A stretch of DNA of 64,000 nt from a virus (taxonomy: Duplodnaviria; Heunggongvirae; Uroviricota; Caudoviricetes): IMG/VR virus record IMGVR_UViG_3300044878_000136, positions 125,232 to 189,231 of that record. One strand, 5' to 3'. Of this stretch, positions 1 to 64,000 are shown piece after piece. Each line of letters begins with the position of its first letter. Within the stretch, counting starts at the first letter, position 1. Under the pieces are notes generated by a model that was not told the DNA's origin, ran no database searches, and saw nothing but the letters and a program-made list of their open reading frames with translations. The translations under genes were made by a program, and so were the position numbers.

Positions 1-18
1 TAAACAGAGGGGACTGAC

Positions 19-1113
19 ATGGGTACTATTTCGAACATGGATCCTGCCGGGGAGTTATCCGGCAACGAGTTGATTGAGGTCGTGCAGGACGGCGAGAGTC
101 GTAGAGCTCTCCTGTCTGACGTAATGCTTGGTGGTGATAGTACCTACGACATTGCGGTAAAGAATGGCTACGTTGGCACCGAAGCTGAATGGCTTGTCAC
201 TCAGAAAGGGGCTAAGGGCGATCCCGGTACTCCGGGTGCTAAAGGAGACCCTGGTGCTCCTGGGGCTAAAGGCGACCCTGGGACTCCAGGCGCCGCTGGT
301 GCGCCAGGCGCTAAAGGCGATCCGGGTACACCCGGCGCTAAAGGTGACCCAGGTACTCCAGGCGCCCCTGGCGCTAAAGGTGATCCTGGCGCAAAGGGTG
401 ATCCTGGCATTGGTGTCAAGGGTGACCCTGGAGCTCCGGGTGCAGCAGGTGCTCCGGGTGCTAAAGGTGATCCCGGCATTCCGGGTACCCCTGGTGCTGC
501 TGGCGCCCCAGGTGCTAAAGGTGATCCAGGTGCCCCGGGTACGCCCGGAGCCGCAGGCGCGCCTGGAGCCAAGGGTGATCCTGGCACGCCAGGGGCGAAG
601 GGTGACCCAGGCGTTAAAGGGGATCCTGGTGCGACTGGTGCCGCTGGACCGGCGTGGATCGTGTTACCGCGCGCACCTGCGTCTGGCGATGGTGTTGTGA
701 ACGACCTGTTCCTCAATACCCTCACCGGTGAGTTCTTCAAGAAGACCGGCGCTACGGCTTGGACCAGTCAAGGGTTCTTCCCACAGCAGCTGTTGGATCG
801 TTACGACTTGAAACGTATCGACCTGCCGGTGATCTCGGTTGCTACCACGACCACGTTGGACACGTCGGTGGCTCAGAACTACACCGTGGTCAACACCAAC
901 ACCGCAGTGCGCACGTTCGTATTCACCCCACCACCTGCTGGTCGTTCCATGACCTTGGTGTTGGTGATGTTGGGTAACGCAGGTACGCCTGTGTGGCCAG
1001 CTACGGTGAAATGGAACCGTGGGACGCCACCGGTGTACGGCGCCACCAAAACGGTCTTGACGTTCCTCTGGGACGGTACAGACTGGATCGGTGCCACAGG
1101 CTCTACCATCTAA
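19..1113 (+). CDS. collagen-like repeat protein, probable tail fibre
   Basis: Central region has about 50 Gly-X-Y triplets (GAKGDPGTPGAKGDPG...). A non-repetitive C-terminal domain follows. An SD-like GAGGGG precedes the ATG at 19. Confidence 0.7.
   Translation: MGTISNMDPAGELSGNELIEVVQDGESRRALLSDVMLGGDSTYDIAVKNGYVGTEAEWLVTQKGAKGDPGTPGAKGDPGAPGAKGDPGTPGAAGAPGAKGDPGTPGAKGDPGTPGAPGAKGDPGAKGDPGIGVKGDPGAPGAAGAPGAKGDPGIPGTPGAAGAPGAKGDPGAPGTPGAAGAPGAKGDPGTPGAKGDPGVKGDPGATGAAGPAWIVLPRAPASGDGVVNDLFLNTLTGEFFKKTGATAWTSQGFFPQQLLDRYDLKRIDLPVISVATTTTLDTSVAQNYTVVNTNTAVRTFVFTPPPAGRSMTLVLVMLGNAGTPVWPATVKWNRGTPPVYGATKTVLTFLWDGTDWIGATGSTI
190..650. repeat. tandem 9/18-nt nucleotide repeats encoding collagen Gly-X-Y triplets
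   Basis: Repeated ggtgctaaaggtgatcct-like units lie inside the CDS 19..1113. They create long spurious ORFs in other frames on both strands. Confidence 0.8.
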
Positions 1114-1126
1114 CTAGGAGGTAGAT

Positions 1127-1843
1127 ATGTTTGAAGCCTTGCTGAACATCGATTACGTAGCGCCGTATAACCCATTGGGTCCTGGACCCACCACCTTGCA
1201 GTATGGCGACAGCACGCTGGGCTATTACGGTGAGGTGACCGGCGCTGAGTTCTTCACTGAAGCTGAAGTGTCGGGCGGGATTGGTCTGACGGCGGGTGCC
1301 ATCTTTAGCAGCGCTCCTTATTGGATCAAGATGATCATCGATGGAGTGATCATTTACATTCCTAAGATGCCACTGCGGTCTGGCATCAAGTGGGACGAGA
1401 TATACGCCGCCAAAGCGGTCTACGGCATCAAGGGGAACGGCAAGTACCCTCCTGGTGGTGTAGGGGTAATGCAGAACGCCCAACTCGTCAAGAACGGGTA
1501 TCGCTATAAAGTACGGTTGGGGTCCACGGGTAACGACCCTACGACGCTGCCGAGTCCGAACGCCTCGACGACAGCATCTTACGCCTCCACCGAATGGGGT
1601 CGTATCACCAACGCCCTCGTGACACCGAAGCGTACTGGTGCCGGATGGGGCTTGTACAACATCGGCACAATGTTTGCTGGGCATGTGGTGACCAAGAACA
1701 CCTACAACGGCAACACCACCATGGCGGTCACGGTTGAGAACACCGCGAGTCCGGCAGTCAACGCCTACTCGAAGACCACAGCCACTTCTACATGGCTGCC
1801 TATCCTTGAACTGACCACTGACGATACGTGGGGCAATCCGTAA
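1127..1843 (+). CDS. hypothetical protein, possibly fibre-associated or structural
   Basis: A strong SD (AGGAGG) lies 8 nt upstream. The gene is contiguous with the collagen-like gene. It is Gly/Thr/Asn-rich. Confidence 0.55.
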   Translation: MFEALLNIDYVAPYNPLGPGPTTLQYGDSTLGYYGEVTGAEFFTEAEVSGGIGLTAGAIFSSAPYWIKMIIDGVIIYIPKMPLRSGIKWDEIYAAKAVYGIKGNGKYPPGGVGVMQNAQLVKNGYRYKVRLGSTGNDPTTLPSPNASTTASYASTEWGRITNALVTPKRTGAGWGLYNIGTMFAGHVVTKNTYNGNTTMAVTVENTASPAVNAYSKTTATSTWLPILELTTDDTWGNP

Positions 1844-1854
1844 CCATAAGACGA

Positions 1855-1893
1855 CATAGAGTCCCTCCGGTTTGGGAGGGACTCTATGCTATA
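1855..1893 (+). terminator. stem-loop with CATAGAG/CTCTATGCT flanks
   Basis: The hairpin is agagtccctcc-ggtttg-ggagggactct, flanked by cataGAG ... CTCtatgct. It lies after the stop of gene 1127..1843. Confidence 0.5.
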
Positions 1894-1953
1894 TGGAACT
1901 GACCCTCATGCGTAATTTATGAGTTAACACCCACCTATCCGAAGGACTAACAG

Positions 1954-4494
1954 ATGTTCGCCGCGCTCAAGCAACGCCTCGGGATTGTCTCCGTGTCGAC
2001 CACCCCGACCTACATTGTAGTGCAGGGCATCGACACGATGAAGTTGTTCAAAGACATCTACGCCGCATGGGGTAGTACCGTCATCCAGAAAAACATGTTT
2101 TCCATTGCCCGAAGCTCTGAGTTGCGCTTGCGTCACTTCTTCGGCTTGGACTTCCTTTATATCCTCGAGACTCTGTACGACGCACCCCAAACGCGTCTAC
2201 CTCGTCGCATCATCGCCAAAGTGATCGAAGAACTCAAGCTGCAAACCTGGTTGGGTCAGATCGATCGTGACACCAAGTCCATCACTGACATGTCGGTCGT
2301 GGACAAGCAGATCCCTTACCCACTCAAGCCGTTCCAAAGCGGCTTCGTGCAACACTACGGGATCATGGTACCGGCATACCGTCTGAAGGGCTACATGCTC
2401 GATGCGGGACCTGGTACGGGCAAGACGCTGACCAACCTGATCCTCGGTGCTGCACTGCACGCTGAGAAGGTGATCATCCTCACGCCGAAGAACGCGGTCA
2501 ACCGGGTGTGGGAAGATTCGATCAAGGATCTGTTGCTGAACAAGAAGTCGTATTGGGTATCCACGTCCGGTGAAATGCCGACCATGGATCAACACTACTA
2601 CATCTGCCACTACGAAGCACTGGAAACCCTCCTGGGCTTTATCAAGATGAATGAGCCTCGTCTCAAGAACATCTTCGTGGCTCTCGACGAATCCCACAAC
2701 TTCAACCGCATCGATGCACAGCGTACGCAGATGTTCATCGAACTCTGCCAGATGAAGTGCGTGGCCTGGTGTAACTGGGCATCGGGTACTCCGATCCTCG
2801 CACTGGGTGTGGAGTGTATTCCATTCCTGCGTTGCATCGACCCGCTGTTCGATGCCGAGTCTGAGGAACGCTTCCGTAAGATCTACGGTCGCGATGCCAA
2901 GCGGGCGAACGACATCCTGCGTAACCGGATTGGTCACTTGAAGTATCACGTTCCTAAACAGGACGTGGTGAACATTGAGGTCACCACCAAGCAGCACATG
3001 GTGAAGATCCCCAATGGTCAGGAGTTTACGCTGAACGCTATCGGCGAACGTATGAAAGCGTTCATTGAAGCACGGCGTAAGTACTACAAGGAGAACTTCG
3101 GCAAGTACCGCACGGACTACAACCGTGCCCTCGAAGACTTCAGGCTCTCACTCAACGGTCCTCAGGAACGTATGGCGTTTGCCAAGTACCAAGAGTGCTT
3201 CAAGACGGTATCCTCTGGCTTCGATGCGAAGCTCATGAAGGAAGAGGCCGCCTACTGCAACAACTACGAGTTGCGGACCATCATCCCGCGTCTCCATCCG
3301 ACTGAGAAGCCTCTGTTCAAGTCGGCTCGTAGCGTGCTGAAGTACGTTGACCTCAAGATCATGGGTGAAGCCTTGGGCGGTATCCTCGGCCGTGAGCGTA
3401 CGCGCTGCCACGTTGAGATGTTGCCTCACATCGACTTCAGTCGTTTCATCGACGATGCCAAGAAGAAGACGTTGATCTTCACCAGCTTCGTTGAAGTGGT
3501 TGAACGCAGTAACGACATCCTCAAGGAAACCGGTTACGATGCAGCACTCGTATACGGTTCGACCAACAAGGACTTGGCTGCGATCGTTCAGAAGTTCTAC
3601 AAACTGCCAGACCTCAACCCTCTGGTGGCGACGTACCAGTCGTTGTCGACCGCTGTTCCACTGACAGCCGCCAACAACATCATGCTGCTGAACCAACCGT
3701 TCCGTTCGGGTATCCGCGAACAGACCGTCGCGCGTGCGGCACGTCTGGGTCAGGACGAACCGGTCAGTGTGTGGGATATCCTGCTCGATACTGGGGATCA
3801 ACCAAACATCTCCACTCGCAGTAACGACATCATGGAATGGTCCCAACAGCAAGTGGCCTCCATCATCGGCGTGCAGAACGTCGACTTGGACAGCTTGGCG
3901 TTGGAAGCACGCGAAGGTGAACTCGATGGGCATGACACGATTACTCAACTGGCCCTCGAGGCCGCAGATGTTGCTTCGTTTGAATCAGGGGCTCCGGTTG
4001 CTAGCGGCCAAAATGCCCTTACCACCGCAACCACCGATCGCCTGCCTGCTTTTCTGTATCACGGCAGCATGTATCAACAAAATGAGTTGATGCCTGGCTT
4101 CAAGCGTTCGGGTCAATTGGTCAAGTGGGATGGGTGTGAGGATAACACCTGGCTGTACTCCACGTCTGACCGTGAAGAAGCGGTTCTGTTGGGCATCTCC
4201 TCCGCCATCGAGAAGACGGCTGGGTTGAAGCGCTACAGTCACGTCGCGGGAAGCAAGGTCATCAACCTTGAGTTCTACGAGAACCCGATCAGCGTGGATC
4301 AGATCTATCGCTTGCCGATCTATCTGTACTCCTTGATGGGTGATAAGCATGACGGTTGGATGCCAAACTACAACGCCAGCAACGGGATGGTCACTGAGTA
4401 CAAAACTCAGCAGACAATCACCGGCGGTGTAGCGCGATGCGAAGCGGTCGATGTGCGTGACTTCCTCCACGGATGGCGGATCAACATCAAGTAA
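1954..4494 (+). CDS. SF2 helicase, SNF2/DEAD-like, with C-terminal extra domain
   Basis: It has Walker A DAGPGTGKT, motif II DESH, motif III SGTP and a helicase-C region ending QTVARAARLGQ. A C-terminal domain of about 160 aa has no recognised motif. Confidence 0.7.
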   Translation: MFAALKQRLGIVSVSTTPTYIVVQGIDTMKLFKDIYAAWGSTVIQKNMFSIARSSELRLRHFFGLDFLYILETLYDAPQTRLPRRIIAKVIEELKLQTWLGQIDRDTKSITDMSVVDKQIPYPLKPFQSGFVQHYGIMVPAYRLKGYMLDAGPGTGKTLTNLILGAALHAEKVIILTPKNAVNRVWEDSIKDLLLNKKSYWVSTSGEMPTMDQHYYICHYEALETLLGFIKMNEPRLKNIFVALDESHNFNRIDAQRTQMFIELCQMKCVAWCNWASGTPILALGVECIPFLRCIDPLFDAESEERFRKIYGRDAKRANDILRNRIGHLKYHVPKQDVVNIEVTTKQHMVKIPNGQEFTLNAIGERMKAFIEARRKYYKENFGKYRTDYNRALEDFRLSLNGPQERMAFAKYQECFKTVSSGFDAKLMKEEAAYCNNYELRTIIPRLHPTEKPLFKSARSVLKYVDLKIMGEALGGILGRERTRCHVEMLPHIDFSRFIDDAKKKTLIFTSFVEVVERSNDILKETGYDAALVYGSTNKDLAAIVQKFYKLPDLNPLVATYQSLSTAVPLTAANNIMLLNQPFRSGIREQTVARAARLGQDEPVSVWDILLDTGDQPNISTRSNDIMEWSQQQVASIIGVQNVDLDSLALEAREGELDGHDTITQLALEAADVASFESGAPVASGQNALTTATTDRLPAFLYHGSMYQQNELMPGFKRSGQLVKWDGCEDNTWLYSTSDREEAVLLGISSAIEKTAGLKRYSHVAGSKVINLEFYENPISVDQIYRLPIYLYSLMGDKHDGWMPNYNASNGMVTEYKTQQTITGGVARCEAVDVRDFLHGWRINIK

Positions 4495-4496
4495 GC

Positions 4497-4547
4497 AAAA
4501 AAAAGAAAGTCTAGATGCAGGAGCGTGAGCTCCTGCATCTATGCTGT
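4497..4547 (-). terminator. intrinsic terminator for leftward transcripts, with conserved CAGCATAG box
   Basis: The minus strand reads CAGCATAGATGCAGGAGC-tcac-GCTCCTGCATCTAG followed by CTTTCTTTTTTTT. It sits between convergent genes. Confidence 0.7.
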
Positions 4548-4837
4548 CAGTCTTTCGACTCTGGATCAATGCCGATACGGCGCAACACTTGATCCGTTGA
4601 CGCGGGTGGTGATGTTCGACTGTATACGACTCCAGCCTTTGTAAGTAGTTCCTGAGCGAGTTCACGCAACTCTTCGTCAGGTCTATCTTTGAGGCTATCG
4701 TCTAACATCTTCTGAATCTCCACCACCCCATGTCCCTTACGGAGCAACGCGGCTATGAGGTGTACCCTCAGCAACTTTACCGCGAACGCCCACGGGATAA
4801 CCAGATCATCTACTTTCTTATCCATCACATTTTCCAC
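4547..4837 (-). CDS. hypothetical protein
   Basis: ORF in a minus-strand array. Composition is typical of the other genes. Confidence 0.5.
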   Translation of the reverse strand: MENVMDKKVDDLVIPWAFAVKLLRVHLIAALLRKGHGVVEIQKMLDDSLKDRPDEELRELAQELLTKAGVVYSRTSPPASTDQVLRRIGIDPESKD

Positions 4838-5142
4838 TTAGCTGGGATTTCGGTGTTCGTGCGTTTGCAGAACTCCACGTAGGCGGCGTAGATGTCATCG
4901 ATCACCGGGATGATGGTCGAGGAGAAGTAACCTTCCTCAAACCACGCGGTGAAGAACTCCACCAGATCGACGTAGCATTCGATACCACCACCCAGTGCTG
5001 GGAGACGCACCATGACATTGTTGATGTCGGTAGTCTCGTCAGTCAACGTTTCCCAGAGGGTCTCGTCGTACGCATTACGGACGGTGAACAGAACGCCTTC
5101 AGTGGCGTGGAAATGTTCTGGGTTGTATTTGTACTTGTGCAT
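4825..5142 (-). CDS. hypothetical protein
   Basis: ORF in a minus-strand array. Confidence 0.5.
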   Translation of the reverse strand: MHKYKYNPEHFHATEGVLFTVRNAYDETLWETLTDETTDINNVMVRLPALGGGIECYVDLVEFFTAWFEEGYFSSTIIPVIDDIYAAYVEFCKRTNTEIPAKWKM

Positions 5143-5201
5143 TGCTGACCTCCACGGTCTTAGTGTATCAATAGATGGGGAGGTTTCCCTCCCCGGTTAA
5201 C

Positions 5202-5801
5202 TCACTGGTTGGCGTACCAGTCGAAGATGAGTTTGGCGTTGCCACCGAGCTCATCCCGAGTCTTTACCAGCGCAGCGTAAGCTGCATCACCGCGCCGACG
5301 GACAGAGCTGTCGTCAGAATAACCGGTATGCCAGTCATTCGACTCGCAAGCTGCCTTGAAAGCTATTTCAGCTTCAGACAACTCCCAGCCCTCCATCCGC
5401 TTCTCAAACGGTTTGTCACCCATCACCTTCGCCCAGGATTCCAGGTCGTTGTTGATGAGCCACTGTTTGAGCGGCAATGGATCCATGACCTGATAGCCAG
5501 ACTTGTTAGTCCAGCTTACCGGCACGCCACGGTGGAATGTGATCCGCATGTAGCGACCACGGATGATGAGCTTGTCGTCACCCTCCAGCTCCACCGACTC
5601 CAACACATTCTTCGGCTTGAAGTCTTTCAGAACTTCAAAGTTGCTCGAAGAGATGTACACCTCGATGTGCTCGCCAGCACCACCCATCGATCGCGCCAAG
5701 GTAGGCTCAGACAGCCCTGCCGCGAACGAGCCACCAATCACAAACATCTCCGGCTTCAGGCCGATAGTGAATTGGACGTAGTTGATAGAAGAATAGTTCA
5801 T
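5202..5801 (-). CDS. hypothetical protein
   Basis: The ATG at 5801 is preceded by the conserved SD CCGAGGAGG. The antisense 256-aa ORF is R/L/H-rich and rejected. Confidence 0.55.
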   Translation of the reverse strand: MNYSSINYVQFTIGLKPEMFVIGGSFAAGLSEPTLARSMGGAGEHIEVYISSSNFEVLKDFKPKNVLESVELEGDDKLIIRGRYMRITFHRGVPVSWTNKSGYQVMDPLPLKQWLINNDLESWAKVMGDKPFEKRMEGWELSEAEIAFKAACESNDWHTGYSDDSSVRRRGDAAYAALVKTRDELGGNAKLIFDWYANQ

Positions 5802-5861
5802 AATGACCTCCTCGGTCTAAGAAAGAACTGGGAGAGGATATCCTCTCCCAGGTGTATCAAA

Positions 5862-6149
5862 TTACAAGTAGTTGAACACTACTGGTTCAACATCCCAAGC
5901 GGTAAGCTCGTCGACAAATTCTTGCTCGACATCTTCCACCCATAGGCGATCCCTGTGCCAGCCTTGAACCCGACCAATCAGCTTATCCTGAGGGTCGTAC
6001 ACCAGGGCTACTGCGCCACTGGGGTCACGAAGTTCGTAGTAATACTTCACTACGCCTTCTTTGATGAACTTCCCATTATGGGGAAGGGGACCTTTCTCAT
6101 CAACGATCTTGACGTTGAAGCGATCGATCTTGTAGGCTGCACTACTCAT
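5862..6149 (-). CDS. hypothetical protein
   Basis: The ATG at 6149 is preceded by GAGTCCGAGGAGGACAGCAAC. Confidence 0.55.
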   Translation of the reverse strand: MSSAAYKIDRFNVKIVDEKGPLPHNGKFIKEGVVKYYYELRDPSGAVALVYDPQDKLIGRVQGWHRDRLWVEDVEQEFVDELTAWDVEPVVFNYL

Positions 6150-6184
6150 GTTGCTGTCCTCCTCGGACTCATGGGGATGGTTCG

Positions 6185-6212
6185 GGTGTATTATGTATGA
6201 CCAGAAAAAAGT
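6185..6212 (-). promoter_or_regulatory. candidate promoter motif, TACAT-core family A
   Basis: The coding strand reads CTGGTCATACATAATACACC about 44 nt upstream of the ATG at 6149. Confidence 0.35.
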
Positions 6213-6218
6213 TAACTG

Positions 6219-6268
6219 AAAAAAGAAAGAGCATATAGCCTAGGCGATGAGCCTAGGCTATATGCGTG
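6219..6268 (-). terminator. intrinsic terminator with GCATATAG/CTATATGC flanks
   Basis: The + strand has gaaaaaagaaag followed by GCATATAGCCTAGGC-gatga-GCCTAGGCTATATGC. The minus strand has a T-run after the hairpin. It follows the stop of 6271..7071. Confidence 0.65.
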
Positions 6269-6270
6269 CG

Positions 6271-7071
6271 TTATTCACGGGGCGTCATTGGCTTAGGACC
6301 CCAGCCGAGTTCACGCGCTAATTCCTTGGATGCTTCGAAAATCATCTTACGACTACCGAACCCTTTAGGACGGAACATGTCTTTCTTGGTTTGCATGTTG
6401 CTCGCGTGTGGGTACCTGAAAGCCAATGCATGGGCCACCGCCCAGACTTCAGCGAGATCATTAAAATCCATCTCGATGGTGTCCAGATGAGGTCTAGCCT
6501 TCGCCATGAATGCTTGGGTATTCATCGCACGCTCACCCTTGAACCAATCCTTCTCACGAGGTAGTGCAAACACCCGCTCAAACGTTGGACGGATATGTGC
6601 GATAACCTTATCTTTCATGGCGCGTTCGGCGGCGTTGGTTTCGTTGTTGATTGCAGCGAGATCCTTACGATCGAAGTTCAGGTTCTCGAAGTAGTCCTTA
6701 CCTTCGTTACGCTTCTGCGCATCTTGGAAGTCGATGTACCCCATGGCTTTCCAGATCATGCGCGCACCAATGTTCAGACGGAGCTTCTTCTCAGAAGCGA
6801 TCCTGATCAGACGACCACCTTCCTGAACTTCCTTATGGGTGACTCGTTGGAGTTTCATGATCTCGGCGATGATGCCGTTGATCTCAGTGGTTGGATCGGG
6901 CAGAGGCTCTACCTCGTACCCATTTATGGATTTGAAAGCTTCCTCGTGATCCTTGAGGGTCTTCGAGGCACGACGAGCGGTGAGTGTGTCTGGCGCCGCT
7001 TGAGGTGGGAGGGTTAGAATCTTTGCCATTACTGTCTTCCTCAGACTAGGTAGGTCGGTGGGTTTCCCCAC
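6271..7071 (-). CDS. hypothetical protein
   Basis: 266-aa ORF in a minus array. Confidence 0.55.
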   Translation of the reverse strand: MGKPTDLPSLRKTVMAKILTLPPQAAPDTLTARRASKTLKDHEEAFKSINGYEVEPLPDPTTEINGIIAEIMKLQRVTHKEVQEGGRLIRIASEKKLRLNIGARMIWKAMGYIDFQDAQKRNEGKDYFENLNFDRKDLAAINNETNAAERAMKDKVIAHIRPTFERVFALPREKDWFKGERAMNTQAFMAKARPHLDTIEMDFNDLAEVWAVAHALAFRYPHASNMQTKKDMFRPKGFGSRKMIFEASKELARELGWGPKPMTPRE

Positions 7072-7087
7072 CGACTGTTTGTATCGT

Positions 7088-7387
7088 TTATGCCGTTTGT
7101 TCTTCGTTGAGTTTCAGGAAATCAGCCCCTGGGAAACAATCGAAGGATCGACGGCCAGCGCGAGTGATCCAATCACCCACGTTGACTTTCATCAACCCCC
7201 AAGGCATCATACCCACGAGTTGCTTAGGTTTGGCGATTCTGTGCTGAGCACTGTCCTCAGGACGGGCTTCACGAACGGTGATCGTGATTCCATCCTTTTC
7301 CATCCACTCAGCGATTTCGACCTCGTTGGTCCCGTCCCATTGGATGGCTTGAAAGATTGCCCGACTACGGTAGTTAGCGACTGGCAT
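7088..7387 (-). CDS. hypothetical protein, paralog of 7387..7674
   Basis: It shares the QWDGTNE motif with its neighbour. Confidence 0.5.
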   Translation of the reverse strand: MPVANYRSRAIFQAIQWDGTNEVEIAEWMEKDGITITVREARPEDSAQHRIAKPKQLVGMMPWGLMKVNVGDWITRAGRRSFDCFPGADFLKLNEEQTA

Positions 7388-7674
7388 TATATCGACCCCT
7401 TTTCACGTTCGAAGTAGACTAAGAATGTTTCCGCGCTGTTATAGCTTACGTGACCCATGTCGTCTCGGGTAACGTAGTCACCTTCCTTCACGAAGAGCGT
7501 ACCCCAACTCACTTCGATCACCAATTGACGTGGCGTCTTGTAGTGGGGAGATTCCTCCTTGACCGTTATCGACTTCTGAAACGGACCCAAGAAGTCTCTG
7601 ATCTGAGCCTCATTGGTGCCGTCCCACTGAAGCGCAGCCAAGGACAACTTACTGCGGTAGCGATGTATTGGCAT
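7387..7674 (-). CDS. hypothetical protein, paralog of 7088..7387
   Basis: It has the LAALQWDGTNEAQI motif. It is adjacent and co-oriented with its paralog. Confidence 0.5.
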   Translation of the reverse strand: MPIHRYRSKLSLAALQWDGTNEAQIRDFLGPFQKSITVKEESPHYKTPRQLVIEVSWGTLFVKEGDYVTRDDMGHVSYNSAETFLVYFEREKGSI

Positions 7675-8278
7675 CGGCAGCCTCTTTCAGTTTCGTGTAG
7701 CCATCGGTGGTAGCGAGTACAGCTTCCAGTGGAGATGAGCGTTTCGCCATCCGGGTGTAGATCTTCACACGAACGCGGGACTTGATGTTAGCCAAGCACT
7801 CGCGCAGGTTTTCCTGCACTACTTCATGGCCGACAATGTCCATCATCTGGAACTCGATCTGATCTTGCTCAACGCCCTTGGATTTGAGGAAGTCGTTGAA
7901 CAGGTTGATGATGGTGGACTTGCCAGTGTTGGCACGGCCGATTACGGCGATGCCGGTTTGGTTGAACGGGAAGGCATGTGGGACAGCCGGCTTGACTCGG
8001 AACTGGGCTTCGGTCACCGGCTTCTCGGCCGACGGTTCAAGTTGGAAGGGGATCGACAGCATGTGTTCGCTGAGGATGTAACGGAACCCTTCACCCATTT
8101 CCATCTGTGGACCTTTCTCCACATCGCACGGCGGCTCGATGTCCACCACGCCCACCGCAGTCATGTCGACTTCAACACCCAGATCAGTCAAGGTCTGGGC
8201 GAAGCAACGTGCCACGTAGCTGCGGTTGGTGTTAAAGCCGGCGGTGATGATTACGGTTACATCTTGTTTCTGGGACAT
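7649..8278 (-). CDS. P-loop NTPase, GTPase-like G1 motif
   Basis: It has GRANTGKSTIINLF (GRxNxGKST) and a downstream DIVG. Confidence 0.5.
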   Translation of the reverse strand: MSQKQDVTVIITAGFNTNRSYVARCFAQTLTDLGVEVDMTAVGVVDIEPPCDVEKGPQMEMGEGFRYILSEHMLSIPFQLEPSAEKPVTEAQFRVKPAVPHAFPFNQTGIAVIGRANTGKSTIINLFNDFLKSKGVEQDQIEFQMMDIVGHEVVQENLRECLANIKSRVRVKIYTRMAKRSSPLEAVLATTDGYTKLKEAADANTSLPQ

Positions 8279-8280
8279 GG

Positions 8281-8454
8281 TTACTCACTCGGTAGGGGTT
8301 CATGTACGACGTTATCGTCGTACGTTACTTTGAACATGCGGACAGGGAGGATCTCAGACACTGGGACACCTAAGTGTTTGGCCAGTGCCTCGACGCCTGT
8401 GATCTCCGTCAGCTTGCCGGTAGGTTTGTGGGCGACAATGAACTTACGCTCCAT
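8281..8454 (-). CDS. small hypothetical protein, 57 aa, not in ORF track
   Basis: ATG-to-TAA ORF with translation MERKFIVAHKPTGKLTEITGVEALAKHLGVPVSEILPVRMFKVTYDDNVVHEPLPSE. It fills a 160-nt gap between genes. Confidence 0.25.
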   Translation of the reverse strand: MERKFIVAHKPTGKLTEITGVEALAKHLGVPVSEILPVRMFKVTYDDNVVHEPLPSE

Positions 8455-8734
8455 CGTCGATCCTTGGGTCGCCGGTCTGCAATGTAGACTTCAGATCGAT
8501 AAACCCAGCCGAGTTACGGCAGCTAGTGTGATGACGTTCTTTCAGCACCTCAGCAAACTCCGCGGTCACGAAGTTGTATTGGACGCTAGTGCCCAGATCG
8601 CTGAAGCCGTAGACGTCGTAGCCTTTGACCTTCATGGCTTCGATCACGGCTTGACGAAACACCTCGTCCTTGTCGTGGATCTCGACAACGTGATAACCGT
8701 TCTCGGCCTTGAATTCTTTTTCCATGCGGAACAT
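8444..8734 (-). CDS. hypothetical protein
   Basis: ORF in a minus array. Confidence 0.45.
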   Translation of the reverse strand: MFRMEKEFKAENGYHVVEIHDKDEVFRQAVIEAMKVKGYDVYGFSDLGTSVQYNFVTAEFAEVLKERHHTSCRNSAGFIDLKSTLQTGDPRIDDGA

Positions 8735-9300
8735 TATTTAGACGCCTCTTGGTAATGATGGATGGACATCTTGCCGATGCGCAGATGGAAGGTGTGTCCA
8801 CTATCGCCACGACGGCTGACCGACATGACGTTTGTCAGTCCCACCTTGGAGTCTCTCACCAACGCCACCAGTAACTTCATCTCAGTCGAGTCGTCGCCCA
8901 AGATCTTCAACGCTTCAAGGATCTTGTCGGTCCCCTCCACGATGTAGTTCTTCAAACCGGGGACGGTGACGTCAGCGATCTTGAGCTCATTCCACTTGCG
9001 CAGATACTCCAGCGCTTTATCCAAAGTCCAGGCGTGGACATGGGTGTCGTCCTTGGTGACGTCGTCTTCAGTGATGAGACCGCGACGGTTGGTCATCGAC
9101 CAATCGATGCAGATGACCCGCTTACGCCAGCCGATGGTGATGTTACCACCGCCTTTGACGTGAACCACCCACCACGGGTACTTCTCCCGCATGTCGTCGT
9201 AGTTCGGATGATCCGGCCAGTACAGGTTAGGGGTCTTGTGGACGCCGTCGTGATCGATCTTGGCGAGGGTGAGTAGAGCCATTACTTCTTCGTGTTTCAT
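8734..9300 (-). CDS. hypothetical protein
   Basis: 188-aa ORF. Confidence 0.5.
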   Translation of the reverse strand: MKHEEVMALLTLAKIDHDGVHKTPNLYWPDHPNYDDMREKYPWWVVHVKGGGNITIGWRKRVICIDWSMTNRRGLITEDDVTKDDTHVHAWTLDKALEYLRKWNELKIADVTVPGLKNYIVEGTDKILEALKILGDDSTEMKLLVALVRDSKVGLTNVMSVSRRGDSGHTFHLRIGKMSIHHYQEASK

Positions 9301-9581
9301 TACGAATCCTTATTCTGCGTGCGCTCGCGTACTGTCTCTATTAAGCAGTTGAATGCCATCTCCCGGATCTCACCATGGAGTCGGTTAGAGGCGAACTTAT
9401 AGATGTCGTTGAGCATCATGGTGTATTTCAGGACATCATCCACCATCGCCGTGGTGACCTCGTCAGAGAAGTCCTTGGCATACGGTGCCCCGAGTAATTT
9501 ATCGATAGCCTCGAGTTTGCACTTGAGGTCATCAACTTCACCAGAGAGAAGCTTGAGTAGTTCTTTCAGTTCTTCATGCAT
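9300..9581 (-). CDS. hypothetical protein
   Basis: ORF. Its stop overlaps the start of the next gene. Confidence 0.45.
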   Translation of the reverse strand: MHEELKELLKLLSGEVDDLKCKLEAIDKLLGAPYAKDFSDEVTTAMVDDVLKYTMMLNDIYKFASNRLHGEIREMAFNCLIETVRERTQNKDS

Positions 9582-9619
9582 GATAATGTCCTTGTCTACG
9601 TTAGACTGGGTAGTGGGTG

Positions 9620-9910
9620 TTACTTCTCGCCGAGGAGGATGTGGTAGACGCCATCGCTGTAACGGATGGCTGCGGCTTTCCGGCCGAGTTCGTTGGACAG
9701 TTCTTGGTCTTCGATCTTGAAGGCCCGTTCACCGTTAGGTGTAGCAAGGACCACACCGCAGTCCTTGTAGTGCTTGAACCCACGAAAGGATTCACTACTG
9801 GCACAACCGGCTGCTTTGATCGTACCGCTCGCCGCCAGTGTTGCATCTTCTGCATCGGCGATTGCCAGGATAGGGAGGGTGATCAGTGCAGCAAGAATGA
9901 GTTTACGCAT
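9620..9910 (-). CDS. secreted small protein
   Basis: N-terminal signal peptide MRKLILAALITLPILAIADA. Confidence 0.5.
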   Translation of the reverse strand: MRKLILAALITLPILAIADAEDATLAASGTIKAAGCASSESFRGFKHYKDCGVVLATPNGERAFKIEDQELSNELGRKAAAIRYSDGVYHILLGEK

Positions 9911-10179
9911 TACCAGTCCTTAGTAGGCCAATCACAATGGCCGACGGTTCCAACATTGATGGGTGTTAGGTCGAGGGTACGGTCGAGAGGATGGACGTCA
10001 ACAAACGCATACTTGCAAACGTCCACGATCGGTTTGGGGTAGATGGGGACGATGGGCTCGGAATGCCGCATGAACGAATAGCGTTGCCAACGAGCAAGCT
10101 GCTGATTCATGTTGTCCTTACCCGTACGTCTGAACTCACCCGCCATGGTCAAACACAGCTGGAGCTTATTTAGGTACAT
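9910..10179 (-). CDS. hypothetical protein
   Basis: ORF in array. Confidence 0.4.
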   Translation of the reverse strand: MYLNKLQLCLTMAGEFRRTGKDNMNQQLARWQRYSFMRHSEPIVPIYPKPIVDVCKYAFVDVHPLDRTLDLTPINVGTVGHCDWPTKDW

Positions 10180-10183
10180 GGCG

Positions 10184-10642
10184 TTAGGCTTCCAACCCTT
10201 CGAGAATATCTTCGACGTAGTCGATCAATTCACCGAAGATGTTTTCGAAGTCACCTTCAGGGCCACCACGACCGTAGTCGCGAATAGCCTTCAGCAGAGT
10301 CTTCGGTACGTAGCCCACCAACATACAGCGCTGGAGCAGGTCCAGGATGTCGTCATTGAGCTTCGGATACGACTGGTCGTCGTTGTGGACGCCATCGACC
10401 ATGACCAGGTTATTCGGATCCAGGTCGTACAGGAAGAAGTAGTCGGCAATACCCCAGAGGACAATGATCGAGAATTCCTGATCATCTTCCTTAACGCGGT
10501 ACTCTGCGAGTTGGTTGCTATACTCCAACTCGGTATCTTCGACTTCCTCGCCCAGCTTGTTGGTGTACGGCGCCAGTGCCATAGCGCCCAGCGTCTGGAT
10601 TGCGGCACGGAGGCTTGGGAACACAGTCTTTTTCATCAACAT
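10184..10642 (-). CDS. acidic hypothetical protein
   Basis: I moved the start to the ATG at 10642, which has GGAG 8 nt upstream. The track start 10717 would overlap the downstream membrane gene. The protein is strongly acidic. Confidence 0.5.
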   Translation of the reverse strand: MLMKKTVFPSLRAAIQTLGAMALAPYTNKLGEEVEDTELEYSNQLAEYRVKEDDQEFSIIVLWGIADYFFLYDLDPNNLVMVDGVHNDDQSYPKLNDDILDLLQRCMLVGYVPKTLLKAIRDYGRGGPEGDFENIFGELIDYVEDILEGLEA

Positions 10643-10661
10643 GGAAATACTCCAAATGGAT

Positions 10662-10931
10662 TTAGCGACGGCGACGATTTTCTGCACGCCAGAGCTGAAT
10701 GAACTCAACCAGCGCACACAGGCCGATGAACATCATGAAGAGCACGAACGCCACGATAGCCAGAGGCCACAGCGTCATGATCCACCAGTACTGCCGGTCG
10801 GTGAAGGAGATCAGACCCTCCTTCCGACGTTCCCACATGTAGGGATGTTTGCGGTAATAGGTGTTGCGTCGGTAATGACAGCTTACCGCTACGAACGCCC
10901 AGATTGCGACAATAAGAAGAAACGTAATCAT
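10662..10931 (-). CDS. membrane protein, two TM helices
   Basis: Hydrophobic stretches MITFLLIVAIWAFVAV and LWPLAIVAFVLFMMFIGL. Confidence 0.5.
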   Translation of the reverse strand: MITFLLIVAIWAFVAVSCHYRRNTYYRKHPYMWERRKEGLISFTDRQYWWIMTLWPLAIVAFVLFMMFIGLCALVEFIQLWRAENRRRR

Positions 10932-11167
10932 CAGTCATCCAACTCGAATTGATCCATTAGGGCTCCGCAGCGGGCAGGTAGATCGGCTGTGTCAATCTCG
11001 CCAGCGTCACAGAGGGCAAAGACGGCCGCGATAGCTTTACGCTGCGCTTTGGATTTGTACCACGCGAGCCTAAACCGCGCGATACGCTCCTCGTGTTGTT
11101 TCTCTGACTCCTTGCGATACGCCAGTTCTTCCATCCAAGGAGTCGGATTGTGGGTGAGGAGTAGCAT
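10931..11167 (-). CDS. hypothetical protein
   Basis: ORF in array. Confidence 0.4.
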   Translation of the reverse strand: MLLLTHNPTPWMEELAYRKESEKQHEERIARFRLAWYKSKAQRKAIAAVFALCDAGEIDTADLPARCGALMDQFELDD

Positions 11168-11263
11168 TCACTTTTCGTCCGTGAACCGGCTAGCGTCACC
11201 TACTCGGATGTTGGACTCAGGTGGGTTGAGGATCGATTTGAATTGAGTCATGGTGTTGCTCCT

Positions 11264-12046
11264 TTAGAAACCAGCGGGTTCGTCTTGATCGACGTAGTAG
11301 GGGGTGTAGTAGAACACAACACCCTTCTCATGTTTGGCGGCGGCAATGCCTTGGTCGTTAATGTCTTTGACCAAGCCATCGAGTTGTTCGTTACCGAGCG
11401 TCAGGTTAGACAGATCGACCACAAACGACGACGCGGTAAACTCACGCACAGCGTCACGGGTATCGACCTTACTTGGATCAAACAGACTCCAGCTGTCGCC
11501 TTGACAGTAATCGGCGAAGTCCTCGACCTGCCCATTCTCGCGAGTCCAACCTTCAGCCAGTGCCTGAATGACAAGAGGTTGAGTATTGCAGCTGGCTAAC
11601 AGATCGCGCAGATAGGCCACGTCGAGCGCGTTCTCGGTGTTACGCACGATCTGCTGTGCGACTAGACTTCTGGCGTCTTTCAGCCGGTACTCGTAGTCGC
11701 GCAGGTTCTGATTCTCTTTGAAGCTACCTACCAGCTTGTAGAGTTTGGGGTCCGACTTGTCTAACCGGCAGTAGATCACCGGCAGTAAGTCGATCATGGC
11801 AGCGACTTCGTCCATGAGCTGAGTGTGCTTGGAGGACTGCGTTGCCACTTCCATACCGTCGTAAGTAAAGCTAAAGTGCTTACTGAGGGTATCCTGCGGA
11901 TGGGTGCAGAGGAAATTGTGCGCTTGCTGGACCAACCCAACGAGACTGCCAGCGAAAGCACTCAAGGAAGAACAGTGGATATGGACGTTGTCACCAATCT
12001 CACTGTGGATGACGGTGGTGACTGGTTTCATTGCGTAAATAGACAT
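11264..12046 (-). CDS. hypothetical protein
   Basis: 260-aa ORF. Confidence 0.55.
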   Translation of the reverse strand: MSIYAMKPVTTVIHSEIGDNVHIHCSSLSAFAGSLVGLVQQAHNFLCTHPQDTLSKHFSFTYDGMEVATQSSKHTQLMDEVAAMIDLLPVIYCRLDKSDPKLYKLVGSFKENQNLRDYEYRLKDARSLVAQQIVRNTENALDVAYLRDLLASCNTQPLVIQALAEGWTRENGQVEDFADYCQGDSWSLFDPSKVDTRDAVREFTASSFVVDLSNLTLGNEQLDGLVKDINDQGIAAAKHEKGVVFYYTPYYVDQDEPAGF

Positions 12047-12070
12047 GTCTTGATTTCCTGTGCGGAATGA

Positions 12071-12100
12071 GGGTGTTCATGCTTACAATGTACGACTACA
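12071..12100 (-). promoter_or_regulatory. candidate promoter motif, TACAT-core family A
   Basis: The coding strand reads CTGTAGTCGTACATTGTAAGCATGAAC about 42 nt upstream of the ATG at 12046. Confidence 0.35.
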
Positions 12101-12120
12101 GATCTTTACAGTAAGGGACA

Positions 12121-12160
12121 TAAAGGCTAGGCGGAATTCCCACCTAGCCGTGTGTTTATG
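12121..12160 (-). terminator. stem-loop plus TTTATGCCG box
   Basis: ggctagg...cctagcc hairpin followed by tgtgtttatgccg. The stop codon of 12156..12575 lies inside the box. Confidence 0.45.
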
Positions 12161-12575
12161 CCGCCTTGGCAGTTACTACTTTATAGCTACTGCGTCCACC
12201 AATACGCACTCCGGCGTAGAAGATGATGCAGCGTACCTTATCCACACCTTCTGCCCGCAAGGCGCGATAGAAGATCTGGTCACATTCTTTTCGAGTGGGA
12301 TAGTAGATCGTCCCATCTGCACGGACAATCCCGTAACCGCGGTAGATCCAGTCATGGATCGTGGCAGCCTTGTCTCCGTATCCCACCAACATGGCGTAGA
12401 ATAGGAGGAGTAGGAACTTCTTCAGTACGTCGATACTGGCGTAGTCGGTAATGAATCCACTCTTCGCCGTGATCACACCGAAGCCCATGATGTCATCGAA
12501 CTTGAAGTCCGCCAACAACTGGTACTGTCTCCGGGCCAGTTCCCGCGTATCCAAATGACTGAAAGCTTTTGACAT
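12156..12575 (-). CDS. hypothetical protein
   Basis: 139-aa ORF. Confidence 0.5.
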   Translation of the reverse strand: MSKAFSHLDTRELARRQYQLLADFKFDDIMGFGVITAKSGFITDYASIDVLKKFLLLLFYAMLVGYGDKAATIHDWIYRGYGIVRADGTIYYPTRKECDQIFYRALRAEGVDKVRCIIFYAGVRIGGRSSYKVVTAKAA

Positions 12576-12621
12576 GGTGAAACTCCAGAACGTATACCCT
12601 ACTCAGGGCATAGGATCTGGA

Positions 12622-12822
12622 TTAGAAGCCGTTGTGTTTCAGACACAGCTCGGTGTAGTCCTCAACAAACGACTTGGACGGAATGACCTTGCCGTCACGA
12701 CCGGTGTAACAACGTCCGGTGGATTCAGCTACTTGGATCGCTTCACGCTCTGCACGTTCCCGCTGAGACAGACGTTCTGGATTACGACGAACCATCTCAC
12801 GGAAATAACCCATATCTGGCAT
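12622..12822 (-). CDS. small hypothetical protein
   Basis: I moved the start to ATG 12822 (MPDMGYFREM...), which has TGAGGA upstream. The track start would overlap the upstream gene by 77 nt. Confidence 0.35.
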   Translation of the reverse strand: MPDMGYFREMVRRNPERLSQRERAEREAIQVAESTGRCYTGRDGKVIPSKSFVEDYTELCLKHNGF

Positions 12823-12832
12823 GGAGTAGTCC

Positions 12833-13096
12833 TCAGTTAATAAGTAGGTGTTCCGGTAAGTGGGCACGGAACTTCTTCTCAAACACGCGTGCGTCGACGA
12901 GCGAGGCAAAGGGTGTCACACGCCACTTGAAATCGGGATCGCGCTTGTAGAGGCCTATGAGGCGCTTGTTGGTACACGTTGCGGTGGTAAGGCTGGCCAA
13001 GATGTCTTTGACTTCCTGTTCTGCATCTTTTGACACTCCAGTCAACACTTGCCCGGTTGGTTTGTGTTCCAGGGTGTAGAAACCTTTGACTTTCAC
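12833..13096 (-). CDS. hypothetical protein
   Basis: ORF in array. Confidence 0.45.
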   Translation of the reverse strand: MKVKGFYTLEHKPTGQVLTGVSKDAEQEVKDILASLTTATCTNKRLIGLYKRDPDFKWRVTPFASLVDARVFEKKFRAHLPEHLLIN

Positions 13097-13152
13097 GGAT
13101 AGCGCTCCGGCATTTATTCATCCGATATACAGGTTCTGTAAGAAATAACAAC

Positions 13153-13190
13153 AAAAAAGAAAGGTCGGACTGGAGGGTTGCCCCTCCAGT
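13153..13190 (-). terminator. intrinsic terminator
   Basis: The + strand has aaaaaagaaag then CTGGAGGG-ttgc-CCCTCCAG. The minus strand has the hairpin then a T-run. Confidence 0.6.
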
Positions 13191-13209
13191 GTTCATTAAG
13201 TCTGCACCA

Positions 13210-13527
13210 TCATAGTACCAGCACATCAATGAGCGTACCCCGACCTTTCTCGTTGAACTTATCGACGGCGGCCATCAGGTGACCGCGCTCGACCCGCATC
13301 TCCCCCAACACCTCCGGGTGGAGTACTACATTGCCATCTCGGTCTACAACCAGCTCACGCAGCTCGAAGTGAGGCGCATTCAACAACAGAACCATCTTTG
13401 CCGCCACACCCTCGATGAGGAGGGTGGCTACGTATTGCGCGGAACCGCGACGCTTCGTTACTTCATCAATGTACATCCCTTCCCGCTTAACCAAGCGACC
13501 CAGTACCTTTTCAACGTTCATCACCAT
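13210..13527 (-). CDS. hypothetical protein, paralog of 13575..13883
   Basis: It shares VVLHPEVL...NEKGRGTLIDVLVL with the downstream paralog. Confidence 0.5.
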   Translation of the reverse strand: MVMNVEKVLGRLVKREGMYIDEVTKRRGSAQYVATLLIEGVAAKMVLLLNAPHFELRELVVDRDGNVVLHPEVLGEMRVERGHLMAAVDKFNEKGRGTLIDVLVL

Positions 13528-13574
13528 TCTCCTTTAGTGTGGATGTGTTACTCCCGTCCAGCGATGTGAGTCCA

Positions 13575-13883
13575 TTACAGAACCCACACGTCAGACAATT
13601 TACCGCGACCCGATTCGTTGTAGACGTAGATCGCGTGCGACATGCGGCCACGGCGAATCGACAAGGTGTCGATCACCTTCGGATGCAGAACCACCTGACC
13701 ATCAGGCATCAGGGTCAGTTCACGCAGGCGGCAATCAGCATCGTTCTCCAGCAGTACCAGCTTCTTGCCTTGTGGGCAATCGTGGATAGCGAAGAACTGA
13801 GCGACCTTGAGATCACGGCCGGACTCGTCAACATAACGACCACGGTTTGCTACCAGACGTTCCATTACGACTTTTGCGCTCAT
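13575..13883 (-). CDS. hypothetical protein, paralog of 13210..13527
   Basis: I moved the start to ATG 13883 (MSAKVVMERL...), which has AGGAG upstream. The longer track start 13931 lies inside the promoter-like motif. Confidence 0.5.
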   Translation of the reverse strand: MSAKVVMERLVANRGRYVDESGRDLKVAQFFAIHDCPQGKKLVLLENDADCRLRELTLMPDGQVVLHPKVIDTLSIRRGRMSHAIYVYNESGRGKLSDVWVL

Positions 13884-13925
13884 CTTTGTGTTACTCCTAA
13901 GATTATAATTGGTGTTACTCAAGCT

Positions 13926-13952
13926 TATCATGTACGACTGTAATTTCTTTCA
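13926..13952 (-). promoter_or_regulatory. candidate promoter motif, TACAT-core family A
   Basis: The coding strand reads AAATTACAGTCGTACATGATAAGC about 47 nt upstream of the ATG at 13883. A TTATAAT lies further downstream. Confidence 0.35.
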
Positions 13953-13953
13953 A

Positions 13954-13992
13954 CAGCATAGACGATGCGGTGGTAAGCCGCATCGTCTATGG
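13954..13992 (-). terminator. stem-loop with CAGCATAG box in the reverse arrangement
   Basis: The + strand reads tttctttcaaCAGCATAGACGATGCGG-tggtaa-GCCGCATCGTCTATGG. It lies just after the stop of 13994..14326. Confidence 0.5.
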
Positions 13993-13993
13993 A

Positions 13994-14326
13994 TTACTTC
14001 TTCTTTTTGATCAGGCCGTTATCGTAGGCGTCCTGAGTGTTCTGGGAGATGGTTCCCCACTTCAGGTTACCTGGCTTGTTGTTCTTCTTGTTGTCATCGC
14101 CATGCAGTACGATCTGGTTGGCCTTAGGAGCGCCCTTGAAGGCACGGCAGACGAGATCATGCACGTAGCAGAGGGTAGGCTTCTTATCGCCTTTCTTGTA
14201 CACAGAGACCTTCAGGTAGTGTCCTGCGTTGCCGCCCTTGGTAACGTAACCGGTGTCGTCGTTGCGGACCTCACCGTCGCTAGAGGCTGAGTAGCCAGGG
14301 TAGCCTGGAATCTTTTTCCATGCCAT
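13994..14326 (-). CDS. HNH homing endonuclease, HNH_3/NUMOD-like
   Basis: Motifs YPGYSASSDGEVRN ... GHYLKVSVYKKG ... VHDLVCRAFKG ... HGDDNKKNNKPGNLKW. Confidence 0.6.
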   Translation of the reverse strand: MAWKKIPGYPGYSASSDGEVRNDDTGYVTKGGNAGHYLKVSVYKKGDKKPTLCYVHDLVCRAFKGAPKANQIVLHGDDNKKNNKPGNLKWGTISQNTQDAYDNGLIKKKK

Positions 14327-14371
14327 GGAGGTAGTCTCACGAAAAGAAATGGGGGAGTCACATAATCAGAC

Positions 14372-14428
14372 AAAAAAAGAAAGGACCAGACGCCGGGACT
14401 GGCGTCCCGGCTATTGGTTATGCTGCAT
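14372..14428 (-). terminator. intrinsic terminator with TTATGCTG box
   Basis: caaaaaaagaaagg, a hairpin ccggga-ctggcg-tcccgg (or gacgcc/ggcgtc), then tattggTTATGCTGcataa. The stop of 14418..14612 lies inside the box. Confidence 0.6.
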
Positions 14429-14612
14429 AAGCTACAACTTCCAGAGCGGCGATCTTTGCTTCGATTTCCAGAGCTTCGTCAGAACGGATGCCATAATGAG
14501 CCATAGCACGTTCCAGGCGACGCATCAGCGCAGCTTCTTCTACTTTGAAAGCGGCAACTTTCTCAGCACGGATAGCAGCAGCGGAACGGAACAGATTGAT
14601 GATATTCGACAT
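14418..14612 (-). CDS. small hypothetical protein
   Basis: 64-aa ORF with GAGGAG 7 nt upstream of the ATG. Confidence 0.4.
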   Translation of the reverse strand: MSNIINLFRSAAAIRAEKVAAFKVEEAALMRRLERAMAHYGIRSDEALEIEAKIAALEVVAYAA

Positions 14613-14629
14613 GGTATTTCTCCTCAGGG

Positions 14630-14670
14630 GGCATAGACCACACCCGACCGAGAAGGCCAGGTGTGGTTAT
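14630..14670 (-). terminator. stem-loop with CATAGAC box
   Basis: GGCATAGACCACACC...GGTGTGGT hairpin. The minus strand reads hairpin-TCTATGCC then the SD and ATG at 14612. Confidence 0.4.
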
Positions 14671-14697
14671 GTAATAGTTAGGTTTGAACATTCGTTG

Positions 14698-14728
14698 TGA
14701 TTGTTCATGCCGACTATGTATGACTGAA
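14698..14728 (-). promoter_or_regulatory. candidate promoter motif, TACAT-core family A
   Basis: ATTGTTCATGCCGACTATGTATGACTGAAGG on the + strand is near-identical to 36693-36720. Confidence 0.4.
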
Positions 14729-14748
14729 GGATTTTTAAATGCGATTTC

Positions 14749-15243
14749 TCACCAGCTGAAGGATCTTGGCGAGACGAACACTGGGTTGCGTTTACAGGCG
14801 GCTTCAACTGCATGGCGTACTGCCTCGCGTTGTTCTTTGAAGAAGAGGAAGTGCTCATCCACTGGAGTGATGTCGCCACCAGGGGTGAACTTGAAAACTT
14901 CTTTGTGCCACTTCAGATCCGCTGGATGGATCACACCTTCTGGATCACCCAACTTAACAAACGGGATCTTCGGGTCCTTCATGCAACGTTCACGATCGCA
15001 ACCGCGCGAATGAGCGATGTACAGATCGGCGTCTGGACGTGGGCAGGTCTTGGGTTCGCCCGAATCGAAGGTGATCTCATTGACGCCCAGTTGACGCAGG
15101 TAGGTTTCGATGTCCTTGTAATACTGCGCGGCCAACGCGGTGTTCAAGTACTTGGGATTGCCTTTGATGATGACGGCCGAGAGTCGTGCCATAGTGAACC
15201 TCAAAATAAGAAAGTATGTCAGAGGGAACAGCCCCTCTGACAT
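14749..15243 (-). CDS. hypothetical protein
   Basis: 164-aa ORF. Confidence 0.5.
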   Translation of the reverse strand: MSEGLFPLTYFLILRFTMARLSAVIIKGNPKYLNTALAAQYYKDIETYLRQLGVNEITFDSGEPKTCPRPDADLYIAHSRGCDRERCMKDPKIPFVKLGDPEGVIHPADLKWHKEVFKFTPGGDITPVDEHFLFFKEQREAVRHAVEAACKRNPVFVSPRSFSW

Positions 15244-15256
15244 ATAGTAACGAGGA

Positions 15257-15658
15257 TTATTCGTGGAGGAACGCTTGATACTTGTTCACGTCTTCCAGCG
15301 CCTCGTCCAGAGTAGCTTTCAACGGCATGGTGAAGTTGTCGTTGATGTTGTCGGAATGCGACATCAATACCGAGATGTACTTGGCGATGTCTTCACAACG
15401 CACGCTACGGACCTTGGCTTCCAGCTTCTCGATGGATTCCTCTTGGGTATCACCGTACGCCAGAGGATACCACGTCGATTCGAAGTACTGAGCGAAGCCT
15501 TCTTCTGGACAACCGAGGAACAGGTCATGCAGACGGTCGTCACTCAGGCCGGGACCACCGAGGAAAGCGTAGTGGCACTTGTCCGCCTCGATCAGGTAGA
15601 CAGTGACGTCAGACACCAGTTGTTGAATCGCATCGATTGTAAGGCTACGGGAGGTCAT
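15257..15658 (-). CDS. hypothetical protein
   Basis: 133-aa ORF. Confidence 0.5.
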   Translation of the reverse strand: MTSRSLTIDAIQQLVSDVTVYLIEADKCHYAFLGGPGLSDDRLHDLFLGCPEEGFAQYFESTWYPLAYGDTQEESIEKLEAKVRSVRCEDIAKYISVLMSHSDNINDNFTMPLKATLDEALEDVNKYQAFLHE

Positions 15659-16082
15659 GGATTAACTTCCTTTCGACAAGAGTGATGACCATGCGGTCGA
15701 TGTGGGCGTGGGACCACGGGATGAAACCTTCGGAGTAACACAGACGCCACGTTCCGTCTGGTAGTTCGTCGAGGTGGTAGAACGGCGAACCTTCATCGCG
15801 AGCGAGTACAGTGTGAACGCTGATCTGGTAGCGCTTACCGTTTACTTCAAATGCCCGGCCATCTTCCCCTTCGCGAATCCAGGTGAGGATGTTGACATCG
15901 ACCTTCTGGTCAGTCACGCTGTTCATGTCGAACAACAACCAGGTGTTACCCTTCTGCTCCAGATGGAGGAAGCGCAGACCGTTCTTACCAACGTTGATGG
16001 TCTTGTAGACCACCCCAGCACGTTCCATATCGCCGACTTCCCCTTGGAACTCGACGGTTACAATCTTCTGCTTCATTGCCAT
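15645..16082 (-). CDS. hypothetical protein
   Basis: ATG at 16082 preceded by AAGTCCGAGGAGGACAGC. Confidence 0.55.
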   Translation of the reverse strand: MAMKQKIVTVEFQGEVGDMERAGVVYKTINVGKNGLRFLHLEQKGNTWLLFDMNSVTDQKVDVNILTWIREGEDGRAFEVNGKRYQISVHTVLARDEGSPFYHLDELPDGTWRLCYSEGFIPWSHAHIDRMVITLVERKLIHDLP

Positions 16083-16098
16083 GCTGTCCTCCTCGGAC

Positions 16099-16422
16099 TT
16101 AACTTGCGTTTGACTTCAGGTATTCCAGTAGACGCTCTGCACCTTCTTGATTGGTGACTTGACCCAGCAGTAGGTCTTTGTCATTACACCGCCACAGCAG
16201 TACCCAGAAGTCGCTGGTGGGGTTAGACCGACGGACCGAGTAATCCGTGACGGTACGCGGCTCGGTGGTGTGGTCCAAGGCGCTAACCATCATCATGTCG
16301 ATCCACATGGGGTCCTTATCCACGATGGTGGCTAAGTAACCTGCCGTCCGACTTGTGAGAGTCTTCGTGATGTAGCCTTCGAGCGGTTCACCGTCGGTTA
16401 CTTCGATGTCATTCATGTCCAT
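16099..16422 (-). CDS. hypothetical protein
   Basis: ORF in array. Confidence 0.45.
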   Translation of the reverse strand: MDMNDIEVTDGEPLEGYITKTLTSRTAGYLATIVDKDPMWIDMMMVSALDHTTEPRTVTDYSVRRSNPTSDFWVLLWRCNDKDLLLGQVTNQEGAERLLEYLKSNAS

Positions 16423-16694
16423 TACTTGTACGCTCGACTGTATTTCTGGATGGCCTGTTTGATGAACAACTCCACCTGCGTACCCGTCACGAATGCCGGG
16501 ATGGTTTGGCAGTCCATGACGTAGCGCGGCAGAGCTGTCCAGAAGCTGGAGGTCTCAGGCCTCAACCCAATATTGACCTGGAACCAGCTGTTCCTTTCCA
16601 AAGAACCCTCGACGAGTTCGTCGATCTTGATCTCGAGCAATTCCGTCTCGAGTTGCTGCTTGCGGTGATCACGAGCGGTGTTATCAATTGCCAT
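16422..16694 (-). CDS. hypothetical protein
   Basis: ORF. Its stop overlaps the start of the next gene. Confidence 0.45.
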   Translation of the reverse strand: MAIDNTARDHRKQQLETELLEIKIDELVEGSLERNSWFQVNIGLRPETSSFWTALPRYVMDCQTIPAFVTGTQVELFIKQAIQKYSRAYK

Positions 16695-16697
16695 GTC

Positions 16698-16874
16698 CTA
16701 CTCCTTCTTTGCCTTTACGGCACGAGTTGGTTTAGTGGTGATTTCGAACCGAGGACCAGTGTCGGTAAAGACCAACGAGACAGTACCGCCACACGCGATA
16801 GTCTCGTTAATCGAGATCCTCAGAGCATGAAGCTCTGAGGCCTTGAGTCCCTTGTTCAAACGACGGTACTGCAT
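16698..16874 (-). CDS. small hypothetical protein, start uncertain
   Basis: The track ORF 16698..17045 overlaps 16924..17208 by 122 nt. Its N-terminus is S/T/R-rich and looks like alternate-frame sequence. The tentative start is the internal Met (MQYRRLNKG...). No clear SD. Confidence 0.3.
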   Translation of the reverse strand: MQYRRLNKGLKASELHALRISINETIACGGTVSLVFTDTGPRFEITTKPTRAVKAKKE

Positions 16875-16923
16875 CAGCAAACCCAACGCATTGCGCAGGG
16901 CTGGCGATACTACAACTGCGGTA

Positions 16924-17208
16924 TCAGTCACGGATAGCTTCCGGATGGTAGTGGAAGTAGATGATGATGCTGAGCTGCGCGTTCTGTGGACCAGTGCGCT
17001 CATACACCACGCGCTCGCCGCCGGGAACATCTTCAACACGAGCATCGAAGCTTTCGTTGTCTTCGTACAGACGCTTGCGATCGATCTCGAAACCCTTCAC
17101 ACCTTCAGGTGGAATCACGCCAGATTTGCTCAGAGCGGACTCGGCATTGAAGTGACCTTTGTGACCAAGATCCAAGGCTAGGGTAATTTCAGTAATGCGT
17201 GATGTCAT
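16924..17208 (-). CDS. hypothetical protein
   Basis: ATG at 17208 preceded by AAGGAAG. Confidence 0.45.
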   Translation of the reverse strand: MTSRITEITLALDLGHKGHFNAESALSKSGVIPPEGVKGFEIDRKRLYEDNESFDARVEDVPGGERVVYERTGPQNAQLSIIIYFHYHPEAIRD

Positions 17209-17218
17209 GATTGCTTCC

Positions 17219-17635
17219 TTATGCGTTATCGATGAATTTGGCCATCAGAGTCAGTATGTCCTTCTGATCTTTTGGCCGATTGAGTTGGAGTTTCTGAATC
17301 AGCAAACTGCGGACATCGTACACGCACACGCCAATGATCATCGTCGTGGTAAACGCATGATCAAGTGGCGCGATGCTGAGCCACTCGTGATACTGAAGCA
17401 TCTCGGAGGGTTGGCCTGGACGAACCGGAAGGCGGACTATCTTTCCTCGTTTGACCGCACCGTTACGAATGCGGTTATACAGGCTACGAGGGATATGAAT
17501 ATCCAGATCCTCAGTCTCCTCGCGAAGCCCATGCATAACGCATGCACCTCCGGCAGACAGCGCCACTTGACTGGGATCGAGCTCGAAAGCCTGTACGGTT
17601 GCGTTGTAACGTTCGATCAATTCAGTGCGGTTCAT
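17219..17635 (-). CDS. minimal nucleotidyltransferase-like protein, paralog 1
   Basis: AGGACVMHGLREETEDLDIHIP fits hG[GS]-x(9-13)-DhD of pol-beta-type nucleotidyltransferases. Conserved SD AGTCCAAGGAGGAC. Confidence 0.5.
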   Translation of the reverse strand: MNRTELIERYNATVQAFELDPSQVALSAGGACVMHGLREETEDLDIHIPRSLYNRIRNGAVKRGKIVRLPVRPGQPSEMLQYHEWLSIAPLDHAFTTTMIIGVCVYDVRSLLIQKLQLNRPKDQKDILTLMAKFIDNA

Positions 17636-17657
17636 CAGAGTCCTCCTTGGACTAATG

Positions 17658-18080
17658 CTATTTGGCTTTCAGTTGACGCAGGCTGTTCAGGTCATGGATA
17701 TCCTGATCGACCTTGTGTTGTTTACGACGTGGGTGCTTGGACATGCGATCTTTCTGCTCAATCAACGCATCCAGTGTATACATGCCAACACTCTCGACAT
17801 TCATCCAGTCCCGCGGTTTGGACATGCGATGAAGATCGACAAACTCATCCCAGACGATCAAACGATCATTGGGGTCCAGCGCGTTGCGGACTTCGAACTC
17901 ACCCGTCTTTTCCAGACAGTCGAAGACCTCAGCGGGAATATCCAAATCGATATCCGAAGACTTGTCACGTAGGCCCAACATCATACAGGCACCACCAGCA
18001 CTCACTAACGCTTGGTTGATTTGCAGACCGAGCGAGTTGCAGACTTCGTGGTACTTCTTGATGAATTCTACCTTATCCAT
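17658..18080 (-). CDS. minimal nucleotidyltransferase-like protein, paralog 2
   Basis: SAGGACMMLGLRDKSSDIDLDIP has the same motif. It is a tandem paralog of 17219..17635. Confidence 0.5.
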   Translation of the reverse strand: MDKVEFIKKYHEVCNSLGLQINQALVSAGGACMMLGLRDKSSDIDLDIPAEVFDCLEKTGEFEVRNALDPNDRLIVWDEFVDLHRMSKPRDWMNVESVGMYTLDALIEQKDRMSKHPRRKQHKVDQDIHDLNSLRQLKAK

Positions 18081-18144
18081 TACGGGTTCCTTCTAGGGGA
18101 TGGGTTCAAGCCGGTAATGTGTGATTGTAAAAGCCACAGATACG

Positions 18145-18188
18145 AAAAAAGAAAGTGTCGAGGAGGGTTGCCCCTCCTCTATGCTACG
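18145..18188 (-). terminator. intrinsic terminator with TATGCTAC box
   Basis: gaaaaaagaaag then GAGGAGGG-ttgc-CCCTCCTC then TATGCTACG. The stop of 18184..18537 lies inside the box. Confidence 0.6.
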
Positions 18189-18537
18189 CCTTCCTTGCTC
18201 GCCGATTAGTGTTGGTGATGTTGGCTTTCAAGCTATAGCCGGCCACCGCAAACGAGCGGCCATTCAGGTAACCTTTGCAGTCCAGCTTGATCACGTCCAT
18301 CTTGATGACACCTTTGGCAAGGTCAACCGTACCCACCAAACGTCCTGCCGCCCACCGATGATTGATGTCAACCGTGATGATCCCATCCTTGACGGTAGTC
18401 TTCGGGTTGAGGATGGTTTTGAGGTTACGTACTGCTCCCTTGCCTGACTTGAGCTTCTTGGGTCGGACTAGGTGCACATGCGAGACTTGCAGGTTCTGCA
18501 TAAGGTTTCCGTTTGGTGAAGAAGTGGTTGAATACAA
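18184..18537 (-). CDS. hypothetical basic protein, start uncertain
   Basis: ORF. It overlaps 18425..18799 in another frame. Confidence 0.35.
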   Translation of the reverse strand: MYSTTSSPNGNLMQNLQVSHVHLVRPKKLKSGKGAVRNLKTILNPKTTVKDGIITVDINHRWAAGRLVGTVDLAKGVIKMDVIKLDCKGYLNGRSFAVAGYSLKANITNTNRRARKA

Positions 18538-18799
18538 AGACGAACGACATCACACCCAGCCCTGCGCCGATAGCGCCTGGGATGACGTGCAACATCGTAC
18601 CGCCCTTAGCGATCATGAGAACAGCGCTACCTTCACCCAGATAGATAGTCGAACCCACGATACCCATACCGGGATAATGGTTAGCCGCTACGACTTTCTG
18701 CTGGAAGGCACGAGCGCCGATCACAAAGAACACGGTGAAGAAGATTGTGACGTATTCCATCAGATCGTTTTCTCGTTGTGGACGAAGCAACCTTTCCAA
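18425..18799 (-). CDS. membrane protein
   Basis: Hydrophobic segments VTIFFTVFFVIGA and GAIGAGLGVMSFVFVF. Confidence 0.45.
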   Translation of the reverse strand: MERLLRPQRENDLMEYVTIFFTVFFVIGARAFQQKVVAANHYPGMGIVGSTIYLGEGSAVLMIAKGGTMLHVIPGAIGAGLGVMSFVFVFNHFFTKRKPYAEPASLACAPSPTQEAQVRQGSST

Positions 18800-19224
18800 C
18801 GACCGATCTCGTGGATGCGATAGCCTTCTGGCAGTTCAGCGAACACACCGCCAATCGGGACGCCGTCGATGACGCGTTCAGAACGAGGATCGTGCACTCG
18901 TACGTGGGTCTTGCTACCGGCAGTCCTCGACAGGAACCGCATTGGTGTCAGCACGTACTTATCCGTAACGACGAACACAGTCTTACCGAGGTTGGTACGG
19001 ATCAGATCGGTTACCGCTTTGCGATCAGCGCGGAACTGTTGACGCGCACGGTTGATCTCTTCCTGATGTGCATCACTGACCGGCGTGTTGAACTTACGCA
19101 CATGGCGTTCGAGGTCACTGATGTCAGCACCTGCTTCCATAGCGCCAATGCGAGCATAGTGTATCAGCGAGTTGGCAATGCCGCGTTCAATCACGACGAT
19201 TTCAGGATCGTTGTTCCGAATCAT
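18760..19224 (-). CDS. hypothetical protein
   Basis: 154-aa ORF. Confidence 0.5.
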   Translation of the reverse strand: MIRNNDPEIVVIERGIANSLIHYARIGAMEAGADISDLERHVRKFNTPVSDAHQEEINRARQQFRADRKAVTDLIRTNLGKTVFVVTDKYVLTPMRFLSRTAGSKTHVRVHDPRSERVIDGVPIGGVFAELPEGYRIHEIGRWKGCFVHNEKTI

Positions 19225-19586
19225 TCAATCTGTCCCCCACGGACTGGATGTCCTTTATACAGGTAATCGAGCAACGCCCTAGCACCAACGGCGTGTTGAT
19301 CGAAATCAAACGCCACACGGCTCGCGCTATCATTGGCATTGTTGTTGGGTTGGAAATCCGGGTACTCACCGTAGACGATGATGAACCCATCAGTAACCGG
19401 GTGGTTCAGTACGCTAGCCTTGCGGGTAGGAAACCCATGACCCATCGTGAAGTGCAGACCGGTGGTTTTGTTACCGCTAACACCAGCGACAGAGATGTCG
19501 AAATCGTCATCGTCCATCATCAGCTGCGCGAGGTGTAGAATAGCTTCGGCGTGATCCAGACCGGGTTGTTTGATCATACGTCCCAT
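19221..19586 (-). CDS. hypothetical protein
   Basis: I moved the start to ATG 19586 (MGRMIKQ...), which has GGAGGG upstream. The longer track ORF runs through the terminator hairpin. Confidence 0.45.
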   Translation of the reverse strand: MGRMIKQPGLDHAEAILHLAQLMMDDDDFDISVAGVSGNKTTGLHFTMGHGFPTRKASVLNHPVTDGFIIVYGEYPDFQPNNNANDSASRVAFDFDQHAVGARALLDYLYKGHPVRGGQIE

Positions 19587-19596
19587 GATACCCTCC

Positions 19597-19641
19597 AAAA
19601 GATAAGAAGCAGATGCGGAGCCTAGCTCCGCATCTATGCCG
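19597..19641 (-). terminator. intrinsic terminator, near-identical copy of 4513-4547
   Basis: aaaagataagaag then CAGATGCGGAGC-ctag-CTCCGCATCTATGCCGTCA. The stop of 19642..20676 lies in the box. Confidence 0.6.
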
Positions 19642-20676
19642 TCAGTTGAGTGTTTCGCCATTGGCGGTGAGTGGGAACATCGGTTGAGGGAAAGAAGTGG
19701 CGTCGTAGCCTTCTTCATCCGGCAACACGTTGTTTCCATCCGGCACCAGGATCTGGATGATGCGGTGGCTGTTGTAAACCGGATCAGGGCAGAAGCCAGC
19801 CTTATGCGCTTCCCAGCCATTGGCTTCGATAGCCTTCAGACGCAGAGGACGACCATCGGACAGTTTGCCGCACTGCTCATTGATCTGCAACGGATCGAAG
19901 TCTTCGTCCTGAGAAGCCAGGGTGATGAAGTTATCAACGAACACTGCCAGCGTACGGCACGACAGACCACGCATGACAGCGAATGCATCCCAGCTGACCT
20001 TCTCGTCACCGTTCTCGCTATAAGCGAAGTCGTGATCGTTTTCAGCCGTTGGGAAGACAGCGCGGACGGTGTAACCTTGTTTCGCCATGGTCGCCTCATC
20101 CATCGCCTTGATTCTTGCGAAGTTGATTGCGCGCACGCAGTCGACAAGGAACTCCTTATCGAGGTTGCCGACATCCTGCGCCATCTTGATGAACTGGCGG
20201 ATTTCGGTGCCTTGTTGCGAGAACGCCAGATTAGACGCGAGGGTCAGGATCTGTGGATCGTTCAGGCCGAGCTCCTTGGCATTAGGTACCAAGGTAGCGA
20301 ATTCTTTCAGGTCTTCGATAGAGACCAGGTTGGTGAACTCTTCGAACGTCAGAGTCAGTTGTTTTGCAGCGTCGTAGCTTTCCCAGAGCTTACCGGCAGC
20401 TGCCAACTCTGCGGCGAGTTCTGGTTTACCTTCGACTTCAGCCGGGTAGCTCTTGGCCAGTTCGCAGTTTGCGAGGAAGTCGCAGAAGTCGAGACCGGAT
20501 TCTTCGGTGTAGCCGTCATCCAGGTTGTACGCGTTGAACGCAGCCCAGAAGTTGAAGTCTGCGAGGGCGGTAAACCCTACGCCAATAAAAGTAAAGACTT
20601 CACCAGTCTTGATGTTACCAATAACCAATTCTTCATGAACGTCAGTGCACATATTTCCCACTCCGGTTTTAGACAA
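19642..20676 (-). CDS. hypothetical protein
   Basis: 344-aa ORF. The long antisense + ORF is rejected. Confidence 0.55.
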   Translation of the reverse strand: MSKTGVGNMCTDVHEELVIGNIKTGEVFTFIGVGFTALADFNFWAAFNAYNLDDGYTEESGLDFCDFLANCELAKSYPAEVEGKPELAAELAAAGKLWESYDAAKQLTLTFEEFTNLVSIEDLKEFATLVPNAKELGLNDPQILTLASNLAFSQQGTEIRQFIKMAQDVGNLDKEFLVDCVRAINFARIKAMDEATMAKQGYTVRAVFPTAENDHDFAYSENGDEKVSWDAFAVMRGLSCRTLAVFVDNFITLASQDEDFDPLQINEQCGKLSDGRPLRLKAIEANGWEAHKAGFCPDPVYNSHRIIQILVPDGNNVLPDEEGYDATSFPQPMFPLTANGETLN

Positions 20677-20689
20677 TGCCCATCACTGT

Positions 20690-20730
20690 CTATTAATAGA
20701 GGCTGGTGGGTTTTACCCCACCAGCAGTAT
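20690..20730 (-). terminator. stem-loop CTGGTGGG-tttta-CCCCACCAG with ATAGAGG flank
   Basis: It lies between 19642..20676 and 20737..22347, after the stop of the latter on the minus strand. Confidence 0.4.
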
Positions 20731-20736
20731 TGCGTG

Positions 20737-22347
20737 TTACTCGAGACGGTCGATGACGTAGTTGGTCAGACCGAACTCGGTGCGGACCTGCACACGACGA
20801 GGAACGGCAGTGCTGAGACCTACCGCCTGATCAAGGGTGGTGGTGTCCATGTTACCTTTCAGCGAGTACGCTTGGATCACGCGTTCAGCCACAGTCAGCT
20901 CTGGACGGAGCAGTTCTGCGAAGAGTGCCAGACCGCAGGATTCGCGAGGATCGCGCAGACCTTTGACCAGCAGGATATCCAGATCGTACTTCTTACCGCG
21001 TTCGCCACCCGTCCAAACAGCAGGCGGGGTAGTGATGCCGACGACGTCCAGCAGTTGATCGACGTACAGGCCGAGGTGACGGCATGGCTGTGGATCATTG
21101 GTGGTGTGCCAGGCGTAGGGGTTACGGTTGTCTGCCAGGTCGTAGAACCACAGGCGGCCAGCGTCAGGGTTCTTCGGAGCCGAGAAGAAGACATACTTCT
21201 CTGCGATCAGCGCGAAGGTCTTGAGTTCCAGGGCGGTTGGCAGGATCTTCTCCTTGAACTTCTCCCAGGTCATGCGACCACCATCAGCCACCGTCTGCGC
21301 TACCTGAGGCTTCTCAGTCGCCTGCTTGGTAACCAGGTCACCGAACAGAGGCACTTCCTTTGCAGGAGCTTCTGGAGCGGCTGGTGGCGTCCACACGGTC
21401 TGACGGATCTCGTCGAGGGAAGCCAGACGGCGTTCCATGTCACCAGCACCCAGACCCAGTTCAGCGAACAGCTTCTGCGCTACCTGCACGTTGCCTTCGG
21501 TAGGTGGCGCTTCTTTCTGACGATAGAACTCTGGATCAACACGCAGGATGAAAGTACGCAGAACCGCTTCAGGAGTTCTGCCATCGGCGATGCCGTCCAG
21601 CAGGATGTTACCTTCGACGTTGTTGGTGATCTCAGCGAAGGATGGAGCAACCATCGCCACTTCACGACGCACCAGGTTACGGATCTGCCCGACGTTCTTG
21701 CCATCGAGACCTTTCACGAAACCGTACAGCCATTCCAGCTGAGGCAACCAACGTTCCATCGCCTTACCGGCCGACTTGAGTTGGTTGATCGCAGCACCCA
21801 CGATTTCCGGCGTGTAGCGCTGAGTAGCTTTCAGCAGCAGGTCGAACGAGGTGTTCGCCTTACCGCGGATAGTACCGATCAAGTGGAACGGTGCGACGTA
21901 CTTCGGCAGCGACTGGACTTGGTAGTGAGTCCAGCCATCAGTCTCACCCGTGCCCCAGGTGTCGTGTTCAACCACCTGGATTTCCGAGATACCCGAACGC
22001 AGCACCAGGTTGTGGATCGCAGTGACCGACGCCTTGTACTCTTCCGGAGTGTTCTCAGGATCCCACAGCGCGGAGACCAGTTCGCCTTCAGGGGTGACGA
22101 ACACCATGTGGCCAAAGCGCTCGAAGAACGTACGGCAGCTCGAGCAGTTGTGGTGCTGTTGCTGTTCTTCCGGGAACGCTTTACGGTAGACCGTAGACAG
22201 ACCCTTGGACTTGGTGACGAAGAGGCCTGGACCGTAGGCTTCCATACGTTCGGCAAAGGTCTTCTGGACCAAGGCACGCAGTTGGTCGAAAGATGCGCCA
22301 GATTTGGTTTCTGCTACAGCGCCTTGGGTCAGTTGTTCGTTGCTCAT
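20737..22347 (-). CDS. hypothetical protein, 536 aa
   Basis: Large ORF with typical composition and a Cys cluster HHNCSSCRTF. No family recognised. Confidence 0.6.
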   Translation of the reverse strand: MSNEQLTQGAVAETKSGASFDQLRALVQKTFAERMEAYGPGLFVTKSKGLSTVYRKAFPEEQQQHHNCSSCRTFFERFGHMVFVTPEGELVSALWDPENTPEEYKASVTAIHNLVLRSGISEIQVVEHDTWGTGETDGWTHYQVQSLPKYVAPFHLIGTIRGKANTSFDLLLKATQRYTPEIVGAAINQLKSAGKAMERWLPQLEWLYGFVKGLDGKNVGQIRNLVRREVAMVAPSFAEITNNVEGNILLDGIADGRTPEAVLRTFILRVDPEFYRQKEAPPTEGNVQVAQKLFAELGLGAGDMERRLASLDEIRQTVWTPPAAPEAPAKEVPLFGDLVTKQATEKPQVAQTVADGGRMTWEKFKEKILPTALELKTFALIAEKYVFFSAPKNPDAGRLWFYDLADNRNPYAWHTTNDPQPCRHLGLYVDQLLDVVGITTPPAVWTGGERGKKYDLDILLVKGLRDPRESCGLALFAELLRPELTVAERVIQAYSLKGNMDTTTLDQAVGLSTAVPRRVQVRTEFGLTNYVIDRLE

Positions 22348-22380
22348 ACTTCTTCCTTAATCACAAACGCGGGTTGTTAT

Positions 22381-22608
22381 TTAGTTTGGGAAACGTACAG
22401 TCATGCCGGGAATGTCAATAAACGTCACGATGTACGCTACGCAATCCCGGAAACGGTTAGAAGGAATGGGCTGGACTTCAATCTGCCAACCCATGTCGTG
22501 CAACGCGCACATTGTTGCGGCGTCAGGATAACCGACCATCACTACGGTCAGGAATTGACGACCAGTCTGCTTAGAGACTACGTGACGTTCTACGTGGAGA
22601 CCGCTCAT
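22381..22608 (-). CDS. small hypothetical protein
   Basis: ORF. Its start overlaps the stop of the upstream gene (ATGA). Confidence 0.35.
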   Translation of the reverse strand: MSGLHVERHVVSKQTGRQFLTVVMVGYPDAATMCALHDMGWQIEVQPIPSNRFRDCVAYIVTFIDIPGMTVRFPN

Positions 22609-23294
22609 TCATTCACCGGTGCCGGACGAGTGTGGGGAATACCCTCTTCTTCCAGCAGGGCGATAATCGACTCGGCGTAGTCCAGTGTGAGGATAGGTCG
22701 CAGCGTCGCCGTGTAGTTCTTCGCCTGAGCCAACAACCGACGACGTTCTTCGAGACTGTAGTTGTTCTCGAGGTCTGCGTCATGCTCAGCCACACGTTGG
22801 TCGGCCTGCGCCTTGTCTTCAGCCGCCTTGGCGAGTTCTTCAGCAGTGGGCGGTGGTTTAGCCGCTTCAACAGCTGCGACACGCACCACTTCGGCTGCAT
22901 CGGTTTCTTTGGCCAACGCTTCCACGGTGACCTTGAACTCGTTGATGAATTGAGCAGCTTCCTCACTGTCCAACGCACGACTGACGTAAGTACCGCGGCC
23001 GAAACGTTTGTAGTAGGTGAAGACCACATCACGCCAGACCATCACGAACTCATCGTCACCCATGTGGCGGGCTTCGAAGAGATCGCAAACAAATTGGTTG
23101 CCATGCTTGGGCCACAGTGGGTCTTTGTCATGGTCGAAGTTCTGGGCGATCCACTTACGCAGGCCGTCCATCTGTTCATCGATCCATTTACCCGTATCGG
23201 TTTCGATCAGGTAAACCGAATGGCCAGCTTCCGCAGCTTCGTCCGGATCTTTGAATTTCACAAACAGTGATACATCTTTAGTGGCGTTATTCAT
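22605..23294 (-). CDS. hypothetical protein
   Basis: 229-aa ORF with an Ala/Glu-rich C-terminal half. Confidence 0.5.
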   Translation of the reverse strand: MNNATKDVSLFVKFKDPDEAAEAGHSVYLIETDTGKWIDEQMDGLRKWIAQNFDHDKDPLWPKHGNQFVCDLFEARHMGDDEFVMVWRDVVFTYYKRFGRGTYVSRALDSEEAAQFINEFKVTVEALAKETDAAEVVRVAAVEAAKPPPTAEELAKAAEDKAQADQRVAEHDADLENNYSLEERRRLLAQAKNYTATLRPILTLDYAESIIALLEEEGIPHTRPAPVNE

Positions 23295-23346
23295 GGGGGC
23301 ATATTCCGTCTACGTTAGACATGTGATGATGACGTTCTGTGAGATT

Positions 23347-23943
23347 TTACATCTTACGGAAAATCGACCTGAGTTGGGTTGGGTTGAACACGCAATACTC
23401 GGGGAAATCGGCTGAGCCGTAACCATTACCGCGATGGATAGCGCCGTCGTAACCACGCTCGATCAGCTTTTCCACTTCTTCGGTATCCGCAAAGAACGGA
23501 TAGGCTTGGAAGTAGAGTTTGCTGAGTTGTCCGTCTTTGCAACGGAGGTAGTGGTCCACGTCTTTATAGTAGCCGACACGGTTGATCTTCTGTTTCCAGT
23601 TATCCGTGGCTTCAATCCAGCTGGCGAACTTGCGGGCAATCCGCATAGCTTCCAACAACCCCAATCGAGCCGCCACATCGGACAGCTCGAGGAAGGGATC
23701 GTTGGGCTGGTTGACGAAAGGTTTCTTCATGCTGATGCGCAGCGGGTAGATCCGAGCAGTATCCTCGAGTCCAGCCTTAGTCTGCGTGGGATCCGCATAA
23801 CGGTTGGCGACTTCTATACATGCAACATAGAAGGCGCGAGTCTTCGACCGTAGATGGTTCGTATCAGGATGAGAAACCTCACCCCGATAGAACACACCAG
23901 ACAGGTCAGGAAGAGATGGTCGTTCGACAATCCCTCTGGCCAT
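23347..23943 (-). CDS. hypothetical protein
   Basis: 198-aa ORF. Confidence 0.5.
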   Translation of the reverse strand: MARGIVERPSLPDLSGVFYRGEVSHPDTNHLRSKTRAFYVACIEVANRYADPTQTKAGLEDTARIYPLRISMKKPFVNQPNDPFLELSDVAARLGLLEAMRIARKFASWIEATDNWKQKINRVGYYKDVDHYLRCKDGQLSKLYFQAYPFFADTEEVEKLIERGYDGAIHRGNGYGSADFPEYCVFNPTQLRSIFRKM

Positions 23944-23945
23944 GT

Positions 23946-24218
23946 TTACTTCTCCTTATGGCTCTTGCCGACGAGTTCGGCTCGGTTCCAGCACAGGCGG
24001 TATGCCTGATTAACACCCGCGTCGGTCAACCCTTGAGTTGTGACCGTTACAATGCAACTACGCATGGTCTCAACGATGACCGAATCAGTTCCTTTATCAA
24101 CGGGAGCTACCTTTACCGCTTCACTTGCACGGGTCATTTTCAGAACCCCAACAATTGTTGCGAACGAGGCTACTACCGCAACTGCCAACACTGCACTAAC
24201 AAGGAACTTCTTTTTCAC
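23946..24218 (-). CDS. small secreted protein
   Basis: Signal peptide MKKKFLVSAVLAVAVVASFA. Confidence 0.45.
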   Translation of the reverse strand: MKKKFLVSAVLAVAVVASFATIVGVLKMTRASEAVKVAPVDKGTDSVIVETMRSCIVTVTTQGLTDAGVNQAYRLCWNRAELVGKSHKEK

Positions 24219-24228
24219 GTACTTCTAC

Positions 24229-25122
24229 TCACGGTTTGGATTTGGAAAGGATGGCTGTGTAATAGACGCTGGTACCGATGAAGCGCTTTTCGATCTCCCA
24301 CTCAATCGTACGAGATCCGTAGTCGAACTGCACCATGCCTATATCTTTGCCATCGTATTTCAAACGATACTGAAGTTGATCGATGTCAGCTTCGACATGG
24401 ACCAACTCGAACGATTGCGGACGCTCATCCTTCCACCGACCTTCACGGCTGGCGAAGCTGATGTCCTTGATACCCGTCACGTAAGTCTGGGTAGACTGGT
24501 TAACACCGGCCTGGAGGTTGACACGCCCACCACCGTAACCCATGACGAAGTGCGACTTCTCGGTGACTTCGTCTTTAGCGACGTTGCCATCTTCGGTCAT
24601 ACCGCGTTCTTTGAGCAGGTAGTTCTTGCCGACCTTGAATAGGTGTTCCAGCGCACAAGCGCAGGCCGAGGACAGGGTGTAGTTCTTACCGACGAAGTTC
24701 TCGGTCGGAGCGGCGGAGTTGATGCTCCAGTACCAGCTATTTTCACTCTCGCAGAAGGTGATCTCGTGACCGACCTGGAGTACTCCGCACAACCAGTGGA
24801 TCTCGAGGTAGGCTGCGATGTACGCCGGATCCGCCGGGTGGTTGAAGTTGGGGAGATGTACTTCATCGTCCTTCAACCACTGAGGGAAGTGGTCACCGCC
24901 AAGAGGTTGCCAACGAATGAGGTCGTTGATTGCACGCTGCTTGGCTTCACTGATGTCAGCAAACTCCCACTGATCAATACCAGGGATGTAGTGGGTGATG
25001 TTAATGACTCGACCTTTCGGCTGGAAGTCACCATGGGTGGACTTGATCAGGAGGTTGATCTTGTCCCAGGTTTCCACATTGGTTTCCGGCAGCTTAGCCA
25101 GACGGTTTGCGAAATCACTCAT
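24229..25122 (-). CDS. hypothetical protein
   Basis: I moved the start to ATG 25122 (MSDFANRL...), which has TGAGG upstream. This abuts the stop of 25124..25855. Confidence 0.5.
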   Translation of the reverse strand: MSDFANRLAKLPETNVETWDKINLLIKSTHGDFQPKGRVINITHYIPGIDQWEFADISEAKQRAINDLIRWQPLGGDHFPQWLKDDEVHLPNFNHPADPAYIAAYLEIHWLCGVLQVGHEITFCESENSWYWSINSAAPTENFVGKNYTLSSACACALEHLFKVGKNYLLKERGMTEDGNVAKDEVTEKSHFVMGYGGGRVNLQAGVNQSTQTYVTGIKDISFASREGRWKDERPQSFELVHVEADIDQLQYRLKYDGKDIGMVQFDYGSRTIEWEIEKRFIGTSVYYTAILSKSKP

Positions 25123-25123
25123 G

Positions 25124-25855
25124 TTAAACCTCAGTAAGTTTGTAGGAAGAGTTGACGATCTCACGACTGATCGGGATAGCGCCACGACACTTGCTGGCCA
25201 CGATCGAGCACGTCAGCGCTTCTTCTTCAGGATCGTACACAGCGGGGGCACAGACGAACGCGATGTCGAACTCCATGGTGACGTTGCGCTGGCGCTCATA
25301 ACCACCTACAGCGACCTTTGGCAACCATTCGTCTGCGTCAGGGTCCATACGCCACAGTTGACCAGCCGTGTAGCACATGGGACTACTGGTGACGAACAGT
25401 ACGCCTGCTGGTGACAGCGCGCTGCGCATCTTGCGGATCTGCTCACGGGTGCCGTGATATCGATCGGAAGCACTGTCTTCGATGATCAGGTAACGGCAGG
25501 TGCGTGTACCGTCTTCCAGATCTGCCAGTATGTCCAGAATCTCTTCCGGATCAAACGTGTGGTAGGTCTTGACAATGACTTCCACTGCCGGTGCCACGTT
25601 GTGGCGGGCGTACGCTTTCAACTTGGCCTCGGTCTGCATCGAGCGCGTCAGATAGACCACCAAGGTGTTATCCTCGTAGTCTTCATCCGGTGGCGTACTC
25701 ACAGCCGATTTGAACAGTTGCTGCATAGGCCAGTTGTAATCGGTACCCATCAACCCTTGGACGAGCACAGCCTCCCCAGCAAAGAACTGGGGACGGTGAG
25801 TCAAGGTGAGGGCCAGATGACATTGACCCAGAATCATTTCTTGACGATGAGTCAT
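25124..25855 (-). CDS. hypothetical protein
   Basis: 243-aa ORF. Confidence 0.5.
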   Translation of the reverse strand: MTHRQEMILGQCHLALTLTHRPQFFAGEAVLVQGLMGTDYNWPMQQLFKSAVSTPPDEDYEDNTLVVYLTRSMQTEAKLKAYARHNVAPAVEVIVKTYHTFDPEEILDILADLEDGTRTCRYLIIEDSASDRYHGTREQIRKMRSALSPAGVLFVTSSPMCYTAGQLWRMDPDADEWLPKVAVGGYERQRNVTMEFDIAFVCAPAVYDPEEEALTCSIVASKCRGAIPISREIVNSSYKLTEV

Positions 25856-25857
25856 GG

Positions 25858-26070
25858 TTATTCCTTACCTTTGAAAGACTTGAGGGCTTTGTCGATGCCG
25901 AGGATGAGGGCACCAGCAATCGTCAGTGGCCAGGCCACCACCAGCTCGTAGGGTTTCTTGAGCAGGCGATCTTTGACATCCATATCGAGGGTGAGGATAA
26001 ACGTCCACCCACCGAAGATGACGACGCCAGCGATGTAGATCTTGATCAGGAGCCAGATGAATTGCAGCAT
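25858..26070 (-). CDS. small membrane protein
   Basis: Two hydrophobic helices. Confidence 0.45.
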   Translation of the reverse strand: MLQFIWLLIKIYIAGVVIFGGWTFILTLDMDVKDRLLKKPYELVVAWPLTIAGALILGIDKALKSFKGKE

Positions 26071-26071
26071 G

Positions 26072-26362
26072 TCAGTACCCTCGTCTGTTGAAACGTTTGT
26101 CGATCCAGGAATCTAGCCTGGTCGATATGCGGAATGCTGGATAACCGAGAGTGATGCAGAACACCCACCACCCCCAGTTACGATAGTCTTGTACGATAAA
26201 GCCGTGCGCCAACATCACGAGGCCGACAATGATCGGCGCTGCGATGAGACCACCGACTAGAAGGAACTGAATCATTTCCTTCAGACCACCTAGCAGGAGC
26301 AGGCCGAACTTCTTCAGTGCAGCCAATTCCTCAGCAACGATATTTGTCAGCTTCTCGTTCAT
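26072..26362 (-). CDS. small membrane protein
   Basis: Hydrophobic helices. Confidence 0.45.
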   Translation of the reverse strand: MNEKLTNIVAEELAALKKFGLLLLGGLKEMIQFLLVGGLIAAPIIVGLVMLAHGFIVQDYRNWGWWVFCITLGYPAFRISTRLDSWIDKRFNRRGY

Positions 26363-26724
26363 GGTTGTGCTTTACTCATCTTGGTAGCGAGTTTGAGGAG
26401 GTCACGTAGTTCCTTGAACTCCCGGTAGCGACTCAGCTTGTGGTCCATCACTTCGACGTAGTGGTAGATGAAAGCGTTCGCCTCAGATTCGTACTGATAT
26501 TCGTAGCGCTTCCAGTTCCAACGCCACAGAGCAACAGCCCAGTGCGATGTGTACCAGCCGAAGATGGTGGACATTATGGCGTAATAGAAGAAGGCGGTGC
26601 CCATGTTGTTGGGTAATGAGGAGCGCGTGATCTCGTTCCACCAGAGGATGGTCGTGAAATAAATCGCGAGGTACACGATGGCGAGCAGGACGTTAGTCCA
26701 GAGAAACTTCTTTTTACCTAACAT
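26359..26724 (-). CDS. membrane protein
   Basis: I moved the start to ATG 26724 (MLGKKKFLW...), which has TAAGGAA upstream. This removes the overlap with 26735.. gene. Confidence 0.45.
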   Translation of the reverse strand: MLGKKKFLWTNVLLAIVYLAIYFTTILWWNEITRSSLPNNMGTAFFYYAIMSTIFGWYTSHWAVALWRWNWKRYEYQYESEANAFIYHYVEVMDHKLSRYREFKELRDLLKLATKMSKAQP

Positions 26725-26734
26725 GGTGACTTCC

Positions 26735-27100
26735 TTATATCCCGTGCAGAGCCGGTACGGGTGACTTGTGTTCCACACGCAGAGCGACGCGTGCGTATTG
26801 CACTTCACTGTGTTTAGTGAAAGTGTACGTTTTATCCACGGCATTTACGACGAGTGTCATAAGCAACCGATTGCCAGACTTATAGCCGGGCAGGTTCGGT
26901 ACGTAGAATTCAAGGTGGAGTGGGTTACCGTTAACGCGATGTATGAAGGCATGGCCGGAGAACAGATCCCGCGGAGTAAGCCCGCCGAGAGTGATGTCCC
27001 CAATCTCACCATCGAAAGGGAACGGACCGGTACCTTCTTTGATTTCCATGCAGATCCATTCTGCACAGACTACATTCTTTTTGGCGTTATTGTTGTTCAT
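26735..27100 (-). CDS. hypothetical protein
   Basis: ORF. The start is uncertain (27100 or 27118). Confidence 0.4.
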   Translation of the reverse strand: MNNNNAKKNVVCAEWICMEIKEGTGPFPFDGEIGDITLGGLTPRDLFSGHAFIHRVNGNPLHLEFYVPNLPGYKSGNRLLMTLVVNAVDKTYTFTKHSEVQYARVALRVEHKSPVPALHGI

Positions 27101-27107
27101 GCGGATC

Positions 27108-27527
27108 TCACTGATCACAAGAAAACTGGATGATTAGGTCTGGCTCTTTCTGAACCAGCATGTAGACACCTGCAACAAAGTCTCGACCAAGGATGGTCTC
27201 AGCCCCAATGGTAGTCTGGATCAACTCGTGCAATTCCTGCACGGTGTACCAGGTACAATTCTTCTGACCGTGCTCGGTTGTGGCGACAGCGAAGCCGGGC
27301 TCACTGAAGGCCATGGCTTCGATAGCCTGTTTCCAAGTACCGGGGTAACGACCGTTGCAGGGTTTGAAGTTAATGCCCTCGAAGCGATCGCAGAGCAAGG
27401 CTGCTTTCTCGCTGGTCGGAGCATAAGTGAAAGGAAGTTGACCACAGCCATAGTCGGCGACGATCTCAATCCCATTTTCCTCTTCTTCTTTCTTGCGGAT
27501 CACGGTACAACTCAGGTACGTACCCAT
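27108..27527 (-). CDS. hypothetical protein
   Basis: 139-aa ORF. Confidence 0.5.
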   Translation of the reverse strand: MGTYLSCTVIRKKEEEENGIEIVADYGCGQLPFTYAPTSEKAALLCDRFEGINFKPCNGRYPGTWKQAIEAMAFSEPGFAVATTEHGQKNCTWYTVQELHELIQTTIGAETILGRDFVAGVYMLVQKEPDLIIQFSCDQ

Positions 27528-27577
27528 TACTTACTTCCTCAGTATGGATGCGGGGCCAGAGCGACCCCGCAGTTGAA

Positions 27578-28873
27578 TCAGTCAATGATGACGTGGGGCA
27601 TGAACTGCTCTTCGTCAAAGTCATTGACAGCAGAACCGAACTCACGGATGGCGAAACCAGTCGCGTTGGCCAACTTACCCCACTTCGCAGCCTGCGGAGA
27701 CATCCACACACCGCCCAGGAAGTTACGTCCTTCGACCAGACTGCCTGGCTTGACGTATTGTTGGTAGACCATGTTCTCCGATTCATACGGACCATCGGTC
27801 TCTTGCACCGTGGTACCGGTTTCGTCAATGATCTGCACGTTACCGGACATCCGGCCGACCTTTGGCTTTCTGACACACCACTGACGCTCAGCAGCGAACC
27901 TGATGGAACCGAGGTAGGTCGGAATGAACGGCACGCCTTGGGTGTCGAACATACCCGCTTCTTGTAGCTCAGTGATCAGCGAGAAGATACCCTTGTTGGT
28001 CATGAACCACTTGTAGGCTGGTTCCATCACTGCGACGTTCGTGCACCAGCGTTCCCACTGGAGGATCGACTCAGGATGTTTCTCGACCATGTCTTCCCAA
28101 GGCACCAGAACGAACATGCCATCCAACGTAATGCCGTACGCTTCGAATGGCTTGTCGATACGTAGCGATTCGAAACCCAGCGCACGGATATCGACCATCA
28201 TCGCGTTGCCGAACTGATCCAGCGCTTGAGCGATGATCTCGCAGGTAGCCGAGTCATCCACGTATTCACTGTCGAACACCACGCCGATACGGTGGGACTT
28301 GTTGACGTAGCACTCTTTGAGTGCGTTGGTCACCCCTTCGTACCAGTCGTTCGATTGCGACTCGATGTCGTAGTGCTGACCCAGCAGATGGCTCTGCAAG
28401 ACAGTCGACTCGAACAGCATCGTTGGTGTATCGGCATTCAGCTCGTAGATACCAGTAACGGCTTCTGCGACTGGATCGATGGCGAAGTCAAACCTGGAGT
28501 ACAGCGACTGACCCAGCATGCTCTTCTGTTCGTACGTCCATGCCGCGTAGTCGACAAACGCACGGCCTGCCTGACTGCGCAACATCTCGCAATCGAAGTG
28601 CTTGAACAACATGTCGCGGTTAGCGAACGCGTAGTCCAAAGCATTCAACATCACTTCGTACGCTTTGGTCGCTGTGTGTTGGATGCGCTGCATGCCGACT
28701 TCGCTGATGGCGTAGAACGGCAGGTTAGCCTGGTTGGCGATGTGGTAGCCGAAGTGTTGCTTGGCATCCTCGACCAACTCATCCTGGTGCGTATAAAAGC
28801 TACGCAGCCAAGGCATCTCTTCTTCGAGCAGTTTTGGAACGTCCACATGGACAGGATGTTTTACAATTCTCAT
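27578..28873 (-). CDS. glutathionylspermidine-synthase-like ATP-grasp protein (YgiC/YjfC family)
   Basis: Motifs match E. coli YgiC as recalled from memory. SRFDFAIDPVAEAVTGIYELNADTPT matches SRLDLAWDG..LLENNADTPT. C-terminal VRKPKVGRMSGNVQIID...GPYESENMVYQQY matches VVKPIFSREGANVSIIE...GPYGEEGMIVQQF. Confidence 0.75.
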   Translation of the reverse strand: MRIVKHPVHVDVPKLLEEEMPWLRSFYTHQDELVEDAKQHFGYHIANQANLPFYAISEVGMQRIQHTATKAYEVMLNALDYAFANRDMLFKHFDCEMLRSQAGRAFVDYAAWTYEQKSMLGQSLYSRFDFAIDPVAEAVTGIYELNADTPTMLFESTVLQSHLLGQHYDIESQSNDWYEGVTNALKECYVNKSHRIGVVFDSEYVDDSATCEIIAQALDQFGNAMMVDIRALGFESLRIDKPFEAYGITLDGMFVLVPWEDMVEKHPESILQWERWCTNVAVMEPAYKWFMTNKGIFSLITELQEAGMFDTQGVPFIPTYLGSIRFAAERQWCVRKPKVGRMSGNVQIIDETGTTVQETDGPYESENMVYQQYVKPGSLVEGRNFLGGVWMSPQAAKWGKLANATGFAIREFGSAVNDFDEEQFMPHVIID

Positions 28874-29553
28874 GAGCCGCCTCCACCGCCACCTTTACCA
28901 CCACCTCCGCCGCCTCCGGCTTTGGCACCCCCACTACCGCCAGCGCCTTTTACGCCGCCGGTACCCTGAACCCCTTTAGCGCCAGCATAGATGCCGGTGG
29001 TCTTGGTGCTCAGGACAGCCTGCTTCAACGCTGGGGAACCTGGAGGTGTAGCCTTGTAGATTGCTGCACGGCGATTCGCCATGATCGAGCTGGTGTAGAC
29101 GCTCGAATACGTGTTGCGGTTCTTCTTCTCGTCTTCACGGGAATAGTAGCTGCTGGTGCGTGGTGGGTATTGCTGGACGTAATTGCTCGCCCCACCGCTG
29201 GACAACATGTGACCAAGGACTGCACCGCCGGCCATTGCGCCGACGATAGGCCAGACGCTGTTCTCAACCTTTTCAGGGTCCTGAGGGTTCTCAGTGACAA
29301 CGTGCAGCTCTTTCTCGCCTTTGTCATTGACTGCGTAGTACGCGTCTTTGACCGACGGGTCCTTGGCCTGGAGTTTGGCGAGGTTGTCCTTGAGGTCAGT
29401 ATCCTCTTTGGCAACCTCGGCCATGGTTTCCGCTTTCGCCGTATCTTCGACGTAAGCGTCCATGTCTTTACCGCTGACCTCCTGCTCGCAAGCAGTGAGG
29501 CTTAAAGCTGATGTAGCAATCACCGCCGCAGCGGCAAGTTCACGCACACTCAT
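28870..29553 (-). CDS. lipoprotein with Gly-rich C-terminal tail (YgiB/DUF1190-like)
   Basis: Lipobox LSLTAC. Central segment VWPIVGAMAGGAVLGHM resembles YgiB. C-terminus is GGVKGAGGSGGAKAGGGGGGGKGGGGGGS. The gene is translationally coupled (ATGA) to the ATP-grasp gene. Confidence 0.55.
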   Translation of the reverse strand: MSVRELAAAAVIATSALSLTACEQEVSGKDMDAYVEDTAKAETMAEVAKEDTDLKDNLAKLQAKDPSVKDAYYAVNDKGEKELHVVTENPQDPEKVENSVWPIVGAMAGGAVLGHMLSSGGASNYVQQYPPRTSSYYSREDEKKNRNTYSSVYTSSIMANRRAAIYKATPPGSPALKQAVLSTKTTGIYAGAKGVQGTGGVKGAGGSGGAKAGGGGGGGKGGGGGGS

Positions 29554-29577
29554 CTGACGTTACTCTTGGGGTTGGAA

Positions 29578-29874
29578 TTAGTTGTTGACGGCAGCGACCT
29601 TATCGAAGAACGCATCGGGTACATCGATGTCCATCGACTTGAACTTACCGCGGAAGTAGTCGGGACTGACCTTAACACTGTCTTCCGGGATGTCGCGATC
29701 ATCCAGGTTGCTGTAGATCATGCCAGACTCTTCGTCAGCATCCGGGTTATCGTCGAACACTGGTTCGCAGATCGCCCAGAAGCGATGCAGCATTGGGTCG
29801 AAGCCAGCGATGACTTTTACTTCACGGCCGTTGTAGAGGGTGTTGTGCTCAAGATCCATGTTCGTCTCCATCAA
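29578..29874 (-). CDS. hypothetical protein
   Basis: 98-aa ORF. Confidence 0.45.
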   Translation of the reverse strand: MMETNMDLEHNTLYNGREVKVIAGFDPMLHRFWAICEPVFDDNPDADEESGMIYSNLDDRDIPEDSVKVSPDYFRGKFKSMDIDVPDAFFDKVAAVNN

Positions 29875-30320
29875 TTAAAGTGAAGGCATTGCGGCTGTCT
29901 TCTGCGAGTACCGCATCCAGCGTAGGCGCTGCATCTTTGAACACCAGCGCCACCATGTCTTCGACGGCGTAGTTTTCAAAGGTATTCTCGGGAGTGAGGC
30001 GAAGGCGCGTCACGAGTTCAGTCGTAACACCCTCCACCTGCTTGACACGTTTACGGGTGAAGAGCTGATCGCGCTCCCGCTCAGGCGGTATGGCATTCTT
30101 GAAGACCAGGGTGAGGTAATCCGACTGGATGTTCTCGTCGAGGAACTTAACGATCTGGATCTCGACACCCTTGACGTTGGTGCTGACCTTGTAGCGAGTG
30201 ATCTTTCCCCAAAGGTTCTTGCCAGCGCTGTTGGGATCGAACCCAGCATACGCCAGGATATCGTCAATCTCCGTGGGAGGTTCTTTATCAAACCCCACGA
30301 TCATCATTAGAATTGCCATA
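29849..30320 (-). CDS. hypothetical protein
   Basis: The true ATG at 30320 is preceded by AGTCCGTGGAGGACAGT. The track start 30331 is a GTG. Confidence 0.5.
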
Positions 30321-30334
30321 CTGTCCTCCACGGA

Positions 30335-31135
30335 CTATTGGAATTTATGACTCTGCGCTTCGAGCTTGACCAGAATGCGTTGCCCGGTGGTTTGGTTGAC
30401 CAGGACCACTTCGTCCAATACCGGCTTGGACATTTCAAACATGATCTCCCACCCAGCGCTCAACATCACGCCGCTGCGGACGGAGTCGATCTGGTAGGCG
30501 TTCATGCCGTTGGGTACAGGTGCCATGCTGAAGCATTCTGCTCTGACCTGATCTTCGGCGGTCAGTACCTTCTCGCGCTCAACCGTAATGCAGCTGTGCG
30601 GAAGGTCTAACGGCAACCCATTAAGGAAGGCGGCAGTGCCGAAGTCATCGACATAAACCATCCAGACGTCGTACCACCCGATGCGGCGGTCGTCTTTACG
30701 TTTATGCATGCGGATTTCCGAGTGGTGGATTTCCGACCCCATGACCTTGGACAGGTGGGCGAGTAATGCCTCGGTTGTAGCGGGTAAGTCCACGATGCTG
30801 TCAATGGACTTCTGGAAGTTCCCGAAATGTTTCCGGAACTGAATGGTGTTCGGCTTTGGAGCTTTGGGTTGATCGAACGCTGTGTCTGGTGCGTTACGAG
30901 GCGCTTCATCAGACATGCCGACAACGCCAAACCCTTCGAAGTAGACGTACCAGGATTGAGCCCAACCAATGCGACGGTCAGGACCAGTGAACTTCAGGCG
31001 CAGGTCTTCAACCTTGAATTCAAACCCGGTGAGGACGGAAGCGAGGTGGTCGATCAGTGCTTCGGTAGAGGAATCCAATTCCACCAGCGTTTGCATAGCG
31101 TCTTCGAGGGTTCCACGATGTAGGCGAAATTTCAT
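30335..31135 (-). CDS. hypothetical protein with internal tandem domain duplication
   Basis: Residues about 1-90 and 95-185 are clearly related (FR.H.G......TEAL..HL..V ... RRIGW..W.VY..FG). Confidence 0.55.
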   Translation of the reverse strand: MKFRLHRGTLEDAMQTLVELDSSTEALIDHLASVLTGFEFKVEDLRLKFTGPDRRIGWAQSWYVYFEGFGVVGMSDEAPRNAPDTAFDQPKAPKPNTIQFRKHFGNFQKSIDSIVDLPATTEALLAHLSKVMGSEIHHSEIRMHKRKDDRRIGWYDVWMVYVDDFGTAAFLNGLPLDLPHSCITVEREKVLTAEDQVRAECFSMAPVPNGMNAYQIDSVRSGVMLSAGWEIMFEMSKPVLDEVVLVNQTTGQRILVKLEAQSHKFQ

Positions 31136-31197
31136 GCTTATATTCCTCTGTATCTGTGACGTGATTGTCCAGACGATAATGTATTGCCACTTTCGGT

Positions 31198-31240
31198 TTA
31201 AAAGAAAACGGTGGAGCTGGCGCCCGAAGGCGCCAGTCCG
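31198..31240 (-). terminator. intrinsic terminator
   Basis: aaaagaaaacgg then CTGGCGCC-cgaa-GGCGCCAG. On the minus strand the hairpin is followed by a T-run. It lies after the stop of 31244.. gene. Confidence 0.6.
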
Positions 31241-31243
31241 GTG

Positions 31244-32746
31244 TTACTTGGTGTCGGTGGACACGAGTGGCGTAGCTGCACCGAAGATGGTGGTAGCACG
31301 CGAACCGTTCCAGCGCTCAGCTTCGATCAGTTGAATCAGCTGAGGGTTGTTCTTCAGAGCGTTGGCCTTGGCGACGATGGCAGATGCTTCAGCAGTACCT
31401 TTGGCGGTAATACCTTCGGCTTCAGCGATCATCTGGTTCTTCTTCGCCGTAGCGAACGCCTGCTCTTTAGCTACGTGGGCACGGGCGTCGATGGTTGCAC
31501 GTTCTTCGAGTTTGCCGGCAGTATCAACAGCCACCGCCGCTTTGGCTTTCTCTTCGATCGTCTTTTCGTAGGCATCACTGAAGTTCACGTCTTCGACTTG
31601 AATCGAAACGACGGTAACGAACGGTGGAACCATCGACTTGATGCGATTGGTCAACGCCAGGACGAATGCGGTACGGTCTTGGACGAGGGATTCCGCCGAG
31701 TACAGACCGAATACGTTCTCGACTTCCGTCGGTGTAATGGGTCTGATGAACCGATTCGTGACGCCGTCCAAATCGAGGGTAGTGCGGTACAACGTTTTCA
31801 GCTCGGAGGGATTGGCCGTCCAAGTCACCGATACGCGCATGTCCGCAGGCTGCTGGTCCTTGGAGTAGGCCGACAGCTTTGGGAAGTTGTCCGTCCAGGT
31901 TTGCAGACTCAGGCGTTTGACCGACTGGATGATCGGTACGCGCATGTGCAGGCCAGGGTCTTGTACTTCCGACAACTTACCGCCGGTCAGCAACAGACCG
32001 CGCTCGGTTTCGTTGATGGTGTACACCGACGACCAGAGCAGGCACAGCAGGACGAATGCGCCGAAGGCCATAAAGCCGGATTTGATCTTGTTACGCAGAA
32101 CCTTCGCGAGGAAGGATTTGTTTGCTACTGGGGGTGCTTCGAAGTTCATTGAGTTGCTTTCCTTACTGCTTTGAGTTTCCGCCTCAGGTTCCTCCAAGGC
32201 GGGTGCTTCTTCTACCAACGTCGGTTCCAGCAACGGGTACTGGGGTTCCGGCGGTGGCGGAGGAGGTGGGGTTGGATCAATCGCCGCAACGGCGAGTGGT
32301 CGCAATGGTCGTGGGTCTTGCTCTGCTGGAATCTCCACGGGCCGTAGGTCGGTCCATGTAGCTCGACCTGGCAACCCGTGGATGAGGTGAAGATCACTGT
32401 ACATCAGGATCACACCGCCAGACGCCATGAAGTCTGTGTAATCCAGATTCGGATCCAGACGGTTGAAGTGCTGACTGAGGGGAGGAGCTACCCACAACCG
32501 CGCACCAGTCGAACGACCGATGCGGTTGTTGAACGACTTGGACAAGTACTCAGGCCAACCACGCTTATCGCCGAAGTTGCTGGGGTACTTGCTCAGTTCG
32601 GCGTCATCTTCTACAGATGTCCACCAAACGACTATCGTGTTTTGCTTACGGGTCCAGCGCATCAGCGCTTCTGAATAGTCCATCCTACGATTTCTTCTCG
32701 AAGATACGTTTGACGGAAGTGGTGTTGGAACCCACCATATTGGCAC
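31244..32746 (-). CDS. SPFH/band-7 (HflK/C, prohibitin-like) membrane protein with N-terminal extension
   Basis: A TM helix is followed by an SPFH-like core (YTINETERGLLLTGGKL...GLHMRVPIIQ). It has a Pro-rich linker PTPPPPPPPEPQYP and an N-terminal domain of about 150 aa of unknown type. The start may be the internal ATG at 32683. Confidence 0.65.
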   Translation of the reverse strand: MPIWWVPTPLPSNVSSRRNRRMDYSEALMRWTRKQNTIVVWWTSVEDDAELSKYPSNFGDKRGWPEYLSKSFNNRIGRSTGARLWVAPPLSQHFNRLDPNLDYTDFMASGGVILMYSDLHLIHGLPGRATWTDLRPVEIPAEQDPRPLRPLAVAAIDPTPPPPPPPEPQYPLLEPTLVEEAPALEEPEAETQSSKESNSMNFEAPPVANKSFLAKVLRNKIKSGFMAFGAFVLLCLLWSSVYTINETERGLLLTGGKLSEVQDPGLHMRVPIIQSVKRLSLQTWTDNFPKLSAYSKDQQPADMRVSVTWTANPSELKTLYRTTLDLDGVTNRFIRPITPTEVENVFGLYSAESLVQDRTAFVLALTNRIKSMVPPFVTVVSIQVEDVNFSDAYEKTIEEKAKAAVAVDTAGKLEERATIDARAHVAKEQAFATAKKNQMIAEAEGITAKGTAEASAIVAKANALKNNPQLIQLIEAERWNGSRATTIFGAATPLVSTDTK

Positions 32747-33140
32747 ACATCTTCGTCATCTGACGCTTGACCGATTCCGGGTAAGTGTAGCCGTACCCGA
32801 TATCTTTCTTAACAGTCTCGTCAGCCAAGGCCTTGACGATGTTGTAGTTGAAGCGCACCGACAGGGCATTACCTGCGTACTTGTCATCATTGCCGATGTC
32901 CGCCGCTATTTCTTTGGAGATGGCGCGCATGCGCTCGGTCTCGCTGACGCCGTCCAGATACATGTTGGTGATGTCCACGGCCTGCTTGACGAAGAATTTG
33001 CAGGACAGTGGAGTGATGAGGAGCGATTCATCCGGCTGCTCGGTATCGAGCTTAACGAACTTACCGCGTTCCTCGTCAGCCATAGCCAGACCAGTAACGA
33101 AAGTTGTGCAGAGGATTACAGCTTTAATAATGTTGTTCAT
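32685..33140 (-). CDS. secreted protein
   Basis: Signal peptide MNNIIKAVILCTTFVTGLAMA. Confidence 0.5.
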   Translation of the reverse strand: MNNIIKAVILCTTFVTGLAMADEERGKFVKLDTEQPDESLLITPLSCKFFVKQAVDITNMYLDGVSETERMRAISKEIAADIGNDDKYAGNALSVRFNYNIVKALADETVKKDIGYGYTYPESVKRQMTKMCANMVGSNTTSVKRIFEKKS

Positions 33141-33175
33141 ATCCCACTCCTAATGAATAATGATTTACCACCGCA

Positions 33176-33700
33176 TCACTTAGCGGCGATCCGCTCCAAT
33201 GCGCGATGTATAGGTCCAGCAGACTTCTCGATTACTTCAGTGATGTCTACGGGTTCCAGCAGGCCCACCGCCTGGTTAGGAATCCTTCGACTGATGTGTT
33301 CGACACGCTTACGGTGTTCTTCTAACATTTCGGACGTGTCGTCGTGGAACCCATCGATCATTGCCATGACGCCCATCGAGGACATCTTGAATCCGGCAAT
33401 GGTCCCGAGGATATCCTGACTGTCGCGACGACGTACCAACTGACCGACCTGTGGGATCCATGATTGGACCTCCAGCTTGGCGGTCAGCTCTTCGATATGG
33501 GTGTTCGGGAGGACATCTACGCCCTCAGCCGCATCGTCATCCAGAAGAGTACGCTCGAGGCGAGCGATGATCTCAGAGTTCATACTGCGGTGATGGGTAC
33601 GAGCCACCTCCGCGATACGTTCGCGCATTCCGTCAGGGAGACGAACTACAAACTTGTCTGCTGTACGGCTGGAATAGAGTGCTTGTTTAAGTGGGCGCAT
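33176..33700 (-). CDS. RHH (Arc/CopG-like) domain protein
   Basis: C-terminal [25 protein letters not shown] resembles a ribbon-helix-helix. ATG preceded by AGTCCGAGGAGGACATTAAC. Confidence 0.5.
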
Positions 33701-33718
33701 GTTAATGTCCTCCTCGGA

Positions 33719-34063
33719 CTAGACGAACAGTTCAGTGTATTCTTCAGTGGTGCAGATCGGAATGATCCAGTTGCTGTTGGGTAGTTTGATGGTGATGCTG
33801 GCACTCTTCTGAGTAACCATGCCATCGGGGATCCGCTTCTTGAGTTCCTCGATGACCAATTCACTCAGCTCAGGGCTGATGAAGAACCCATGCTTGTTGT
33901 GGAGATGGGGCTGCTTCTTCATGGTGTCGTAGACGTACGCCACGAACGCCTTGGCCCGGCTCTTCTTGTCGAACGCCTTGACGCTGGAGTTACGGACGAC
34001 GATTGCGATAAACAGACCCACCACAACCAGACCTAAGATAATGCTCACGGCCAGATCAGACAT
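33719..34063 (-). CDS. membrane protein
   Basis: N-terminal TM helix AVSIILGLVVVGLFIAIVV. Confidence 0.45.
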   Translation of the reverse strand: MSDLAVSIILGLVVVGLFIAIVVRNSSVKAFDKKSRAKAFVAYVYDTMKKQPHLHNKHGFFISPELSELVIEELKKRIPDGMVTQKSASITIKLPNSNWIIPICTTEEYTELFV

Positions 34064-34457
34064 TTGCAGACTCCTTACGATTGGCTACGTACCACTCTTG
34101 CAGCGAGCGGTAGTTGTGGTCACGCATCTCACCACCCTCCCACGGCTTGCCTGTGTGTTCGTAGTCTTCGTAGTGACGCCACACGAAGTTGGCAATCGCA
34201 CGACTACGGTACCTGCCTTCAGTGCAGTGGATCACGATGTCATCGCCAGCGGCAACCGCCTCTTCGATGAACTCCACGATCTGCTGGCAGGTCTCGTCGG
34301 GGATGCGCGCATCCGGTTCAACGAAGACTTCTTTTACCGCCTTGTGGGAGATATTGAAGCCTTGATAGTTACTGTGGCGAAAGGCCACCCGTAGAATGCG
34401 AGTGGGTTCCTTTAATGCCAGGGCCGAATCCGCTGACATGAATTGTACTGTTGGCAT
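34056..34457 (-). CDS. protein tyrosine/dual-specificity phosphatase (CX5R)
   Basis: VIHCTEGRYRSRAIA matches the HCxxGxxR(S/T) P-loop signature. Confidence 0.6.
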   Translation of the reverse strand: MPTVQFMSADSALALKEPTRILRVAFRHSNYQGFNISHKAVKEVFVEPDARIPDETCQQIVEFIEEAVAAGDDIVIHCTEGRYRSRAIANFVWRHYEDYEHTGKPWEGGEMRDHNYRSLQEWYVANRKESANV

Positions 34458-34467
34458 TGCGTCTTCC

Positions 34468-35445
34468 TTAATAATGGATGTCTACAACGGAGACGATGGT
34501 GTCTTCGTGCAGGGCTTCAATGGCGTCTAGGCCTTTGTGGATGCGTTCTTCCGTGACGGTGAAATCGTCGAGGTCATACAACTCACCTCCTACGACCCAG
34601 GCCGACAACGTCTTCACGCGCAGCGGCGCCAAGCGTTCAAGCAAGGCGTTGGAGAAACGATGTTCGTCGAATGCGAACACCATATCCCGTGGATACCCAT
34701 GCGTCACCCGCAGCTCCTTGAGGAACTCCGAGAACTTCCAGTACACATCCCACTTACGAGCCAGGAGGTATCCGTTAATAGCGTCAGGCGCTACCTGATC
34801 ACGCAGAGCCGGATACATCTCGTGGAAGTACTCGACGAACGTTGGAACCTTGACCCCTTTCGCAGCGAGGTCAGTGCGCATCTGCATCGCACCCGTTTCA
34901 CGGTCTGGGAATTCCTTAGCGATCGCTTCCCAGTCAACGTCTCTGATAGCCAGCGCTGACCACTCACCTACCAGGATTTGACCGTAGATCTTCCCGAACA
35001 CCGTCTGTTTGGCTTCGGCTGCGGTGATTGGAGTGACATGCGCATCTTGCGTGGATGGATCTTTGGCCTTGAGGTAGGAAGACCAACGACCGCCCGGCTC
35101 GTACCAGTCGTACAGACCATCACCATGCAACGCAAACAATTTATAGTCATGGTCCTTCTTGTAGGTCAGGACCCAACTGGCTGGACCGAAGTTAACGGAC
35201 CATGGGGCGCAGGCATCTTCCTCTGGCATCACAACGAATACTTCGAGGAAATCCTTACCCACGCTCGACTCTACGTTCTGGATCATCTCCATGATCTGGC
35301 TGATCATGAGACCGGCAGATGTCGCCTGTGGAAAGGTGTGGCAAAGTACTGGTGTGGAACCAATGGTGAGTTCGTTGTACTTATCCAGCGCCTGCGACAA
35401 TGCGAACCGATCCTGAGGACCGTAAACCATAATTCCCCTATGCAT
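34468..35445 (-). CDS. hypothetical protein
   Basis: 325-aa ORF. The first codons contain the CTATGCATAG palindrome. The start may be the second ATG at 35430. Confidence 0.55.
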   Translation of the reverse strand: MHRGIMVYGPQDRFALSQALDKYNELTIGSTPVLCHTFPQATSAGLMISQIMEMIQNVESSVGKDFLEVFVVMPEEDACAPWSVNFGPASWVLTYKKDHDYKLFALHGDGLYDWYEPGGRWSSYLKAKDPSTQDAHVTPITAAEAKQTVFGKIYGQILVGEWSALAIRDVDWEAIAKEFPDRETGAMQMRTDLAAKGVKVPTFVEYFHEMYPALRDQVAPDAINGYLLARKWDVYWKFSEFLKELRVTHGYPRDMVFAFDEHRFSNALLERLAPLRVKTLSAWVVGGELYDLDDFTVTEERIHKGLDAIEALHEDTIVSVVDIHY

Positions 35446-35476
35446 AGAGGGAGCTCCTAGGTGTAGTGTTGTCTAT

Positions 35477-35494
35477 TCAATAATGTAGTATTGT
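35477..35494 (-). promoter_or_regulatory. candidate promoter motif, family B (TACATTATTGAA)
   Basis: The coding strand reads ACTACATTATTGAATAGAC about 35 nt upstream of the ATG. Confidence 0.35.
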
Positions 35495-35518
35495 AAAGTT
35501 TTACTGGCGTTTTCAGCA

Positions 35519-35566
35519 CAAAAAAAGAATAGCAGTGAGTGGGTTTCCCCACTCACTGCGTTATGC
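35519..35566 (-). terminator. intrinsic terminator with TTATGCTC box
   Basis: acaaaaaaagaatag then GCAGTGAGTGGG-tttc-CCCACTCACTGC then GTTATGCTCA. The stop of 35567.. gene lies in the box. Confidence 0.65.
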
Positions 35567-35893
35567 TCAGGCTACCAGATGTTCGAAGTGCTTCTGGTAG
35601 AATGGGAGCTCTTCGATCCCATGTACCATGGACAGCCATTCAGCAGCTTCCAACATCAGATCGCTGTGGCTAGCGTCAGCCCACAGTGGTCCGTAGAAAC
35701 TACGAATGCTTTCAAAGCCTTTCTTCTCGACCAGGTTCTTCAGCGACATGTAGCTGAAATCATCTTTCGAGGTACCGCGACGAATGTAGGCTTCTTCAAC
35801 CAAGTCAGCCTTGCGGCAGAGGGTGAAGCTGATCGTCCGCCCGAAAGCGTTGAGGTTGAAGATCAGGCCAGCTGCGTCGTGAATAACTTCCAT
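35567..35893 (-). CDS. hypothetical protein
   Basis: I moved the start to ATG 35893, which has AAGGAGAAAG upstream. The track start would overlap 35905..36096. Confidence 0.45.
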   Translation of the reverse strand: MEVIHDAAGLIFNLNAFGRTISFTLCRKADLVEEAYIRRGTSKDDFSYMSLKNLVEKKGFESIRSFYGPLWADASHSDLMLEAAEWLSMVHGIEELPFYQKHFEHLVA

Positions 35894-35904
35894 TGTCTTT
35901 CTCC

Positions 35905-36096
35905 TTAGTGCTTTGCGATGAATTCGTTCTTGATGCAGATGATGCCATTCTCGTATTTCAGAGAATCGCAACCTTTGATCTTACCACCGCTTGCGACGAA
36001 GGCTTGATCTTCTTTCTTCATCTGGTAGTCGGCGATTGCAACAACACCGACTACAGCGGTGATCAGAGCGAGTGTAGCGATGATAAGCTTTTTCAT
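35905..36096 (-). CDS. small secreted/membrane-anchored protein
   Basis: Signal-like N-terminus MKKLIIATLALITAVVGVVAIA. Confidence 0.4.
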   Translation of the reverse strand: MKKLIIATLALITAVVGVVAIADYQMKKEDQAFVASGGKIKGCDSLKYENGIICIKNEFIAKH

Positions 36097-36113
36097 TTTC
36101 TTCCCCAGAATTA

Positions 36114-36341
36114 TTAAGCGTGTTCTGCCATGCGGCGACGGAAATCATTTACCAACTCTTCGCCACCGATGTCGCGAAGGTTCTGCTCAAGCTCGCGCGT
36201 GAACGCTTCGTTCTTGGCCTTCATGTCCTTGGTGGTTTCTTTTGCTTTCACCCAGGTACGGTAACTCTGATAGGTAGAACCTACAGCAGCCCCAATAACC
36301 AGCGCGGTTGCGCCGACTTTAATCAGATTCAGTACACCCAT
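36114..36341 (-). CDS. small membrane protein
   Basis: ATG at 36341 preceded by GACCGTGGAGGTCAGCATC. The track start 36356 is a GTG. Confidence 0.45.
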   Translation of the reverse strand: MGVLNLIKVGATALVIGAAVGSTYQSYRTWVKAKETTKDMKAKNEAFTRELEQNLRDIGGEELVNDFRRRMAEHA

Positions 36342-36372
36342 GATGCTGACCTCCACGGTCTCAGATAGATGG

Positions 36373-36666
36373 TTATGCGAAGTTGGTACGGTAGAACGTC
36401 AGCATGTGAGTCAGTGACTCGGCTGTGCGACTACCTTGCATGAACTGCTCGATGACGGTTTCAACGCCTTCCATGTTCATGAACTTCTCCCTACGCTCAG
36501 GCGAAAGGTTAGCGAACTGTTGCTCGAGGATCGGAGTGAGAACTTTCTCAGCTTCCATGATTCGTTTGTTGTGACGGCTGACCTCGATCTTGTCGATCGC
36601 ACGGATCCCGGTGTACAGGAGCATGGCAGCAGCGGCGAGGGTGAAAGCACCTTTGATAGCACTCAT
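36373..36666 (-). CDS. small membrane protein
   Basis: N-terminal TM helix. GGAGAA SD. Confidence 0.45.
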   Translation of the reverse strand: MSAIKGAFTLAAAAMLLYTGIRAIDKIEVSRHNKRIMEAEKVLTPILEQQFANLSPERREKFMNMEGVETVIEQFMQGSRTAESLTHMLTFYRTNFA

Positions 36667-36692
36667 GGTGGTTCTCCGGTATCAGTGGGATT

Positions 36693-36720
36693 GTTCATGC
36701 TGACTATGTATGACTGAAAT
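36693..36720. promoter_or_regulatory. candidate promoter motif, TACAT-core family A, in divergent intergenic region
   Basis: ATTGTTCATGCTGACTATGTATGACTGAAAT is near-identical to 14698-14728. Its reverse complement lies 27 nt upstream of the ATG at 36666. The + gene at 36781 lies 60 nt downstream. Confidence 0.4.
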
Positions 36721-36780
36721 AAAGTTAACTGAGATTCTATGGACCATCCCCGTTCACCCTCCTTATAAGGCTAGACAGCC

Positions 36781-38004
36781 ATGAGCGTACTGCGCGAACT
36801 AACACTGAACCATATGGCGATTACTCCCTCGATGGAATGCGCCAGTATTGAAGATAACATCACCCAGCTACAAGGACGTTTCATTCGTCTGGTTTCACTC
36901 CTCCCAGGATCGGGTGTAGATGGTGGACTCTCCATGGAATCCGCTAACTACCTGACCATCGAAGGGTACTCCACCGAGTCCGAAGGAAAGTCGCTCGTCC
37001 AACGTATCTGGGAGGGGATCAAAGCCACCTTCCGCAAGATCAAAGAGTTCCTTGGTCGCCTGTTGAGCTTGCGTAAGCATCGCTTGAAAGGCAACGAGTT
37101 CAAGATCGAGAAACTCAAGAAGTACATCCAGGCCATCGACACCTCGTCGAAGCCGTCGGGTGAAATGCAAGTAGGTCCTTCGTTACTGCCTGCCGAGCCT
37201 GGTCATGCTGCGGCCGCAATCGCGGCTTTCCGTAATCAGGCTAAACAGGTTATCACCTACCGCAGCCATGCATTGGAAACCCTTGGCGCACTTGACATCA
37301 AGTCGCTGGAAACGAAGACCGCTGAAGATGTCCTCAAGACTCTGGGTGGTCGTGGTTCCATCGTCAAGAAGGGTCATGGCGAGGCTGTCTACGAGAACAA
37401 CCTGTATACCGTCAGCTACGGTATCGACGTCGGTGGTCACCACGCAGCCATCAAAACCCAACCGGCCTCGGTTGTGATGATGAATTCGTTGGTTGGCGAG
37501 TACGAGCATCTGGTAAAGGATGACGGCGAATTCACCAAGTCCATCGAAGGACACGTTGTCTCTGGCGATAAACTCATCGCCGCGCTCGAGAAGATGCTGG
37601 CCGACAACGACTGGCGTCATCAGAAAGCGCCTGACAACCTGGACGAGTTCGAAGCACAGACCAAGAAGGGTATGCATATCTTCCGAGCCTGTAGCGATCT
37701 CGTGATGTACATCCATAAGCTGCAACGTCTGTCGCACAGCGTGGTCTGGGATGCGCTCTATGGCGACATCGAAGAACTACTGCGCAAGTCACTCGGCCAG
37801 TACAAGTTCAAGAAACACGAACTGATGGACGAAGACATCAAGAACAACCCGGACGCCGAAGGCCAGCGCTATCGCGAAGAACAAGCTCGCGATAAGGCAC
37901 AGGCTGAGAAGAATCGTCGGGAAGAACAGAATCGTCGTCAGCATCAGCAGGCGCATGATTTCGCTGATCAACAGCGTCGTCACAGCCAACAGCACGGTAT
38001 GTAA
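36781..38004 (+). CDS. hypothetical protein, distant paralog of 41769..43070
   Basis: 407-aa ORF on an isolated plus-strand island. It shares the N-terminal motif GLSMESA with 41769..43070. The C-terminus is R/Q/E-rich. Confidence 0.6.
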   Translation: MSVLRELTLNHMAITPSMECASIEDNITQLQGRFIRLVSLLPGSGVDGGLSMESANYLTIEGYSTESEGKSLVQRIWEGIKATFRKIKEFLGRLLSLRKHRLKGNEFKIEKLKKYIQAIDTSSKPSGEMQVGPSLLPAEPGHAAAAIAAFRNQAKQVITYRSHALETLGALDIKSLETKTAEDVLKTLGGRGSIVKKGHGEAVYENNLYTVSYGIDVGGHHAAIKTQPASVVMMNSLVGEYEHLVKDDGEFTKSIEGHVVSGDKLIAALEKMLADNDWRHQKAPDNLDEFEAQTKKGMHIFRACSDLVMYIHKLQRLSHSVVWDALYGDIEELLRKSLGQYKFKKHELMDEDIKNNPDAEGQRYREEQARDKAQAEKNRREEQNRRQHQQAHDFADQQRRHSQQHGM

Positions 38005-38048
38005 ACAAAAAAAGAACATAAGGGCAGGCTTGCGCCTGCCTTTATGCT
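38005..38048. terminator. bidirectional terminator between convergent genes
   Basis: caaaaaaagaacat then AAGGGCAGGC-ttgc-GCCTGCCTTT then ATGCTG. Confidence 0.65.
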
Positions 38049-38053
38049 GTCCA

Positions 38054-38362
38054 TTAACAGAGACTGACGATACCGCCACTACCCTGAGTCATTGACCTCG
38101 CGATATCCACAAACTCCTGGATACGAGGACGTAACCCATCCCCACTCTTCGTCGGGGTATGGTAATGCCGCCTCGTCATCGTACGCATGTACTTTGAACT
38201 TTCTTCAGGCGACATCACTCTCACCGTTGCATTGCGATCCAGTTCGAGACAGAGTTCCTCCAACTCCCAATCGATCTTGGTACATCCATCGTAAAACCCA
38301 GGTTTGGCACGTTCTGCCTGTTGGTGTTTACGCAGCGACTCAACCATGTCACACAGATCCAT
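38054..38362 (-). CDS. hypothetical protein
   Basis: ORF. The start is placed at the internal ATG 38362, which has a purine-rich SD, to avoid overlap with the ligase gene. It could extend to 38401. Confidence 0.4.
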   Translation of the reverse strand: MDLCDMVESLRKHQQAERAKPGFYDGCTKIDWELEELCLELDRNATVRVMSPEESSKYMRTMTRRHYHTPTKSGDGLRPRIQEFVDIARSMTQGSGGIVSLC

Positions 38363-38381
38363 ATTCCCACCCCTCTTACAA

Positions 38382-40373
38382 TCAGTTGTATTGCGACCCA
38401 TCAGTTACTGGAATACCCAGCTTCCGAGCCTTACTTACTTTTGCATCACCTGCATCCAGACCTGCAATCAACTCAGTGGTGTTACTGGACACGCCACTTG
38501 ACACTTTCCCGCCACGCAGTTGGATGTACGACTCCATCTCCGCACGGGACTTGTTACCGAACCGCTTACCGCTGACCACGTAGGTCTTCCCTTCTAATGA
38601 AGAGTCCACGCGCGATGGTGGAGCATCGATGGTGAAGATGTCGCCGTATTCCTCGATGAGATCTGAGTTGAGGTGCATGAAGCCGACAATGGAGTCTGCT
38701 ACCACGTCCCCGATGTCTGGCAATTCCACCAGTTCATCAAACGTCAGTTCCGAGATCCGCTCCAGCGTTGGATAGAACCGCGCCAAGGTGGCTGAGGTCC
38801 CTTCTGCGCAGTTGTGGATACCGAGTGAGGCAATCAGACGTTCCAGAGTCTGGTGTCGCGCAGCGGCCAATGCAGCCATCTTCTTCAGTGCGGCGGCTTC
38901 GGTCTTGGTGACCTTCTCGAGCTGCTCTTCCGTGAGGTTGAACAGATCGGGAACAGAACGCACACCCAGAACATCCACGCACTTCTGGATGAAGGAAGGA
39001 CCCACGTCATCGACATCGAGTACATCACGACCCACGGCGTACGACAGAAGCTTCTTGATCCGATCCGTGCAGTCATCACCCAGGCAGAACAACGAACCAC
39101 CTTTGTCCTCACCTACGTCACCACCGCAGTACGGGCAGAACTCCGGGAGCTCAGCTTCGAACTCATCCCGATCCCGACCTTCTACCGACCAGGCCAATTG
39201 TGGCACCACGTCCCCAGCGCGTCGTACGACCACGTTGTCACCAACCTTGAGCTTCAGGCGGCGGATATGTTCGACGTTGTGCAGCGTGGCGTTAGAGACC
39301 ACCACACCACCGACTCGTACCGGTTGCACCCGAGCCATTGGCGTCAGTACCGCAGTCCGACCCAACTGGAAGTCCAGACCCGTCATGATGGTCATTTCTT
39401 CCTGAGGTGGGAACTTGAAGGCGATCGCCCAGCGTGGATGCTTGGAGCGCTCACCCAGTTTGTGCTGCAAAGCGATCTCGTTTACCTTGAACACCAGACC
39501 ATCGACTTCCATCGGTAACGACGAACGTTTCTCCAACATGTCTTCGCAGAACTTGCGGAGGTTGGCGATATCAACTTCGATTTCCCCTGGGACTTCACGC
39601 AGCTCGAAATCCAGTTCTTCCTGAGGGCCGATCTGGAATCCCCATTCGGCCAACAGGTTCATCGAACCGATGTGGGTATCGTTGATCTGGTTCTTGCCCG
39701 CTACTCGATACGCCATGAACTTCAATGGCCAACGCGCAGCGTACTCAGGATCAAACTGAGTGATGATACCTGCCGTGGCATTGCGCGGGTTAGCGTAAGA
39801 CTTCTGTCCAGCCAACTCTGCCAGGGTGTTCATCCGCTCGTACGGCTTGACTGGCATGAAGATCTCACCAGAGACCTCCAGATAGTCAGGCCAACCCTTA
39901 CCACGGAGTCTGCGTGGGATCGTACGGATCACGCGAGCATGGTGGGTGATGTCACTGCCGACCAAACCATCGCCGCGTGTTGCAGCGCGTTGTAGGTAGC
40001 CGTGGCGGTAGATCAGTGTGGAGGCAATCCCGTCCAGTTTCAGCTCGCCGGACAGAACCACGCAATCCTTCTTCAACGCCTGGGCTACGTTAAGGCAGAA
40101 GGTTTCCAGATCTTCGAAGGTATGGACCTTGTCTAGGCTGAGCATCTTGGTATCGTGCTCAACTTCCACCAATCCGAGAATCGGCTCCCCACCGACACGA
40201 CGAGTTGGTGACAATGGATCAGCCCATTCTGGAAACTGTTCTTCCAAAGCAATGAGCTCATCGACGTAGCGGTCAAACGAAGCGTCCGGGACTTCCGGGG
40301 TTCCTGCATCGTAGAGCTTCTGGAGACGATGGATCTCGTCCGCCAGAAACACCATTCTCGACTTGTCAGTCAT
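38382..40373 (-). CDS. ligA: NAD-dependent DNA ligase
   Basis: Adenylation motif GELKLDG. Conserved N-terminal Ia-domain pattern. Zn-finger CPYCGG. C-terminal BRCT-like region. The true start is probably the ATG at 40373 (MTDKSRMVFLADEI...) forming an ATGA overlap. The track N-extension to 40487 overlaps the upstream gene. Confidence 0.85.
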   Translation of the reverse strand: MTDKSRMVFLADEIHRLQKLYDAGTPEVPDASFDRYVDELIALEEQFPEWADPLSPTRRVGGEPILGLVEVEHDTKMLSLDKVHTFEDLETFCLNVAQALKKDCVVLSGELKLDGIASTLIYRHGYLQRAATRGDGLVGSDITHHARVIRTIPRRLRGKGWPDYLEVSGEIFMPVKPYERMNTLAELAGQKSYANPRNATAGIITQFDPEYAARWPLKFMAYRVAGKNQINDTHIGSMNLLAEWGFQIGPQEELDFELREVPGEIEVDIANLRKFCEDMLEKRSSLPMEVDGLVFKVNEIALQHKLGERSKHPRWAIAFKFPPQEEMTIMTGLDFQLGRTAVLTPMARVQPVRVGGVVVSNATLHNVEHIRRLKLKVGDNVVVRRAGDVVPQLAWSVEGRDRDEFEAELPEFCPYCGGDVGEDKGGSLFCLGDDCTDRIKKLLSYAVGRDVLDVDDVGPSFIQKCVDVLGVRSVPDLFNLTEEQLEKVTKTEAAALKKMAALAAARHQTLERLIASLGIHNCAEGTSATLARFYPTLERISELTFDELVELPDIGDVVADSIVGFMHLNSDLIEEYGDIFTIDAPPSRVDSSLEGKTYVVSGKRFGNKSRAEMESYIQLRGGKVSSGVSSNTTELIAGLDAGDAKVSKARKLGIPVTDGSQYN

Positions 40374-40657
40374 AGCGAATCCTCCGTGCCGTACCGTTCG
40401 CGGTCCAGCTGGTCGAGGGTACTTTGCCTTTCGGCATTGATACGTTGGATTTCGGCGGTGATCTTTCTGGTAAGATCTTCCACCCATTGGAATTCTGGAC
40501 CGTGGGGGTTCAGCAGCTTAACGCGTGTTGACAGGCAACCTTCGCTGTAGCGGAACTGGATGTATTCCGACTTATTAGATCGCAACACCCTACGGATAGC
40601 TGCGTCAGCTTGTTGATTGGCCAGAAAACGTAGGAGTTGGAAATAGATGGCTGTCAT
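40370..40657 (-). CDS. hypothetical protein
   Basis: 95-aa ORF. Confidence 0.5.
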   Translation of the reverse strand: MTAIYFQLLRFLANQQADAAIRRVLRSNKSEYIQFRYSEGCLSTRVKLLNPHGPEFQWVEDLTRKITAEIQRINAERQSTLDQLDRERYGTEDSL

Positions 40658-40722
40658 GATTGACGACTCGTTATGGTGTTAAGTGTTTGAAAATAAAACG
40701 TGGTAGACGCCTACTCTCCCGA

Positions 40723-40745
40723 AGGGAATGTACGACTATAACTTT
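40723..40745 (-). promoter_or_regulatory. candidate promoter motif, TACAT-core family A
   Basis: The coding strand reads TTATAGTCGTACATTCCC. The region also contains ATTATAATCT. Confidence 0.3.
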
Positions 40746-40801
40746 TTAGAATCAGATTATAATCGAGTACACTACAGGGTCTGTACATTCTATATGCACA
40801 T

Positions 40802-40850
40802 TAAATAAAAAAATAAATGGAAGCAGACAGGCATCACCTGCTTCCATTTA
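40802..40850 (-). terminator. intrinsic terminator
   Basis: The minus strand reads AAATGGAAGCAGG...CTGCTTCCATTT followed by ATTTTTTTATTT. It follows the stop of 40868..41260. Confidence 0.65.
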
Positions 40851-40867
40851 CACCGGGTCGGTCGGGC

Positions 40868-41260
40868 TTACTTGGTGCTGGTCGGGGCTTCAGCGTTCGG
40901 CTTTTCCGTGGATGCAGCTTCGTCGCTCTTGGGCTCAGTCGCAGCAGGACCTTCCGCAGGTTTGGCTTCTTCCTTGTCCTTCGACGCTTTGCGGTAGATG
41001 TTCATCACACGCTCGCCGATGTCGTTCGGAGCCACCTTGCCGGCGGTGATGTCGTCGATCAGGGTATTCAGATCAGCCTTCAGTGAAGACAGATCACCTT
41101 CCAGACCTTCGACAGCCTTCTTCAGGATCTCGCACTTGTTGGCAGTGGAGACACCGGAGTCGTTCAACATCTTCTTCAGACCACGGTTGGTCAGGAACTG
41201 GTAAGCGTTGGCGCCAAGGGATACAGCGGCGATTGCACAGACAGCGATTTTCAGAGACAT
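40868..41260 (-). CDS. secreted coiled-coil protein
   Basis: Signal peptide MSLKIAVCAIAAVSLGANA followed by heptad-like repeats. Confidence 0.5.
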   Translation of the reverse strand: MSLKIAVCAIAAVSLGANAYQFLTNRGLKKMLNDSGVSTANKCEILKKAVEGLEGDLSSLKADLNTLIDDITAGKVAPNDIGERVMNIYRKASKDKEEAKPAEGPAATEPKSDEAASTEKPNAEAPTSTK

Positions 41261-41296
41261 GGCATTTCCTCAGGGATTAGGGATGGAGCTTATTCA

Positions 41297-41314
41297 CTTC
41301 AATAATGTATCACC
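41297..41314 (-). promoter_or_regulatory. candidate promoter motif, family B
   Basis: The coding strand reads GGTGATACATTATTGAAG about 40 nt upstream of the ATG at 41260. Confidence 0.35.
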
Positions 41315-41319
41315 GTAAT

Positions 41320-41362
41320 TCTTTAGGTTGCAGCATAGAGGCAGGGCACTACGCCCTGCCTC
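41320..41362 (-). terminator. stem-loop with CAGCATAGAG box
   Basis: ctttaggttgCAGCATAGAGGCAGGGC-actac-GCCCTGCCTC. The stop of 41366.. gene follows immediately. Confidence 0.5.
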
Positions 41363-41365
41363 GCA

Positions 41366-41719
41366 TCACGCTTCGTTGGTACCCAACACACCGCGATCGG
41401 ATCGCTCTTTCGTACGGTCCGTCAACGCATCAATCGCATGGCCAATCTTCTCGATAGCGATGAAGTTGTTGCGGCATTCGAACTTCCCTTGGTTCAGGGT
41501 TTGCAGGCGGATCAGGCAGACCTCGAGCAAGGCCTCAGTGGACAGACCGTTAGGGTCGCCATTGACCACACCACTTTGGAACTTGATGGTGTCTTGGAAG
41601 CCGCCAGAGGTCAGGATGAAACTATCGACCGTTCCAGCGGGTTGACTCGGTGGTCCTGGGACGATGTCGAAATCCATCGAACCACGACCGGTGTGATGAC
41701 GCAGGGTTCCCTCAGACAT
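41366..41719 (-). CDS. hypothetical protein
   Basis: I moved the start to ATG 41719 (MSEGTL...), which has GGAG upstream. The track start is a GTG. Confidence 0.45.
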   Translation of the reverse strand: MSEGTLRHHTGRGSMDFDIVPGPPSQPAGTVDSFILTSGGFQDTIKFQSGVVNGDPNGLSTEALLEVCLIRLQTLNQGKFECRNNFIAIEKIGHAIDALTDRTKERSDRGVLGTNEA

Positions 41720-41768
41720 AATTGACTCCGAAATTGTATGTAACTCCACATATCAGGATGACGCTATC

Positions 41769-43070
41769 ATGGGTTTCAGACAAGAGCACGGTAAGGTGCT
41801 AAAGCTGCAAGTAGTACAGTCGTTGTTTGGCTACATTCCCGTCGAAGAGCGTTGGGAACACGAAGCCTCTTTTGAATCGGCTTATCGTAAGATCCTGGGT
41901 AAGGCTTGGGACGATAGCGGGCTCTCCATGGAATCCGCTGAAGGTTTGTCGTATTACCTGCGTGGCGTTGCAAGCGCCTCTGGCAAGCCTATCACCCACA
42001 ACCACCGCAAGGTGATGTTGGGCCTGTCCCGATCCGTACTGTCGCTGGAATCGCGTCTCGACACCCTTCCCGAAGGTACGCTGGCTGCGGCTATCTCCCG
42101 TCCAATCATCGAGCAGGAAGCTACCGTCCTCTTCAAGCGTTACGGGCTGGATGGCCTGTCGACTGAAGGTTTGATCGGTGGAGCACTGAAGTCTGTTGCA
42201 GGTGCGTTGAAAGCGATGTTCGCTCCACGTCCTACCAAAGATGCCAAGTTCAGCAAGATCGAACAACAGTGGGATCCGAAGAACGTGGACTACAGCCAAG
42301 TCCACAAGATGGCCGAGTACATCGACGAATGTTTCCCGGCCAGTAACAACGATCCTGACTGGACGCCGAAGGAAGGGAAGATCTCTGGCGAAGGTATCGT
42401 CAAGAATCTGACCTGGGGTCATGAGTTCGATGAGAAGAACCCTCTCGAGTTCCTGAAGAAGAAGTTCGCTGCCTGGGAGAAGTTCTACCAGGGTCACGAA
42501 GCCGCTGTAGCGCGTTACAGCGCTGCGATCATGGCTGACGAGAAGTCCACTCGTGCTGCCATCAACACGGCCCGTGAAGACGACGACAAGATGGTGGAAA
42601 TCCTCGATAAGGCTGTCAAGGCCTTGCGCAAGATCGAGAACCCATCCGACTACGCAGCGAAGACCAAGTGCGACTTCCCTGGCGGCCGTACGCTCACCGT
42701 GGACAAGCGCCACGATCTGTCCAACGGCTACGACATCACCGAAGTCGTACCGGACAAGGCGTTCAAGGACATCGCTCAGATTCGCTCTCTGAAGGAAGAC
42801 GAAGCTCGCGCCATGCTGACCTGGTTGCGTGACCGCGTCACCGAGCTCAAGAAGTTCACCACGATCTTCGACAAGGCTCATTGGTCCGACCACTCCGATG
42901 GTGATGTTATCTGGGATCAGACCGAGCACATCGACAACGAAGAGTACGCGATCATGGTCTACCATCAGACCTGCGATGCTGACTTCCTCTACGACGTCGA
43001 TGACATCTCTCAAATCCTCGCACATCTGTCTAACGGCATCATGACCTGGGTTGACCGTAGTTTCAACTAA
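41769..43070 (+). CDS. hypothetical protein, distant paralog of 36781..38004
   Basis: 433-aa ORF on a plus-strand island. It shares the GLSMESA N-terminal motif. The antisense 408-aa ORF is V/L/R-rich and rejected. Confidence 0.6.
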   Translation: MGFRQEHGKVLKLQVVQSLFGYIPVEERWEHEASFESAYRKILGKAWDDSGLSMESAEGLSYYLRGVASASGKPITHNHRKVMLGLSRSVLSLESRLDTLPEGTLAAAISRPIIEQEATVLFKRYGLDGLSTEGLIGGALKSVAGALKAMFAPRPTKDAKFSKIEQQWDPKNVDYSQVHKMAEYIDECFPASNNDPDWTPKEGKISGEGIVKNLTWGHEFDEKNPLEFLKKKFAAWEKFYQGHEAAVARYSAAIMADEKSTRAAINTAREDDDKMVEILDKAVKALRKIENPSDYAAKTKCDFPGGRTLTVDKRHDLSNGYDITEVVPDKAFKDIAQIRSLKEDEARAMLTWLRDRVTELKKFTTIFDKAHWSDHSDGDVIWDQTEHIDNEEYAIMVYHQTCDADFLYDVDDISQILAHLSNGIMTWVDRSFN

Positions 43071-43074
43071 GCGT

Positions 43075-43110
43075 ATCGGCAGGGGCTTCGGTCCCTGCCT
43101 TTGTGCTGTA
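43075..43110 (+). terminator. stem-loop GGCAGGG-gcttcggt-CCCTGCC followed by TTTGTGCTG
   Basis: It lies immediately after the stop of 41769..43070. Confidence 0.5.
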
Positions 43111-43458
43111 AATGTTTACGGAACAGGAATATTGGAATGAGGGGAGGGGAGAGAGCGATAGCGAACGACGGAGGGGAGCTTAATAGAGAGTGGAATCCTA
43201 CGGATGACGTCTGATTATCCTTATCGAGCCATTGAGGGATTTATCCCGAGGCGAGTGTTCTAGCGCAGGGCAGCAGGCCCTGCTAGCTGTTTATTATTAG
43301 CTACAGGAGGGCGGTCTAAACCGACCCGACTAATATGAACGTAACACAATTTTAGGCTTCGGGGATTGGTCGATTTTACAACAAGTTACCGTAATTTGTT
43401 ACGACGCTTGGGTATGAGTTGATCTCACTATAACACAGCAAGTCATTAGGGCTGAAAC

Positions 43459-45945
43459 ATGATTGAAGAAGTAGTTAAGTTCGATGGATCGGTAGAACCA
43501 TTCATCGCGAAGAAGATCAATGGTTGGGGCAAGTGGAGCGCTCGAGGCTTCTCCAAGTACATTGATTGGGCTGAAATCGTCACCAAGACTGTTTCGCAGA
43601 TGCCTTCCCGCGTTACTTCTTCCGAGCTGAACCAAGGCCTCATCCGTAACTGCATCGACCAGGACACCTGGGCCGGCCAGTTGATGGCTGGTCGCCTTTA
43701 TGCTATCGAATGCCATAAAGAGGTATTCGGCAGTAAAGACCCGTTGCCGCTGAAGCAGATCCACGAGATCATGCAAGCCGCTGGCGTGATGGTCAAGTTG
43801 GCCTACTCCGACGAAGAATACGTCAAGATCAACCGCTGGATCAACCACCGTCTCGATTATGACTGCGCCCATTATCAACTGAAACAAGGCCGCGACAAGT
43901 ACGCCCTGCGTAACCGCATGACAGGCCGTATCTACGAGACCCGTCAGTTGGCCCTGATGCGTGTCGCAATGGTCGTGTGTGAGCGTGAAGAGCGTTCCGG
44001 CCGTATGGCTCGCCTGAAGTCCTTCTTCGCTGACCTGTCGGAAGAGCGGATCTCCGCACCAACGCCAAACCACAACAACATGGGTACCGGTCACAACGGC
44101 TTCTTCAGCTGCTGCCTGTACACCAGTGGCGATACCAAAGAGTCCATCGCTGTAACCACCCACATCGCCGAAGTCATGACCTACATGTCGGCAGGCCTGG
44201 GTAGCAACCACCACGTCCGTTCGTTGGGCGATCCGATTCGTGGCGGCAGTATCGTCCACAACGGTAAAGCGCCGTACTTCAATAAACAGACCGGCGTGGT
44301 CAAGTCCAACAAGCAAGGCTCCCGTGGCGGCTCGTTGACTGAATACTTCTCGGCATTTGACCCTGAAGTCAAAGAGATGATGGTGCTGAAGAACCCACGC
44401 ACCCCTCTGAACAAGCGTAACCGCAACATCGACTACTGCATGATGCTGAACCGCTTCCTGCTGTGGAAGTCGGCTGGCGAAGAAAACGTATTCATGTTCA
44501 ACTGCTACACCGCGCCTGACCTGTACGCCGCCATGTACGGTAAGGACCTGGAGCTGTTCGCTACTCTCTACGAGAAGTACGAGAAAGACGAATCCTTCAA
44601 GAAGACCTGGATCTCTGCCCGCTGGTTGGTAGTGAACTCCCGTTCGCAAGGTTTCGAAACTGGCCGCTACTACATGGCCATGATCGACACCATCAACTTC
44701 CACACTCCTCATCGTGACCAGATCTTCAGTTCGAACCTGTGTGTTGAAATCACACAGCCGACCTACTGGTACAGCCACATGATGGAGCTGTACAGCGACA
44801 AGTTCCTGTCCTACATTCGTCTGACCACGAAGAAGCGTAAACAGGTTCTGCTGGATGGCAACCAAGCCATCCTGATCAAGAACCGCATCAGTGGTCCGGT
44901 GGCTGCCATCGAACTGCTGCCAGGCGACACCTACTGCACGCTGGACGATCCAACCGAACACAAGGTGGCCAAGGTAGTCTCTTCCCGTCGTGAGCCTGAG
45001 GTTTCGTTGTGTGCGCTTGGCGCGATCATCGTCACCAACTGCAAGACCGAAGAACAGTACCAGGAAGCCACGTACAACCTGCTGTACATGATCGACTTCT
45101 GCATCGACGAAAACGAGTATGCGCTTCCGCACATGAAGCTCACCGCTCAGGCTCGTCGTAACGCCGGTGTCGGCATCATGGACTTGGCGCACCACATGGC
45201 GCTGAAAGGCCTGAAGTACAACACCAAAGAAGGTCTGGAAGAAATCCACCGGGTGGCAGAACGCCACATGTACTGGTTGATCCAGGCTTCTATCCGTCTG
45301 GCCAAGGAACGTGGCAACGCTCCATGGATCCATAAGACCGACTGGGTACGTGGTTGGACTCCTCAGAAGACCTACTCCCGTGAAGTAGATACGCTGGCGA
45401 ACTTCGTCAACGTCTACGATTGGGATCAGGTGTCTCTGGATCTGATCGACGTAGGTGGTGGTCGCTTCAGTTCTCTCTGCGCACACATGCCGGGCGAATC
45501 CAGTTCCAAGTACAGCGCCTGCACCAACAGCCTCATGGGTCTGCGTTATCTGTCCATCACCAAGAAGGACGGTAGCAACGCCATGGAGTGGGTGGCTCCA
45601 GAAGCAGATACCCTCAAAGATCAATACACGATCATGTGGGACATGACTCGTATCGAGCAGATGAACTCCTATGCCGTGGTTCAGAAATGGACCGACCAAT
45701 CGATCTCGGCCGACTACTACGCCGTGATCAAGGGCGACGACAAGATCGATAGTCTAGAGCTGGTGCAAGAGACCAACCACTGGGCCAACATGGGCGGTAA
45801 GACTTGGTACTACACCAACGTCGAGACCTCTGATAAAGAAGCCCTCAAAGGGACGCTTGAACGCATCAAACGTGAAGCCCTGTTCGAAGACGATGGCCTC
45901 GACCTCGATGGTCCTGTCTGCACCGGCGGCGGCTGCTCCGTTTAA
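43459..45945 (+). CDS. nrdA: ribonucleoside-diphosphate reductase alpha subunit, class I, with ATP-cone
   Basis: N-terminal ATP-cone (VVKFDGSVEPFIAKKI). It is 828 aa and is followed by the beta subunit gene. There are conserved Cys-containing catalytic segments. Confidence 0.85.
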   Translation: MIEEVVKFDGSVEPFIAKKINGWGKWSARGFSKYIDWAEIVTKTVSQMPSRVTSSELNQGLIRNCIDQDTWAGQLMAGRLYAIECHKEVFGSKDPLPLKQIHEIMQAAGVMVKLAYSDEEYVKINRWINHRLDYDCAHYQLKQGRDKYALRNRMTGRIYETRQLALMRVAMVVCEREERSGRMARLKSFFADLSEERISAPTPNHNNMGTGHNGFFSCCLYTSGDTKESIAVTTHIAEVMTYMSAGLGSNHHVRSLGDPIRGGSIVHNGKAPYFNKQTGVVKSNKQGSRGGSLTEYFSAFDPEVKEMMVLKNPRTPLNKRNRNIDYCMMLNRFLLWKSAGEENVFMFNCYTAPDLYAAMYGKDLELFATLYEKYEKDESFKKTWISARWLVVNSRSQGFETGRYYMAMIDTINFHTPHRDQIFSSNLCVEITQPTYWYSHMMELYSDKFLSYIRLTTKKRKQVLLDGNQAILIKNRISGPVAAIELLPGDTYCTLDDPTEHKVAKVVSSRREPEVSLCALGAIIVTNCKTEEQYQEATYNLLYMIDFCIDENEYALPHMKLTAQARRNAGVGIMDLAHHMALKGLKYNTKEGLEEIHRVAERHMYWLIQASIRLAKERGNAPWIHKTDWVRGWTPQKTYSREVDTLANFVNVYDWDQVSLDLIDVGGGRFSSLCAHMPGESSSKYSACTNSLMGLRYLSITKKDGSNAMEWVAPEADTLKDQYTIMWDMTRIEQMNSYAVVQKWTDQSISADYYAVIKGDDKIDSLELVQETNHWANMGGKTWYYTNVETSDKEALKGTLERIKREALFEDDGLDLDGPVCTGGGCSV

Positions 45946-46010
45946 TCCGTTCCCACTCCGGGAGTTCATTACTCCCGGTTTCCCTCAACTTCTCGAAAGA
46001 CACTTAATAC

Positions 46011-47174
46011 ATGAGCAGCGCTACCGACCTAATCCTACCCCCATCCGTGAAAGACGAAAACTTCGCGGACATGATCTTCAACCCCAATAAGACTGACTAC
46101 GACAGCCCCGCACTGTTCTTAGGTCAGCGTGGTGGGTTGGGCGACACCATTCATGACCACCACCCAGAACTGTGGAAGTACTGGCGTGCTCTGCGTTCTC
46201 TTGACTGGGACACCAACGAGTTCAACTTCGAACCTTGCAAGCTCGAGTTCCAAACCGTTAAGCCTGGCATCGCTCAGGCCATGATCCAGAACCTGGGCTT
46301 CCAGTGGGAATCGGACACCGAAGCCGCTAACGGCATCAGCGCCGTGGCTAACCACTTCGTGACCAACTCTGCACTCAAGACCACTTGGGAGCAGATCACT
46401 GCGAACGAAAACCTGCACTGGACCACCTACTCGGAAATCGTGCGTTACAGCTTCGACGATCCGAACGCCGTACTGAAAGACGTACTGGGTGTGAAGGAAT
46501 CGATCCAGCGTTTCCACCGTATCGGCGAAGCCATGGGCAAAGCCTACCGTATCGGTCTGGAATACTCCCTGGGTCTGCGTAAGTCGGACGATCCTGAAGT
46601 CTACGCAGCAGCCTTCATGTTCACCGTAGCGCTATTCCTGCTCGAGCGTGTGAACTTCATGGGCTCCTTCGCAGTAACTGGCGCTATCGCTCAGACAGGC
46701 GACTTCATCCCTATCTGCAATGCCGTTCAGCGTATCGCGCAAGACGAAGCAGAAGTACACGTTAACGTGGGCAAGTACGTCATCGGCTACGAACTTACCA
46801 CCGCACGCGGTCAAGCCTGCTGGAAAGCCAACCGTCAGTGGATCGATGACATGATCATGGAGGCCCGTGCCTCCGAGATGCGTTGGATCGGTTTCCAGCG
46901 TGACTCCGGTTCGATCGTTCCGGGTACTGGTTGGGATGAGTTGAAGACCTACGTGAACTTCAACGTAGCCGACGCCTGCGACGTACTGCACCGCCCTGTG
47001 GAGTTCAATGCTCCGTCCCAGTGCAACCTGCCGTACATGATCAAGTGGCTGGACGTATCGAAGACTCAGCACTCCCCGCAAGAGTCTGACATCGGTCAGT
47101 ACCGTGTAAACGTGGTACGCAGTAACGACGAAGGCATCAAGCTGCCGTTCAACCTGCACCGCGTCATGGCGTAA
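46011..47174 (+). CDS. nrdB: ribonucleoside-diphosphate reductase beta subunit
   Basis: 387 aa directly downstream of nrdA. It has ferritin-like helices with E/H iron-ligand patterns. Confidence 0.8.
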   Translation: MSSATDLILPPSVKDENFADMIFNPNKTDYDSPALFLGQRGGLGDTIHDHHPELWKYWRALRSLDWDTNEFNFEPCKLEFQTVKPGIAQAMIQNLGFQWESDTEAANGISAVANHFVTNSALKTTWEQITANENLHWTTYSEIVRYSFDDPNAVLKDVLGVKESIQRFHRIGEAMGKAYRIGLEYSLGLRKSDDPEVYAAAFMFTVALFLLERVNFMGSFAVTGAIAQTGDFIPICNAVQRIAQDEAEVHVNVGKYVIGYELTTARGQACWKANRQWIDDMIMEARASEMRWIGFQRDSGSIVPGTGWDELKTYVNFNVADACDVLHRPVEFNAPSQCNLPYMIKWLDVSKTQHSPQESDIGQYRVNVVRSNDEGIKLPFNLHRVMA

Positions 47175-47228
47175 ACAAAAAAAGAAAGGGCATAGAGGCA
47201 GGGGAATGAACCCCTGCCTCTATGCTGT
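47175..47228. terminator. bidirectional terminator, fully palindromic including CATAGAG/CTCTATG
   Basis: caaaaaaagaaagg then GCATAGAGGCAGGGG-aatgaa-CCCCTGCCTCTATGC then TG. Confidence 0.7.
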
Positions 47229-47233
47229 TAACG

Positions 47234-47542
47234 TTACTTGTTCTGAATCAGCAACAGGTTCTTCTGCTTGGCCGTTTCGTTAAACGCCCTAGCCTTGCCT
47301 GTGCCTTTATTACAGAGCGAGTTCTCCAGCAGCTGCCTGACGTATACCTTGGACCACATCGCAGCCCTGACGCCCTCTGGGGCAGCCTCGTAAGCTACCT
47401 TTTCTGGTGGCGGGACGACTACGCAATCCTTCAACCATTCGTCATCCATCGTGACGAAATGAGTTTGGGTTTCGTACTTCGTTTCGGTTCTTGTACAACC
47501 GAACAATGCAAGTACCGTGCAGAGTGCCAGGAAGTACTTCAT
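47234..47542 (-). CDS. outer-membrane lipoprotein, probable o-spanin (Rz1-like)
   Basis: Lipobox LALFGC. Pro-rich VVVPPPEKV. Its start overlaps the stop of the upstream i-spanin-like gene. Confidence 0.5.
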   Translation of the reverse strand: MKYFLALCTVLALFGCTRTETKYETQTHFVTMDDEWLKDCVVVPPPEKVAYEAAPEGVRAAMWSKVYVRQLLENSLCNKGTGKARAFNETAKQKNLLLIQNK

Positions 47543-48006
47543 GGGTGTGTTCCTTCAATGCAGTCTTTATACGACGGGCGAATCTTGCAGAACGACTGCC
47601 ACGCCAGAGACAATTCTGAAATGTCGTCTTCTTGAGGTTTTGGTGGTTCCGGTTTATTCGCAACTGGTTTTGGAGCTACCGGATGGAATCCCGTGACTAC
47701 GGTTGCCGGCAACTCCACAGCATTCGCCTGACGCTTGGCAATCACGTCATCGATCTGATCCTCGACCGTATTGAAGTACTCGGTGGTGGAGGCCACCTCC
47801 TTGCTCAGGTCACGGTTGAACTCAATAGTGAGATCAGCCATATCGACCTGAACATTGAGGCGTTCTCTTTCCTGACGGTCATTAACCTCAGCAATCGCTT
47901 TCCCTTCGATGTACCCGATAACCGCAGGGATACCTTTGTACAGGGTGAGGGCAATAACGGCGATAGCCACGAGGGTTATCGCCACGACTTTGAGAGTTTT
48001 AAACAT
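47539..48006 (-). CDS. probable i-spanin (Rz-like)
   Basis: It has an N-terminal TM anchor VVAITLVAIAVIALTLY and a coiled-coil periplasmic domain. It is translationally coupled to the lipoprotein gene. Confidence 0.5.
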   Translation of the reverse strand: MFKTLKVVAITLVAIAVIALTLYKGIPAVIGYIEGKAIAEVNDRQERERLNVQVDMADLTIEFNRDLSKEVASTTEYFNTVEDQIDDVIAKRQANAVELPATVVTGFHPVAPKPVANKPEPPKPQEDDISELSLAWQSFCKIRPSYKDCIEGTHP

Positions 48007-48007
48007 A

Positions 48008-48682
48008 TCAGCGTCCGTTGGTTGGCGTAAGGAACTTTCCGTAAATGCGGCAGAAGATCTCGCTGTACTTCAGACCCTCTTTGGTCACGAACCGATCTTT
48101 CTGCCACACATACCCGATGGCTTCCATTTCGTCTTTCATGGTCTTCGGTGGGAACTCGGGACCTGAGAGTAGAGACTTCAGGATATCCGGGTTGGTGTCA
48201 TCGATCAGGGTCAGGTTAACATACCCCGTGCTGACTTGGTGGTTGTCAGTCTTGATGATGAGTGGGTCACGCGTAACGGGCATACCGCCTTCACACAAGG
48301 TGTAGAGGATGCCTTCGTACTCTTTGACGATCCGCGTGAATACTTGCAGACCGAAGCGGTTGCGGAACTGACGAGAAGACCCGAGGAACGTCACATAACC
48401 TGCCCACGGCAAATCAGTTTCGTACAGATCATTCATGTCAGGGTGGTCATGGTCTTCGCCCAACGCCGCTTTGTCGACCTTAACGATGATCGTGTGGCGG
48501 CAGAAGATGTTATCTTCCTTGGTTGGAATATTGTAGTAAACTACATCGGCGGAGTCCTTCTTACGCAACACGCTCTGAAGGGTGGAGTTGGTGCTGGAGA
48601 TCTCACGACCTTGACGCACTTTCTCGAGTGGAACAGTGATTACGTCGTATTTCTTGGCTGGTACTTTAGTGGCGGCATTCAT
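48008..48682 (-). CDS. hypothetical protein, possibly lysis-associated
   Basis: 224-aa ORF immediately upstream of the spanin pair. No recognised muralytic motif. Confidence 0.5.
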   Translation of the reverse strand: MNAATKVPAKKYDVITVPLEKVRQGREISSTNSTLQSVLRKKDSADVVYYNIPTKEDNIFCRHTIIVKVDKAALGEDHDHPDMNDLYETDLPWAGYVTFLGSSRQFRNRFGLQVFTRIVKEYEGILYTLCEGGMPVTRDPLIIKTDNHQVSTGYVNLTLIDDTNPDILKSLLSGPEFPPKTMKDEMEAIGYVWQKDRFVTKEGLKYSEIFCRIYGKFLTPTNGR

Positions 48683-49073
48683 TGTTAAACTCCTAACTAC
48701 TTATCCATTCGTGGAGGTAACGGACATAAGGCTCCGACCCGAAGGTCGGAGCGGTGTTGATTACTCGCGATCGTGTCGGAGTCATCTCCACCCGTAAGAT
48801 AGGCGCCCATATCTTATCAGTGTTTCAGGCTCCAGATGCCTGTGCTACTCCCGTGTCCAGAGGACATGACTAGCCAATCTATTGGCGTCGTCTTTGGGTT
48901 AGCTAAAACACTGGCTATGGGCGAACCAGTTCGACTACCGATAAGGCGGGCGGTCAGTGACCGCATTCCGTCGTACCAGTAGATCCGGGCAAGGAGATGA
49001 AAGATCCAATAGATCATTCGTCACCTCATTTATGTCTGCGTAACAGTTTTGCTATACCATACCACGAAGTATG

Positions 49074-49688
49074 TTATTTCTTACCAAGGATGCTGGTGGC
49101 TGCTTCCGCGATAGTGTCATAGAGGTTTTGGACCACAGGTGGCTTCAACCTCAGGAACGCTATCCCATTGATGACGTGATAATCCATTACAGTGGACATC
49201 GTCGCCAAGCAAACACGCTTAACCAACAAGGATCCTTTAGGAGTCAATTGATGGGTAATGCGATCGACGAGTTCCCATTCGGGGTCGTCGAGGTATGCAT
49301 ACATCTCAGCAGGTTCGGTGGGTGGCTCAGGATAGGTGCTGGTACCGATGTGGAACAGCCATCCATCCTGAAGTGGAACCCTCATCATCCGGTAGCCGTG
49401 ATTGGCCTTCTGAGCCCTGTAGGGGACCAAGGCAGCCCGTTGGAGCATCACTGCATCCGGTAGGCTGTTTGCGACCTTCAGGTAGGGCCAGTGGGTCAAT
49501 AAGAACGTTCTTGGCGTCAGGGGTTGCTGGGACTTGGTGATCTCGATCATGATGCACTCGCGAGGAGACATCAGCGGGACCATCGAGTGGGCCAGCAACT
49601 CCGCTTGCGACAGGATCTTGATGGGTTCCGGTTCTTTTGGAGGTGGTTCAGGCTTCCCCCATAGCCGTTCCTTAATACTTTCAAACAT
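49074..49688 (-). CDS. hypothetical protein
   Basis: 204-aa ORF. Confidence 0.5.
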   Translation of the reverse strand: MFESIKERLWGKPEPPPKEPEPIKILSQAELLAHSMVPLMSPRECIMIEITKSQQPLTPRTFLLTHWPYLKVANSLPDAVMLQRAALVPYRAQKANHGYRMMRVPLQDGWLFHIGTSTYPEPPTEPAEMYAYLDDPEWELVDRITHQLTPKGSLLVKRVCLATMSTVMDYHVINGIAFLRLKPPVVQNLYDTIAEAATSILGKK

Positions 49689-49697
49689 GGCGGCTTA

Positions 49698-50066
49698 CTA
49701 CTGCCTCCGAATTTCGCCCATGCGCTCCACGGTAATGTCGAGGGACTCACAGACCTTTACAAGGAAGTTGACGGTGATGTGGCGATGGCAGAACTTGTCT
49801 GCCCCACAGTAACAGGCGATCGCCACCTCTGGCATGTTGCACACTTCCAGCCAACGTTCACGGTTGTTGCGATAAGACTCGCGCATCTTCCCCGTGTAGT
49901 GGCTGGTGTACTCAGCCTCAGTGATTTCGTTTGCCTTGTACGCCATCACCAGTTTCCGATCAGGAGCAAAGACGGGGTCACCACTCTTGAAGGTGGTATC
50001 GAGAAACGGAATGCCTAAGCGATCCGCTTCCCGCCACTGGGCAACCTGGATGGTCCAGATTTTCAT
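49698..50066 (-). CDS. hypothetical protein
   Basis: I moved the start to ATG 50066 (MKIWTIQ...), which forms an ATGA overlap with the upstream gene stop. The track N-extension overlaps 50063..50722 by 200 nt. Confidence 0.45.
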   Translation of the reverse strand: MKIWTIQVAQWREADRLGIPFLDTTFKSGDPVFAPDRKLVMAYKANEITEAEYTSHYTGKMRESYRNNRERWLEVCNMPEVAIACYCGADKFCHRHITVNFLVKVCESLDITVERMGEIRRQ

Positions 50067-50722
50067 CCGTTGATGATCCGTTCCGAGTCGTATTCCTCCA
50101 TGAGACGGTCGATCTCGTCGAGGATGTTGTTGTGCCACATGTGTTTGGCTTCCACGGCGAGCAAACGATCGTGGACCTTGTCGAACATCTCCCAGAACGG
50201 GATACCCATCAACTTCAGGCAATGGACGTAGCAGGAGAACAGCACCATGCACTCGTTCCAAAGTTCCCCAAGAGGATTGGACTGACCCATGTGATCGATG
50301 TCCTCGATCGTCTTGGCCATTTTACCCATGCTCGTGATCATACTCTCTCGAGCGCTGATGTTCATCCACGGCATGGTGGCGAACGTACCTGGGACCAGCT
50401 TACCGCAGATGTTGGTCATCGACAAGCAGATGATCACCCCATCCAAGGCTATGCGCTCGAAACGCTTCCAGCCGTTGATCTCACCCTTCTTCCATTCCGG
50501 CGTCCAGGTCTCCAGCTTGAGCACTAGTTCAGCCACGTACTTACAGTGATGCAGTACGAGGTGAGTCAGACGCTTGGCCTTTGGCAGGACGTAGATGTCG
50601 GTGTGGTACCGGGCATCATGCAGGTCCTGACGATACTGCGCTCGACGCAGACGCTCTGCGAAGAGGTTCATGTCGATTTGCGTACCGTCGTCTTTGTGAA
50701 CAGGCATTGGTGCAATGCTCAT
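50063..50722 (-). CDS. hypothetical protein
   Basis: 219-aa ORF. Confidence 0.5.
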   Translation of the reverse strand: MSIAPMPVHKDDGTQIDMNLFAERLRRAQYRQDLHDARYHTDIYVLPKAKRLTHLVLHHCKYVAELVLKLETWTPEWKKGEINGWKRFERIALDGVIICLSMTNICGKLVPGTFATMPWMNISARESMITSMGKMAKTIEDIDHMGQSNPLGELWNECMVLFSCYVHCLKLMGIPFWEMFDKVHDRLLAVEAKHMWHNNILDEIDRLMEEYDSERIING

Positions 50723-50730
50723 GACAATCC

Positions 50731-51105
50731 TTAAACGAGTAAGTGGGTGAGGTCTTCGACAGTGCCGGAGTCCAGATTCACGACGATCAGGATGCGGTTG
50801 TGGCCAGTCATGGTCACGTTGGCTACCACTTCCTGTCCTTCCATCTCGATCAGCGTGAAGACGTAAGTACCTTCAGGAAACGGGAAGTGGGCCACAGTCT
50901 TCGACTTCTCCATGTTGGAGGTATAGCCTTGACGAATGGCCGGATCGTTGGTCAGACGGAATACCGGCGCGCCTTCCAACTCAGGGAGGCGATCGGCGGC
51001 TTCGTTGATGATTGCGCGGAAGCGCTCACCCGTACCGGAGGTTCCGTGCAGGTCAATAAACTCGATGATTTTATCGAGGTTGTAAACGGTAACGATGGAA
51101 TCCAT
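50731..51105 (-). CDS. hypothetical protein
   Basis: 124-aa ORF. Confidence 0.45.
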   Translation of the reverse strand: MDSIVTVYNLDKIIEFIDLHGTSGTGERFRAIINEAADRLPELEGAPVFRLTNDPAIRQGYTSNMEKSKTVAHFPFPEGTYVFTLIEMEGQEVVANVTMTGHNRILIVVNLDSGTVEDLTHLLV

Positions 51106-51107
51106 GA

Positions 51108-51683
51108 TTAGACCCTCGGTAAGGTTATTCCTGTTTGCCCCTGGTATTTACCACCGCGGTCGTCGTAGCTGGTTTCACACTCTTCGCCTTGCAGGAAGAG
51201 GAACTGCGCGATACCTTCGCCCACGTAGACCCGCATAGGGCTGTTGGTGCTGTTTGCCAGTTCGATCACGATGTTACCTTCGAACTCAGGCTCGAGAGGC
51301 GTCACGTTGACCTGAAGACCTGCACGAGCATAAGTGGATTTACCCAGGCAGATCACCAAAGTATCGCGAGGGATCTTGAAGTATTCGACAGTACGCCCGA
51401 GCATGTACGTGTTTGGCGGAAGGATTACCCAACGGCCTTTGACACCCGTGTGGATTTCAGGGATGTAAAGGAAGTTCTCGTCGAGTTCCTTGGGGTCGAT
51501 GATTTCGCCAGTGTTGTTACAGAACACACGGCATTCGTCTGCCAGTTGCACGTCATACCCGAACGAGCTGGGGCCGTAGCTGATGCGCTTGATACCATCG
51601 GCCAGGCGAACCAGTTCGTGGTTAAACGGGGTGATCATACCCACTTCGGCGCGTTGACGGATTTGGCGGTCATTGAGAATCAT
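51108..51683 (-). CDS. dcd: dCTP deaminase family (dUTPase fold)
   Basis: N-terminal MILNDRQI. C-terminal VICLGKSTYARAGLQVNVTPLEPEFEGNIVIELANSTNSPMRVYVGEGIAQFLF matches the dCTP deaminase core (GRSSLARLG...IDPGW...LE..N). Confidence 0.75.
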   Translation of the reverse strand: MILNDRQIRQRAEVGMITPFNHELVRLADGIKRISYGPSSFGYDVQLADECRVFCNNTGEIIDPKELDENFLYIPEIHTGVKGRWVILPPNTYMLGRTVEYFKIPRDTLVICLGKSTYARAGLQVNVTPLEPEFEGNIVIELANSTNSPMRVYVGEGIAQFLFLQGEECETSYDDRGGKYQGQTGITLPRV

Positions 51684-51692
51684 GGGACTTCC

Positions 51693-52070
51693 TTAATTAG
51701 AGGCGTATGTAACAAACTGAAACTTCGGCAGATGGATATCACCTTCCACATGCCGATGAATTTGGGTCAACCACTCGATACCTTCGTTCGAGTCGATGAG
51801 GGGAAACGTCTGGCTGAACAAATGGACGTGTGTATCGTCGGCCTTGCGAACCATCGCGTACTTCAGGCTATCTGCGACATACAGAACTGCACGACGCTCG
51901 CCGGTGTGTTTCCAGCATTCCAAGCGGACTGCTCGTTTAGGCTCAACAGCCGTACCCAGTGTATTGACCGGGATATAAAGAAACGCCATGTCACTGGCTT
52001 GTTGTAGCACAGGTACGACGCGAGAGATACTGACTACGTTAGTCTTTGCGTAACTGTTCATTGTTTTCAA
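51693..52070 (-). CDS. hypothetical protein
   Basis: 125-aa ORF. Confidence 0.45.
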   Translation of the reverse strand: MKTMNSYAKTNVVSISRVVPVLQQASDMAFLYIPVNTLGTAVEPKRAVRLECWKHTGERRAVLYVADSLKYAMVRKADDTHVHLFSQTFPLIDSNEGIEWLTQIHRHVEGDIHLPKFQFVTYASN

Positions 52071-52522
52071 TTCCCTATGGTGAAGTTGTACCGAATGCCG
52101 GTAAACCCTCGATTCTTGAAGAAGACTACGTCACAAGTGGACTTGCCAGGATCGAGTTCCTCACCCAACCGAACGGCAGCTTTCCTGGCGACTTCGACTT
52201 CGTGAGTGAGAACGTATTGCTTGTCGTACTCGTCTTCAATGATGACGTGTAGCGGGTAGGCATTCCCATCGTGCAGGATCATGCCCAAGTAACCCATGTT
52301 GTTGATCTCGTTGGCTGCTGCGTTCAATGTGATGAAACGATCCGCATGCCAATCGATGACGGCTTTAGGATCCTTGCTGTCCAGAACACCGTTGAGGATT
52401 TCGGCTCGGACATGAGGCGCCACACGCTTGATCATCTTCAAGGACATCTTTTTGATGGTGGCCTTGTCGTGGTTAGCGTGGATGAGGGAGAGTTGCAAAA
52501 GTGTATCGAGAGATTCTAACAT
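52067..52522 (-). CDS. hypothetical protein
   Basis: 151-aa ORF with an ATGA-type overlap. Confidence 0.45.
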   Translation of the reverse strand: MLESLDTLLQLSLIHANHDKATIKKMSLKMIKRVAPHVRAEILNGVLDSKDPKAVIDWHADRFITLNAAANEINNMGYLGMILHDGNAYPLHVIIEDEYDKQYVLTHEVEVARKAAVRLGEELDPGKSTCDVVFFKNRGFTGIRYNFTIGN

Positions 52523-52591
52523 CGAAATAGTATCCTAGAATAGTCTTGGCTGTAACACCAAGACTATAATGTAGCATTAGAGATCGGTTGA

Positions 52592-53212
52592 CTAACCGAA
52601 GATCTTGTCCAATACAGACCGGACACAATCAGCTACTTCGGTCGGGTGTGGTCTGGCATCCAGGACGATGAACCGCGCAGGGTCTTGTGCGATTCGCATC
52701 TTGTAGCCTTCGATGGACTGTTCGGCGTTCTCGTAGAACTCCGTCTCCATCCGGTCCAGTCTGCCGCGAGCCGCAGCGCGTTTCATGCTGGTTTCTACGT
52801 CGATGTCGAAGTAGATGGTCCAGTTTGGTTTGAAGTCGCCGATAGACGCCTTCTCGATCGCTTCGATCTGCTTCGAGTGGATACCCTTGGCACGTTGGTA
52901 GGAGAACGTCGAGTCAGAGAAACGATCGCACAGTACGACGTAACCTTTGGCCAGATGCGGTTCAATGCATTGTGCCACATGTTGCTGGCGGGCTGCGTAG
53001 AACATCATCGTCTCTGCCACGATGTCTACCTTTTCATCGTGAGGGGACAGCAGCAGTTCACGGATCTTCTCCGCGAATGGCGTACCCCCAGGCTCACGCG
53101 TGACGATGTACGGGATACCCTTTAATTGCAGGTATTCCTCGATTACGTCACGTTGAGTTGTCTTGCCAGCGCCATCAATCCCTTCAAGGGAAATCATAAT
53201 TCCACGTTGCAT
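52592..53212 (-). CDS. tmk: thymidylate kinase
   Basis: P-loop ISLEGIDGAGKTT and LID-region arginines. 206 aa. Confidence 0.85.
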   Translation of the reverse strand: MQRGIMISLEGIDGAGKTTQRDVIEEYLQLKGIPYIVTREPGGTPFAEKIRELLLSPHDEKVDIVAETMMFYAARQQHVAQCIEPHLAKGYVVLCDRFSDSTFSYQRAKGIHSKQIEAIEKASIGDFKPNWTIYFDIDVETSMKRAAARGRLDRMETEFYENAEQSIEGYKMRIAQDPARFIVLDARPHPTEVADCVRSVLDKIFG

Positions 53213-53284
53213 TTTCTACCGCCCCAATTTTATGTATTCGCATCTTATAGCCACCACCTTTAAAGTTTTAACACAAGTGGAGTT

Positions 53285-53770
53285 TTGACAATGTATGTAG
53301 ATCGTACTAAGACAGCCGCTGACAATATGTTGGCACTGCTGAACACTACCAACGACGCGGACTTGACCTACGCTGACTTCAAGCTCGGTGATCCGATCGC
53401 ACTGCCTCCAGTGTATCTGCCTAAGGCGGACCCAGAAGATCCGGACGAGCCGGACGTAGTGGACCGTACCGCAGACAACACCAAGATCGTAGCGACCGGC
53501 CAAGGCGATTACAGCGAGGCTGTCGAGCTGACCTACCGTCGTCTGGACCTGGACTTCGAAGTTCAGTTCATCCGTTACTACAAGATCGACTACACCGACT
53601 GGGCTGACTTCAAAGCCAAGTTCGCGGTGAAGAACGACATCCGTGTCGAAGAGCTGGTCTTCTCGATCAGTGCGCTGCCAACCGCCCCAGGGATCACCTA
53701 CGTCGACGTCACCCCGGTGGCCAAGTCGCTGATCTACTTCGGCACCAAGCAAATCCGTATCACCGTTTAA
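53285..53770 (+). CDS. hypothetical protein, paralog of 53786..54229
   Basis: It shares N-terminal TAADNMLALLNTTNDADLTYADF with TAFENMLALLNTTNGTEYTAEDV of its neighbour. Confidence 0.55.
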   Translation: MTMYVDRTKTAADNMLALLNTTNDADLTYADFKLGDPIALPPVYLPKADPEDPDEPDVVDRTADNTKIVATGQGDYSEAVELTYRRLDLDFEVQFIRYYKIDYTDWADFKAKFAVKNDIRVEELVFSISALPTAPGITYVDVTPVAKSLIYFGTKQIRITV

Positions 53771-53785
53771 GGCAGGTCATAACCC

Positions 53786-54229
53786 ATGCTCGTCGATCCT
53801 AGCAAAACAGCGTTCGAGAACATGCTGGCCCTGCTGAACACGACCAACGGTACCGAGTACACGGCAGAAGACGTGCAGTTCGGCCCACCGGAAGTGTACA
53901 GCAACCCAGCGCATCCCGACCACAACACCAAGGTCGTCCTGACTGGTATCGGCGATTACACCGGCACCATGGACATCTTCTACAAGCGTCTTGACCTCGA
54001 CCTCGAGATCATGTACCGCAACTACCCGATTGGCGATTACGCCGACGTAGCGGCCTTCATGGCGTACGTGGCGACGCACAACGAGGTTCGGGGCGATAAC
54101 GTACGTCTTGAGATCGACTACATCCCTAACGGGACTGTAGACGTTACTACGCGCTTGCTCCCAGTAGCCAACTCCTGGCTCTACATGGGTGAGCGTGAGA
54201 TCGTGTTCAAGGCACCGGTCGCACCGTAA
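53786..54229 (+). CDS. hypothetical protein, paralog of 53285..53770
   Basis: Tandem paralog. Confidence 0.55.
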   Translation: MLVDPSKTAFENMLALLNTTNGTEYTAEDVQFGPPEVYSNPAHPDHNTKVVLTGIGDYTGTMDIFYKRLDLDLEIMYRNYPIGDYADVAAFMAYVATHNEVRGDNVRLEIDYIPNGTVDVTTRLLPVANSWLYMGEREIVFKAPVAP

Positions 54230-54232
54230 CAC

Positions 54233-54280
54233 AAAAAAAAGAAAAGGCTAGATGCAGGCGTGAGCCTGCATCTATGCTGC
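54233..54280. terminator. bidirectional terminator, near-identical copy of 4513-4547
   Basis: acaaaaaaaagaaaagg then CTAGATGCAGGC-gtga-GCCTGCATCTATGCTG. Confidence 0.7.
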
Positions 54281-54282
54281 GA

Positions 54283-54320
54283 ACAGCATAAAGTCAGGGG
54301 ATCCAGCCCCTGACCTAAGC
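54283..54320. terminator. second stem-loop with CAGCATAAAG box
   Basis: CAGCATAAAGTCAGGGG-atccag-CCCCTGACCTAAG lies directly after the first hairpin. Together they read TCTATGCTGcgaaCAGCATAAAG. Confidence 0.45.
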
Positions 54321-54491
54321 CGACTAATGAATAGTCTAAACCAGCAACGCTGGATTGTTACAGCTGTATGCTTCCGAATTGTTGAGAGATTACGGTCAAG
54401 GCAGCAATCAAAACAAAGGTGCGGAACATTTTATTTACGAGACTACGGACAATCACTTCTTCACTCACTAACAAAAGGTTAACGTTGCATA

Positions 54492-54842
54492 TCAGTCGTT
54501 AATGGGAACGGTAGTACTCACATGCTCTTCGCACATCGCTGAGACGTCCTCAGCGATTGTGGCAGTAGTCGTGTTGAGACTACCACGATAAAGGTCGTCG
54601 GTGATGTTAAACAACAGGGGTACCGTCGCGCGATACCCCATGTCGGACATCTTTGCATCGTCTCGCAAATAAGTCAGCACTTCAGCCTTGGCTACCCCAG
54701 CATCATGCTTCTTTGCGATACCCTCGGCTTCCTTTGCCAGATTATTGCAATCCGTTTGTTGTACGAGGTATTCGCCGGCTACCGCATGGGCGGTGCTCAA
54801 AGAACCCAGAGCCAACAGCAGTACTGTCGCGAGATGTTTCAT
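54492..54842 (-). CDS. secreted protein
   Basis: Signal peptide MKHLATVLLLALGSLSTAHA. Confidence 0.5.
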   Translation of the reverse strand: MKHLATVLLLALGSLSTAHAVAGEYLVQQTDCNNLAKEAEGIAKKHDAGVAKAEVLTYLRDDAKMSDMGYRATVPLLFNITDDLYRGSLNTTTATIAEDVSAMCEEHVSTTVPIND

Positions 54843-54854
54843 GCAGCTTTTCCC

Positions 54855-55385
54855 TTAGAATTTCTGTCCGCTGTGACCCACAGCTTCGACGTTGAGTTTG
54901 AAACTGATCAGGCTCAGGATATCCACCCGATCCTCGTCAGTGTTGCAGCCTTCGATCTCATGCACCAAAGACTTGATGTTGACGCCCCCACGCCTACGAG
55001 AGGCACCCCAAGCCAGAGTTGCGATCTGGTTGATGTAGAGGTTATCAACGATCCACGGCGATGCTTCCGCCAAGGTCTTCAACTGCATGACCGTCGGTTG
55101 CACCAGTTGACACGAGAAGTAACGACCCCCGTCCTTCTCGGCTGCCTGCTTGCGTTTCCGATGGTAGTCGGTGTCGCGGCTAGTCAGCAGGCTGACGTAG
55201 TTGTCATTGACCATCGCAGCGAGGATTGTGTCATCCACACCCTCATCCGTGAAGTCAAACTTCTCCAGGTTCCTTTGTACGTAGTCGTAGATGTTGAAGT
55301 CAACCAGCGCCTCAACTACGCAGCCGTTGTAGTAGAACGGCATCCCCTTACGAACGTACCCCAGTTTTACTAAACTCATATCCAA
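54855..55385 (-). CDS. hypothetical protein
   Basis: 176-aa ORF. Confidence 0.5.
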   Translation of the reverse strand: MDMSLVKLGYVRKGMPFYYNGCVVEALVDFNIYDYVQRNLEKFDFTDEGVDDTILAAMVNDNYVSLLTSRDTDYHRKRKQAAEKDGGRYFSCQLVQPTVMQLKTLAEASPWIVDNLYINQIATLAWGASRRRGGVNIKSLVHEIEGCNTDEDRVDILSLISFKLNVEAVGHSGQKF

Positions 55386-55535
55386 TTCCTCGTGCTTAGC
55401 GTTTCACCACCCTTACAGGGTAAGTGGTCTTACCTGCTACCAATGTCAGCATGCTTTATTCTTTTATCGCTGTCGTTAAGATACTACAGCAGTGAGGTGA
55501 TCGCTCAATCCACCCCACCACTATCCCTAGTTACA

Positions 55536-56453
55536 TCACACGTCCAGCATCAGGCGATACGTGTCAAACTTCTCACGCACCCGATGCAAGAACACTTCCT
55601 CCACGCGGACATTTCTGGAACGTACTAGTCGGGGACGATTCTTCTTGTACCGCTTTGACTCTTTGAGTCGATCGTTGATCTCCGACACTTTCAGCCCATC
55701 TACTACGCACTGGGTTACTTCCGTCATCAACAAACCCATCTCGAAGGCTGGGAAGTCTTCGATCAGGTATACCTCGTAGCCCTCTCCGAACTGCGAGAGA
55801 CCTACCGTGTACAGAGAGTTCGGATCCCCTGGTTTATCCGCCGCCTGCCCCATGATGGAGTAGCCATTGGATTCCACCGAAGCGTTCACATACCGGCGAG
55901 CATGACGCTCCTCACAGCGTGCTGCGAAAGCCAGCATGTTCTCTTCTGTACACGCATCATCTGCCACAAGAGCGATCAGGTCTTGGCGATACGTGTTGTC
56001 CTTCGCGGAGGAGTCCACGGCCATAGCCAGATACGCGATCATCTGCGATCCCAAGAACTTGTCCGCATCTGGACAGAGATCGAACAGATTCCTCATGGCA
56101 GACAGGGTCGGATGAAACCGATCCAACTGGAAGGTACGACCCTTGTCGCCCTTATCGGCGTCACGGATGTACGTGCTATCTTCCAGCAGGACTGGTTCAT
56201 CGATGCGAGTGATAGTGTCACCTACCAGACCCATACGCACTACTTTACCATCGTCGGTATTAATGAACATCTCACCCAAGCCCCGAGCAACCAGGTACTG
56301 AGCGAAATTGCTCCAGCCTTCTTTGATCGCAGACCACCCGAATACGGTGGCCTCAAAGTAGAGGTTGAATTCTTTCGTTGGGACGAAGTAAATCAGGTTA
56401 ATGCAAACGCACTTGCCTGGAAACATGTCGCCTAGCTTTACCAGCTTCTTCAC
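55536..56453 (-). CDS. hypothetical protein
   Basis: 305-aa ORF. Confidence 0.5.
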   Translation of the reverse strand: MKKLVKLGDMFPGKCVCINLIYFVPTKEFNLYFEATVFGWSAIKEGWSNFAQYLVARGLGEMFINTDDGKVVRMGLVGDTITRIDEPVLLEDSTYIRDADKGDKGRTFQLDRFHPTLSAMRNLFDLCPDADKFLGSQMIAYLAMAVDSSAKDNTYRQDLIALVADDACTEENMLAFAARCEERHARRYVNASVESNGYSIMGQAADKPGDPNSLYTVGLSQFGEGYEVYLIEDFPAFEMGLLMTEVTQCVVDGLKVSEINDRLKESKRYKKNRPRLVRSRNVRVEEVFLHRVREKFDTYRLMLDV

Positions 56454-56472
56454 AACCCACTCCTAATACGAA

Positions 56473-57210
56473 TCAGTTTACTGCTTTAGCGGCCAGAAAG
56501 TGTTTGGCTTGTTCTGTAAAGACCTGTCTCCCAACAGTGGCTTTAATTGCCTGACCGGTGTACGTGTAGAACACCACATCACGCATGAACACTTCCTGAC
56601 GCTGGATCAGCTCTTCGGCCGATAGAACATTACCGGAACGAGAGAACTCTTGCCAGAGGCCGTTCAGGTACTTGCAGCTATGACCCGAGAAGTTCTGCAA
56701 GATATCTGCATCACGGATCATCTTCTGGAGGCTGGACTTTGGTTCGTGGATGAACGGGAACTCAGTCACCTTGATCAGGTTCTTGATCGCTTCCTTATTG
56801 AACTTCAGCCAGACCTTCGTGTCGTGGTCTTTGATCCAGGAACACGCATTCTCAATGAAGAGATACGCTTGCTCGATGTTCTCCGAGTCAGGACGCAGAC
56901 CACCGGAATGCATGACGTCATGCAGACACGCCGCTGCGAGCAACAACTTCAGTTGCCCAGCGTCGAAGGTCAGCGAATCGCTCATGTACAACTTACCGCA
57001 CCAGCTCACCATGTTCAGCAGATGCTGTTCATTGTGATACGGGAGATCGGCGGAGATGTTGTTCTCCTGGACGTACGACCACAGATGAATCAGGCCAAAC
57101 TGATCCAGCAGGTTAATCGCGTAGACCGCCGTGACTTGTTCGTCAACGGTCAACTGAGCGGCAGGCAGACGGCGCTGCTGCGCCTGAGGTACTTGATCGT
57201 TCATGTTCAC
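56473..57210 (-). CDS. HD-domain phosphohydrolase
   Basis: HNEQH ... LHDVMH fits the H...HD...D metal-binding pattern. Confidence 0.55.
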   Translation of the reverse strand: MNMNDQVPQAQQRRLPAAQLTVDEQVTAVYAINLLDQFGLIHLWSYVQENNISADLPYHNEQHLLNMVSWCGKLYMSDSLTFDAGQLKLLLAAACLHDVMHSGGLRPDSENIEQAYLFIENACSWIKDHDTKVWLKFNKEAIKNLIKVTEFPFIHEPKSSLQKMIRDADILQNFSGHSCKYLNGLWQEFSRSGNVLSAEELIQRQEVFMRDVVFYTYTGQAIKATVGRQVFTEQAKHFLAAKAVN

Positions 57211-57962
57211 GCCCGGATGTGTTTGTCTTGGTGGTTGATTGGGTTGCTGAGGGTTTGGATGTCCCAGAACTGGATATGGCCCTTAGCGAACGGGAACCAG
57301 CGGAGGATGATGTCCTCCAGCTCTTTCATGATCCCCACCAAGTTCCAGAGTTCAAACCCTTGAGCGTGAGCGTGATGAACCGCGAACTCACACTTCTCGC
57401 CGAAGAACGCCACCTGACCTTTCAGGATGATGTCCCAGCGATCCAGATCCATGTCCTGCGGTTCCTTGGGCGGATAGATGCGCAGACTGGCACCCTGATC
57501 CAGCGGAACGTAGGTGTGACCCAACGCATGGATCGTCGCACCCTCGGCATGGCGGCCGTTCATGCAGGCACGGAGTTTCTGCCGCATCATGTTCTGCATC
57601 GTTTGGGCGAGGTATTCTTTATCGTCCGACCACCACGCAGCGCGATTGTCTGGATGGAGTTGAACACCGAGCTCGCTGTACGCTTCGACCATGTCGCGAG
57701 CGATCGTCGCGTAGTTACTCGGGATGAGCGGCTGACGGCGCTGGGTGTTAGGTACCAGGTTGTAGTGGACCTGTTGCACTTCGCCATCGACGATGAAGTG
57801 ATAAGACACAACCGGTAGTTCGCTCAGACTGTTGATCCGGCGAGGCATTACCGGGATAACTTGCAAGGAGCTGGATTTGAACTCAGCTTCTTTGAGGGCT
57901 TGCAGTTTCATGTTGACTTCCTTATTAATGGGGAACGCTTCAGTCGTTCCAATCATCTTCAT
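57207..57962 (-). CDS. hypothetical protein
   Basis: 251-aa ORF with an ATGA overlap with the HD gene. Confidence 0.5.
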   Translation of the reverse strand: MKMIGTTEAFPINKEVNMKLQALKEAEFKSSSLQVIPVMPRRINSLSELPVVSYHFIVDGEVQQVHYNLVPNTQRRQPLIPSNYATIARDMVEAYSELGVQLHPDNRAAWWSDDKEYLAQTMQNMMRQKLRACMNGRHAEGATIHALGHTYVPLDQGASLRIYPPKEPQDMDLDRWDIILKGQVAFFGEKCEFAVHHAHAQGFELWNLVGIMKELEDIILRWFPFAKGHIQFWDIQTLSNPINHQDKHIRA

Positions 57963-58152
57963 CGCAGAGGGAATCTGCTTCTTTCACGCGACATGCTTTA
58001 CACACGTCGTAGATCGGACCACCACTACCCTCTTCGAAATCTCGATGAGGTTTGACGATCAGGTTACTGCCTTTGCACCAGTCGCAAGTCCCGACATTAT
58101 GCAAGTCGAGGTCTTCTTCTTCCGGCGCAACTTCTTCAGGTAAATCGCTCAT
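57940..58152 (-). CDS. small zinc-ribbon protein
   Basis: CDWC...CKAC four-Cys motif. The start is placed at ATG 58152 (MSDLPEE...), which has AGGA upstream. Confidence 0.45.
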   Translation of the reverse strand: MSDLPEEVAPEEEDLDLHNVGTCDWCKGSNLIVKPHRDFEEGSGGPIYDVCKACRVKEADSLCDEDDWND

Positions 58153-58167
58153 TCCTGATACCCTGAT

Positions 58168-58206
58168 GGCATAGAGCCCATTGCTGTATAACAATGGGCT
58201 GTTATG
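58168..58206 (-). terminator. stem-loop with CATAGAG box
   Basis: gGCATAGAGCCCATTG-ctgtataa-CAATGGGCT then GTTATG. The minus strand reads hairpin-CTCTATGCC then 16 nt then the ATG at 58152. Confidence 0.45.
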
Positions 58207-58218
58207 TAAATAATTACA

Positions 58219-58431
58219 TCAAACTACTAGCGAGTAGTAGCGGTCAAACCGCGCTCGCGAAATAGAAGTGGAGTCAACAGCATCCAGAGAACGCTTGACA
58301 AAGACCACATCGGCCTTGACCCGGCACGGATACACGACAGTCTTGCGACCATTGTGGTCCGTTTGATAGGCAACGTTCTCGGTGATGGGTTTGTAAACCA
58401 CTGGCTCTACAGCCTCGACGTTCTTACTCAT
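58219..58431 (-). CDS. small hypothetical protein
   Basis: 70-aa ORF. Confidence 0.4.
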   Translation of the reverse strand: MSKNVEAVEPVVYKPITENVAYQTDHNGRKTVVYPCRVKADVVFVKRSLDAVDSTSISRARFDRYYSLVV

Positions 58432-58443
58432 GAGTTCCTTTCC

Positions 58444-59052
58444 TTAGTACATCCAGCTCGGACGTTTGGTTTCACCCGCAACAAGACGGCCGTTGACGGC
58501 ACGTACGATGTTGTGGAAGTTTGCGTTGGACGGGTAGGTCAGGTAGGTGTAAGCACCACCTGCATCTTCCCCGGTACGGACAGCCAGCTTGTTCAGCGGG
58601 ATGCGCAGTTCGTTGGTACGCGAATCCGGATCAGGCCAGGACTGAGTGCCACGAGTCAGCCAGTGAGTGCAGACGCCCGATTCGTGGTAGACGTCCACGT
58701 TACCGTCGGCGTTAGCCAGTTTCTTCGCCAGGCGCAGGGCTTCGACCGAGTAGTCACGCTTGGAGGCGTGGAACTCAGTCCACCAGGTCAGCAGACCTTT
58801 GGAGGTCGTGGTGTCGCCATCGAGCAGTTCGTTGGCCTTGGCAGGTTCATTGGTGATCAGCTCGTTGAGTTCCTTGTACAGCAGGTCCTCGACAGCGATG
58901 TCGGTGGTGAACTTATCACCGGCCGCCTTGGTGACGAACTCAGGGATTTCTTTACCGAGCTGTGCCAACAAGAAACCCAAGCTGATGGCAGCGTCTTGGA
59001 TGCGGGCTTCGGTTGCGGTAGGGAGGTTCTTTTCGTCGTAGAATTCTTGCAT
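58444..59052 (-). CDS. hypothetical protein
   Basis: 202-aa ORF. Confidence 0.5.
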   Translation of the reverse strand: MQEFYDEKNLPTATEARIQDAAISLGFLLAQLGKEIPEFVTKAAGDKFTTDIAVEDLLYKELNELITNEPAKANELLDGDTTTSKGLLTWWTEFHASKRDYSVEALRLAKKLANADGNVDVYHESGVCTHWLTRGTQSWPDPDSRTNELRIPLNKLAVRTGEDAGGAYTYLTYPSNANFHNIVRAVNGRLVAGETKRPSWMY

Positions 59053-59064
59053 GGAATGTGTTCC

Positions 59065-59400
59065 TTATTGAACGCGTCTGGGTTTGATGAAGCCTTGCAT
59101 GATCAAGAACTCGACCATGGCTTCACAGGTTGGAGGATTTCCGCGGTACGTCAGCGACAGCTCCACTTCACGCGGGTTGAAGTGTTTGAGGATGCGGTAC
59201 TCCTCGGGGAATGCATTGTCTTCACCGGTGACCACAAAGATGCGTTCATCCGGTCCAGATAGATCTAGGTGCTCACCGAAAAAGTTGATAATAGACATGG
59301 GAGAGAGTTCCATTGTCATGCTTGACGCTCTCAAGTGTCTGGAAGCGCCATTCCTTAACACCGTTCTCGAACTTGACGAAGGTGTCGCAAGCATCTTCAC
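59065..59400 (-). CDS. small hypothetical protein, start uncertain
   Basis: ORF. The N-terminal part overlaps the 3' end of folA. An internal ATG at 59298/59319 is possible. Confidence 0.35.
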   Translation of the reverse strand: MKMLATPSSSSRTVLRNGASRHLRASSMTMELSPMSIINFFGEHLDLSGPDERIFVVTGEDNAFPEEYRILKHFNPREVELSLTYRGNPPTCEAMVEFLIMQGFIKPRRVQ

Positions 59401-59890
59401 TCGCCACCACCGTCAACTCAATCCGGGAGCAGTAAGGCAACATCGCCTCGTAGATCTGTGCCCCACCGATCACGTAGATCCATTCGGTCTCGAAAGACTT
59501 CGCAAGATCCAGCGCTTCTTGAACGGACCTAACCACATGGACTTCTGCCGGCCACTCAGTATCAGGCGTAGGCTTATCGCGACTGGTGATCACGATGTTG
59601 ATGCGATCCGGTAAAGGCTTCCCAAGCGACATGTAGGTGTTGTAACCCTGAATCACTACATTGCCTAGGGTGAATGCCCTGAACCTCGGCAGATCGCCTT
59701 TGATGCGTCCCCATGGCAGGGTGTTCTTCATCCCGATGCCACCATGTTCCGTCATCGCCAAGATAGCTGCGAGATTGGGTATTGGGGTAACGGGTTTCGG
59801 TCGTTTGAGTTCAGCCAAACGTTGCTGCCAATCTTCATAACGCATTACTAGCTTCCTCAGCTTAATAGCGCGAGTTGGTCGTGACGTCAA
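59273..59890 (-). CDS. folA: dihydrofolate reductase
   Basis: GGIGMKNTLPWGRIKGDLPRFRAFTLGNVVIQGYNTYMSLGKPLPDRINIVITS aligns with the E. coli FolA core (MPW...DL..F...T....V.MGR.T..S.GRPLPGR.NI.LS). Confidence 0.8.
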   Translation of the reverse strand: MTSRPTRAIKLRKLVMRYEDWQQRLAELKRPKPVTPIPNLAAILAMTEHGGIGMKNTLPWGRIKGDLPRFRAFTLGNVVIQGYNTYMSLGKPLPDRINIVITSRDKPTPDTEWPAEVHVVRSVQEALDLAKSFETEWIYVIGGAQIYEAMLPYCSRIELTVVASEDACDTFVKFENGVKEWRFQTLESVKHDNGTLSHVYYQLFR

Positions 59891-60320
59891 TCAAGACCGT
59901 TCCGATGAATTGGATCGAGGACTTCTTTGCGGTTATACGGATCCGCTCCTGACCCATGTACCTGTTGGCGCGAAACACATCCACCTGTTCCTCATCGATC
60001 TTCAACATCCTGAGGACGTAGGTAAGTTCGTTAGTCGAGTAATCCCTCAATGCGAAGGACCGCACGCTGAACTCATTTACCCAGTCTTCCAGTTTGTCTC
60101 GATCGTAGAAGTACCAGATGTTCTTCTTGTAGCCTTTGATCTGAGCATTTATCTTGGTGTTCGGGACTCCTTCCTTCTTACGCACTGCACGGGGATCAGC
60201 GAGAGTAATCTCACCTAGCCGATTCACACCACCATTGAATACTAAGTTGGGATGCTTATCGACTAGGGTGTCGATTATACCACGCTTGATCGTCTCGATA
60301 GCTGGTGTTCTAGTATCGAA
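59862..60320 (-). CDS. hypothetical protein
   Basis: I moved the start to ATG 60320 (MFDTRTPAIE...), which has AAGGA upstream. The longer track start includes the family-B motif. Confidence 0.45.
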   Translation of the reverse strand, partial: FDTRTPAIETIKRGIIDTLVDKHPNLVFNGGVNRLGEITLADPRAVRKKEGVPNTKINAQIKGYKKNIWYFYDRDKLEDWVNEFSVRSFALRDYSTNELTYVLRMLKIDEEQVDVFRANRYMGQERIRITAKKSSIQFIGTVLIDVTTNSRY

Positions 60321-60349
60321 CATGATCGTCCTTAGTGATGATTGATCTG

Positions 60350-60366
60350 TTGAATAATGTATCATC
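60350..60366 (-). promoter_or_regulatory. candidate promoter motif, family B
   Basis: The coding strand reads GATGATACATTATTCAACAG about 30 nt upstream of the ATG at 60320. Confidence 0.35.
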
Positions 60367-60380
60367 ACAATCGGTTTACA

Positions 60381-60788
60381 TCAGTGGACTGTGTTCCAGC
60401 GGTTTTCGTAATAGTCCGAGTGCTCCTCGTCATCACTGAGATCCAAGGCTGCGTGGCCCCGGTATTCATGCCGCCAGATATCTACCCAGAGTAACGTGAT
60501 TTCACGACCCCGGTAACTTCTGCCTTTAAAGCCTGGCTTGGTGGTGTGCTCGAGCAGTTCCAGGAATACCTCCCGCGAGACCTCCCGAGCCTTGGTGTAG
60601 TCAGGATGATGCCCACCCCGCGTCAACCAGTCTGTAATCACCACCACCTTACCGTTTTCCCTGACATCTGCAACAAACAACGAAGGTCCATGAAACTCCG
60701 ACCAGTAATCACCTGGCTGTGGATCCTTCAACATTTCTTTCATCGTCCGCTTTGGCATGACCAGGTCCTTAGGCTGCGTATTCAACAA
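60381..60788 (-). CDS. hypothetical protein
   Basis: 135-aa ORF. Confidence 0.45.
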   Translation of the reverse strand: MLNTQPKDLVMPKRTMKEMLKDPQPGDYWSEFHGPSLFVADVRENGKVVVITDWLTRGGHHPDYTKAREVSREVFLELLEHTTKPGFKGRSYRGREITLLWVDIWRHEYRGHAALDLSDDEEHSDYYENRWNTVH

Positions 60789-61149
60789 AGTACTCTGCGT
60801 GGATGACTCTGGCGTCGGGATGTTCCCGACGACGCAAGTACTGTTGCATTCCTACGAAAGCTTCAGTGCGGATGCAGAACGGTGTAACGTAAGCGTGGAC
60901 GCAGGGCTTCCAGCATTCTTCGTCTACGCTGTACTCACGGATCTCATAGACCGATTTCACAATCTGATCTTCAGCGATGACCGTGACTACCTCAAGATAC
61001 AGAACGTGCGGTACTTGCTGGAACTCAGTAACCGGAACCAACGCGTACGACCCCATGCGGTATTCGCCGTCCGGGGTAAAGGAGATTGCTTCATTTTGCA
61101 ATTCGGTATTAGAGTTTTTAATGATGCCGAATGACTTGCGTGTTAACAT
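60769..61149 (-). CDS. hypothetical protein
   Basis: 126-aa ORF. Confidence 0.45.
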   Translation of the reverse strand: MLTRKSFGIIKNSNTELQNEAISFTPDGEYRMGSYALVPVTEFQQVPHVLYLEVVTVIAEDQIVKSVYEIREYSVDEECWKPCVHAYVTPFCIRTEAFVGMQQYLRRREHPDARVIHAEYFVEYAA

Positions 61150-61202
61150 GATTGAACCCCAGTGGAACGGGGGAGATGGTCCTCCCCCAAGCGATACATC
61201 CT

Positions 61203-62822
61203 TTATACAGCCACTGGAATGTCCAAGAACCCCCGATGACTGTAACCGCTAAAGCTTACTGCGTCGAGCGTGAAATCATCGATCTCTTTGAAGTCACGTT
61301 CGAAGTGAATGCGAACATCGCAGTCAGGCATGGATTCCCGGCTGAGTTGTTCTTTGATCGCATCGATCTGGTTCACGTAGATGTGCGAGTCCCCACCGAC
61401 CCACGTCAACGACGCCGCTTCCATATTGGTGACGTGAGCGATCACATGCACCAGCAAGGCGTATTGCGCTACGTTGAACGGCGTACCCAGTGGGGTGTCC
61501 GAAGAACGCATGACCAGCAGGCAATGCAGATGGCGTGTTGGGATCTTGTAGTGATCGCCGTTCAGGATCGTTTCCATGTATTCGCGGAAACCAGCATCGC
61601 TGTCGAACTTGGCGATGAAGGTATCCGGAGTAAGGATGCATTGCTTATCCTGCCAGAGGATCGACAAGAAGTCATTCCAACAGTCACGCTCGCCGTACAG
61701 ATCTTCACAGACTTCCTTCCCGGTACGGTAGGAGGTCATGAACTGGAAGTACAGGTGGCATGGAGGCAATGCACAGCGCCACGTCAGACCTGGGTTCCAG
61801 GCGGTCACCAGCATACGGCGATCGTCTGGATTGGTGCGCAGCTTGTCGATGCAGTTTTGCAACTGGTCGATTTCACGGTGCATCACGACCTTGCCGTAGA
61901 ACTCTTCGGAATGGCTGACCCGGATAACCTGCTGATAGCCCTGCGCCAAGTAAGCCTTGACCTCGTCTTCATTGACGAGTTGGGTATCCTGCCAGTGACG
62001 CCATTGCGGACCGTAGCCACCAGGACCAATGTCAGCATCCAGCAACGGATAGGCTGGCACCTTGAGCTTGTTGAGGCAGATCCACAGCTGATTGACCTGC
62101 TCCATGTTGAGGTCGGTCTGGACGAACTCAGTGCCGCTCCAGATCGGCAACGTCATTTCGACACCACCACCTTCGCAATGGAACTCGCTTAGGTTCCAGC
62201 GGATCTGCGTCCACGTATCTGCGTCGTTCTTCGACACACGGGTTAGACGCTTCTTCAAGCTGACCGGCTTACCACCGCCTTCAGACACACGGGACGGGAT
62301 ACCCATCTCGCACAGGCAACGGTACAGTTCACGGCCGAAGTATTCCGGCAGCGATTTCCAGGTGGAGCGAGTACCGTCTGGATTGGTGACGTAGACGGTA
62401 AGGCTACCCAACACACCGCTCTTGGCGACATGCGCTTCGACGATCTTCTTGATCTCAGGACCGTGACCCTGAGCAATAGCGACGTCGATCATGTCTTGAA
62501 GAGTCAGCTCACGCTTGACCGGTTCGTCGTACACCGCAGTGCCCGGCATGAACCAGTCATCCCAAATCCCATTCTTGCGGTCACGCAGGAACTTGATGCT
62601 GGAAGAACCAGAGATGAACCACTCCATCTCTTCGCCCAGCTTCTGATCTCGCAGTTCCTTGGTAGAAGGCCACGGGTTCTTCTTACCACGCAGATCGAAC
62701 TTCATCGACATGGCAGGCAACATCAAGGTATCGACACCAGTGCGGTTCGTCTTGAGGTGACCTTCGTTCAACAGCTGGCTGTAAGTATCATGAAACGCTT
62801 TATCAACAGCATTCAACGTCAT
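61203..62822 (-). CDS. thyA: thymidylate synthase family protein with two large insertions
   Basis: NEGHLKTNRTGVDTL, DPDDRRMLVTAWNPG, catalytic ALPPCHLYFQF and DTPLGTPFNVAQYALLVHVIAHV all match ThyA blocks. It is 539 aa versus about 264 aa for canonical ThyA. An insert of about 190 aa follows the N-terminal block and an insert of about 70 aa follows the catalytic Cys block. Confidence 0.8.
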   Translation of the reverse strand: MTLNAVDKAFHDTYSQLLNEGHLKTNRTGVDTLMLPAMSMKFDLRGKKNPWPSTKELRDQKLGEEMEWFISGSSSIKFLRDRKNGIWDDWFMPGTAVYDEPVKRELTLQDMIDVAIAQGHGPEIKKIVEAHVAKSGVLGSLTVYVTNPDGTRSTWKSLPEYFGRELYRCLCEMGIPSRVSEGGGKPVSLKKRLTRVSKNDADTWTQIRWNLSEFHCEGGGVEMTLPIWSGTEFVQTDLNMEQVNQLWICLNKLKVPAYPLLDADIGPGGYGPQWRHWQDTQLVNEDEVKAYLAQGYQQVIRVSHSEEFYGKVVMHREIDQLQNCIDKLRTNPDDRRMLVTAWNPGLTWRCALPPCHLYFQFMTSYRTGKEVCEDLYGERDCWNDFLSILWQDKQCILTPDTFIAKFDSDAGFREYMETILNGDHYKIPTRHLHCLLVMRSSDTPLGTPFNVAQYALLVHVIAHVTNMEAASLTWVGGDSHIYVNQIDAIKEQLSRESMPDCDVRIHFERDFKEIDDFTLDAVSFSGYSHRGFLDIPVAV

Positions 62823-62886
62823 TGCTGACTCCTTAATGGAAAGGGAATAAAAGGCTAGGGAAAAACCCTAGCCTCTTGCACGTATT

Positions 62887-63681
62887 TTACACCGCCTGAG
62901 CGATGTCTTTTTGCATGGTTTCGTAGGTCTTGTAGTGGTCGAGCAACCACTCGTAAGACATCGGAGTACCATCGATACCGGCCTTGGCCAGGATTTCAGG
63001 AGTACGGTCCAACAGGAACTGCGACCAGTTCTCGAACTTCAGCTCCTTGACTTCAGGAGCGTCGAATTCCATCCAGGCTGGAGCGCTGATGTCGTCTTCG
63101 CCGGAGCGGAAAGTAACACCGTCAGCCAGTTGGAACACGCAGACGATCGCCAGGTGAGTGCTACCCACGTCGTCAGCTGGTTCGTAGATCACACCGATAT
63201 CGTGCATGATGCCGAACGGTGGTGGGATTTCTGCATCGACGCCTGCGACTTCGAAAGTCACCGGTGCTTGCAGTTGCAGTTCTTCGTACAGCTCGCGGTA
63301 GCCAGAGGCCATCACGGTCGCTACAGGGTCCAGCACGCCCTTCTCAGTGAAGACGAAGTCGATGATGTCGACATGACCGCCGAAGCCGGCCGAGTTATCG
63401 CGCAGACGGGTTTCGGTACCGTTCGAACCACGCAGATACTTCACGAACTTCTTGCCGGTCGAATCGACTACCAGCATGTAAAGGATCGGGTGGACGATAT
63501 CGAGATCTTCTTCCATCGCCAGACGGGTTTTGCAGACCACGTCAGGCGTCAGTGCAGCCAACACTTCCATCGGGTTCTGGATGGACAGACGATTGACCTC
63601 CAGTACTTGCAAGGCAACGGCCGACCGGTTGAAACCGAGGATCAGTTCCTTCTTCTTCGCGTATTCCAAATGCTGTTTCAT
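62887..63681 (-). CDS. hypothetical protein, possible Nudix-like hydrolase
   Basis: GGHVD...SGYRELYEELQL loosely resembles the Nudix box (GX5EX7REUXEEXGU, with G replaced by Q). Confidence 0.4.
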   Translation of the reverse strand: MKQHLEYAKKKELILGFNRSAVALQVLEVNRLSIQNPMEVLAALTPDVVCKTRLAMEEDLDIVHPILYMLVVDSTGKKFVKYLRGSNGTETRLRDNSAGFGGHVDIIDFVFTEKGVLDPVATVMASGYRELYEELQLQAPVTFEVAGVDAEIPPPFGIMHDIGVIYEPADDVGSTHLAIVCVFQLADGVTFRSGEDDISAPAWMEFDAPEVKELKFENWSQFLLDRTPEILAKAGIDGTPMSYEWLLDHYKTYETMQKDIAQAV

Positions 63682-63746
63682 GCTAGACCTATTTAACGGA
63701 TGAGAGACACACTACAGTTCGTAAGATACGTGCAGTGTGTATTCTT

Positions 63747-63965
63747 TTACTCCCTTCCGCAAAGTCGCATGAAGTCCGTGTATTCCTCATGGGTTTTGAA
63801 GTGCTCACGAATCTTGTTGTACGAGGTGTCGCCACACGCAATCAACTCACGCAGAACCAACGCGTAGGCATAGGCACCTGGGTTTTCAGCCAATTCATCG
63901 AGGAGTCCGAGTGCGTAGATCCTATCCTCGATGGTGGGGACATTCCCATTGTAGAGCCAGCCCAC
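63747..63965 (-). CDS. small hypothetical protein
   Basis: 72-aa ORF at the window edge. Confidence 0.35.
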   Translation of the reverse strand: MGWLYNGNVPTIEDRIYALGLLDELAENPGAYAYALVLRELIACGDTSYNKIREHFKTHEEYTDFMRLCGRE

Positions 63966-64000
63966 CTTAACGAGGAAGTTAGTGTCGGAAGGTTCTATAT

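What the first reader, a model, noticed from the sequence alone, without database searches (positions are those of the whole stretch)
1855..58206. Family of at least 20 intergenic GC-rich stem-loops flanked by a conserved CATAGAG / CTCTATGCTG box
Hairpins lie at 1855, 4513, 6231, 12125, 13960, 14395, 14637, 18160, 19612, 20703, 35532, 38020, 41338, 43078, 47191, 54248, 54291 and 58175. Nearly all are flanked on one or both sides by the 8-10-nt box CAGCATAG(AG) or its complement CTCTATGCTG. Several are fully palindromic through the box, for example 47191-47224 and 6231-6265. For leftward genes the element reads CAGCATAG-hairpin-CTTTCTTTTTT, an intrinsic terminator. Strikingly often the gene's stop codon lies inside the box, at 4547, 12156, 14418, 18184, 19642 and 35567. 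In other copies (13957, 41333, 14631, 58169, 35446) the box CTCTATGC sits 11-17 nt upstream of a downstream start codon with no T-run. A hairpin sequence would not be expected to be conserved if these were simple terminators. The conserved box therefore suggests a sequence-specific factor such as an RNase processing site, an antiterminator or late-transcription factor, or a recombination or packaging-related repeat.
Basis: seen in the sequence. Interest (0 to 1): 0.6.

Follow-up and report, generated by a model that had tools for sequence, protein, structure and literature searches.

The report
Jumbo-phage terminator hairpins with conserved tail
The repeated hairpins are this giant phage's own transcription stop signals, a new example of the sequence-conserved terminator already mapped in phage phiKZ, and the conserved box is the terminator's tail and its mirror image, which also contains the four letters (TATG) where the phage polymerase starts late genes.

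Summary
All 18 listed hairpins exist, and about 30 GC-rich intergenic hairpins occur in the window. Sixteen carry TATG at the 3' base of the stem on one or both strands, and five carry TATT/TGTG variants. The core TCTATGC is intergenic in 12 of 13 copies.

The window comes from a Noxifer-like, phiKZ-related jumbo phage. The box consensus, read 3' of the hairpin, is T-Y-TATG-Y-Y-G-T. This matches the tail of the published phiKZ terminator motif (…GGGRRGG-BYTTATKYYGT), which RNA 3'-end mapping placed at 61 terminators in phiKZ. CAGCATAG is simply its reverse complement on the 5' side, which makes the module palindromic and bidirectional.

Noxifer, phiKZ and a further jumbo-phage contig show the same architecture. 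In two close relatives the box is kept while the stems change by compensatory substitutions. Loops are GNRA/UUCG on the sense strand.

A second stereotyped tail, CTTTC-T6-8-G, occurs only on the early-gene strand.

The box contains the nvRNAP late-promoter tetranucleotide. Whether it is read as a pause/termination signal, a restart site or both is untested.

Verdict: real, a new member of a known kind, of moderate interest.

The parts
1853..1893 (+). Terminator after + gene 1127-1843: hairpin 1855-1888 (CATAGAGTCCCTCC/GGAGGGACTCTATG) with tail CTCTATGCTAT; no T-run
   Evidence: -28.6 kcal/mol, z -6.7; ortholog keeps the 3' box and has a compensatory T-A to C-G change, while the 5' half-box changes
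4497..4549 (.). Bidirectional terminator between convergent genes (helicase 1954-4494 on +, ORF 4547-4837 on -): A8GAAAG (= CTTTCT8 on the minus strand), hairpin 4512-4541, box CTATGCTGT 4539-4547, stop codon complement TCA 4547-4549
   Evidence: fully conserved in two relatives except that the loop is flipped GTGA to TCAC
5166..5194 (-). Hairpin 5177-5194 (GAAA loop on minus) with variant tail ATCTATTG
5817..5851 (-). Hairpin 5828-5851 followed on minus by TTCTTTCTT; no box
6219..6265 (.). Fully palindromic element GCATATAGCCTAGGC/GCCTAGGCTATATGC, followed on minus by TCTTTCTTTTTT and then an early-type promoter at 6190
12115..12162 (-). Hairpin 12125-12149 with minus-strand tail CTTTATGTCC, 5' partner GCATAAA, then early-type promoter GTACATTGT at 12085
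   Evidence: about 98% conserved in the relative
13153..13190 (-). Hairpin 13169-13190 (GCAA loop on minus) followed by CCGACCTTTCTTTTTTG; no box
13953..13991 (-). Hairpin 13957-13991 (CATAGACGATGCGG/CCGCATCGTCTATG) with minus-strand tail CTATGCTGT; no T-run; lies 2 nt after the stop of gene 13994-14326
   Evidence: identical in the relative
14372..14415 (-). Hairpin 14392-14411 followed on minus by GTCTGGTCCTTTCTTTTTTTG; + strand tail CTATTGG (TATT variant)
14628..14678 (.). Long hairpin (CATAACCACACC...GGTGTGGTCTATG) with TATG at both bases; minus-strand tail GTCTATGCC lies 19 nt before the start codon at 14612; an early-type promoter at 14713 lies upstream of it
   Evidence: -26.6 kcal/mol; TATG kept in the relative as TTATGA
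15203..15244 (-). Hairpin 15215-15244 followed on minus by CTTTCTTATTTTG
18145..18186 (.). Hairpin 18160-18179 (GCAA loop on minus); minus tail GACACTTTCTTTTTTC; + strand box CTCTATGC 18177-18184 overlapping stop codon complement CTA 18184-18186
   Evidence: compensatory A-T to T-A change with the box kept
19596..19644 (.). Hairpin 19611-19635; minus tail GCTTCTTATCTTTTGG; + strand box TCTATGCCGT 19633-19642 abutting the stop codon of gene 19642-20652
   Evidence: two compensatory pairs with the box kept
20690..20725 (-). Hairpin 20702-20725 with minus-strand variant tail CTCTATTAAT
   Evidence: several compensatory changes, tail conserved
31200..31236 (-). Hairpin 31217-31236 (UUCG loop on minus) followed by CTCCACCGTTTTCTTTT, then an early-type promoter at 31176
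35520..35569 (.). Hairpin 35532-35559 (GAAA loop on minus); minus tail TATTCTTTTTTTG; + strand GTTATGC followed by stop codon complement TCA 35567-35569
38007..38056 (.). Bidirectional terminator at a convergent pair (+ gene ending 38004, - gene ending 38054): extended hairpin CATAAGGGCAGGC/GCCTGCCTTTATG; + tail TTTATGCTGT; minus tail CTTATGTTCTTTTTTTG
40807..40845 (-). Hairpin 40819-40845 followed on minus by ATTTATTTTTTTATTT; no box
41331..41362 (-). Hairpin 41338-41362 (GAGGCAGGGC/GCCCTGCCTC) with minus tail CTCTATGCTGC, then an early-type promoter at 41302
43078..43108 (+). Terminator after + gene 41769-43070: hairpin with CUUCGG loop and variant tail TTTGTGCTGT
   Evidence: tail and downstream sequence conserved; the same TGTG variant replaces TATG at the ortholog of 54287
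45958..45978 (+). Hairpin after RNR large-subunit gene 43459-45945, tail TTTCCCTC; no box
47177..47236 (.). Best example: 15-bp palindrome GCATAGAGGCAGGGG/CCCCTGCCTCTATGC between RNR small-subunit gene (+, ends 47174) and - gene 47234-47542; + tail CTATGCTGT-TAA; minus tail CCTTTCTTTTTTTG
   Evidence: -32.5 and -35.2 kcal/mol, z -8.6 and -9.1; 100% conserved in the relative while flanking coding ends diverge
48720..48752 (-). Hairpin 48731-48752 (UUCG loop on minus) with tail CTTATGTCCGT, the Noxifer-type tail
54233..54314 (.). Compound element: T-run (minus), hairpin 54249-54274, small palindrome TATGCTG-cgaa-CAGCATA (54273-54290), hairpin 54293-54314; ends + gene 53786-54229 and - gene 54492-54842
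   Evidence: -45.8 kcal/mol, three hairpins; compensatory T-A to C-G change in the relative
58166..58207 (.). Hairpin 58175-58200 with TATG at both bases; minus tail CTCTATGCC lies 17 nt before the start codon at 58152
62843..62874 (-). Hairpin 62852-62874 with variant tail TTTATTCCC
7054..7075 (-). Intergenic GC hairpin with neither box nor T-run (others of this kind: 27549-27571, 52540-52567, 61169-61188)

Best explanation
These are the phage's factor-independent transcription terminators. They are the version, in a Noxifer-like jumbo phage, of the sequence-conserved terminator module known from phiKZ and 201phi2-1.

Structure of the module:
- a GC-rich RNA hairpin, often closed by a GNRA or UUCG tetraloop;
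- a conserved palindrome extending the base of the stem, 5'-(TRA)-C-R-GCATAG ... CTATGC-Y-G-(TYA)-3'.

Read on either strand, the transcript ends in hairpin + U-Y-UAUG-Y-Y-G-U, so one element can stop transcription from both directions. This is why it sits between convergent genes, with both stop codons abutting it.

On the strand that carries the arrays of small, presumably early genes, a second stereotyped tail (CUUUC-U6-8-G) follows or replaces the 3' box.

Shown here: structure, position, strand logic, conservation, compensatory evolution, and identity of the tail with the phiKZ motif.

Inferred: that RNA 3' ends form here (by homology with mapped phiKZ and 201phi2-1 terminators); that the phage's own multisubunit polymerases are the enzymes stopped; and that the UAUG-containing tail is read sequence-specifically rather than acting as a generic U-tract.
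For: Source of the window.
- It is a phiKZ-related jumbo phage. Its best database matches are Noxifer and pPa_SNUABM_DT01.
- Noxifer encodes PhuZ and non-virion RNAP subunits.

Published phiKZ terminator.
- The motif is 5'-BCCYCCCCHWWDGGGRRGGBYTTATKYYGT-3', found at 61 terminators (transcript 3' ends mapped by ONT-cappable-seq; classed as intrinsic by ARNold prediction) (PMC10914365).
- 201phi2-1 has the same motif (n = 59; PMC11512511).

Match of the tail.
- The window consensus is T-Y-TATG-Y-Y-G-T.
- A weight matrix built only from 20 phiKZ tails scores window intergenic hairpin tails above random intergenic positions (Mann-Whitney p = 3e-6) and above genic hairpins (p = 2e-5).

Same architecture, including the 5' mirror half, in other phages.
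- Noxifer: ACGGCATAGAG-CCCTCCC...GGGAGGG-CTCTATGCCGT; 40 of 100 intergenic hairpin-strands carry TATG.
- phiKZ: taACAGCATAAG-CCCTCTCCC...; 16 of 40.
- A 220-kb IMG/VR contig.

Context.
- Over the window, Noxifer and phiKZ, 42 of 70 TATG-tailed hairpin-strands lie within 80 nt downstream of a co-oriented gene end. Only 21 lie within 120 nt upstream of a co-oriented start, and 16 of those also follow a gene end.
- Five of the seven + strand gene ends that are followed by a hairpin have the TATG box, one has the TGTG variant, and none has a T-run.

Selection.
- By my count from the alignments, TATG is kept at 16 of 18 orthologous hairpin sites in relatives about 78% identical.
- Two TATGs not adjacent to a hairpin are lost.
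- Stems show at least 7 compensatory pairs (1855, 18160, 19611 twice, 20702, 48731, 54249).
- The 47190 element is 100% identical although the flanking gene ends diverge.

RNA-level structure.
- Ten of 12 intergenic tetraloops are GNRA/UUCG, 8 of them on the sense (minus) strand.
- In Noxifer and phiKZ, where genes are mostly on the + strand, the bias is towards +.
- Stabilities are -18 to -35 kcal/mol.

T-runs.
- T-runs of at least 6 number 11 on the minus strand and 0 on the plus strand.
- Ten of them directly follow hairpins, as CTTTC-T6-8-G.
Against: - There are no transcript-end data for this phage or for any Noxifer-clade phage.
- The full 30-nt phiKZ motif has no match in the window even with 3 mismatches. 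The stems here are diverse, so only the tail and its mirror are shared.
- On the + strand the hairpin is followed by CUAUGCUGU, which has 4-5 U and never more than one U in a row. When the box pairs with its 5' mirror, nothing U-rich follows. A bacterial RNAP would not be expected to terminate there.
- Twenty-three of 70 box-bearing hairpin-strands face antisense, with no co-oriented gene on either side. Two of these in the window (18180, 19635) are nonetheless conserved, which the simple 'end of a gene' reading does not explain.
- At 14637 a box-only hairpin lies downstream of an early-type promoter (14713), inside a 5' leader. It therefore cannot stop that polymerase efficiently.
Confidence: 0.78

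Rival explanations
1. The box is a promoter. TATG is the start-site consensus of the phiKZ-type non-virion RNA polymerase (the G is +1). Hairpin-TATG units would then be terminator-promoter composites that restart middle or late transcription for the next gene, or, where they face backwards, launch antisense RNA across early genes.
For: [quoted passage not shown]
- On the minus strand, box-only hairpins are followed by a ribosome site and start codon 12-25 nt after the G at 14632, 58170, 35443 and 13957.
- Hairpin-free TATGs lie 28-56 nt upstream of the first gene of each + strand operon in divergent regions (36738, 41737, 43413, 53231).
- TATG occurs 13 times in 22 Noxifer divergent upstream segments.
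Against: - Only 21 of 70 box-bearing hairpin-strands have a co-oriented start within 120 nt, and only 5 have a start without also following a gene end.
- At convergent pairs (4540, 38043, 47221, 54273) the box points into the 3' end of the opposing gene, yet it is conserved.
- The model late promoter P119L has no upstream hairpin.
- Tails extend as TATG-Y-Y-G-T, whereas the hairpin-free promoter candidates are mostly TATGA/G/T with no such extension.
- At 41338 and 12125 the downstream gene already has an early-type promoter about 25 nt after the box.
Confidence: 0.25
2. The elements are RNA processing or stability signals rather than termination sites. The box would be a cleavage site for an RNase, and the hairpin would protect the resulting 3' or 5' end.
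For: - Stable GNRA/UUCG-capped hairpins are good 3'-exonuclease blocks.
- The box-only hairpin at 14637 sits in a 5' leader.
- 3'-end mapping in phiKZ cannot by itself separate termination from processing (PMC10914365).
Against: - The box is usually base-paired with its mirror, which is a poor substrate for single-strand-specific RNases.
- The strict palindromy and two-strand use fit a DNA-templated, direction-independent signal better.
- The T-run copies are textbook intrinsic terminators.
Confidence: 0.1
3. The elements are a mobile or recombination-prone repeat (REP/MITE-like), or a DNA-level site for packaging, replication or recombination, that happens to lodge between genes.
For: - Structure: a conserved short flank next to a GC-rich palindrome recalls REP elements.
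- Stems fall into sub-families (GGCAGGG four times, TAGATGCRGG three times, GCCTAGGC three times, CCCTCC four times).
- A loop is inverted between relatives at 4512.
Against: - Copies sit at orthologous positions in genomes about 78% identical and evolve in place by compensatory changes.
- The stem sequence is not conserved between copies.
- Placement is tied to stop codons and T-runs.
- Loops are RNA-type tetraloops on the transcribed strand.
- No transposase or RAYT-like gene was seen among the large proteins scanned (only 10 proteins were scanned).
Confidence: 0.04

Closest known systems
phiKZ conserved intrinsic terminator motif (Putzeys et al. 2024, PMC10914365) and 201phi2-1 terminator motif A (PMC11512511)
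   Same: - A GC-rich stem-loop at gene ends followed by YTTATKYYGT; the window has TYTATGYYGT.
- A 5' mirror (A)ACRRCATAR that often starts with the stop codon. I found this in phiKZ itself, although the published motif starts at the stem.
- Frequent use between convergent genes.
- The host phage belongs to the phiKZ-like group that has its own multisubunit RNAPs.
   Different: - phiKZ, 201phi2-1 and Noxifer stems are nearly uniform (CCYCCCC/GGGRRGG). Here the stems are diverse and only the outer box is shared (0 matches to the 30-mer).
- In phiKZ and Noxifer the T-run follows the box on the same strand. Here the stereotyped CTTTC-T6-8-G tail often replaces the 3' box and is confined to one strand.
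- The genome is 53% GC, so the tail is no longer U-rich apart from the conserved positions.
Canonical bacterial intrinsic (Rho-independent) terminator, including bidirectional ones
   Same: - A GC hairpin followed by a U-tract in 11-14 minus-strand copies.
- An A-tract on the opposite side.
- Use between convergent genes.
   Different: - The second direction uses a specific non-U-rich sequence (CUAUGCUGU) instead of a U-tract.
- Both tails are sequence-stereotyped.
- The enzymes involved are probably phage-encoded, sigma-independent multisubunit RNAPs.
phiKZ nvRNAP late promoter (5'-TATG-3', G = +1; Yakunina et al. 2015, PMC4666361; PMC12809450)
   Same: The identical tetranucleotide, usually preceded by T/C-rich positions. 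In a subset it lies at a sensible distance upstream of a start codon.
   Different: - Late promoters need no hairpin (P119L has none).
- Most box copies are not upstream of a co-oriented gene.
- The box has the extra conserved positions Y-Y-G-T.
REP elements / REPINs of bacterial chromosomes
   Same: Intergenic GC-rich palindromes with a short conserved flank, often found after genes.
   Different: - REP copies share the whole palindrome sequence and are mobilised by RAYT transposases.
- Here the stems differ, the positions are orthologous, and no such gene was seen.

Membership tests
phiKZ-type conserved terminator (hairpin + TTAT-region motif) | GC-rich stem-loop placed in intergenic DNA directly after a gene end | tested here: met
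   About 30 intergenic hairpins. Every TATG-tailed hairpin-strand found is intergenic: 14 of 58 intergenic against 0 of 34 genic. Of the 14 window strands, 7 lie within 80 nt after a co-oriented stop.
phiKZ-type conserved terminator (hairpin + TTAT-region motif) | Tail BYTTATKYYGT immediately 3' of the stem | tested here: met
   Consensus T-Y-TATG-Y-Y-G-T from 23 instances. A phiKZ-derived matrix separates window hairpin tails from controls (p = 3e-6 and 2e-5). YTATKYYGT has 9 exact hits, 7 of them next to a hairpin.
phiKZ-type conserved terminator (hairpin + TTAT-region motif) | Stem of sequence CCYCCCC ... GGGRRGG | tested here: not met
   The full 30-mer has 0 matches with up to 3 mismatches. 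Only 4 of about 30 stems are of the CCCTCC type (1855, 5177, 13169, 18160). Noxifer does meet this feature.
phiKZ-type conserved terminator (hairpin + TTAT-region motif) | Transcript 3' ends map at the motif in infected cells | not testable with these tools
   No RNA data exist for this phage. The feature is shown for phiKZ and 201phi2-1 only (PMC10914365, PMC11512511).
phiKZ-type conserved terminator (hairpin + TTAT-region motif) | Host phage is phiKZ-like, with its own vRNAP and nvRNAP | tested here: inconclusive
   No RNAP gene lies in the window (one search covered 10 proteins). The nearest named relative, Noxifer, has PhuZ and nvRNAP subunits. The window shares RNR, ligase and helicase genes with Noxifer at about 75% nucleotide identity.
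Canonical intrinsic terminator | Stable GC hairpin followed at once by a U-tract | tested here: met
   Met for 10-14 minus-strand copies. Not met for any + strand copy.
nvRNAP late promoter (TATG) | TATG on the non-template strand | tested here: met
   Present by definition in 23 strand-instances.
nvRNAP late promoter (TATG) | Located upstream of a co-oriented gene, which it serves | tested here: not met
   Holds for only 21 of 70 box-bearing hairpin-strands across the window, Noxifer and phiKZ. Twenty-six are terminator-context only and 23 are neither. It may hold for a subset (14632, 58170, 35443, 13957).
nvRNAP late promoter (TATG) | Primary 5' ends start at the G | not testable with these tools
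   Needs TSS mapping.
REP / MITE-like repeat | Whole palindrome sequence shared among copies; copies mobile | tested here: not met
   Stems differ. Copies are orthologous and evolve in place.

The most novel reading that the evidence does not exclude
The TATG in the terminator tail may be read by the same pocket of the non-virion polymerase (the beta-like subunit, gp123 in phiKZ) that reads TATG in the non-template strand at late promoters.

On this reading one 4-nt signal acts in two ways. Just after a hairpin it pauses the elongating enzyme and triggers termination without a U-tract. On a free enzyme it marks the restart point.

This would explain three things:
- why terminators of phiKZ-like phages are sequence-conserved from 37% to 53% GC genomes;
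- why the module is palindromic, so that it insulates against pervasive initiation from a 4-bp promoter on either strand;
- part of the unexplained context-dependence of late promoters.

A corollary is that the one-strand CTTTC-T6-8-G tail is the stop signal for the virion polymerase on early operons, so each polymerase would have its own terminator tail.
Probability: 0.15. Interest if true: 0.75.

Novelty: new member of a known kind. Interest (0 to 1): 0.35.

Why it matters
- Annotation. Recognising these modules gives operon boundaries in Noxifer-like jumbo phages, a clade whose genome papers read here describe no transcription signals.
- Biology. The window adds a useful contrast to phiKZ. 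In a GC-richer genome the stems have diversified and the tail has lost general U-richness, yet T-Y-TATG-Y-Y-G-T and its mirror persist and are kept in orthologs. This argues that the phiKZ 'TTAT region' is a specific recognition element and not just a weak U-tract.
- Testable link. The conserved core equals the nvRNAP start-site consensus. Purified phiKZ nvRNAP already exists, so a link between termination and initiation in these non-canonical polymerases can be tested directly.

Tried and rejected
CATAGAG is not significant and CAGCATAG has only 6 copies. I replaced them with a hairpin-anchored analysis.
- The full phiKZ 30-nt motif in the window gave no hit.
- Rfam (0 families) and tRNA/tmRNA (0) gave nothing.
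- A covariance model from phiKZ terminators was abandoned. MAFFT gave an ungapped alignment with stems out of register, so I used a tail weight matrix instead.
- A scan of viral contigs for CAGCATAG-N12-40-CTATGCTG returned mostly chance hits. Only 9 of the 119 returned loci hold a real hairpin, and one is a clear jumbo-phage relative.
- Supplementary TSS/TTS tables of the phiKZ and 201phi2-1 papers are not held, and Ceyssens 2014 is not held. I therefore could not check whether mapped late TSSs coincide with terminator tails.
- A REP/MITE reading and a DNA-level site reading were considered and rejected because the copies are orthologous, evolve by compensatory changes, and carry sense-strand RNA tetraloops.

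Full report
WHAT THE WINDOW IS

The window has 53% GC. It holds about 106 genes, 97 of them on the minus strand, mostly short and closely packed. The large proteins are a helicase, ribonucleotide reductase large and small subunits, an NAD-dependent ligase, thymidylate synthase and a glutathionylspermidine synthase.

The only named relatives are the Pseudomonas jumbo phages Noxifer and pPa_SNUABM_DT01, at about 75% identity over a few genes. Noxifer encodes PhuZ and non-virion RNA polymerase subunits, so it is a phiKZ-like phage.

Closer relatives exist as uncultivated contigs:
- IMGVR_UViG_3300049460_000121 (267 kb), syntenic and 70-79% identical in DNA;
- IMGVR_UViG_3300046542_000271.

CHECKING THE OBSERVATION

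All 18 listed hairpins are present. They are very stable: -18 to -35 kcal/mol, z -3 to -9. About a dozen further intergenic hairpins exist.

CATAGAG occurs 10 times against 6 expected, and CAGCATAG 6 times against 1.6. The core is nevertheless strongly non-random:
- TCTATGC/GCATAGA is intergenic in 12 of 13 copies, with 9.7% of the window intergenic (p about 8e-12).
- TATG lies at the 3' base of 14 of 58 intergenic hairpin-strands, against 0 of 34 genic ones and 1.4% of random 13-nt windows.
- With imperfect stems allowed, 16 hairpins carry it on one or both strands, 23 instances in all. Five more carry TATT or TGTG variants.

Every copy reads 'hairpin, then T-Y-TATG-Y-Y-G-T'. The 5' CAGCATAG is the reverse complement, so the unit is a palindrome whose outer arms are the box.

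WHAT IT CORRESPONDS TO

ONT-cappable-seq of phiKZ found that most of its intrinsic terminators share one motif, 5'-BCCYCCCCHWWDGGGRRGGBYTTATKYYGT-3'. This is a stem-loop followed by a 'TTAT region', present at 61 sites (PMC10914365). 201phi2-1 has the same motif at 59 sites, and a second motif lengthens the stem (PMC11512511).

The window box equals the phiKZ tail at nine of ten positions. Copies such as TTTATGCTGT (38043, 54287) match it completely.

I checked this directly:
- phiKZ DNA shows gCATAA-GCCCTCCC...GGGAGGGC-ATTATGTYT and taACAGCATAAG-CCCTCTCCC.... The 5' mirror, often beginning with the stop codon, is therefore there too, although the published motif starts at the stem.
- Noxifer shows ACGGCATAGAG-CCCTCCC...GGGAGGG-CTCTATGCCGT(TTTTCT).
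- TATG tails occur on 40 of 100 Noxifer and 16 of 40 phiKZ intergenic hairpin-strands.
- A weight matrix made only from 20 phiKZ tails separates window hairpin tails from random intergenic positions (p = 3e-6) and from genic hairpins (p = 2e-5).
- A further 220-kb contig has the same box with varied stems.

What is not shared is the stem. The 30-mer has no match in the window, and only four stems are of the CCCTCC type.

CONTEXT

On the + strand, seven gene ends are followed by a hairpin. Five have the TATG box, one has TTTGTGCTGT, and none has a T-run.

T-runs of six or more occur 11 times, all on the minus strand. Ten of them come right after hairpins, as a stereotyped CTTTC-T6-8-G.

At four convergent gene pairs (4512, 38023, 47190, 54249) one hairpin serves both genes, with a T-run tail leftward and a box tail rightward.

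Across the window, Noxifer and phiKZ, the 70 TATG-tailed hairpin-strands divide as follows:
- 26 lie just after a co-oriented gene end only;
- 16 lie after a gene end and before a co-oriented start;
- 5 lie before a start only;
- 23 lie in neither context; these are the backward-facing halves of palindromic elements in co-directional arrays.

The stop codon abuts the box in a fixed register (TRA-C-R-GCATAG) at 4547, 19642 and 47234, and lies close to it at 18184 and 35567. The same holds in Noxifer and phiKZ. The complement of the stop codon forms the last positions of the opposite strand's tail (…GT-YA).

EVOLUTION

In the relatives, hairpin-adjacent TATG is kept at 16 of 18 orthologous sites (my tally from the alignments). 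The two exceptions are the backward-facing half at 1855 and a change to the TGTG variant at 54287. Two TATGs that are merely near hairpins (12157, 14419) are lost through synonymous changes.

Stems carry compensatory changes at 1855, 18160, 19611 (two), 20702 (several), 48731 and 54249. The 47190 element is identical while both flanking gene ends diverge. The 4512 loop is inverted.

Loops point to RNA. Ten of 12 intergenic tetraloops are GNRA or UUCG, eight of them on the sense (minus) strand. In Noxifer and phiKZ the bias follows their + strand genes.

HOW IT PROBABLY WORKS

The best-supported reading is hairpin-dependent termination of the phage's own polymerases, in both directions. The box plays two roles: it extends the stem, and it forms the RNA and DNA immediately downstream of the core hairpin.

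Termination itself is inferred from the mapped phiKZ and 201phi2-1 sites, not shown here.

Three findings suggest the box is read specifically:
- it persists in a 53% GC genome where the tail is otherwise not U-rich;
- it persists while stems diversify;
- its core is TATG, the start-site consensus. [quoted passage not shown]

A promoter role alone does not fit, for four reasons:
- most copies have no gene to serve;
- convergent copies point into the opposing gene yet are conserved;
- the model promoter P119L has no hairpin;
- two 'promoter-like' copies (41338, 12125) are followed within about 25 nt by a separate early-type promoter.

A subset may still double as restart sites. At 14632, 58170, 35443 and 13957 the G lies 12-25 nt before a start codon. 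Hairpin-free TATGs also precede each + strand operon and many Noxifer late genes.

Two points remain open:
- the backward-facing half-boxes at 18160 and 19611 are conserved;
- the box-only hairpin at 14637 lies downstream of an early-type promoter, which implies read-through by that enzyme and hints that the two tails may be polymerase-specific.

COMPARISON AND VERDICT

This is a member of the phiKZ-type conserved terminator kind. It meets the position and tail criteria, fails the uniform-stem criterion, and lacks transcript data. It is not a REP-like repeat and there is no sign of an RNase or packaging role.

The kind is known. The clade, the diversified stems, the explicit palindromic half-box with an embedded stop codon, and the one-strand T-run tail are additions.

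Interest is moderate. The notable lead is the identity between the terminator-tail core and the late-promoter core.

Noticed in passing
window 60354, 53288, 41302, 36703, 31176, 14713, 12085, 6190 (minus strand); near-variants around 52560 and 35480: Candidate early (virion-RNAP) promoter RTACATWRT, e.g. GGTGATACATTATTGAAG. It is preceded by TTAAA about 15-20 nt upstream. All 8 exact copies are on the minus strand, all are intergenic, and all lie 30-100 nt upstream of a minus-strand start. Those examined are fully conserved in the relative. This fits the review statement that each RNAP-encoding jumbo phage has its own AT-rich motif of about 10 nt upstream of early operons (PMC7598289).
   Followed up: partly
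window 14690-14722 and 36680-36712 (minus strand): A 30-nt repeat, TTCAGTCATACATAGTCrGCATGAACAATC, containing the promoter-like motif and followed at once by a mini-ORF starting MNN. At 14700 the ORF has 13 codons and ends in the TAA of ACATAAC at the base of hairpin 14637. At 36690 it has 11 codons and overlaps the start of gene 36373-36666. It could be a leader peptide or attenuator arrangement, or a coincidence.
   Followed up: no
window minus strand: 4497, 6219, 13153, 14372, 18145, 35520, 38007, 47177, 54233: The T-run tail is itself stereotyped (CTTTC-T6-8-G-T; on the + strand, ACAAAAAAAGAAAG). Runs of at least 6 T occur 11 times on the minus strand and never on the plus strand.
   Followed up: partly
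window 4525-4528 against L006 and L007: The tetraloop of the 4512 hairpin is inverted (GTGA here, TCAC in both relatives) while the stem is unchanged. This flips which strand carries a GNRA loop.
   Followed up: no
window 38023, 41338, 43078, 47190; 4512, 19611, 54249; 6231, 12125, 62852; 1855, 5177, 13169, 18160: Stems fall into four sequence sub-families (GGCAGGG; TAGATGCRGG; GCCTAGGC/GGCTAGG; CCCTCC). This suggests occasional copying or gene conversion between terminators, or a limited set of favoured stems.
   Followed up: no
window 54273-54290: Between the two hairpins of the 54249/54293 compound element, the two facing boxes form a third small palindrome, TATGCTG-cgaa-CAGCATA. The RNA is predicted to fold as three adjacent hairpins (-45.8 kcal/mol).
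   Followed up: partly
window 23292-23303 (minus strand): TATGCCCCCATG: a hairpin-free TATG only 5 nt before the start codon of gene 22605-23294, with no ribosome-binding site. It could be a near-leaderless transcript if TATG is a start site here.
   Followed up: no
window 61203-62822 (minus strand): A 539-aa protein whose C-terminal part (residues 263-539) matches thymidylate synthase. The N-terminal 260 residues had no family match in PHROGs.
   Followed up: no
L086 (IMGVR_UViG_3300035696_000004, 219,772 bp) 158-9238: Another jumbo-phage contig (48.7% GC) with the same CATAGAG/CTCTATGCTG box around varied GC stems. This shows the diversified-stem form is not unique to this window's lineage.
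   Followed up: partly

Follow-up and report, generated by a model that had tools for sequence, protein, structure and literature searches.

Two overlapping genes on the minus strand of the window (the whole stretch of viral DNA analysed here, 64,000 nucleotides) encode a predicted lipoprotein and, immediately downstream, a predicted ATP-grasp ligase (Table 1). The first-pass annotation had placed both reading frames here with an ATGA overlap, and the sequence confirms their positions, strand and overlap. The TGA stop of the lipoprotein gene overlaps the ATG of the ligase gene, and the GGAGG motif falls inside the poly-Gly codons. An identical 4-bp overlap is found in the distant relatives L017 and L019.

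Table 1 Features of the lipoprotein–ligase locus in the window
Feature	Position	Strand	Details or basis
GspS-family ATP-grasp acid-amine ligase, YgiC/YjfC-like, long 'phage-type' clade	27578..28873	(-)	431 aa, predicted
Translational-coupling junction	28870..28884	(-)	GGAGG 28884-28880, 6-nt spacer, ATG 28873-28871, TGA 28872-28870
Divergent DUF1190-like lipoprotein, conserved upstream partner of the ligase	28870..29553	(-)	227 aa
Disordered basic Gly/Lys-rich C-terminal tail, residues 181-227	28873..29013	(-)	AF2 pLDDT, composition
Hydrophobic Gly-rich segment V100-W-P...GG121, possible membrane helix	29194..29256	(-)	alignment, hydropathy
Signal peptide and lipobox L-T-A-C, Cys22	29488..29553	(-)	sequence reading

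The surrounding region, 20737–31135, consists almost entirely of unknowns, as had been described for this operon, with small hydrophobic open reading frames at 25858–26844 that correspond to the three small membrane proteins of that description. Situated 1.7 kb upstream of the pair is a Band_7 gene (31244–32746). In homologous bacterial operons, the ligase and DUF1190 genes occur together with genes of polyamine metabolism and of membrane stress (PspA or band-7) (PMC11237479). As a conserved module component the Band_7/SPFH gene of the window was rejected, being absent near the pair in the metagenomic relatives L008 and L009 and in annotated phages. Queried by megablast against the phage collection, the 5.2-kb region gave no match, indicating no close sequenced relative of the region, and a related-locus search of viral contigs with the ligase as query gave no confirmed locus.

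The ligase matches Pfam PF03738 (GSP_synth) with an E-value of 3.8e-42 (145.2 bits, cutoff 29.3), the match spanning residues 53–429 and profile positions 27–371 of 371, and PHROG 6215 at 1.8e-80. A phmmer search of the PDB lists YgiC (7uk8, 1e-13), YjfC (7uk6, 5e-10) and TryS (6e-4) and leaves GspS unlisted; sequence similarity to the GspS/trypanothione synthetase group is confined to a 60-residue stretch. By sequence, the ligase is nearer to YgiC/YjfC than to GspS or TryS. The AF2 model (pLDDT 92.2, pTM 0.92) has YjfC as its best Foldseek match (E-value of 1.3e-26, TM 0.78), followed by GspS (2io8, 1.3e-23), YgiC (8e-22) and TryS (4e-16), and the fold match with GspS and trypanothione synthetase has a TM of about 0.7 (query-normalised).

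The ELNADTPT and C-terminal blocks read in this protein by the first-pass annotation are both present, as YELNADTPT (residues 142–150) and RKPKVGRMSGNVQII...DGPYESENMVYQQY. Across 46 homologs, and again when YgiC and YjfC are aligned, R127, D129, E144, N146, D148, T149, P150, K294, K336, R341, Q371, R410 and H427 are invariant, and every one of these active-site positions is intact here. Their functional roles (Mg-ATP, acyl-phosphate), including those of the Lys/Arg pair and the C-terminal Arg, are presumably those assigned from GspS structures. The ATP-grasp synthetase fold and the R-x-D...E-x-N-A-D-T-P signature are common to E. coli GspS and trypanothione synthetase; YgiC and YjfC share the fold and the invariant residues. 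The window ligase is about 45 aa longer than the latter two, with an N-terminal extension and insertions, is 23–25% identical to them and falls in a separate, long phage clade. Judged from sequence and model, the 431-residue protein is a GspS-family ATP-grasp ligase nearest to YgiC/YjfC, and the structure model and catalytic-residue check that the first-pass annotation had proposed bear out its assignment.

From its lipobox the lipoprotein continues into an acidic N-domain, followed by a hydrophobic segment rich in Gly and by a tail that is basic, disordered and likewise Gly-rich. It matches PHROG 13808 (8.5e-24), and an exhaustive profile search yielded 112 relatives; in a viral fold library, its sole Foldseek match is a 241-aa protein of Delftia phage PhiW-14 (probability 0.96). 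The lipobox cysteine, Cys22, is invariant in 13 of 13 aligned sequences and present in at least 90% of the 112 relatives, and the signal-peptide/lipobox region gives weak EexN-lipoprotein and LPAM_1 matches. Past the lipobox, the mature protein has no Cys. Cys pairs of the N-domain are present in YgiB, YjfM and the proteins of Aeromonas phages LAh_6 and phiAS4; in the window copy this Cys-rich N-domain is missing, and a 'DPSVKDAYY...G.K.LHVV' domain takes the place of the four-Cys one.

Aligned with the DUF1190 stretch 'F-W-M-P-L-M-A-G-Y-M-M-G' is the hydrophobic segment (VWPIVGAMAGGAVLGHML), in which the family alignment shows no variation at V100, P102, G110, G120 and G121 and almost none at W101. 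Its 17-residue Kyte–Doolittle peak is 1.37 (family mean 1.42, with 28% at 1.6 or above). The flanks carry net charges of −11 on the N side and +11 on the C side, a sign pattern kept in 81 of 81 relatives (−7/+8 in YgiB, −8/+8 in YjfM, −10/+6 in LAh_6 and −9/+9 in phiAS4). An obligatory N-out/C-in transmembrane topology was considered: the charge asymmetry speaks for it, but the marginal hydrophobicity and the short partners of phages RSL1 and Motura, which are devoid of the segment, weaken it. Since the segment is marginal, and absent in those two phages, the tail may be periplasmic and beyond the cytoplasmic enzyme after export.

The AF2 pLDDT stays below 50 across residues 181–220 of the tail. 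Tails of the family are Ser/Gly-rich, with the consensus ...SRSsGvFSS.SSARS.GYS.G(G/S); among the 112 relatives, 62 end in GG, 21 in GS and about 14 in RR or KR. Most PHROG 13808 tails read '...SSARSxGYSxGG', whereas that of the window copy is a poly-Gly/Lys stretch with GS at its end, finishing GGGGGGGKGGGGGGS. The tails of YgiB and YjfM, to which the family consensus bears a resemblance, end in ...SSRSMGG and ...ARGHWGG, respectively.

The assignment of this protein to DUF1190 in the first-pass annotation stands in part: architecture, gene order and some of the profile alignments agree with it, whereas the Cys-rich N-domain is absent and a Pfam search gives no DUF1190 (PF06693) match at E ≤ 1. 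Scanned individually, seven of ten lower-ranked family members score 13.8–19.3 bits against DUF1190, for which the gathering cutoff is 22 bits and true phage members score 78.7–108.6 bits; the sub-threshold matches cover only profile positions ~58–156 of 159. With the signal peptide kept, hhalign against the DUF1190 profile gives a probability of 96.4% (E-value of 1.4e-9, 177 columns). With the signal peptide removed, the match to a diverse DUF1190 profile is 93.8% (E-value of 1.8e-7, 60 columns), covering the N-domain and the hydrophobic helix, and that to a low-diversity YgiB profile is 52%. The diverse profile was built from phage DUF1190 proteins, because a YgiB homologue search returned enterobacterial sequences alone, all more than 82% identical and thus too uniform. 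Given the 93.8–96.4% alignments, the common architecture and the conserved gene order, the lipoprotein holds as a putative DUF1190 relative at the remote-homology level only. By the same comparison, the PHROG 13808 lipoproteins, annotated as hypothetical in the phages that carry them, are putative diverged DUF1190 relatives.

Pairing of the two genes is a recurrent feature of phages. The ligase is found in 73 phage records, and the lipoprotein gene precedes it in 17 of 17 inspected phage or phage-like loci and in both E. coli operons; in 9 of these phage loci the stop and start overlap or are at most 5 nt apart. A recurrence of this extent argues against a chance arrangement. The search for the same gene pair in related phages, suggested by the first-pass annotation, thus succeeded at every locus inspected. 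By tblastn, pairing is seen in 17 of 17 Pseudomonas phages and in the single Vibrio phage, and a true DUF1190 gene lies within about 1–2 kb of the ligase in about 40 Aeromonas phage records. Inspection or HMM search confirmed it for PhiW-14 (gp89), RSL1 (ORF051), Motura, Ochrobactrum phage OC (p242) and Bacillus phage WH1 (gp057), and it recurs in the metagenomic relatives L008, L009, L017 and L019. In every ligase-carrying phage examined, a lipoprotein partner ranging from true DUF1190 to the PHROG 13808 type adjoins the ligase upstream, the hosts being Pseudomonas, Aeromonas, Delftia, Ralstonia, Achromobacter, Ochrobactrum, Vibrio and Bacillus. Between related jumbo-phage contigs the partner is better conserved than the ligase (70 versus 51%, 61 versus 55% and 61 versus 53% identity).

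Closest in kind to the window pair, and forming one group with it, are the PHROG 6215–PHROG 13808 pairs of Pseudomonas phages phiPMW (gp102/gp104), Lu11 (gp277/gp278) and HRDY3, of Vibrio phage VPMCC14 and of PhiW-14 (gp91/gp89), which share the long ligase clade, the divergent lipoprotein and the gene order; identities to the window are 31–38% for the ligase and 28–43% for the lipoprotein. The function of the phiPMW ligase has been called 'unclear' (PMC5587285). The same phage-borne two-gene module occurs in Aeromonas phages (LAh_6, LAh_8, LAh_9 and 4_4572; phiAS4, 25, 31, 44RR2.8t and relatives), although there the partners are true DUF1190 proteins (108.6 and 78.7 bits) and the ligases fall in a short, YgiC-like clade. 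LAh_6 is annotated with both a 'DUF1190 domain-containing protein' and a 'glutathionylspermidine synthase', and LAh_6-type phages, unlike the window, have a K+ channel gene added upstream. The first-pass annotation regarded a phage-borne copy as unusual; with 73 phage records, two pre-existing PHROGs and the LAh_6 names, the pair is instead a common, already catalogued kind, to which the window adds one member.

The E. coli pairs YgiB–YgiC and YjfM–YjfC have the same gene order and tight coupling, with gaps of 5 and 2 nt, and are chromosomal, whereas the window pair sits in a jumbo phage. YgiB and YjfM share with the window partner a lipobox and an acidic N-terminal part, followed by a Gly/Met-rich hydrophobic stretch with W/F-x-P; their Ser/Gly tails, which have small residues last, correspond to the basic poly-Gly/Lys tail of the window partner only in part. 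The module was described in the first-pass annotation as having no known function even in bacteria; this no longer fully applies, as YgiC and YjfC act as peptide-spermidine ligases in vitro, a finding of Pederick et al. (2023) cited in PMC11762307, and RefSeq product names agree. They are described as being without Gsp synthetase activity (PMC11762307, PMC12506659), and their physiological substrate as still unsolved (PMC11762307).

The window pair is probably a phage accessory (moron/AMG-type) copy of ygiB–ygiC/yjfM–yjfC, encoding a peptide-polyamine ligase and a membrane-anchored lipoprotein partner. The ligase, acting in the cytoplasm like YgiC/YjfC and not as a true glutathionylspermidine synthase, would activate a carboxylate as an acyl-phosphate and amidate it with a polyamine, which may be spermidine, putrescine or a relative. 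In favour of a polyamine are the homospermidine synthase gene near the ligase of Motura and the gene content of the homologous bacterial operons, to which the Band_7 gene of the window, although not conserved in relatives, corresponds. Its partner, a remote and N-terminally remodelled DUF1190 relative, would be made in fixed proportion to it and place the amidation at the inner membrane, and the carboxylate may be supplied by the partner's flexible tail or by another peptide that it presents. Through the module the phage could alter the envelope or the polyamine physiology of the infected cell. The most likely activity is polyamine amidation of a peptide carboxylate, carried out at the membrane, and the lipoprotein tail is a candidate substrate.

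The constant pairing, the putative DUF1190 kinship of PHROG 13808 and the better conservation of the partner suggest that the substrate be sought in the lipoprotein, above all in its tail. The idea of a C-terminal Gly as the obligatory ligation site is weakened by relatives whose tails end in RRR and are still overlapped by the ligase gene; coupling of such tails to the ligase suggests that a glutathione-like C-terminal Gly is no strict requirement. It is a tentative and rather doubtful extension that the DUF1190-type partner is the physiological substrate of YgiC-type ligases in general, its tail carboxylate being amidated before or after membrane insertion to give a polyamine-tipped envelope protein. 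If so, the product would be a modification new to bacteria and phages, and could serve envelope remodelling, competitor exclusion or interference with polyamine danger signalling. A chemical parallel is seen in eukaryotic SUMO and ubiquitin, where ATP-dependent conjugation of spermidine amidates the C-terminal -GG carboxylate (PMC12270671); this is an analogy only, as their E1/E2 thioester chemistry is enzymologically unrelated to the acyl-phosphate chemistry of an ATP-grasp ligase. For the ygiBC/yjfMC module, which is widespread among bacteria, the small phage versions would give compact experimental systems.

A polyamine sink is a possible, though not a favoured, alternative, in which the ligase conjugates free polyamines to abundant peptides as a counter-defence, relieving the polyamine-mediated block on phage DNA replication described in Pseudomonas, with the lipoprotein only localising or regulating it. 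When polyamines build up inside the cell, many P. aeruginosa phages are inhibited in their replication, and some phages evade this by preventing the build-up (PMC9992862); active manipulation of putrescine levels is described for other phages (PMC11898732). Pseudomonas phages carry the closest characterised relatives of the window pair, and Motura, in which homospermidine synthase is encoded two genes upstream of the ligase gene, ties the enzyme to polyamine synthesis. Motura, however, produces a polyamine rather than removing one, a metabolic sink needs no stoichiometric protein partner, and the module is also present in Aeromonas, Bacillus, Ralstonia and other phages, for whose hosts no such defence is known. 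Should the module manipulate polyamines at all, it could represent a response of phages to the sensing of threats through polyamines in Pseudomonas.

Considerably less probable is that the lipoprotein is unrelated to DUF1190, its resemblance being compositional (a signal peptide and a low-complexity tail) and its position next to the ligase functionally meaningless. Beyond the null Pfam search, BLASTP against YgiB gives E = 8.4, hmmsearch with the lipoprotein-family HMM scores YgiB at 5.3 bits and YjfM not significantly, and hhalign with the unfiltered 112-sequence alignment matches the lipobox and nothing else, a result that we attribute to the poor quality of that alignment (833 columns). 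Set against this are the invariant gene order with its tight spacing, the hhalign match that persists without signal peptides and a graded series of phage partners, which starts with true DUF1190 proteins (108.6 and 78.7 bits), passes a sub-threshold score of 15.7 bits and ends in the window-type family; DUF1190 is also the only Pfam family that the relatives match repeatedly (16 of 112, always below threshold).

That the enzyme is a genuine glutathionylspermidine synthase, providing a redox buffer or thiol protection during infection, is very unlikely. Pfam, PHROG and GenBank names all agree on this label, and the fold is common to E. coli GspS; but the nearest characterised relatives are reported to lack the activity, and the phage clade is still more diverged than they are. 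The window ligase is a single domain without the N-terminal CHAP amidase domain of GspS, scores 48 bits against the bifunctional GspS equivalog NF007801 (cutoff 882), and its substrate is probably not glutathione.

Least probable of all is a role in DNA or nucleotide hypermodification, in which the ligase would join a modified base to a polyamine or an amino acid. The first-pass annotation had raised an action on nucleotides or DNA, and a 33%-identical ligase homolog in the putrescinyl-thymine phage PhiW-14 (gp91) might favour it. Against it, the same ligase recurs across the 73 phage records, and the partner that always accompanies it is a lipoprotein, secreted or in the membrane, and no DNA enzyme. 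Among these records is phiPMW, the DNA of which is cut by all tested restriction enzymes with sites in it (PMC5587285). A scan of 30 window proteins revealed no kinase- or pyrophosphorylase-type hypermodification genes, and a search for a thymidine-hypermodification context found only ThyA with DHFR, RNR and an NAD-dependent DNA ligase. The window ThyA homolog retains the catalytic PPCH motif and a DHFR gene lies nearby, which together indicate the ordinary dTMP route.

An intact ATP-grasp enzyme of the YgiC/YjfC type (the ligase) is encoded in the window by a gene translationally coupled to that of a DUF1190-like lipoprotein. Both reading frames lie where the first-pass annotation had placed them, joined by the ATGA overlap that it described: the TGA of the lipoprotein gene (28872-28870) shares bases with the ATG of the ligase gene (28873-28871), and read in the sequence 6 nt upstream of this ATG, inside the lipoprotein's poly-Gly codons, is a GGAGG. 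The blocks quoted for the ligase, YELNADTPT and RKPKVGRMSGNVQII...DGPYESENMVYQQY, are present, and the lipoprotein has a lipobox (LTAC, with Cys22), a Gly-rich hydrophobic segment (VWPIVGAMAGGAVLGHML) and a tail ending in GGGGGGGKGGGGGGS. The window belongs to a jumbo phage, as a JGI contig of 263,994 bp carries a protein identical to its lipoprotein and the contigs of relatives measure 248-274 kb. Elsewhere in the window are genes for a collagen-repeat protein, an SNF2-type helicase, an NAD-dependent DNA ligase, class I RNR subunits, ThyA and DHFR.

Positions of the gene pair and of other reading frames in the window
Feature	Coordinates	Strand	Length	Observation
ART-PolyVal-like ORF	23347-23943	-	198 aa	Sub-threshold match to ART-PolyVal (ADP-ribosyltransferase of polyvalent phage proteins), 26.8 bits vs cutoff 31.2; PHROG 8642, 1.1e-28
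Three small hydrophobic ORFs	25858-26844	-	70, 96 and up to 161 aa	Some 0.7-1.7 kb 3' of the ligase, past ORFs 27108-27527 and 26735-27118; 70-aa ORF with sub-threshold GhoT/OrtT membrane-toxin match, 17.8 bits vs cutoff 22.1
Ligase	27578..28873	-	431 aa	
Antisense ORF	28226-28969	+	247 aa	Poly-Pro tract is the reverse complement of poly-Gly codons; rejected as a gene
Lipoprotein	28870..29553	-	227 aa	
Duplicated-unit ORF	30335-31135	-	266 aa	phrog_8785 unit (roughly 80 aa) present twice, 6.4e-19; internal duplication
SPFH/Band_7 ORF	31244-32746	-	500 aa (479 aa in public record)	Pro-rich N-terminal region, hydrophobic segment; SPFH/Band_7 domain 9.6e-28, PHROG 200; 1.7 kb upstream of the pair
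DHFR	59273-59890	-		About 1.3 kb from ThyA homolog
ThyA homolog	61203-62822	-	539 aa	Roughly 200-residue insertion splits the Pfam match; PPCH catalytic motif intact

Nearly the whole length of the ligase matches the Pfam family GSP_synth (PF03738; 3.8e-42; score of 145 bits, cutoff of 29.3), and the protein falls into phrog_6215, 'glutathionylspermidine synthase' (1.8e-80). With the equivalog model of bifunctional GspS it scores 48 bits, where the cutoff is 882, and therefore has no amidase domain. The best sequence matches among solved structures are E. coli YgiC (1e-13) and YjfC (5e-10). The AlphaFold2 model, built with 46 homologs as input, is confident (pLDDT of 92.2 and pTM of 0.92), with highest structural similarity in Foldseek to YjfC (E of 1.3e-26, TM of 0.78), followed by the synthetase domain of GspS (1.3e-23), YgiC (8e-22) and trypanothione synthetase, bearing out the earlier GspS-like call. 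Invariant in alignments of the 46 homologs and of ten phage enzymes with YgiC and YjfC are 13 positions, all intact in the ligase: R127, D129, E144, N146, D148, T149, P150, K294, K336, R341, Q371, R410 and H427. These we take to be the R-x-D...E-x-N-A-D-T-P motif and the Mg-ATP/acyl-phosphate-binding Lys/Arg residues of GspS and, owing to their invariance, the ligase is predicted to be very probably active. In the second alignment the phage enzymes form two clades, a short YgiC-like one (LAh_6, phiAS4 and RSL1; about 375-400 aa) and a longer phage-type one with an N-terminal extension and insertions (the window ligase, PhiW-14 gp91, phiPMW gp102, Lu11 gp277 and VPMCC14; about 425-460 aa).

For the lipoprotein, the proposed likeness to DUF1190 stands as remote homology and falls as Pfam membership. 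The protein has no DUF1190 match in Pfam at E<=1, its BLASTP alignment with YgiB is collinear albeit not significant (E = 8.4), and its assigned family is phrog_13808, of unknown function (8.5e-24). When 112 representatives of the lipoprotein family, gathered by exhaustive profile search, were each scanned, the only Pfam family matched repeatedly was DUF1190 (16 of 112 at E<=0.01, best 1.5e-5); it was matched by 4 of the 13 in the curated set and by 7 of 10 lower-ranked members scanned singly, at 13.8-19.3 bits, under the 22-bit cutoff. The sub-threshold matches span profile positions ~58-156 of 159, comprising the hydrophobic segment and tail; none reaches the Cys-rich N-terminal part. Profile-profile comparison with signal peptides kept gave 96.4% (E of 1.4e-9, 177 columns); with the poorly aligned 112-sequence set, the lipobox alone was matched. 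Once signal peptides were removed, the values were 52% for a low-diversity YgiB profile and 93.8% (E of 1.8e-7) for a diverse DUF1190 profile made of YgiB, YjfM and two phage DUF1190 proteins, the latter over 60 columns formed by the N-domain helix/strands and the hydrophobic segment. In hmmsearch with the family HMM, YgiB scored 5.3 bits, a value reached by 3 of 500 shuffles, and YjfM gave no match. Beyond the lipobox the window lipoprotein has no Cys, and where the Cys-rich domain would be it has a 'DPSVKDAYY...G.K.LHVV' motif. From these comparisons we read it as a remote DUF1190 homolog with a remodelled N-domain, and not as a Pfam-level member.

Residues ~30-170 of the lipoprotein are modelled by AlphaFold2 with a pLDDT of about 85, and the tail (181-227) is disordered. 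The family tail consensus is ...SRSsGvFSS.SSARS.GYS.G(G/S)-COOH, in whose place the window copy, like a few close relatives, has a poly-Gly/Lys tail; close relatives alternate between this type and a Ser-rich one (...SARSASHSSSSGG). Among the 112 members, tails end in GG (62), GS (21), GA (4) or RR/KR (about 14); those of E. coli YgiB and YjfM end in ...SSRSMGG and ...SSSARGHWGG. All 81 full-length members are acidic N-terminal to the hydrophobic peak (mean charge -9.8) and basic C-terminal to it (mean +9.4), with -11/+11 in the window protein and the same pattern in YgiB, YjfM and phage DUF1190 proteins. This asymmetry fits the positive-inside rule for a putative lipid-anchored, N-out/C-in lipoprotein. 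That topology is weakened by the marginal hydrophobic peak (family mean of 1.42 in a 17-residue Kyte-Doolittle window) and by the short RSL1 and Motura partners, which have no hydrophobic segment; the partner tail may be periplasmic. Between related jumbo-phage contigs, matched by length, identity is higher for the low-complexity lipoprotein than for the ligase (70 vs 51%, 61 vs 55% and 61 vs 53%; protein pairs P0004/P0250, P0007/P0244 and P0010/P0248).

Genomic context provides the strongest argument for the identity of the module. A ligase homolog is encoded in 73 phage records, and the LAh_6 partner already carries a DUF1190 annotation, so the module is not, as had been supposed, unusual in a phage. 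Two 'phage' records matching the ligase, AGRM01000002.1 and AFYI01000007.1, are chromosomal contigs of Salmonella (0.5-0.7 Mb), and their matches are bacterial ygiC/yjfC. The ligase-lipoprotein pair is conserved across phages of many hosts, and the two occur together in every ligase-carrying phage examined. The gene just 5' of the ligase encodes the divergent lipoprotein in Pseudomonas phages (17 of 17 records) and in Vibrio phage VPMCC14, and PhiW-14 gp89 behaves as a window-family lipoprotein. The upstream partner in Aeromonas phages is a true DUF1190 protein (108.6 bits in LAh_6, 78.7 in phiAS4), and tblastn places DUF1190 no more than about 1-2 kb from the ligase in about 40 of their records. 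RSL1 ORF051 scores 15.7 bits against DUF1190. Adjoining the ligase in Motura, Ochrobactrum OC (p242) and Bacillus phage WH1 (gp057) are lipobox proteins that combine Cys pairs with R-G-G-F-G-like or Ser/Gly tails. Metagenomic relatives keep the same pair with 3-nt gaps or a 4-bp overlap. By bit scores and features, the partners are graded from canonical DUF1190 to the window type, and the 'ygiB/ygiC-like module' was right in substance.

Neither YgiC nor YjfC has glutathionylspermidine synthetase activity according to Sui et al. 2012, as cited in PMC12506659; both are peptide-spermidine ligases, now their RefSeq product name, with a physiological substrate still to be found according to Pederick et al. 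2023, as cited in PMC11762307. Bacterial operons of the ligase and DUF1190 also contain PspA/CesT-like or band-7 proteins, DUF350, a K+ channel and polyamine-metabolism genes, and are read as coupling polyamines to membrane dynamics (PMC11237479). Mirroring the K+ channel, DUF1190 and ATP-grasp operon of bacteria, LAh_6 (L013:2749-4882), like LAh_8, LAh_9 and 4_4572, has a small Ion_trans_2 K+ channel gene (1.4e-12), then true DUF1190, then the ligase. The Band_7 gene near the window pair recalls the band-7 variant, an adjacency not kept in relatives.

In Achromobacter phage Motura (L015:1027-3852), genes for a homospermidine synthase, a 127-aa lipobox protein ending in ...VRGGFGSTGSSFSAGG and a GspS-like ligase stand in a row, the first of them two genes 5' of the ligase; a substrate-binding-protein gene lies just upstream. 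This arrangement ties polyamine synthesis directly to the module and, together with the E. coli biochemistry and the bacterial operon contexts (PMC11237479), supports a polyamine substrate. The ligase would convert a peptide carboxylate to an acyl-phosphate, which it would then amidate with the polyamine. In GspS the ligation site is the C-terminal Gly of glutathione. By analogy with this, and with eukaryotic protein -GG termini, which can be spermidinylated (PMC12270671), the flexible partner tail would be the most attractive carboxylate donor. In metagenomic relatives, lipoproteins whose tails end in RRR still have a coupled ligase gene. We consider it rather improbable that the ligase polyaminates the partner tail, which would be a new protein modification. 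Alternatively, the module could be a polyamine sink countering a polyamine-mediated block of phage replication, as described in P. aeruginosa (PMC9992862; putrescine manipulation, PMC11898732). Action on DNA, a possibility raised in the first-pass annotation, is unlikely, as phiPMW DNA is restrictable (PMC5587285), the ligase partner is an envelope protein, the window ThyA is ordinary (PPCH intact) and accompanied by DHFR, and the 30 window proteins scanned include no hypermodification genes.

Both window proteins fall into PHROG families that already exist, and related pairs have been deposited before, one of them under both names. Added here, at the level of annotation, are the phrog_13808 lipoproteins as diverged DUF1190 relatives, the consistent pairing, the conserved tail motif and charge asymmetry, and the greater conservation of the partner, which sharpen a testable hypothesis on the substrate of YgiC-type ligases. 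DUF1190-like matches (E of about 1e-5, 60-73% coverage) also occur in Citrobacter phages Merlin and Moon, Cronobacter phages CR3 and PBES 02 and Enterobacter vB_ExiM phages (H124-H138 of the phage-collection search), phages that gave no ligase match; as their hosts encode their own ygiC/yjfC, the phage partner might use the host enzyme.
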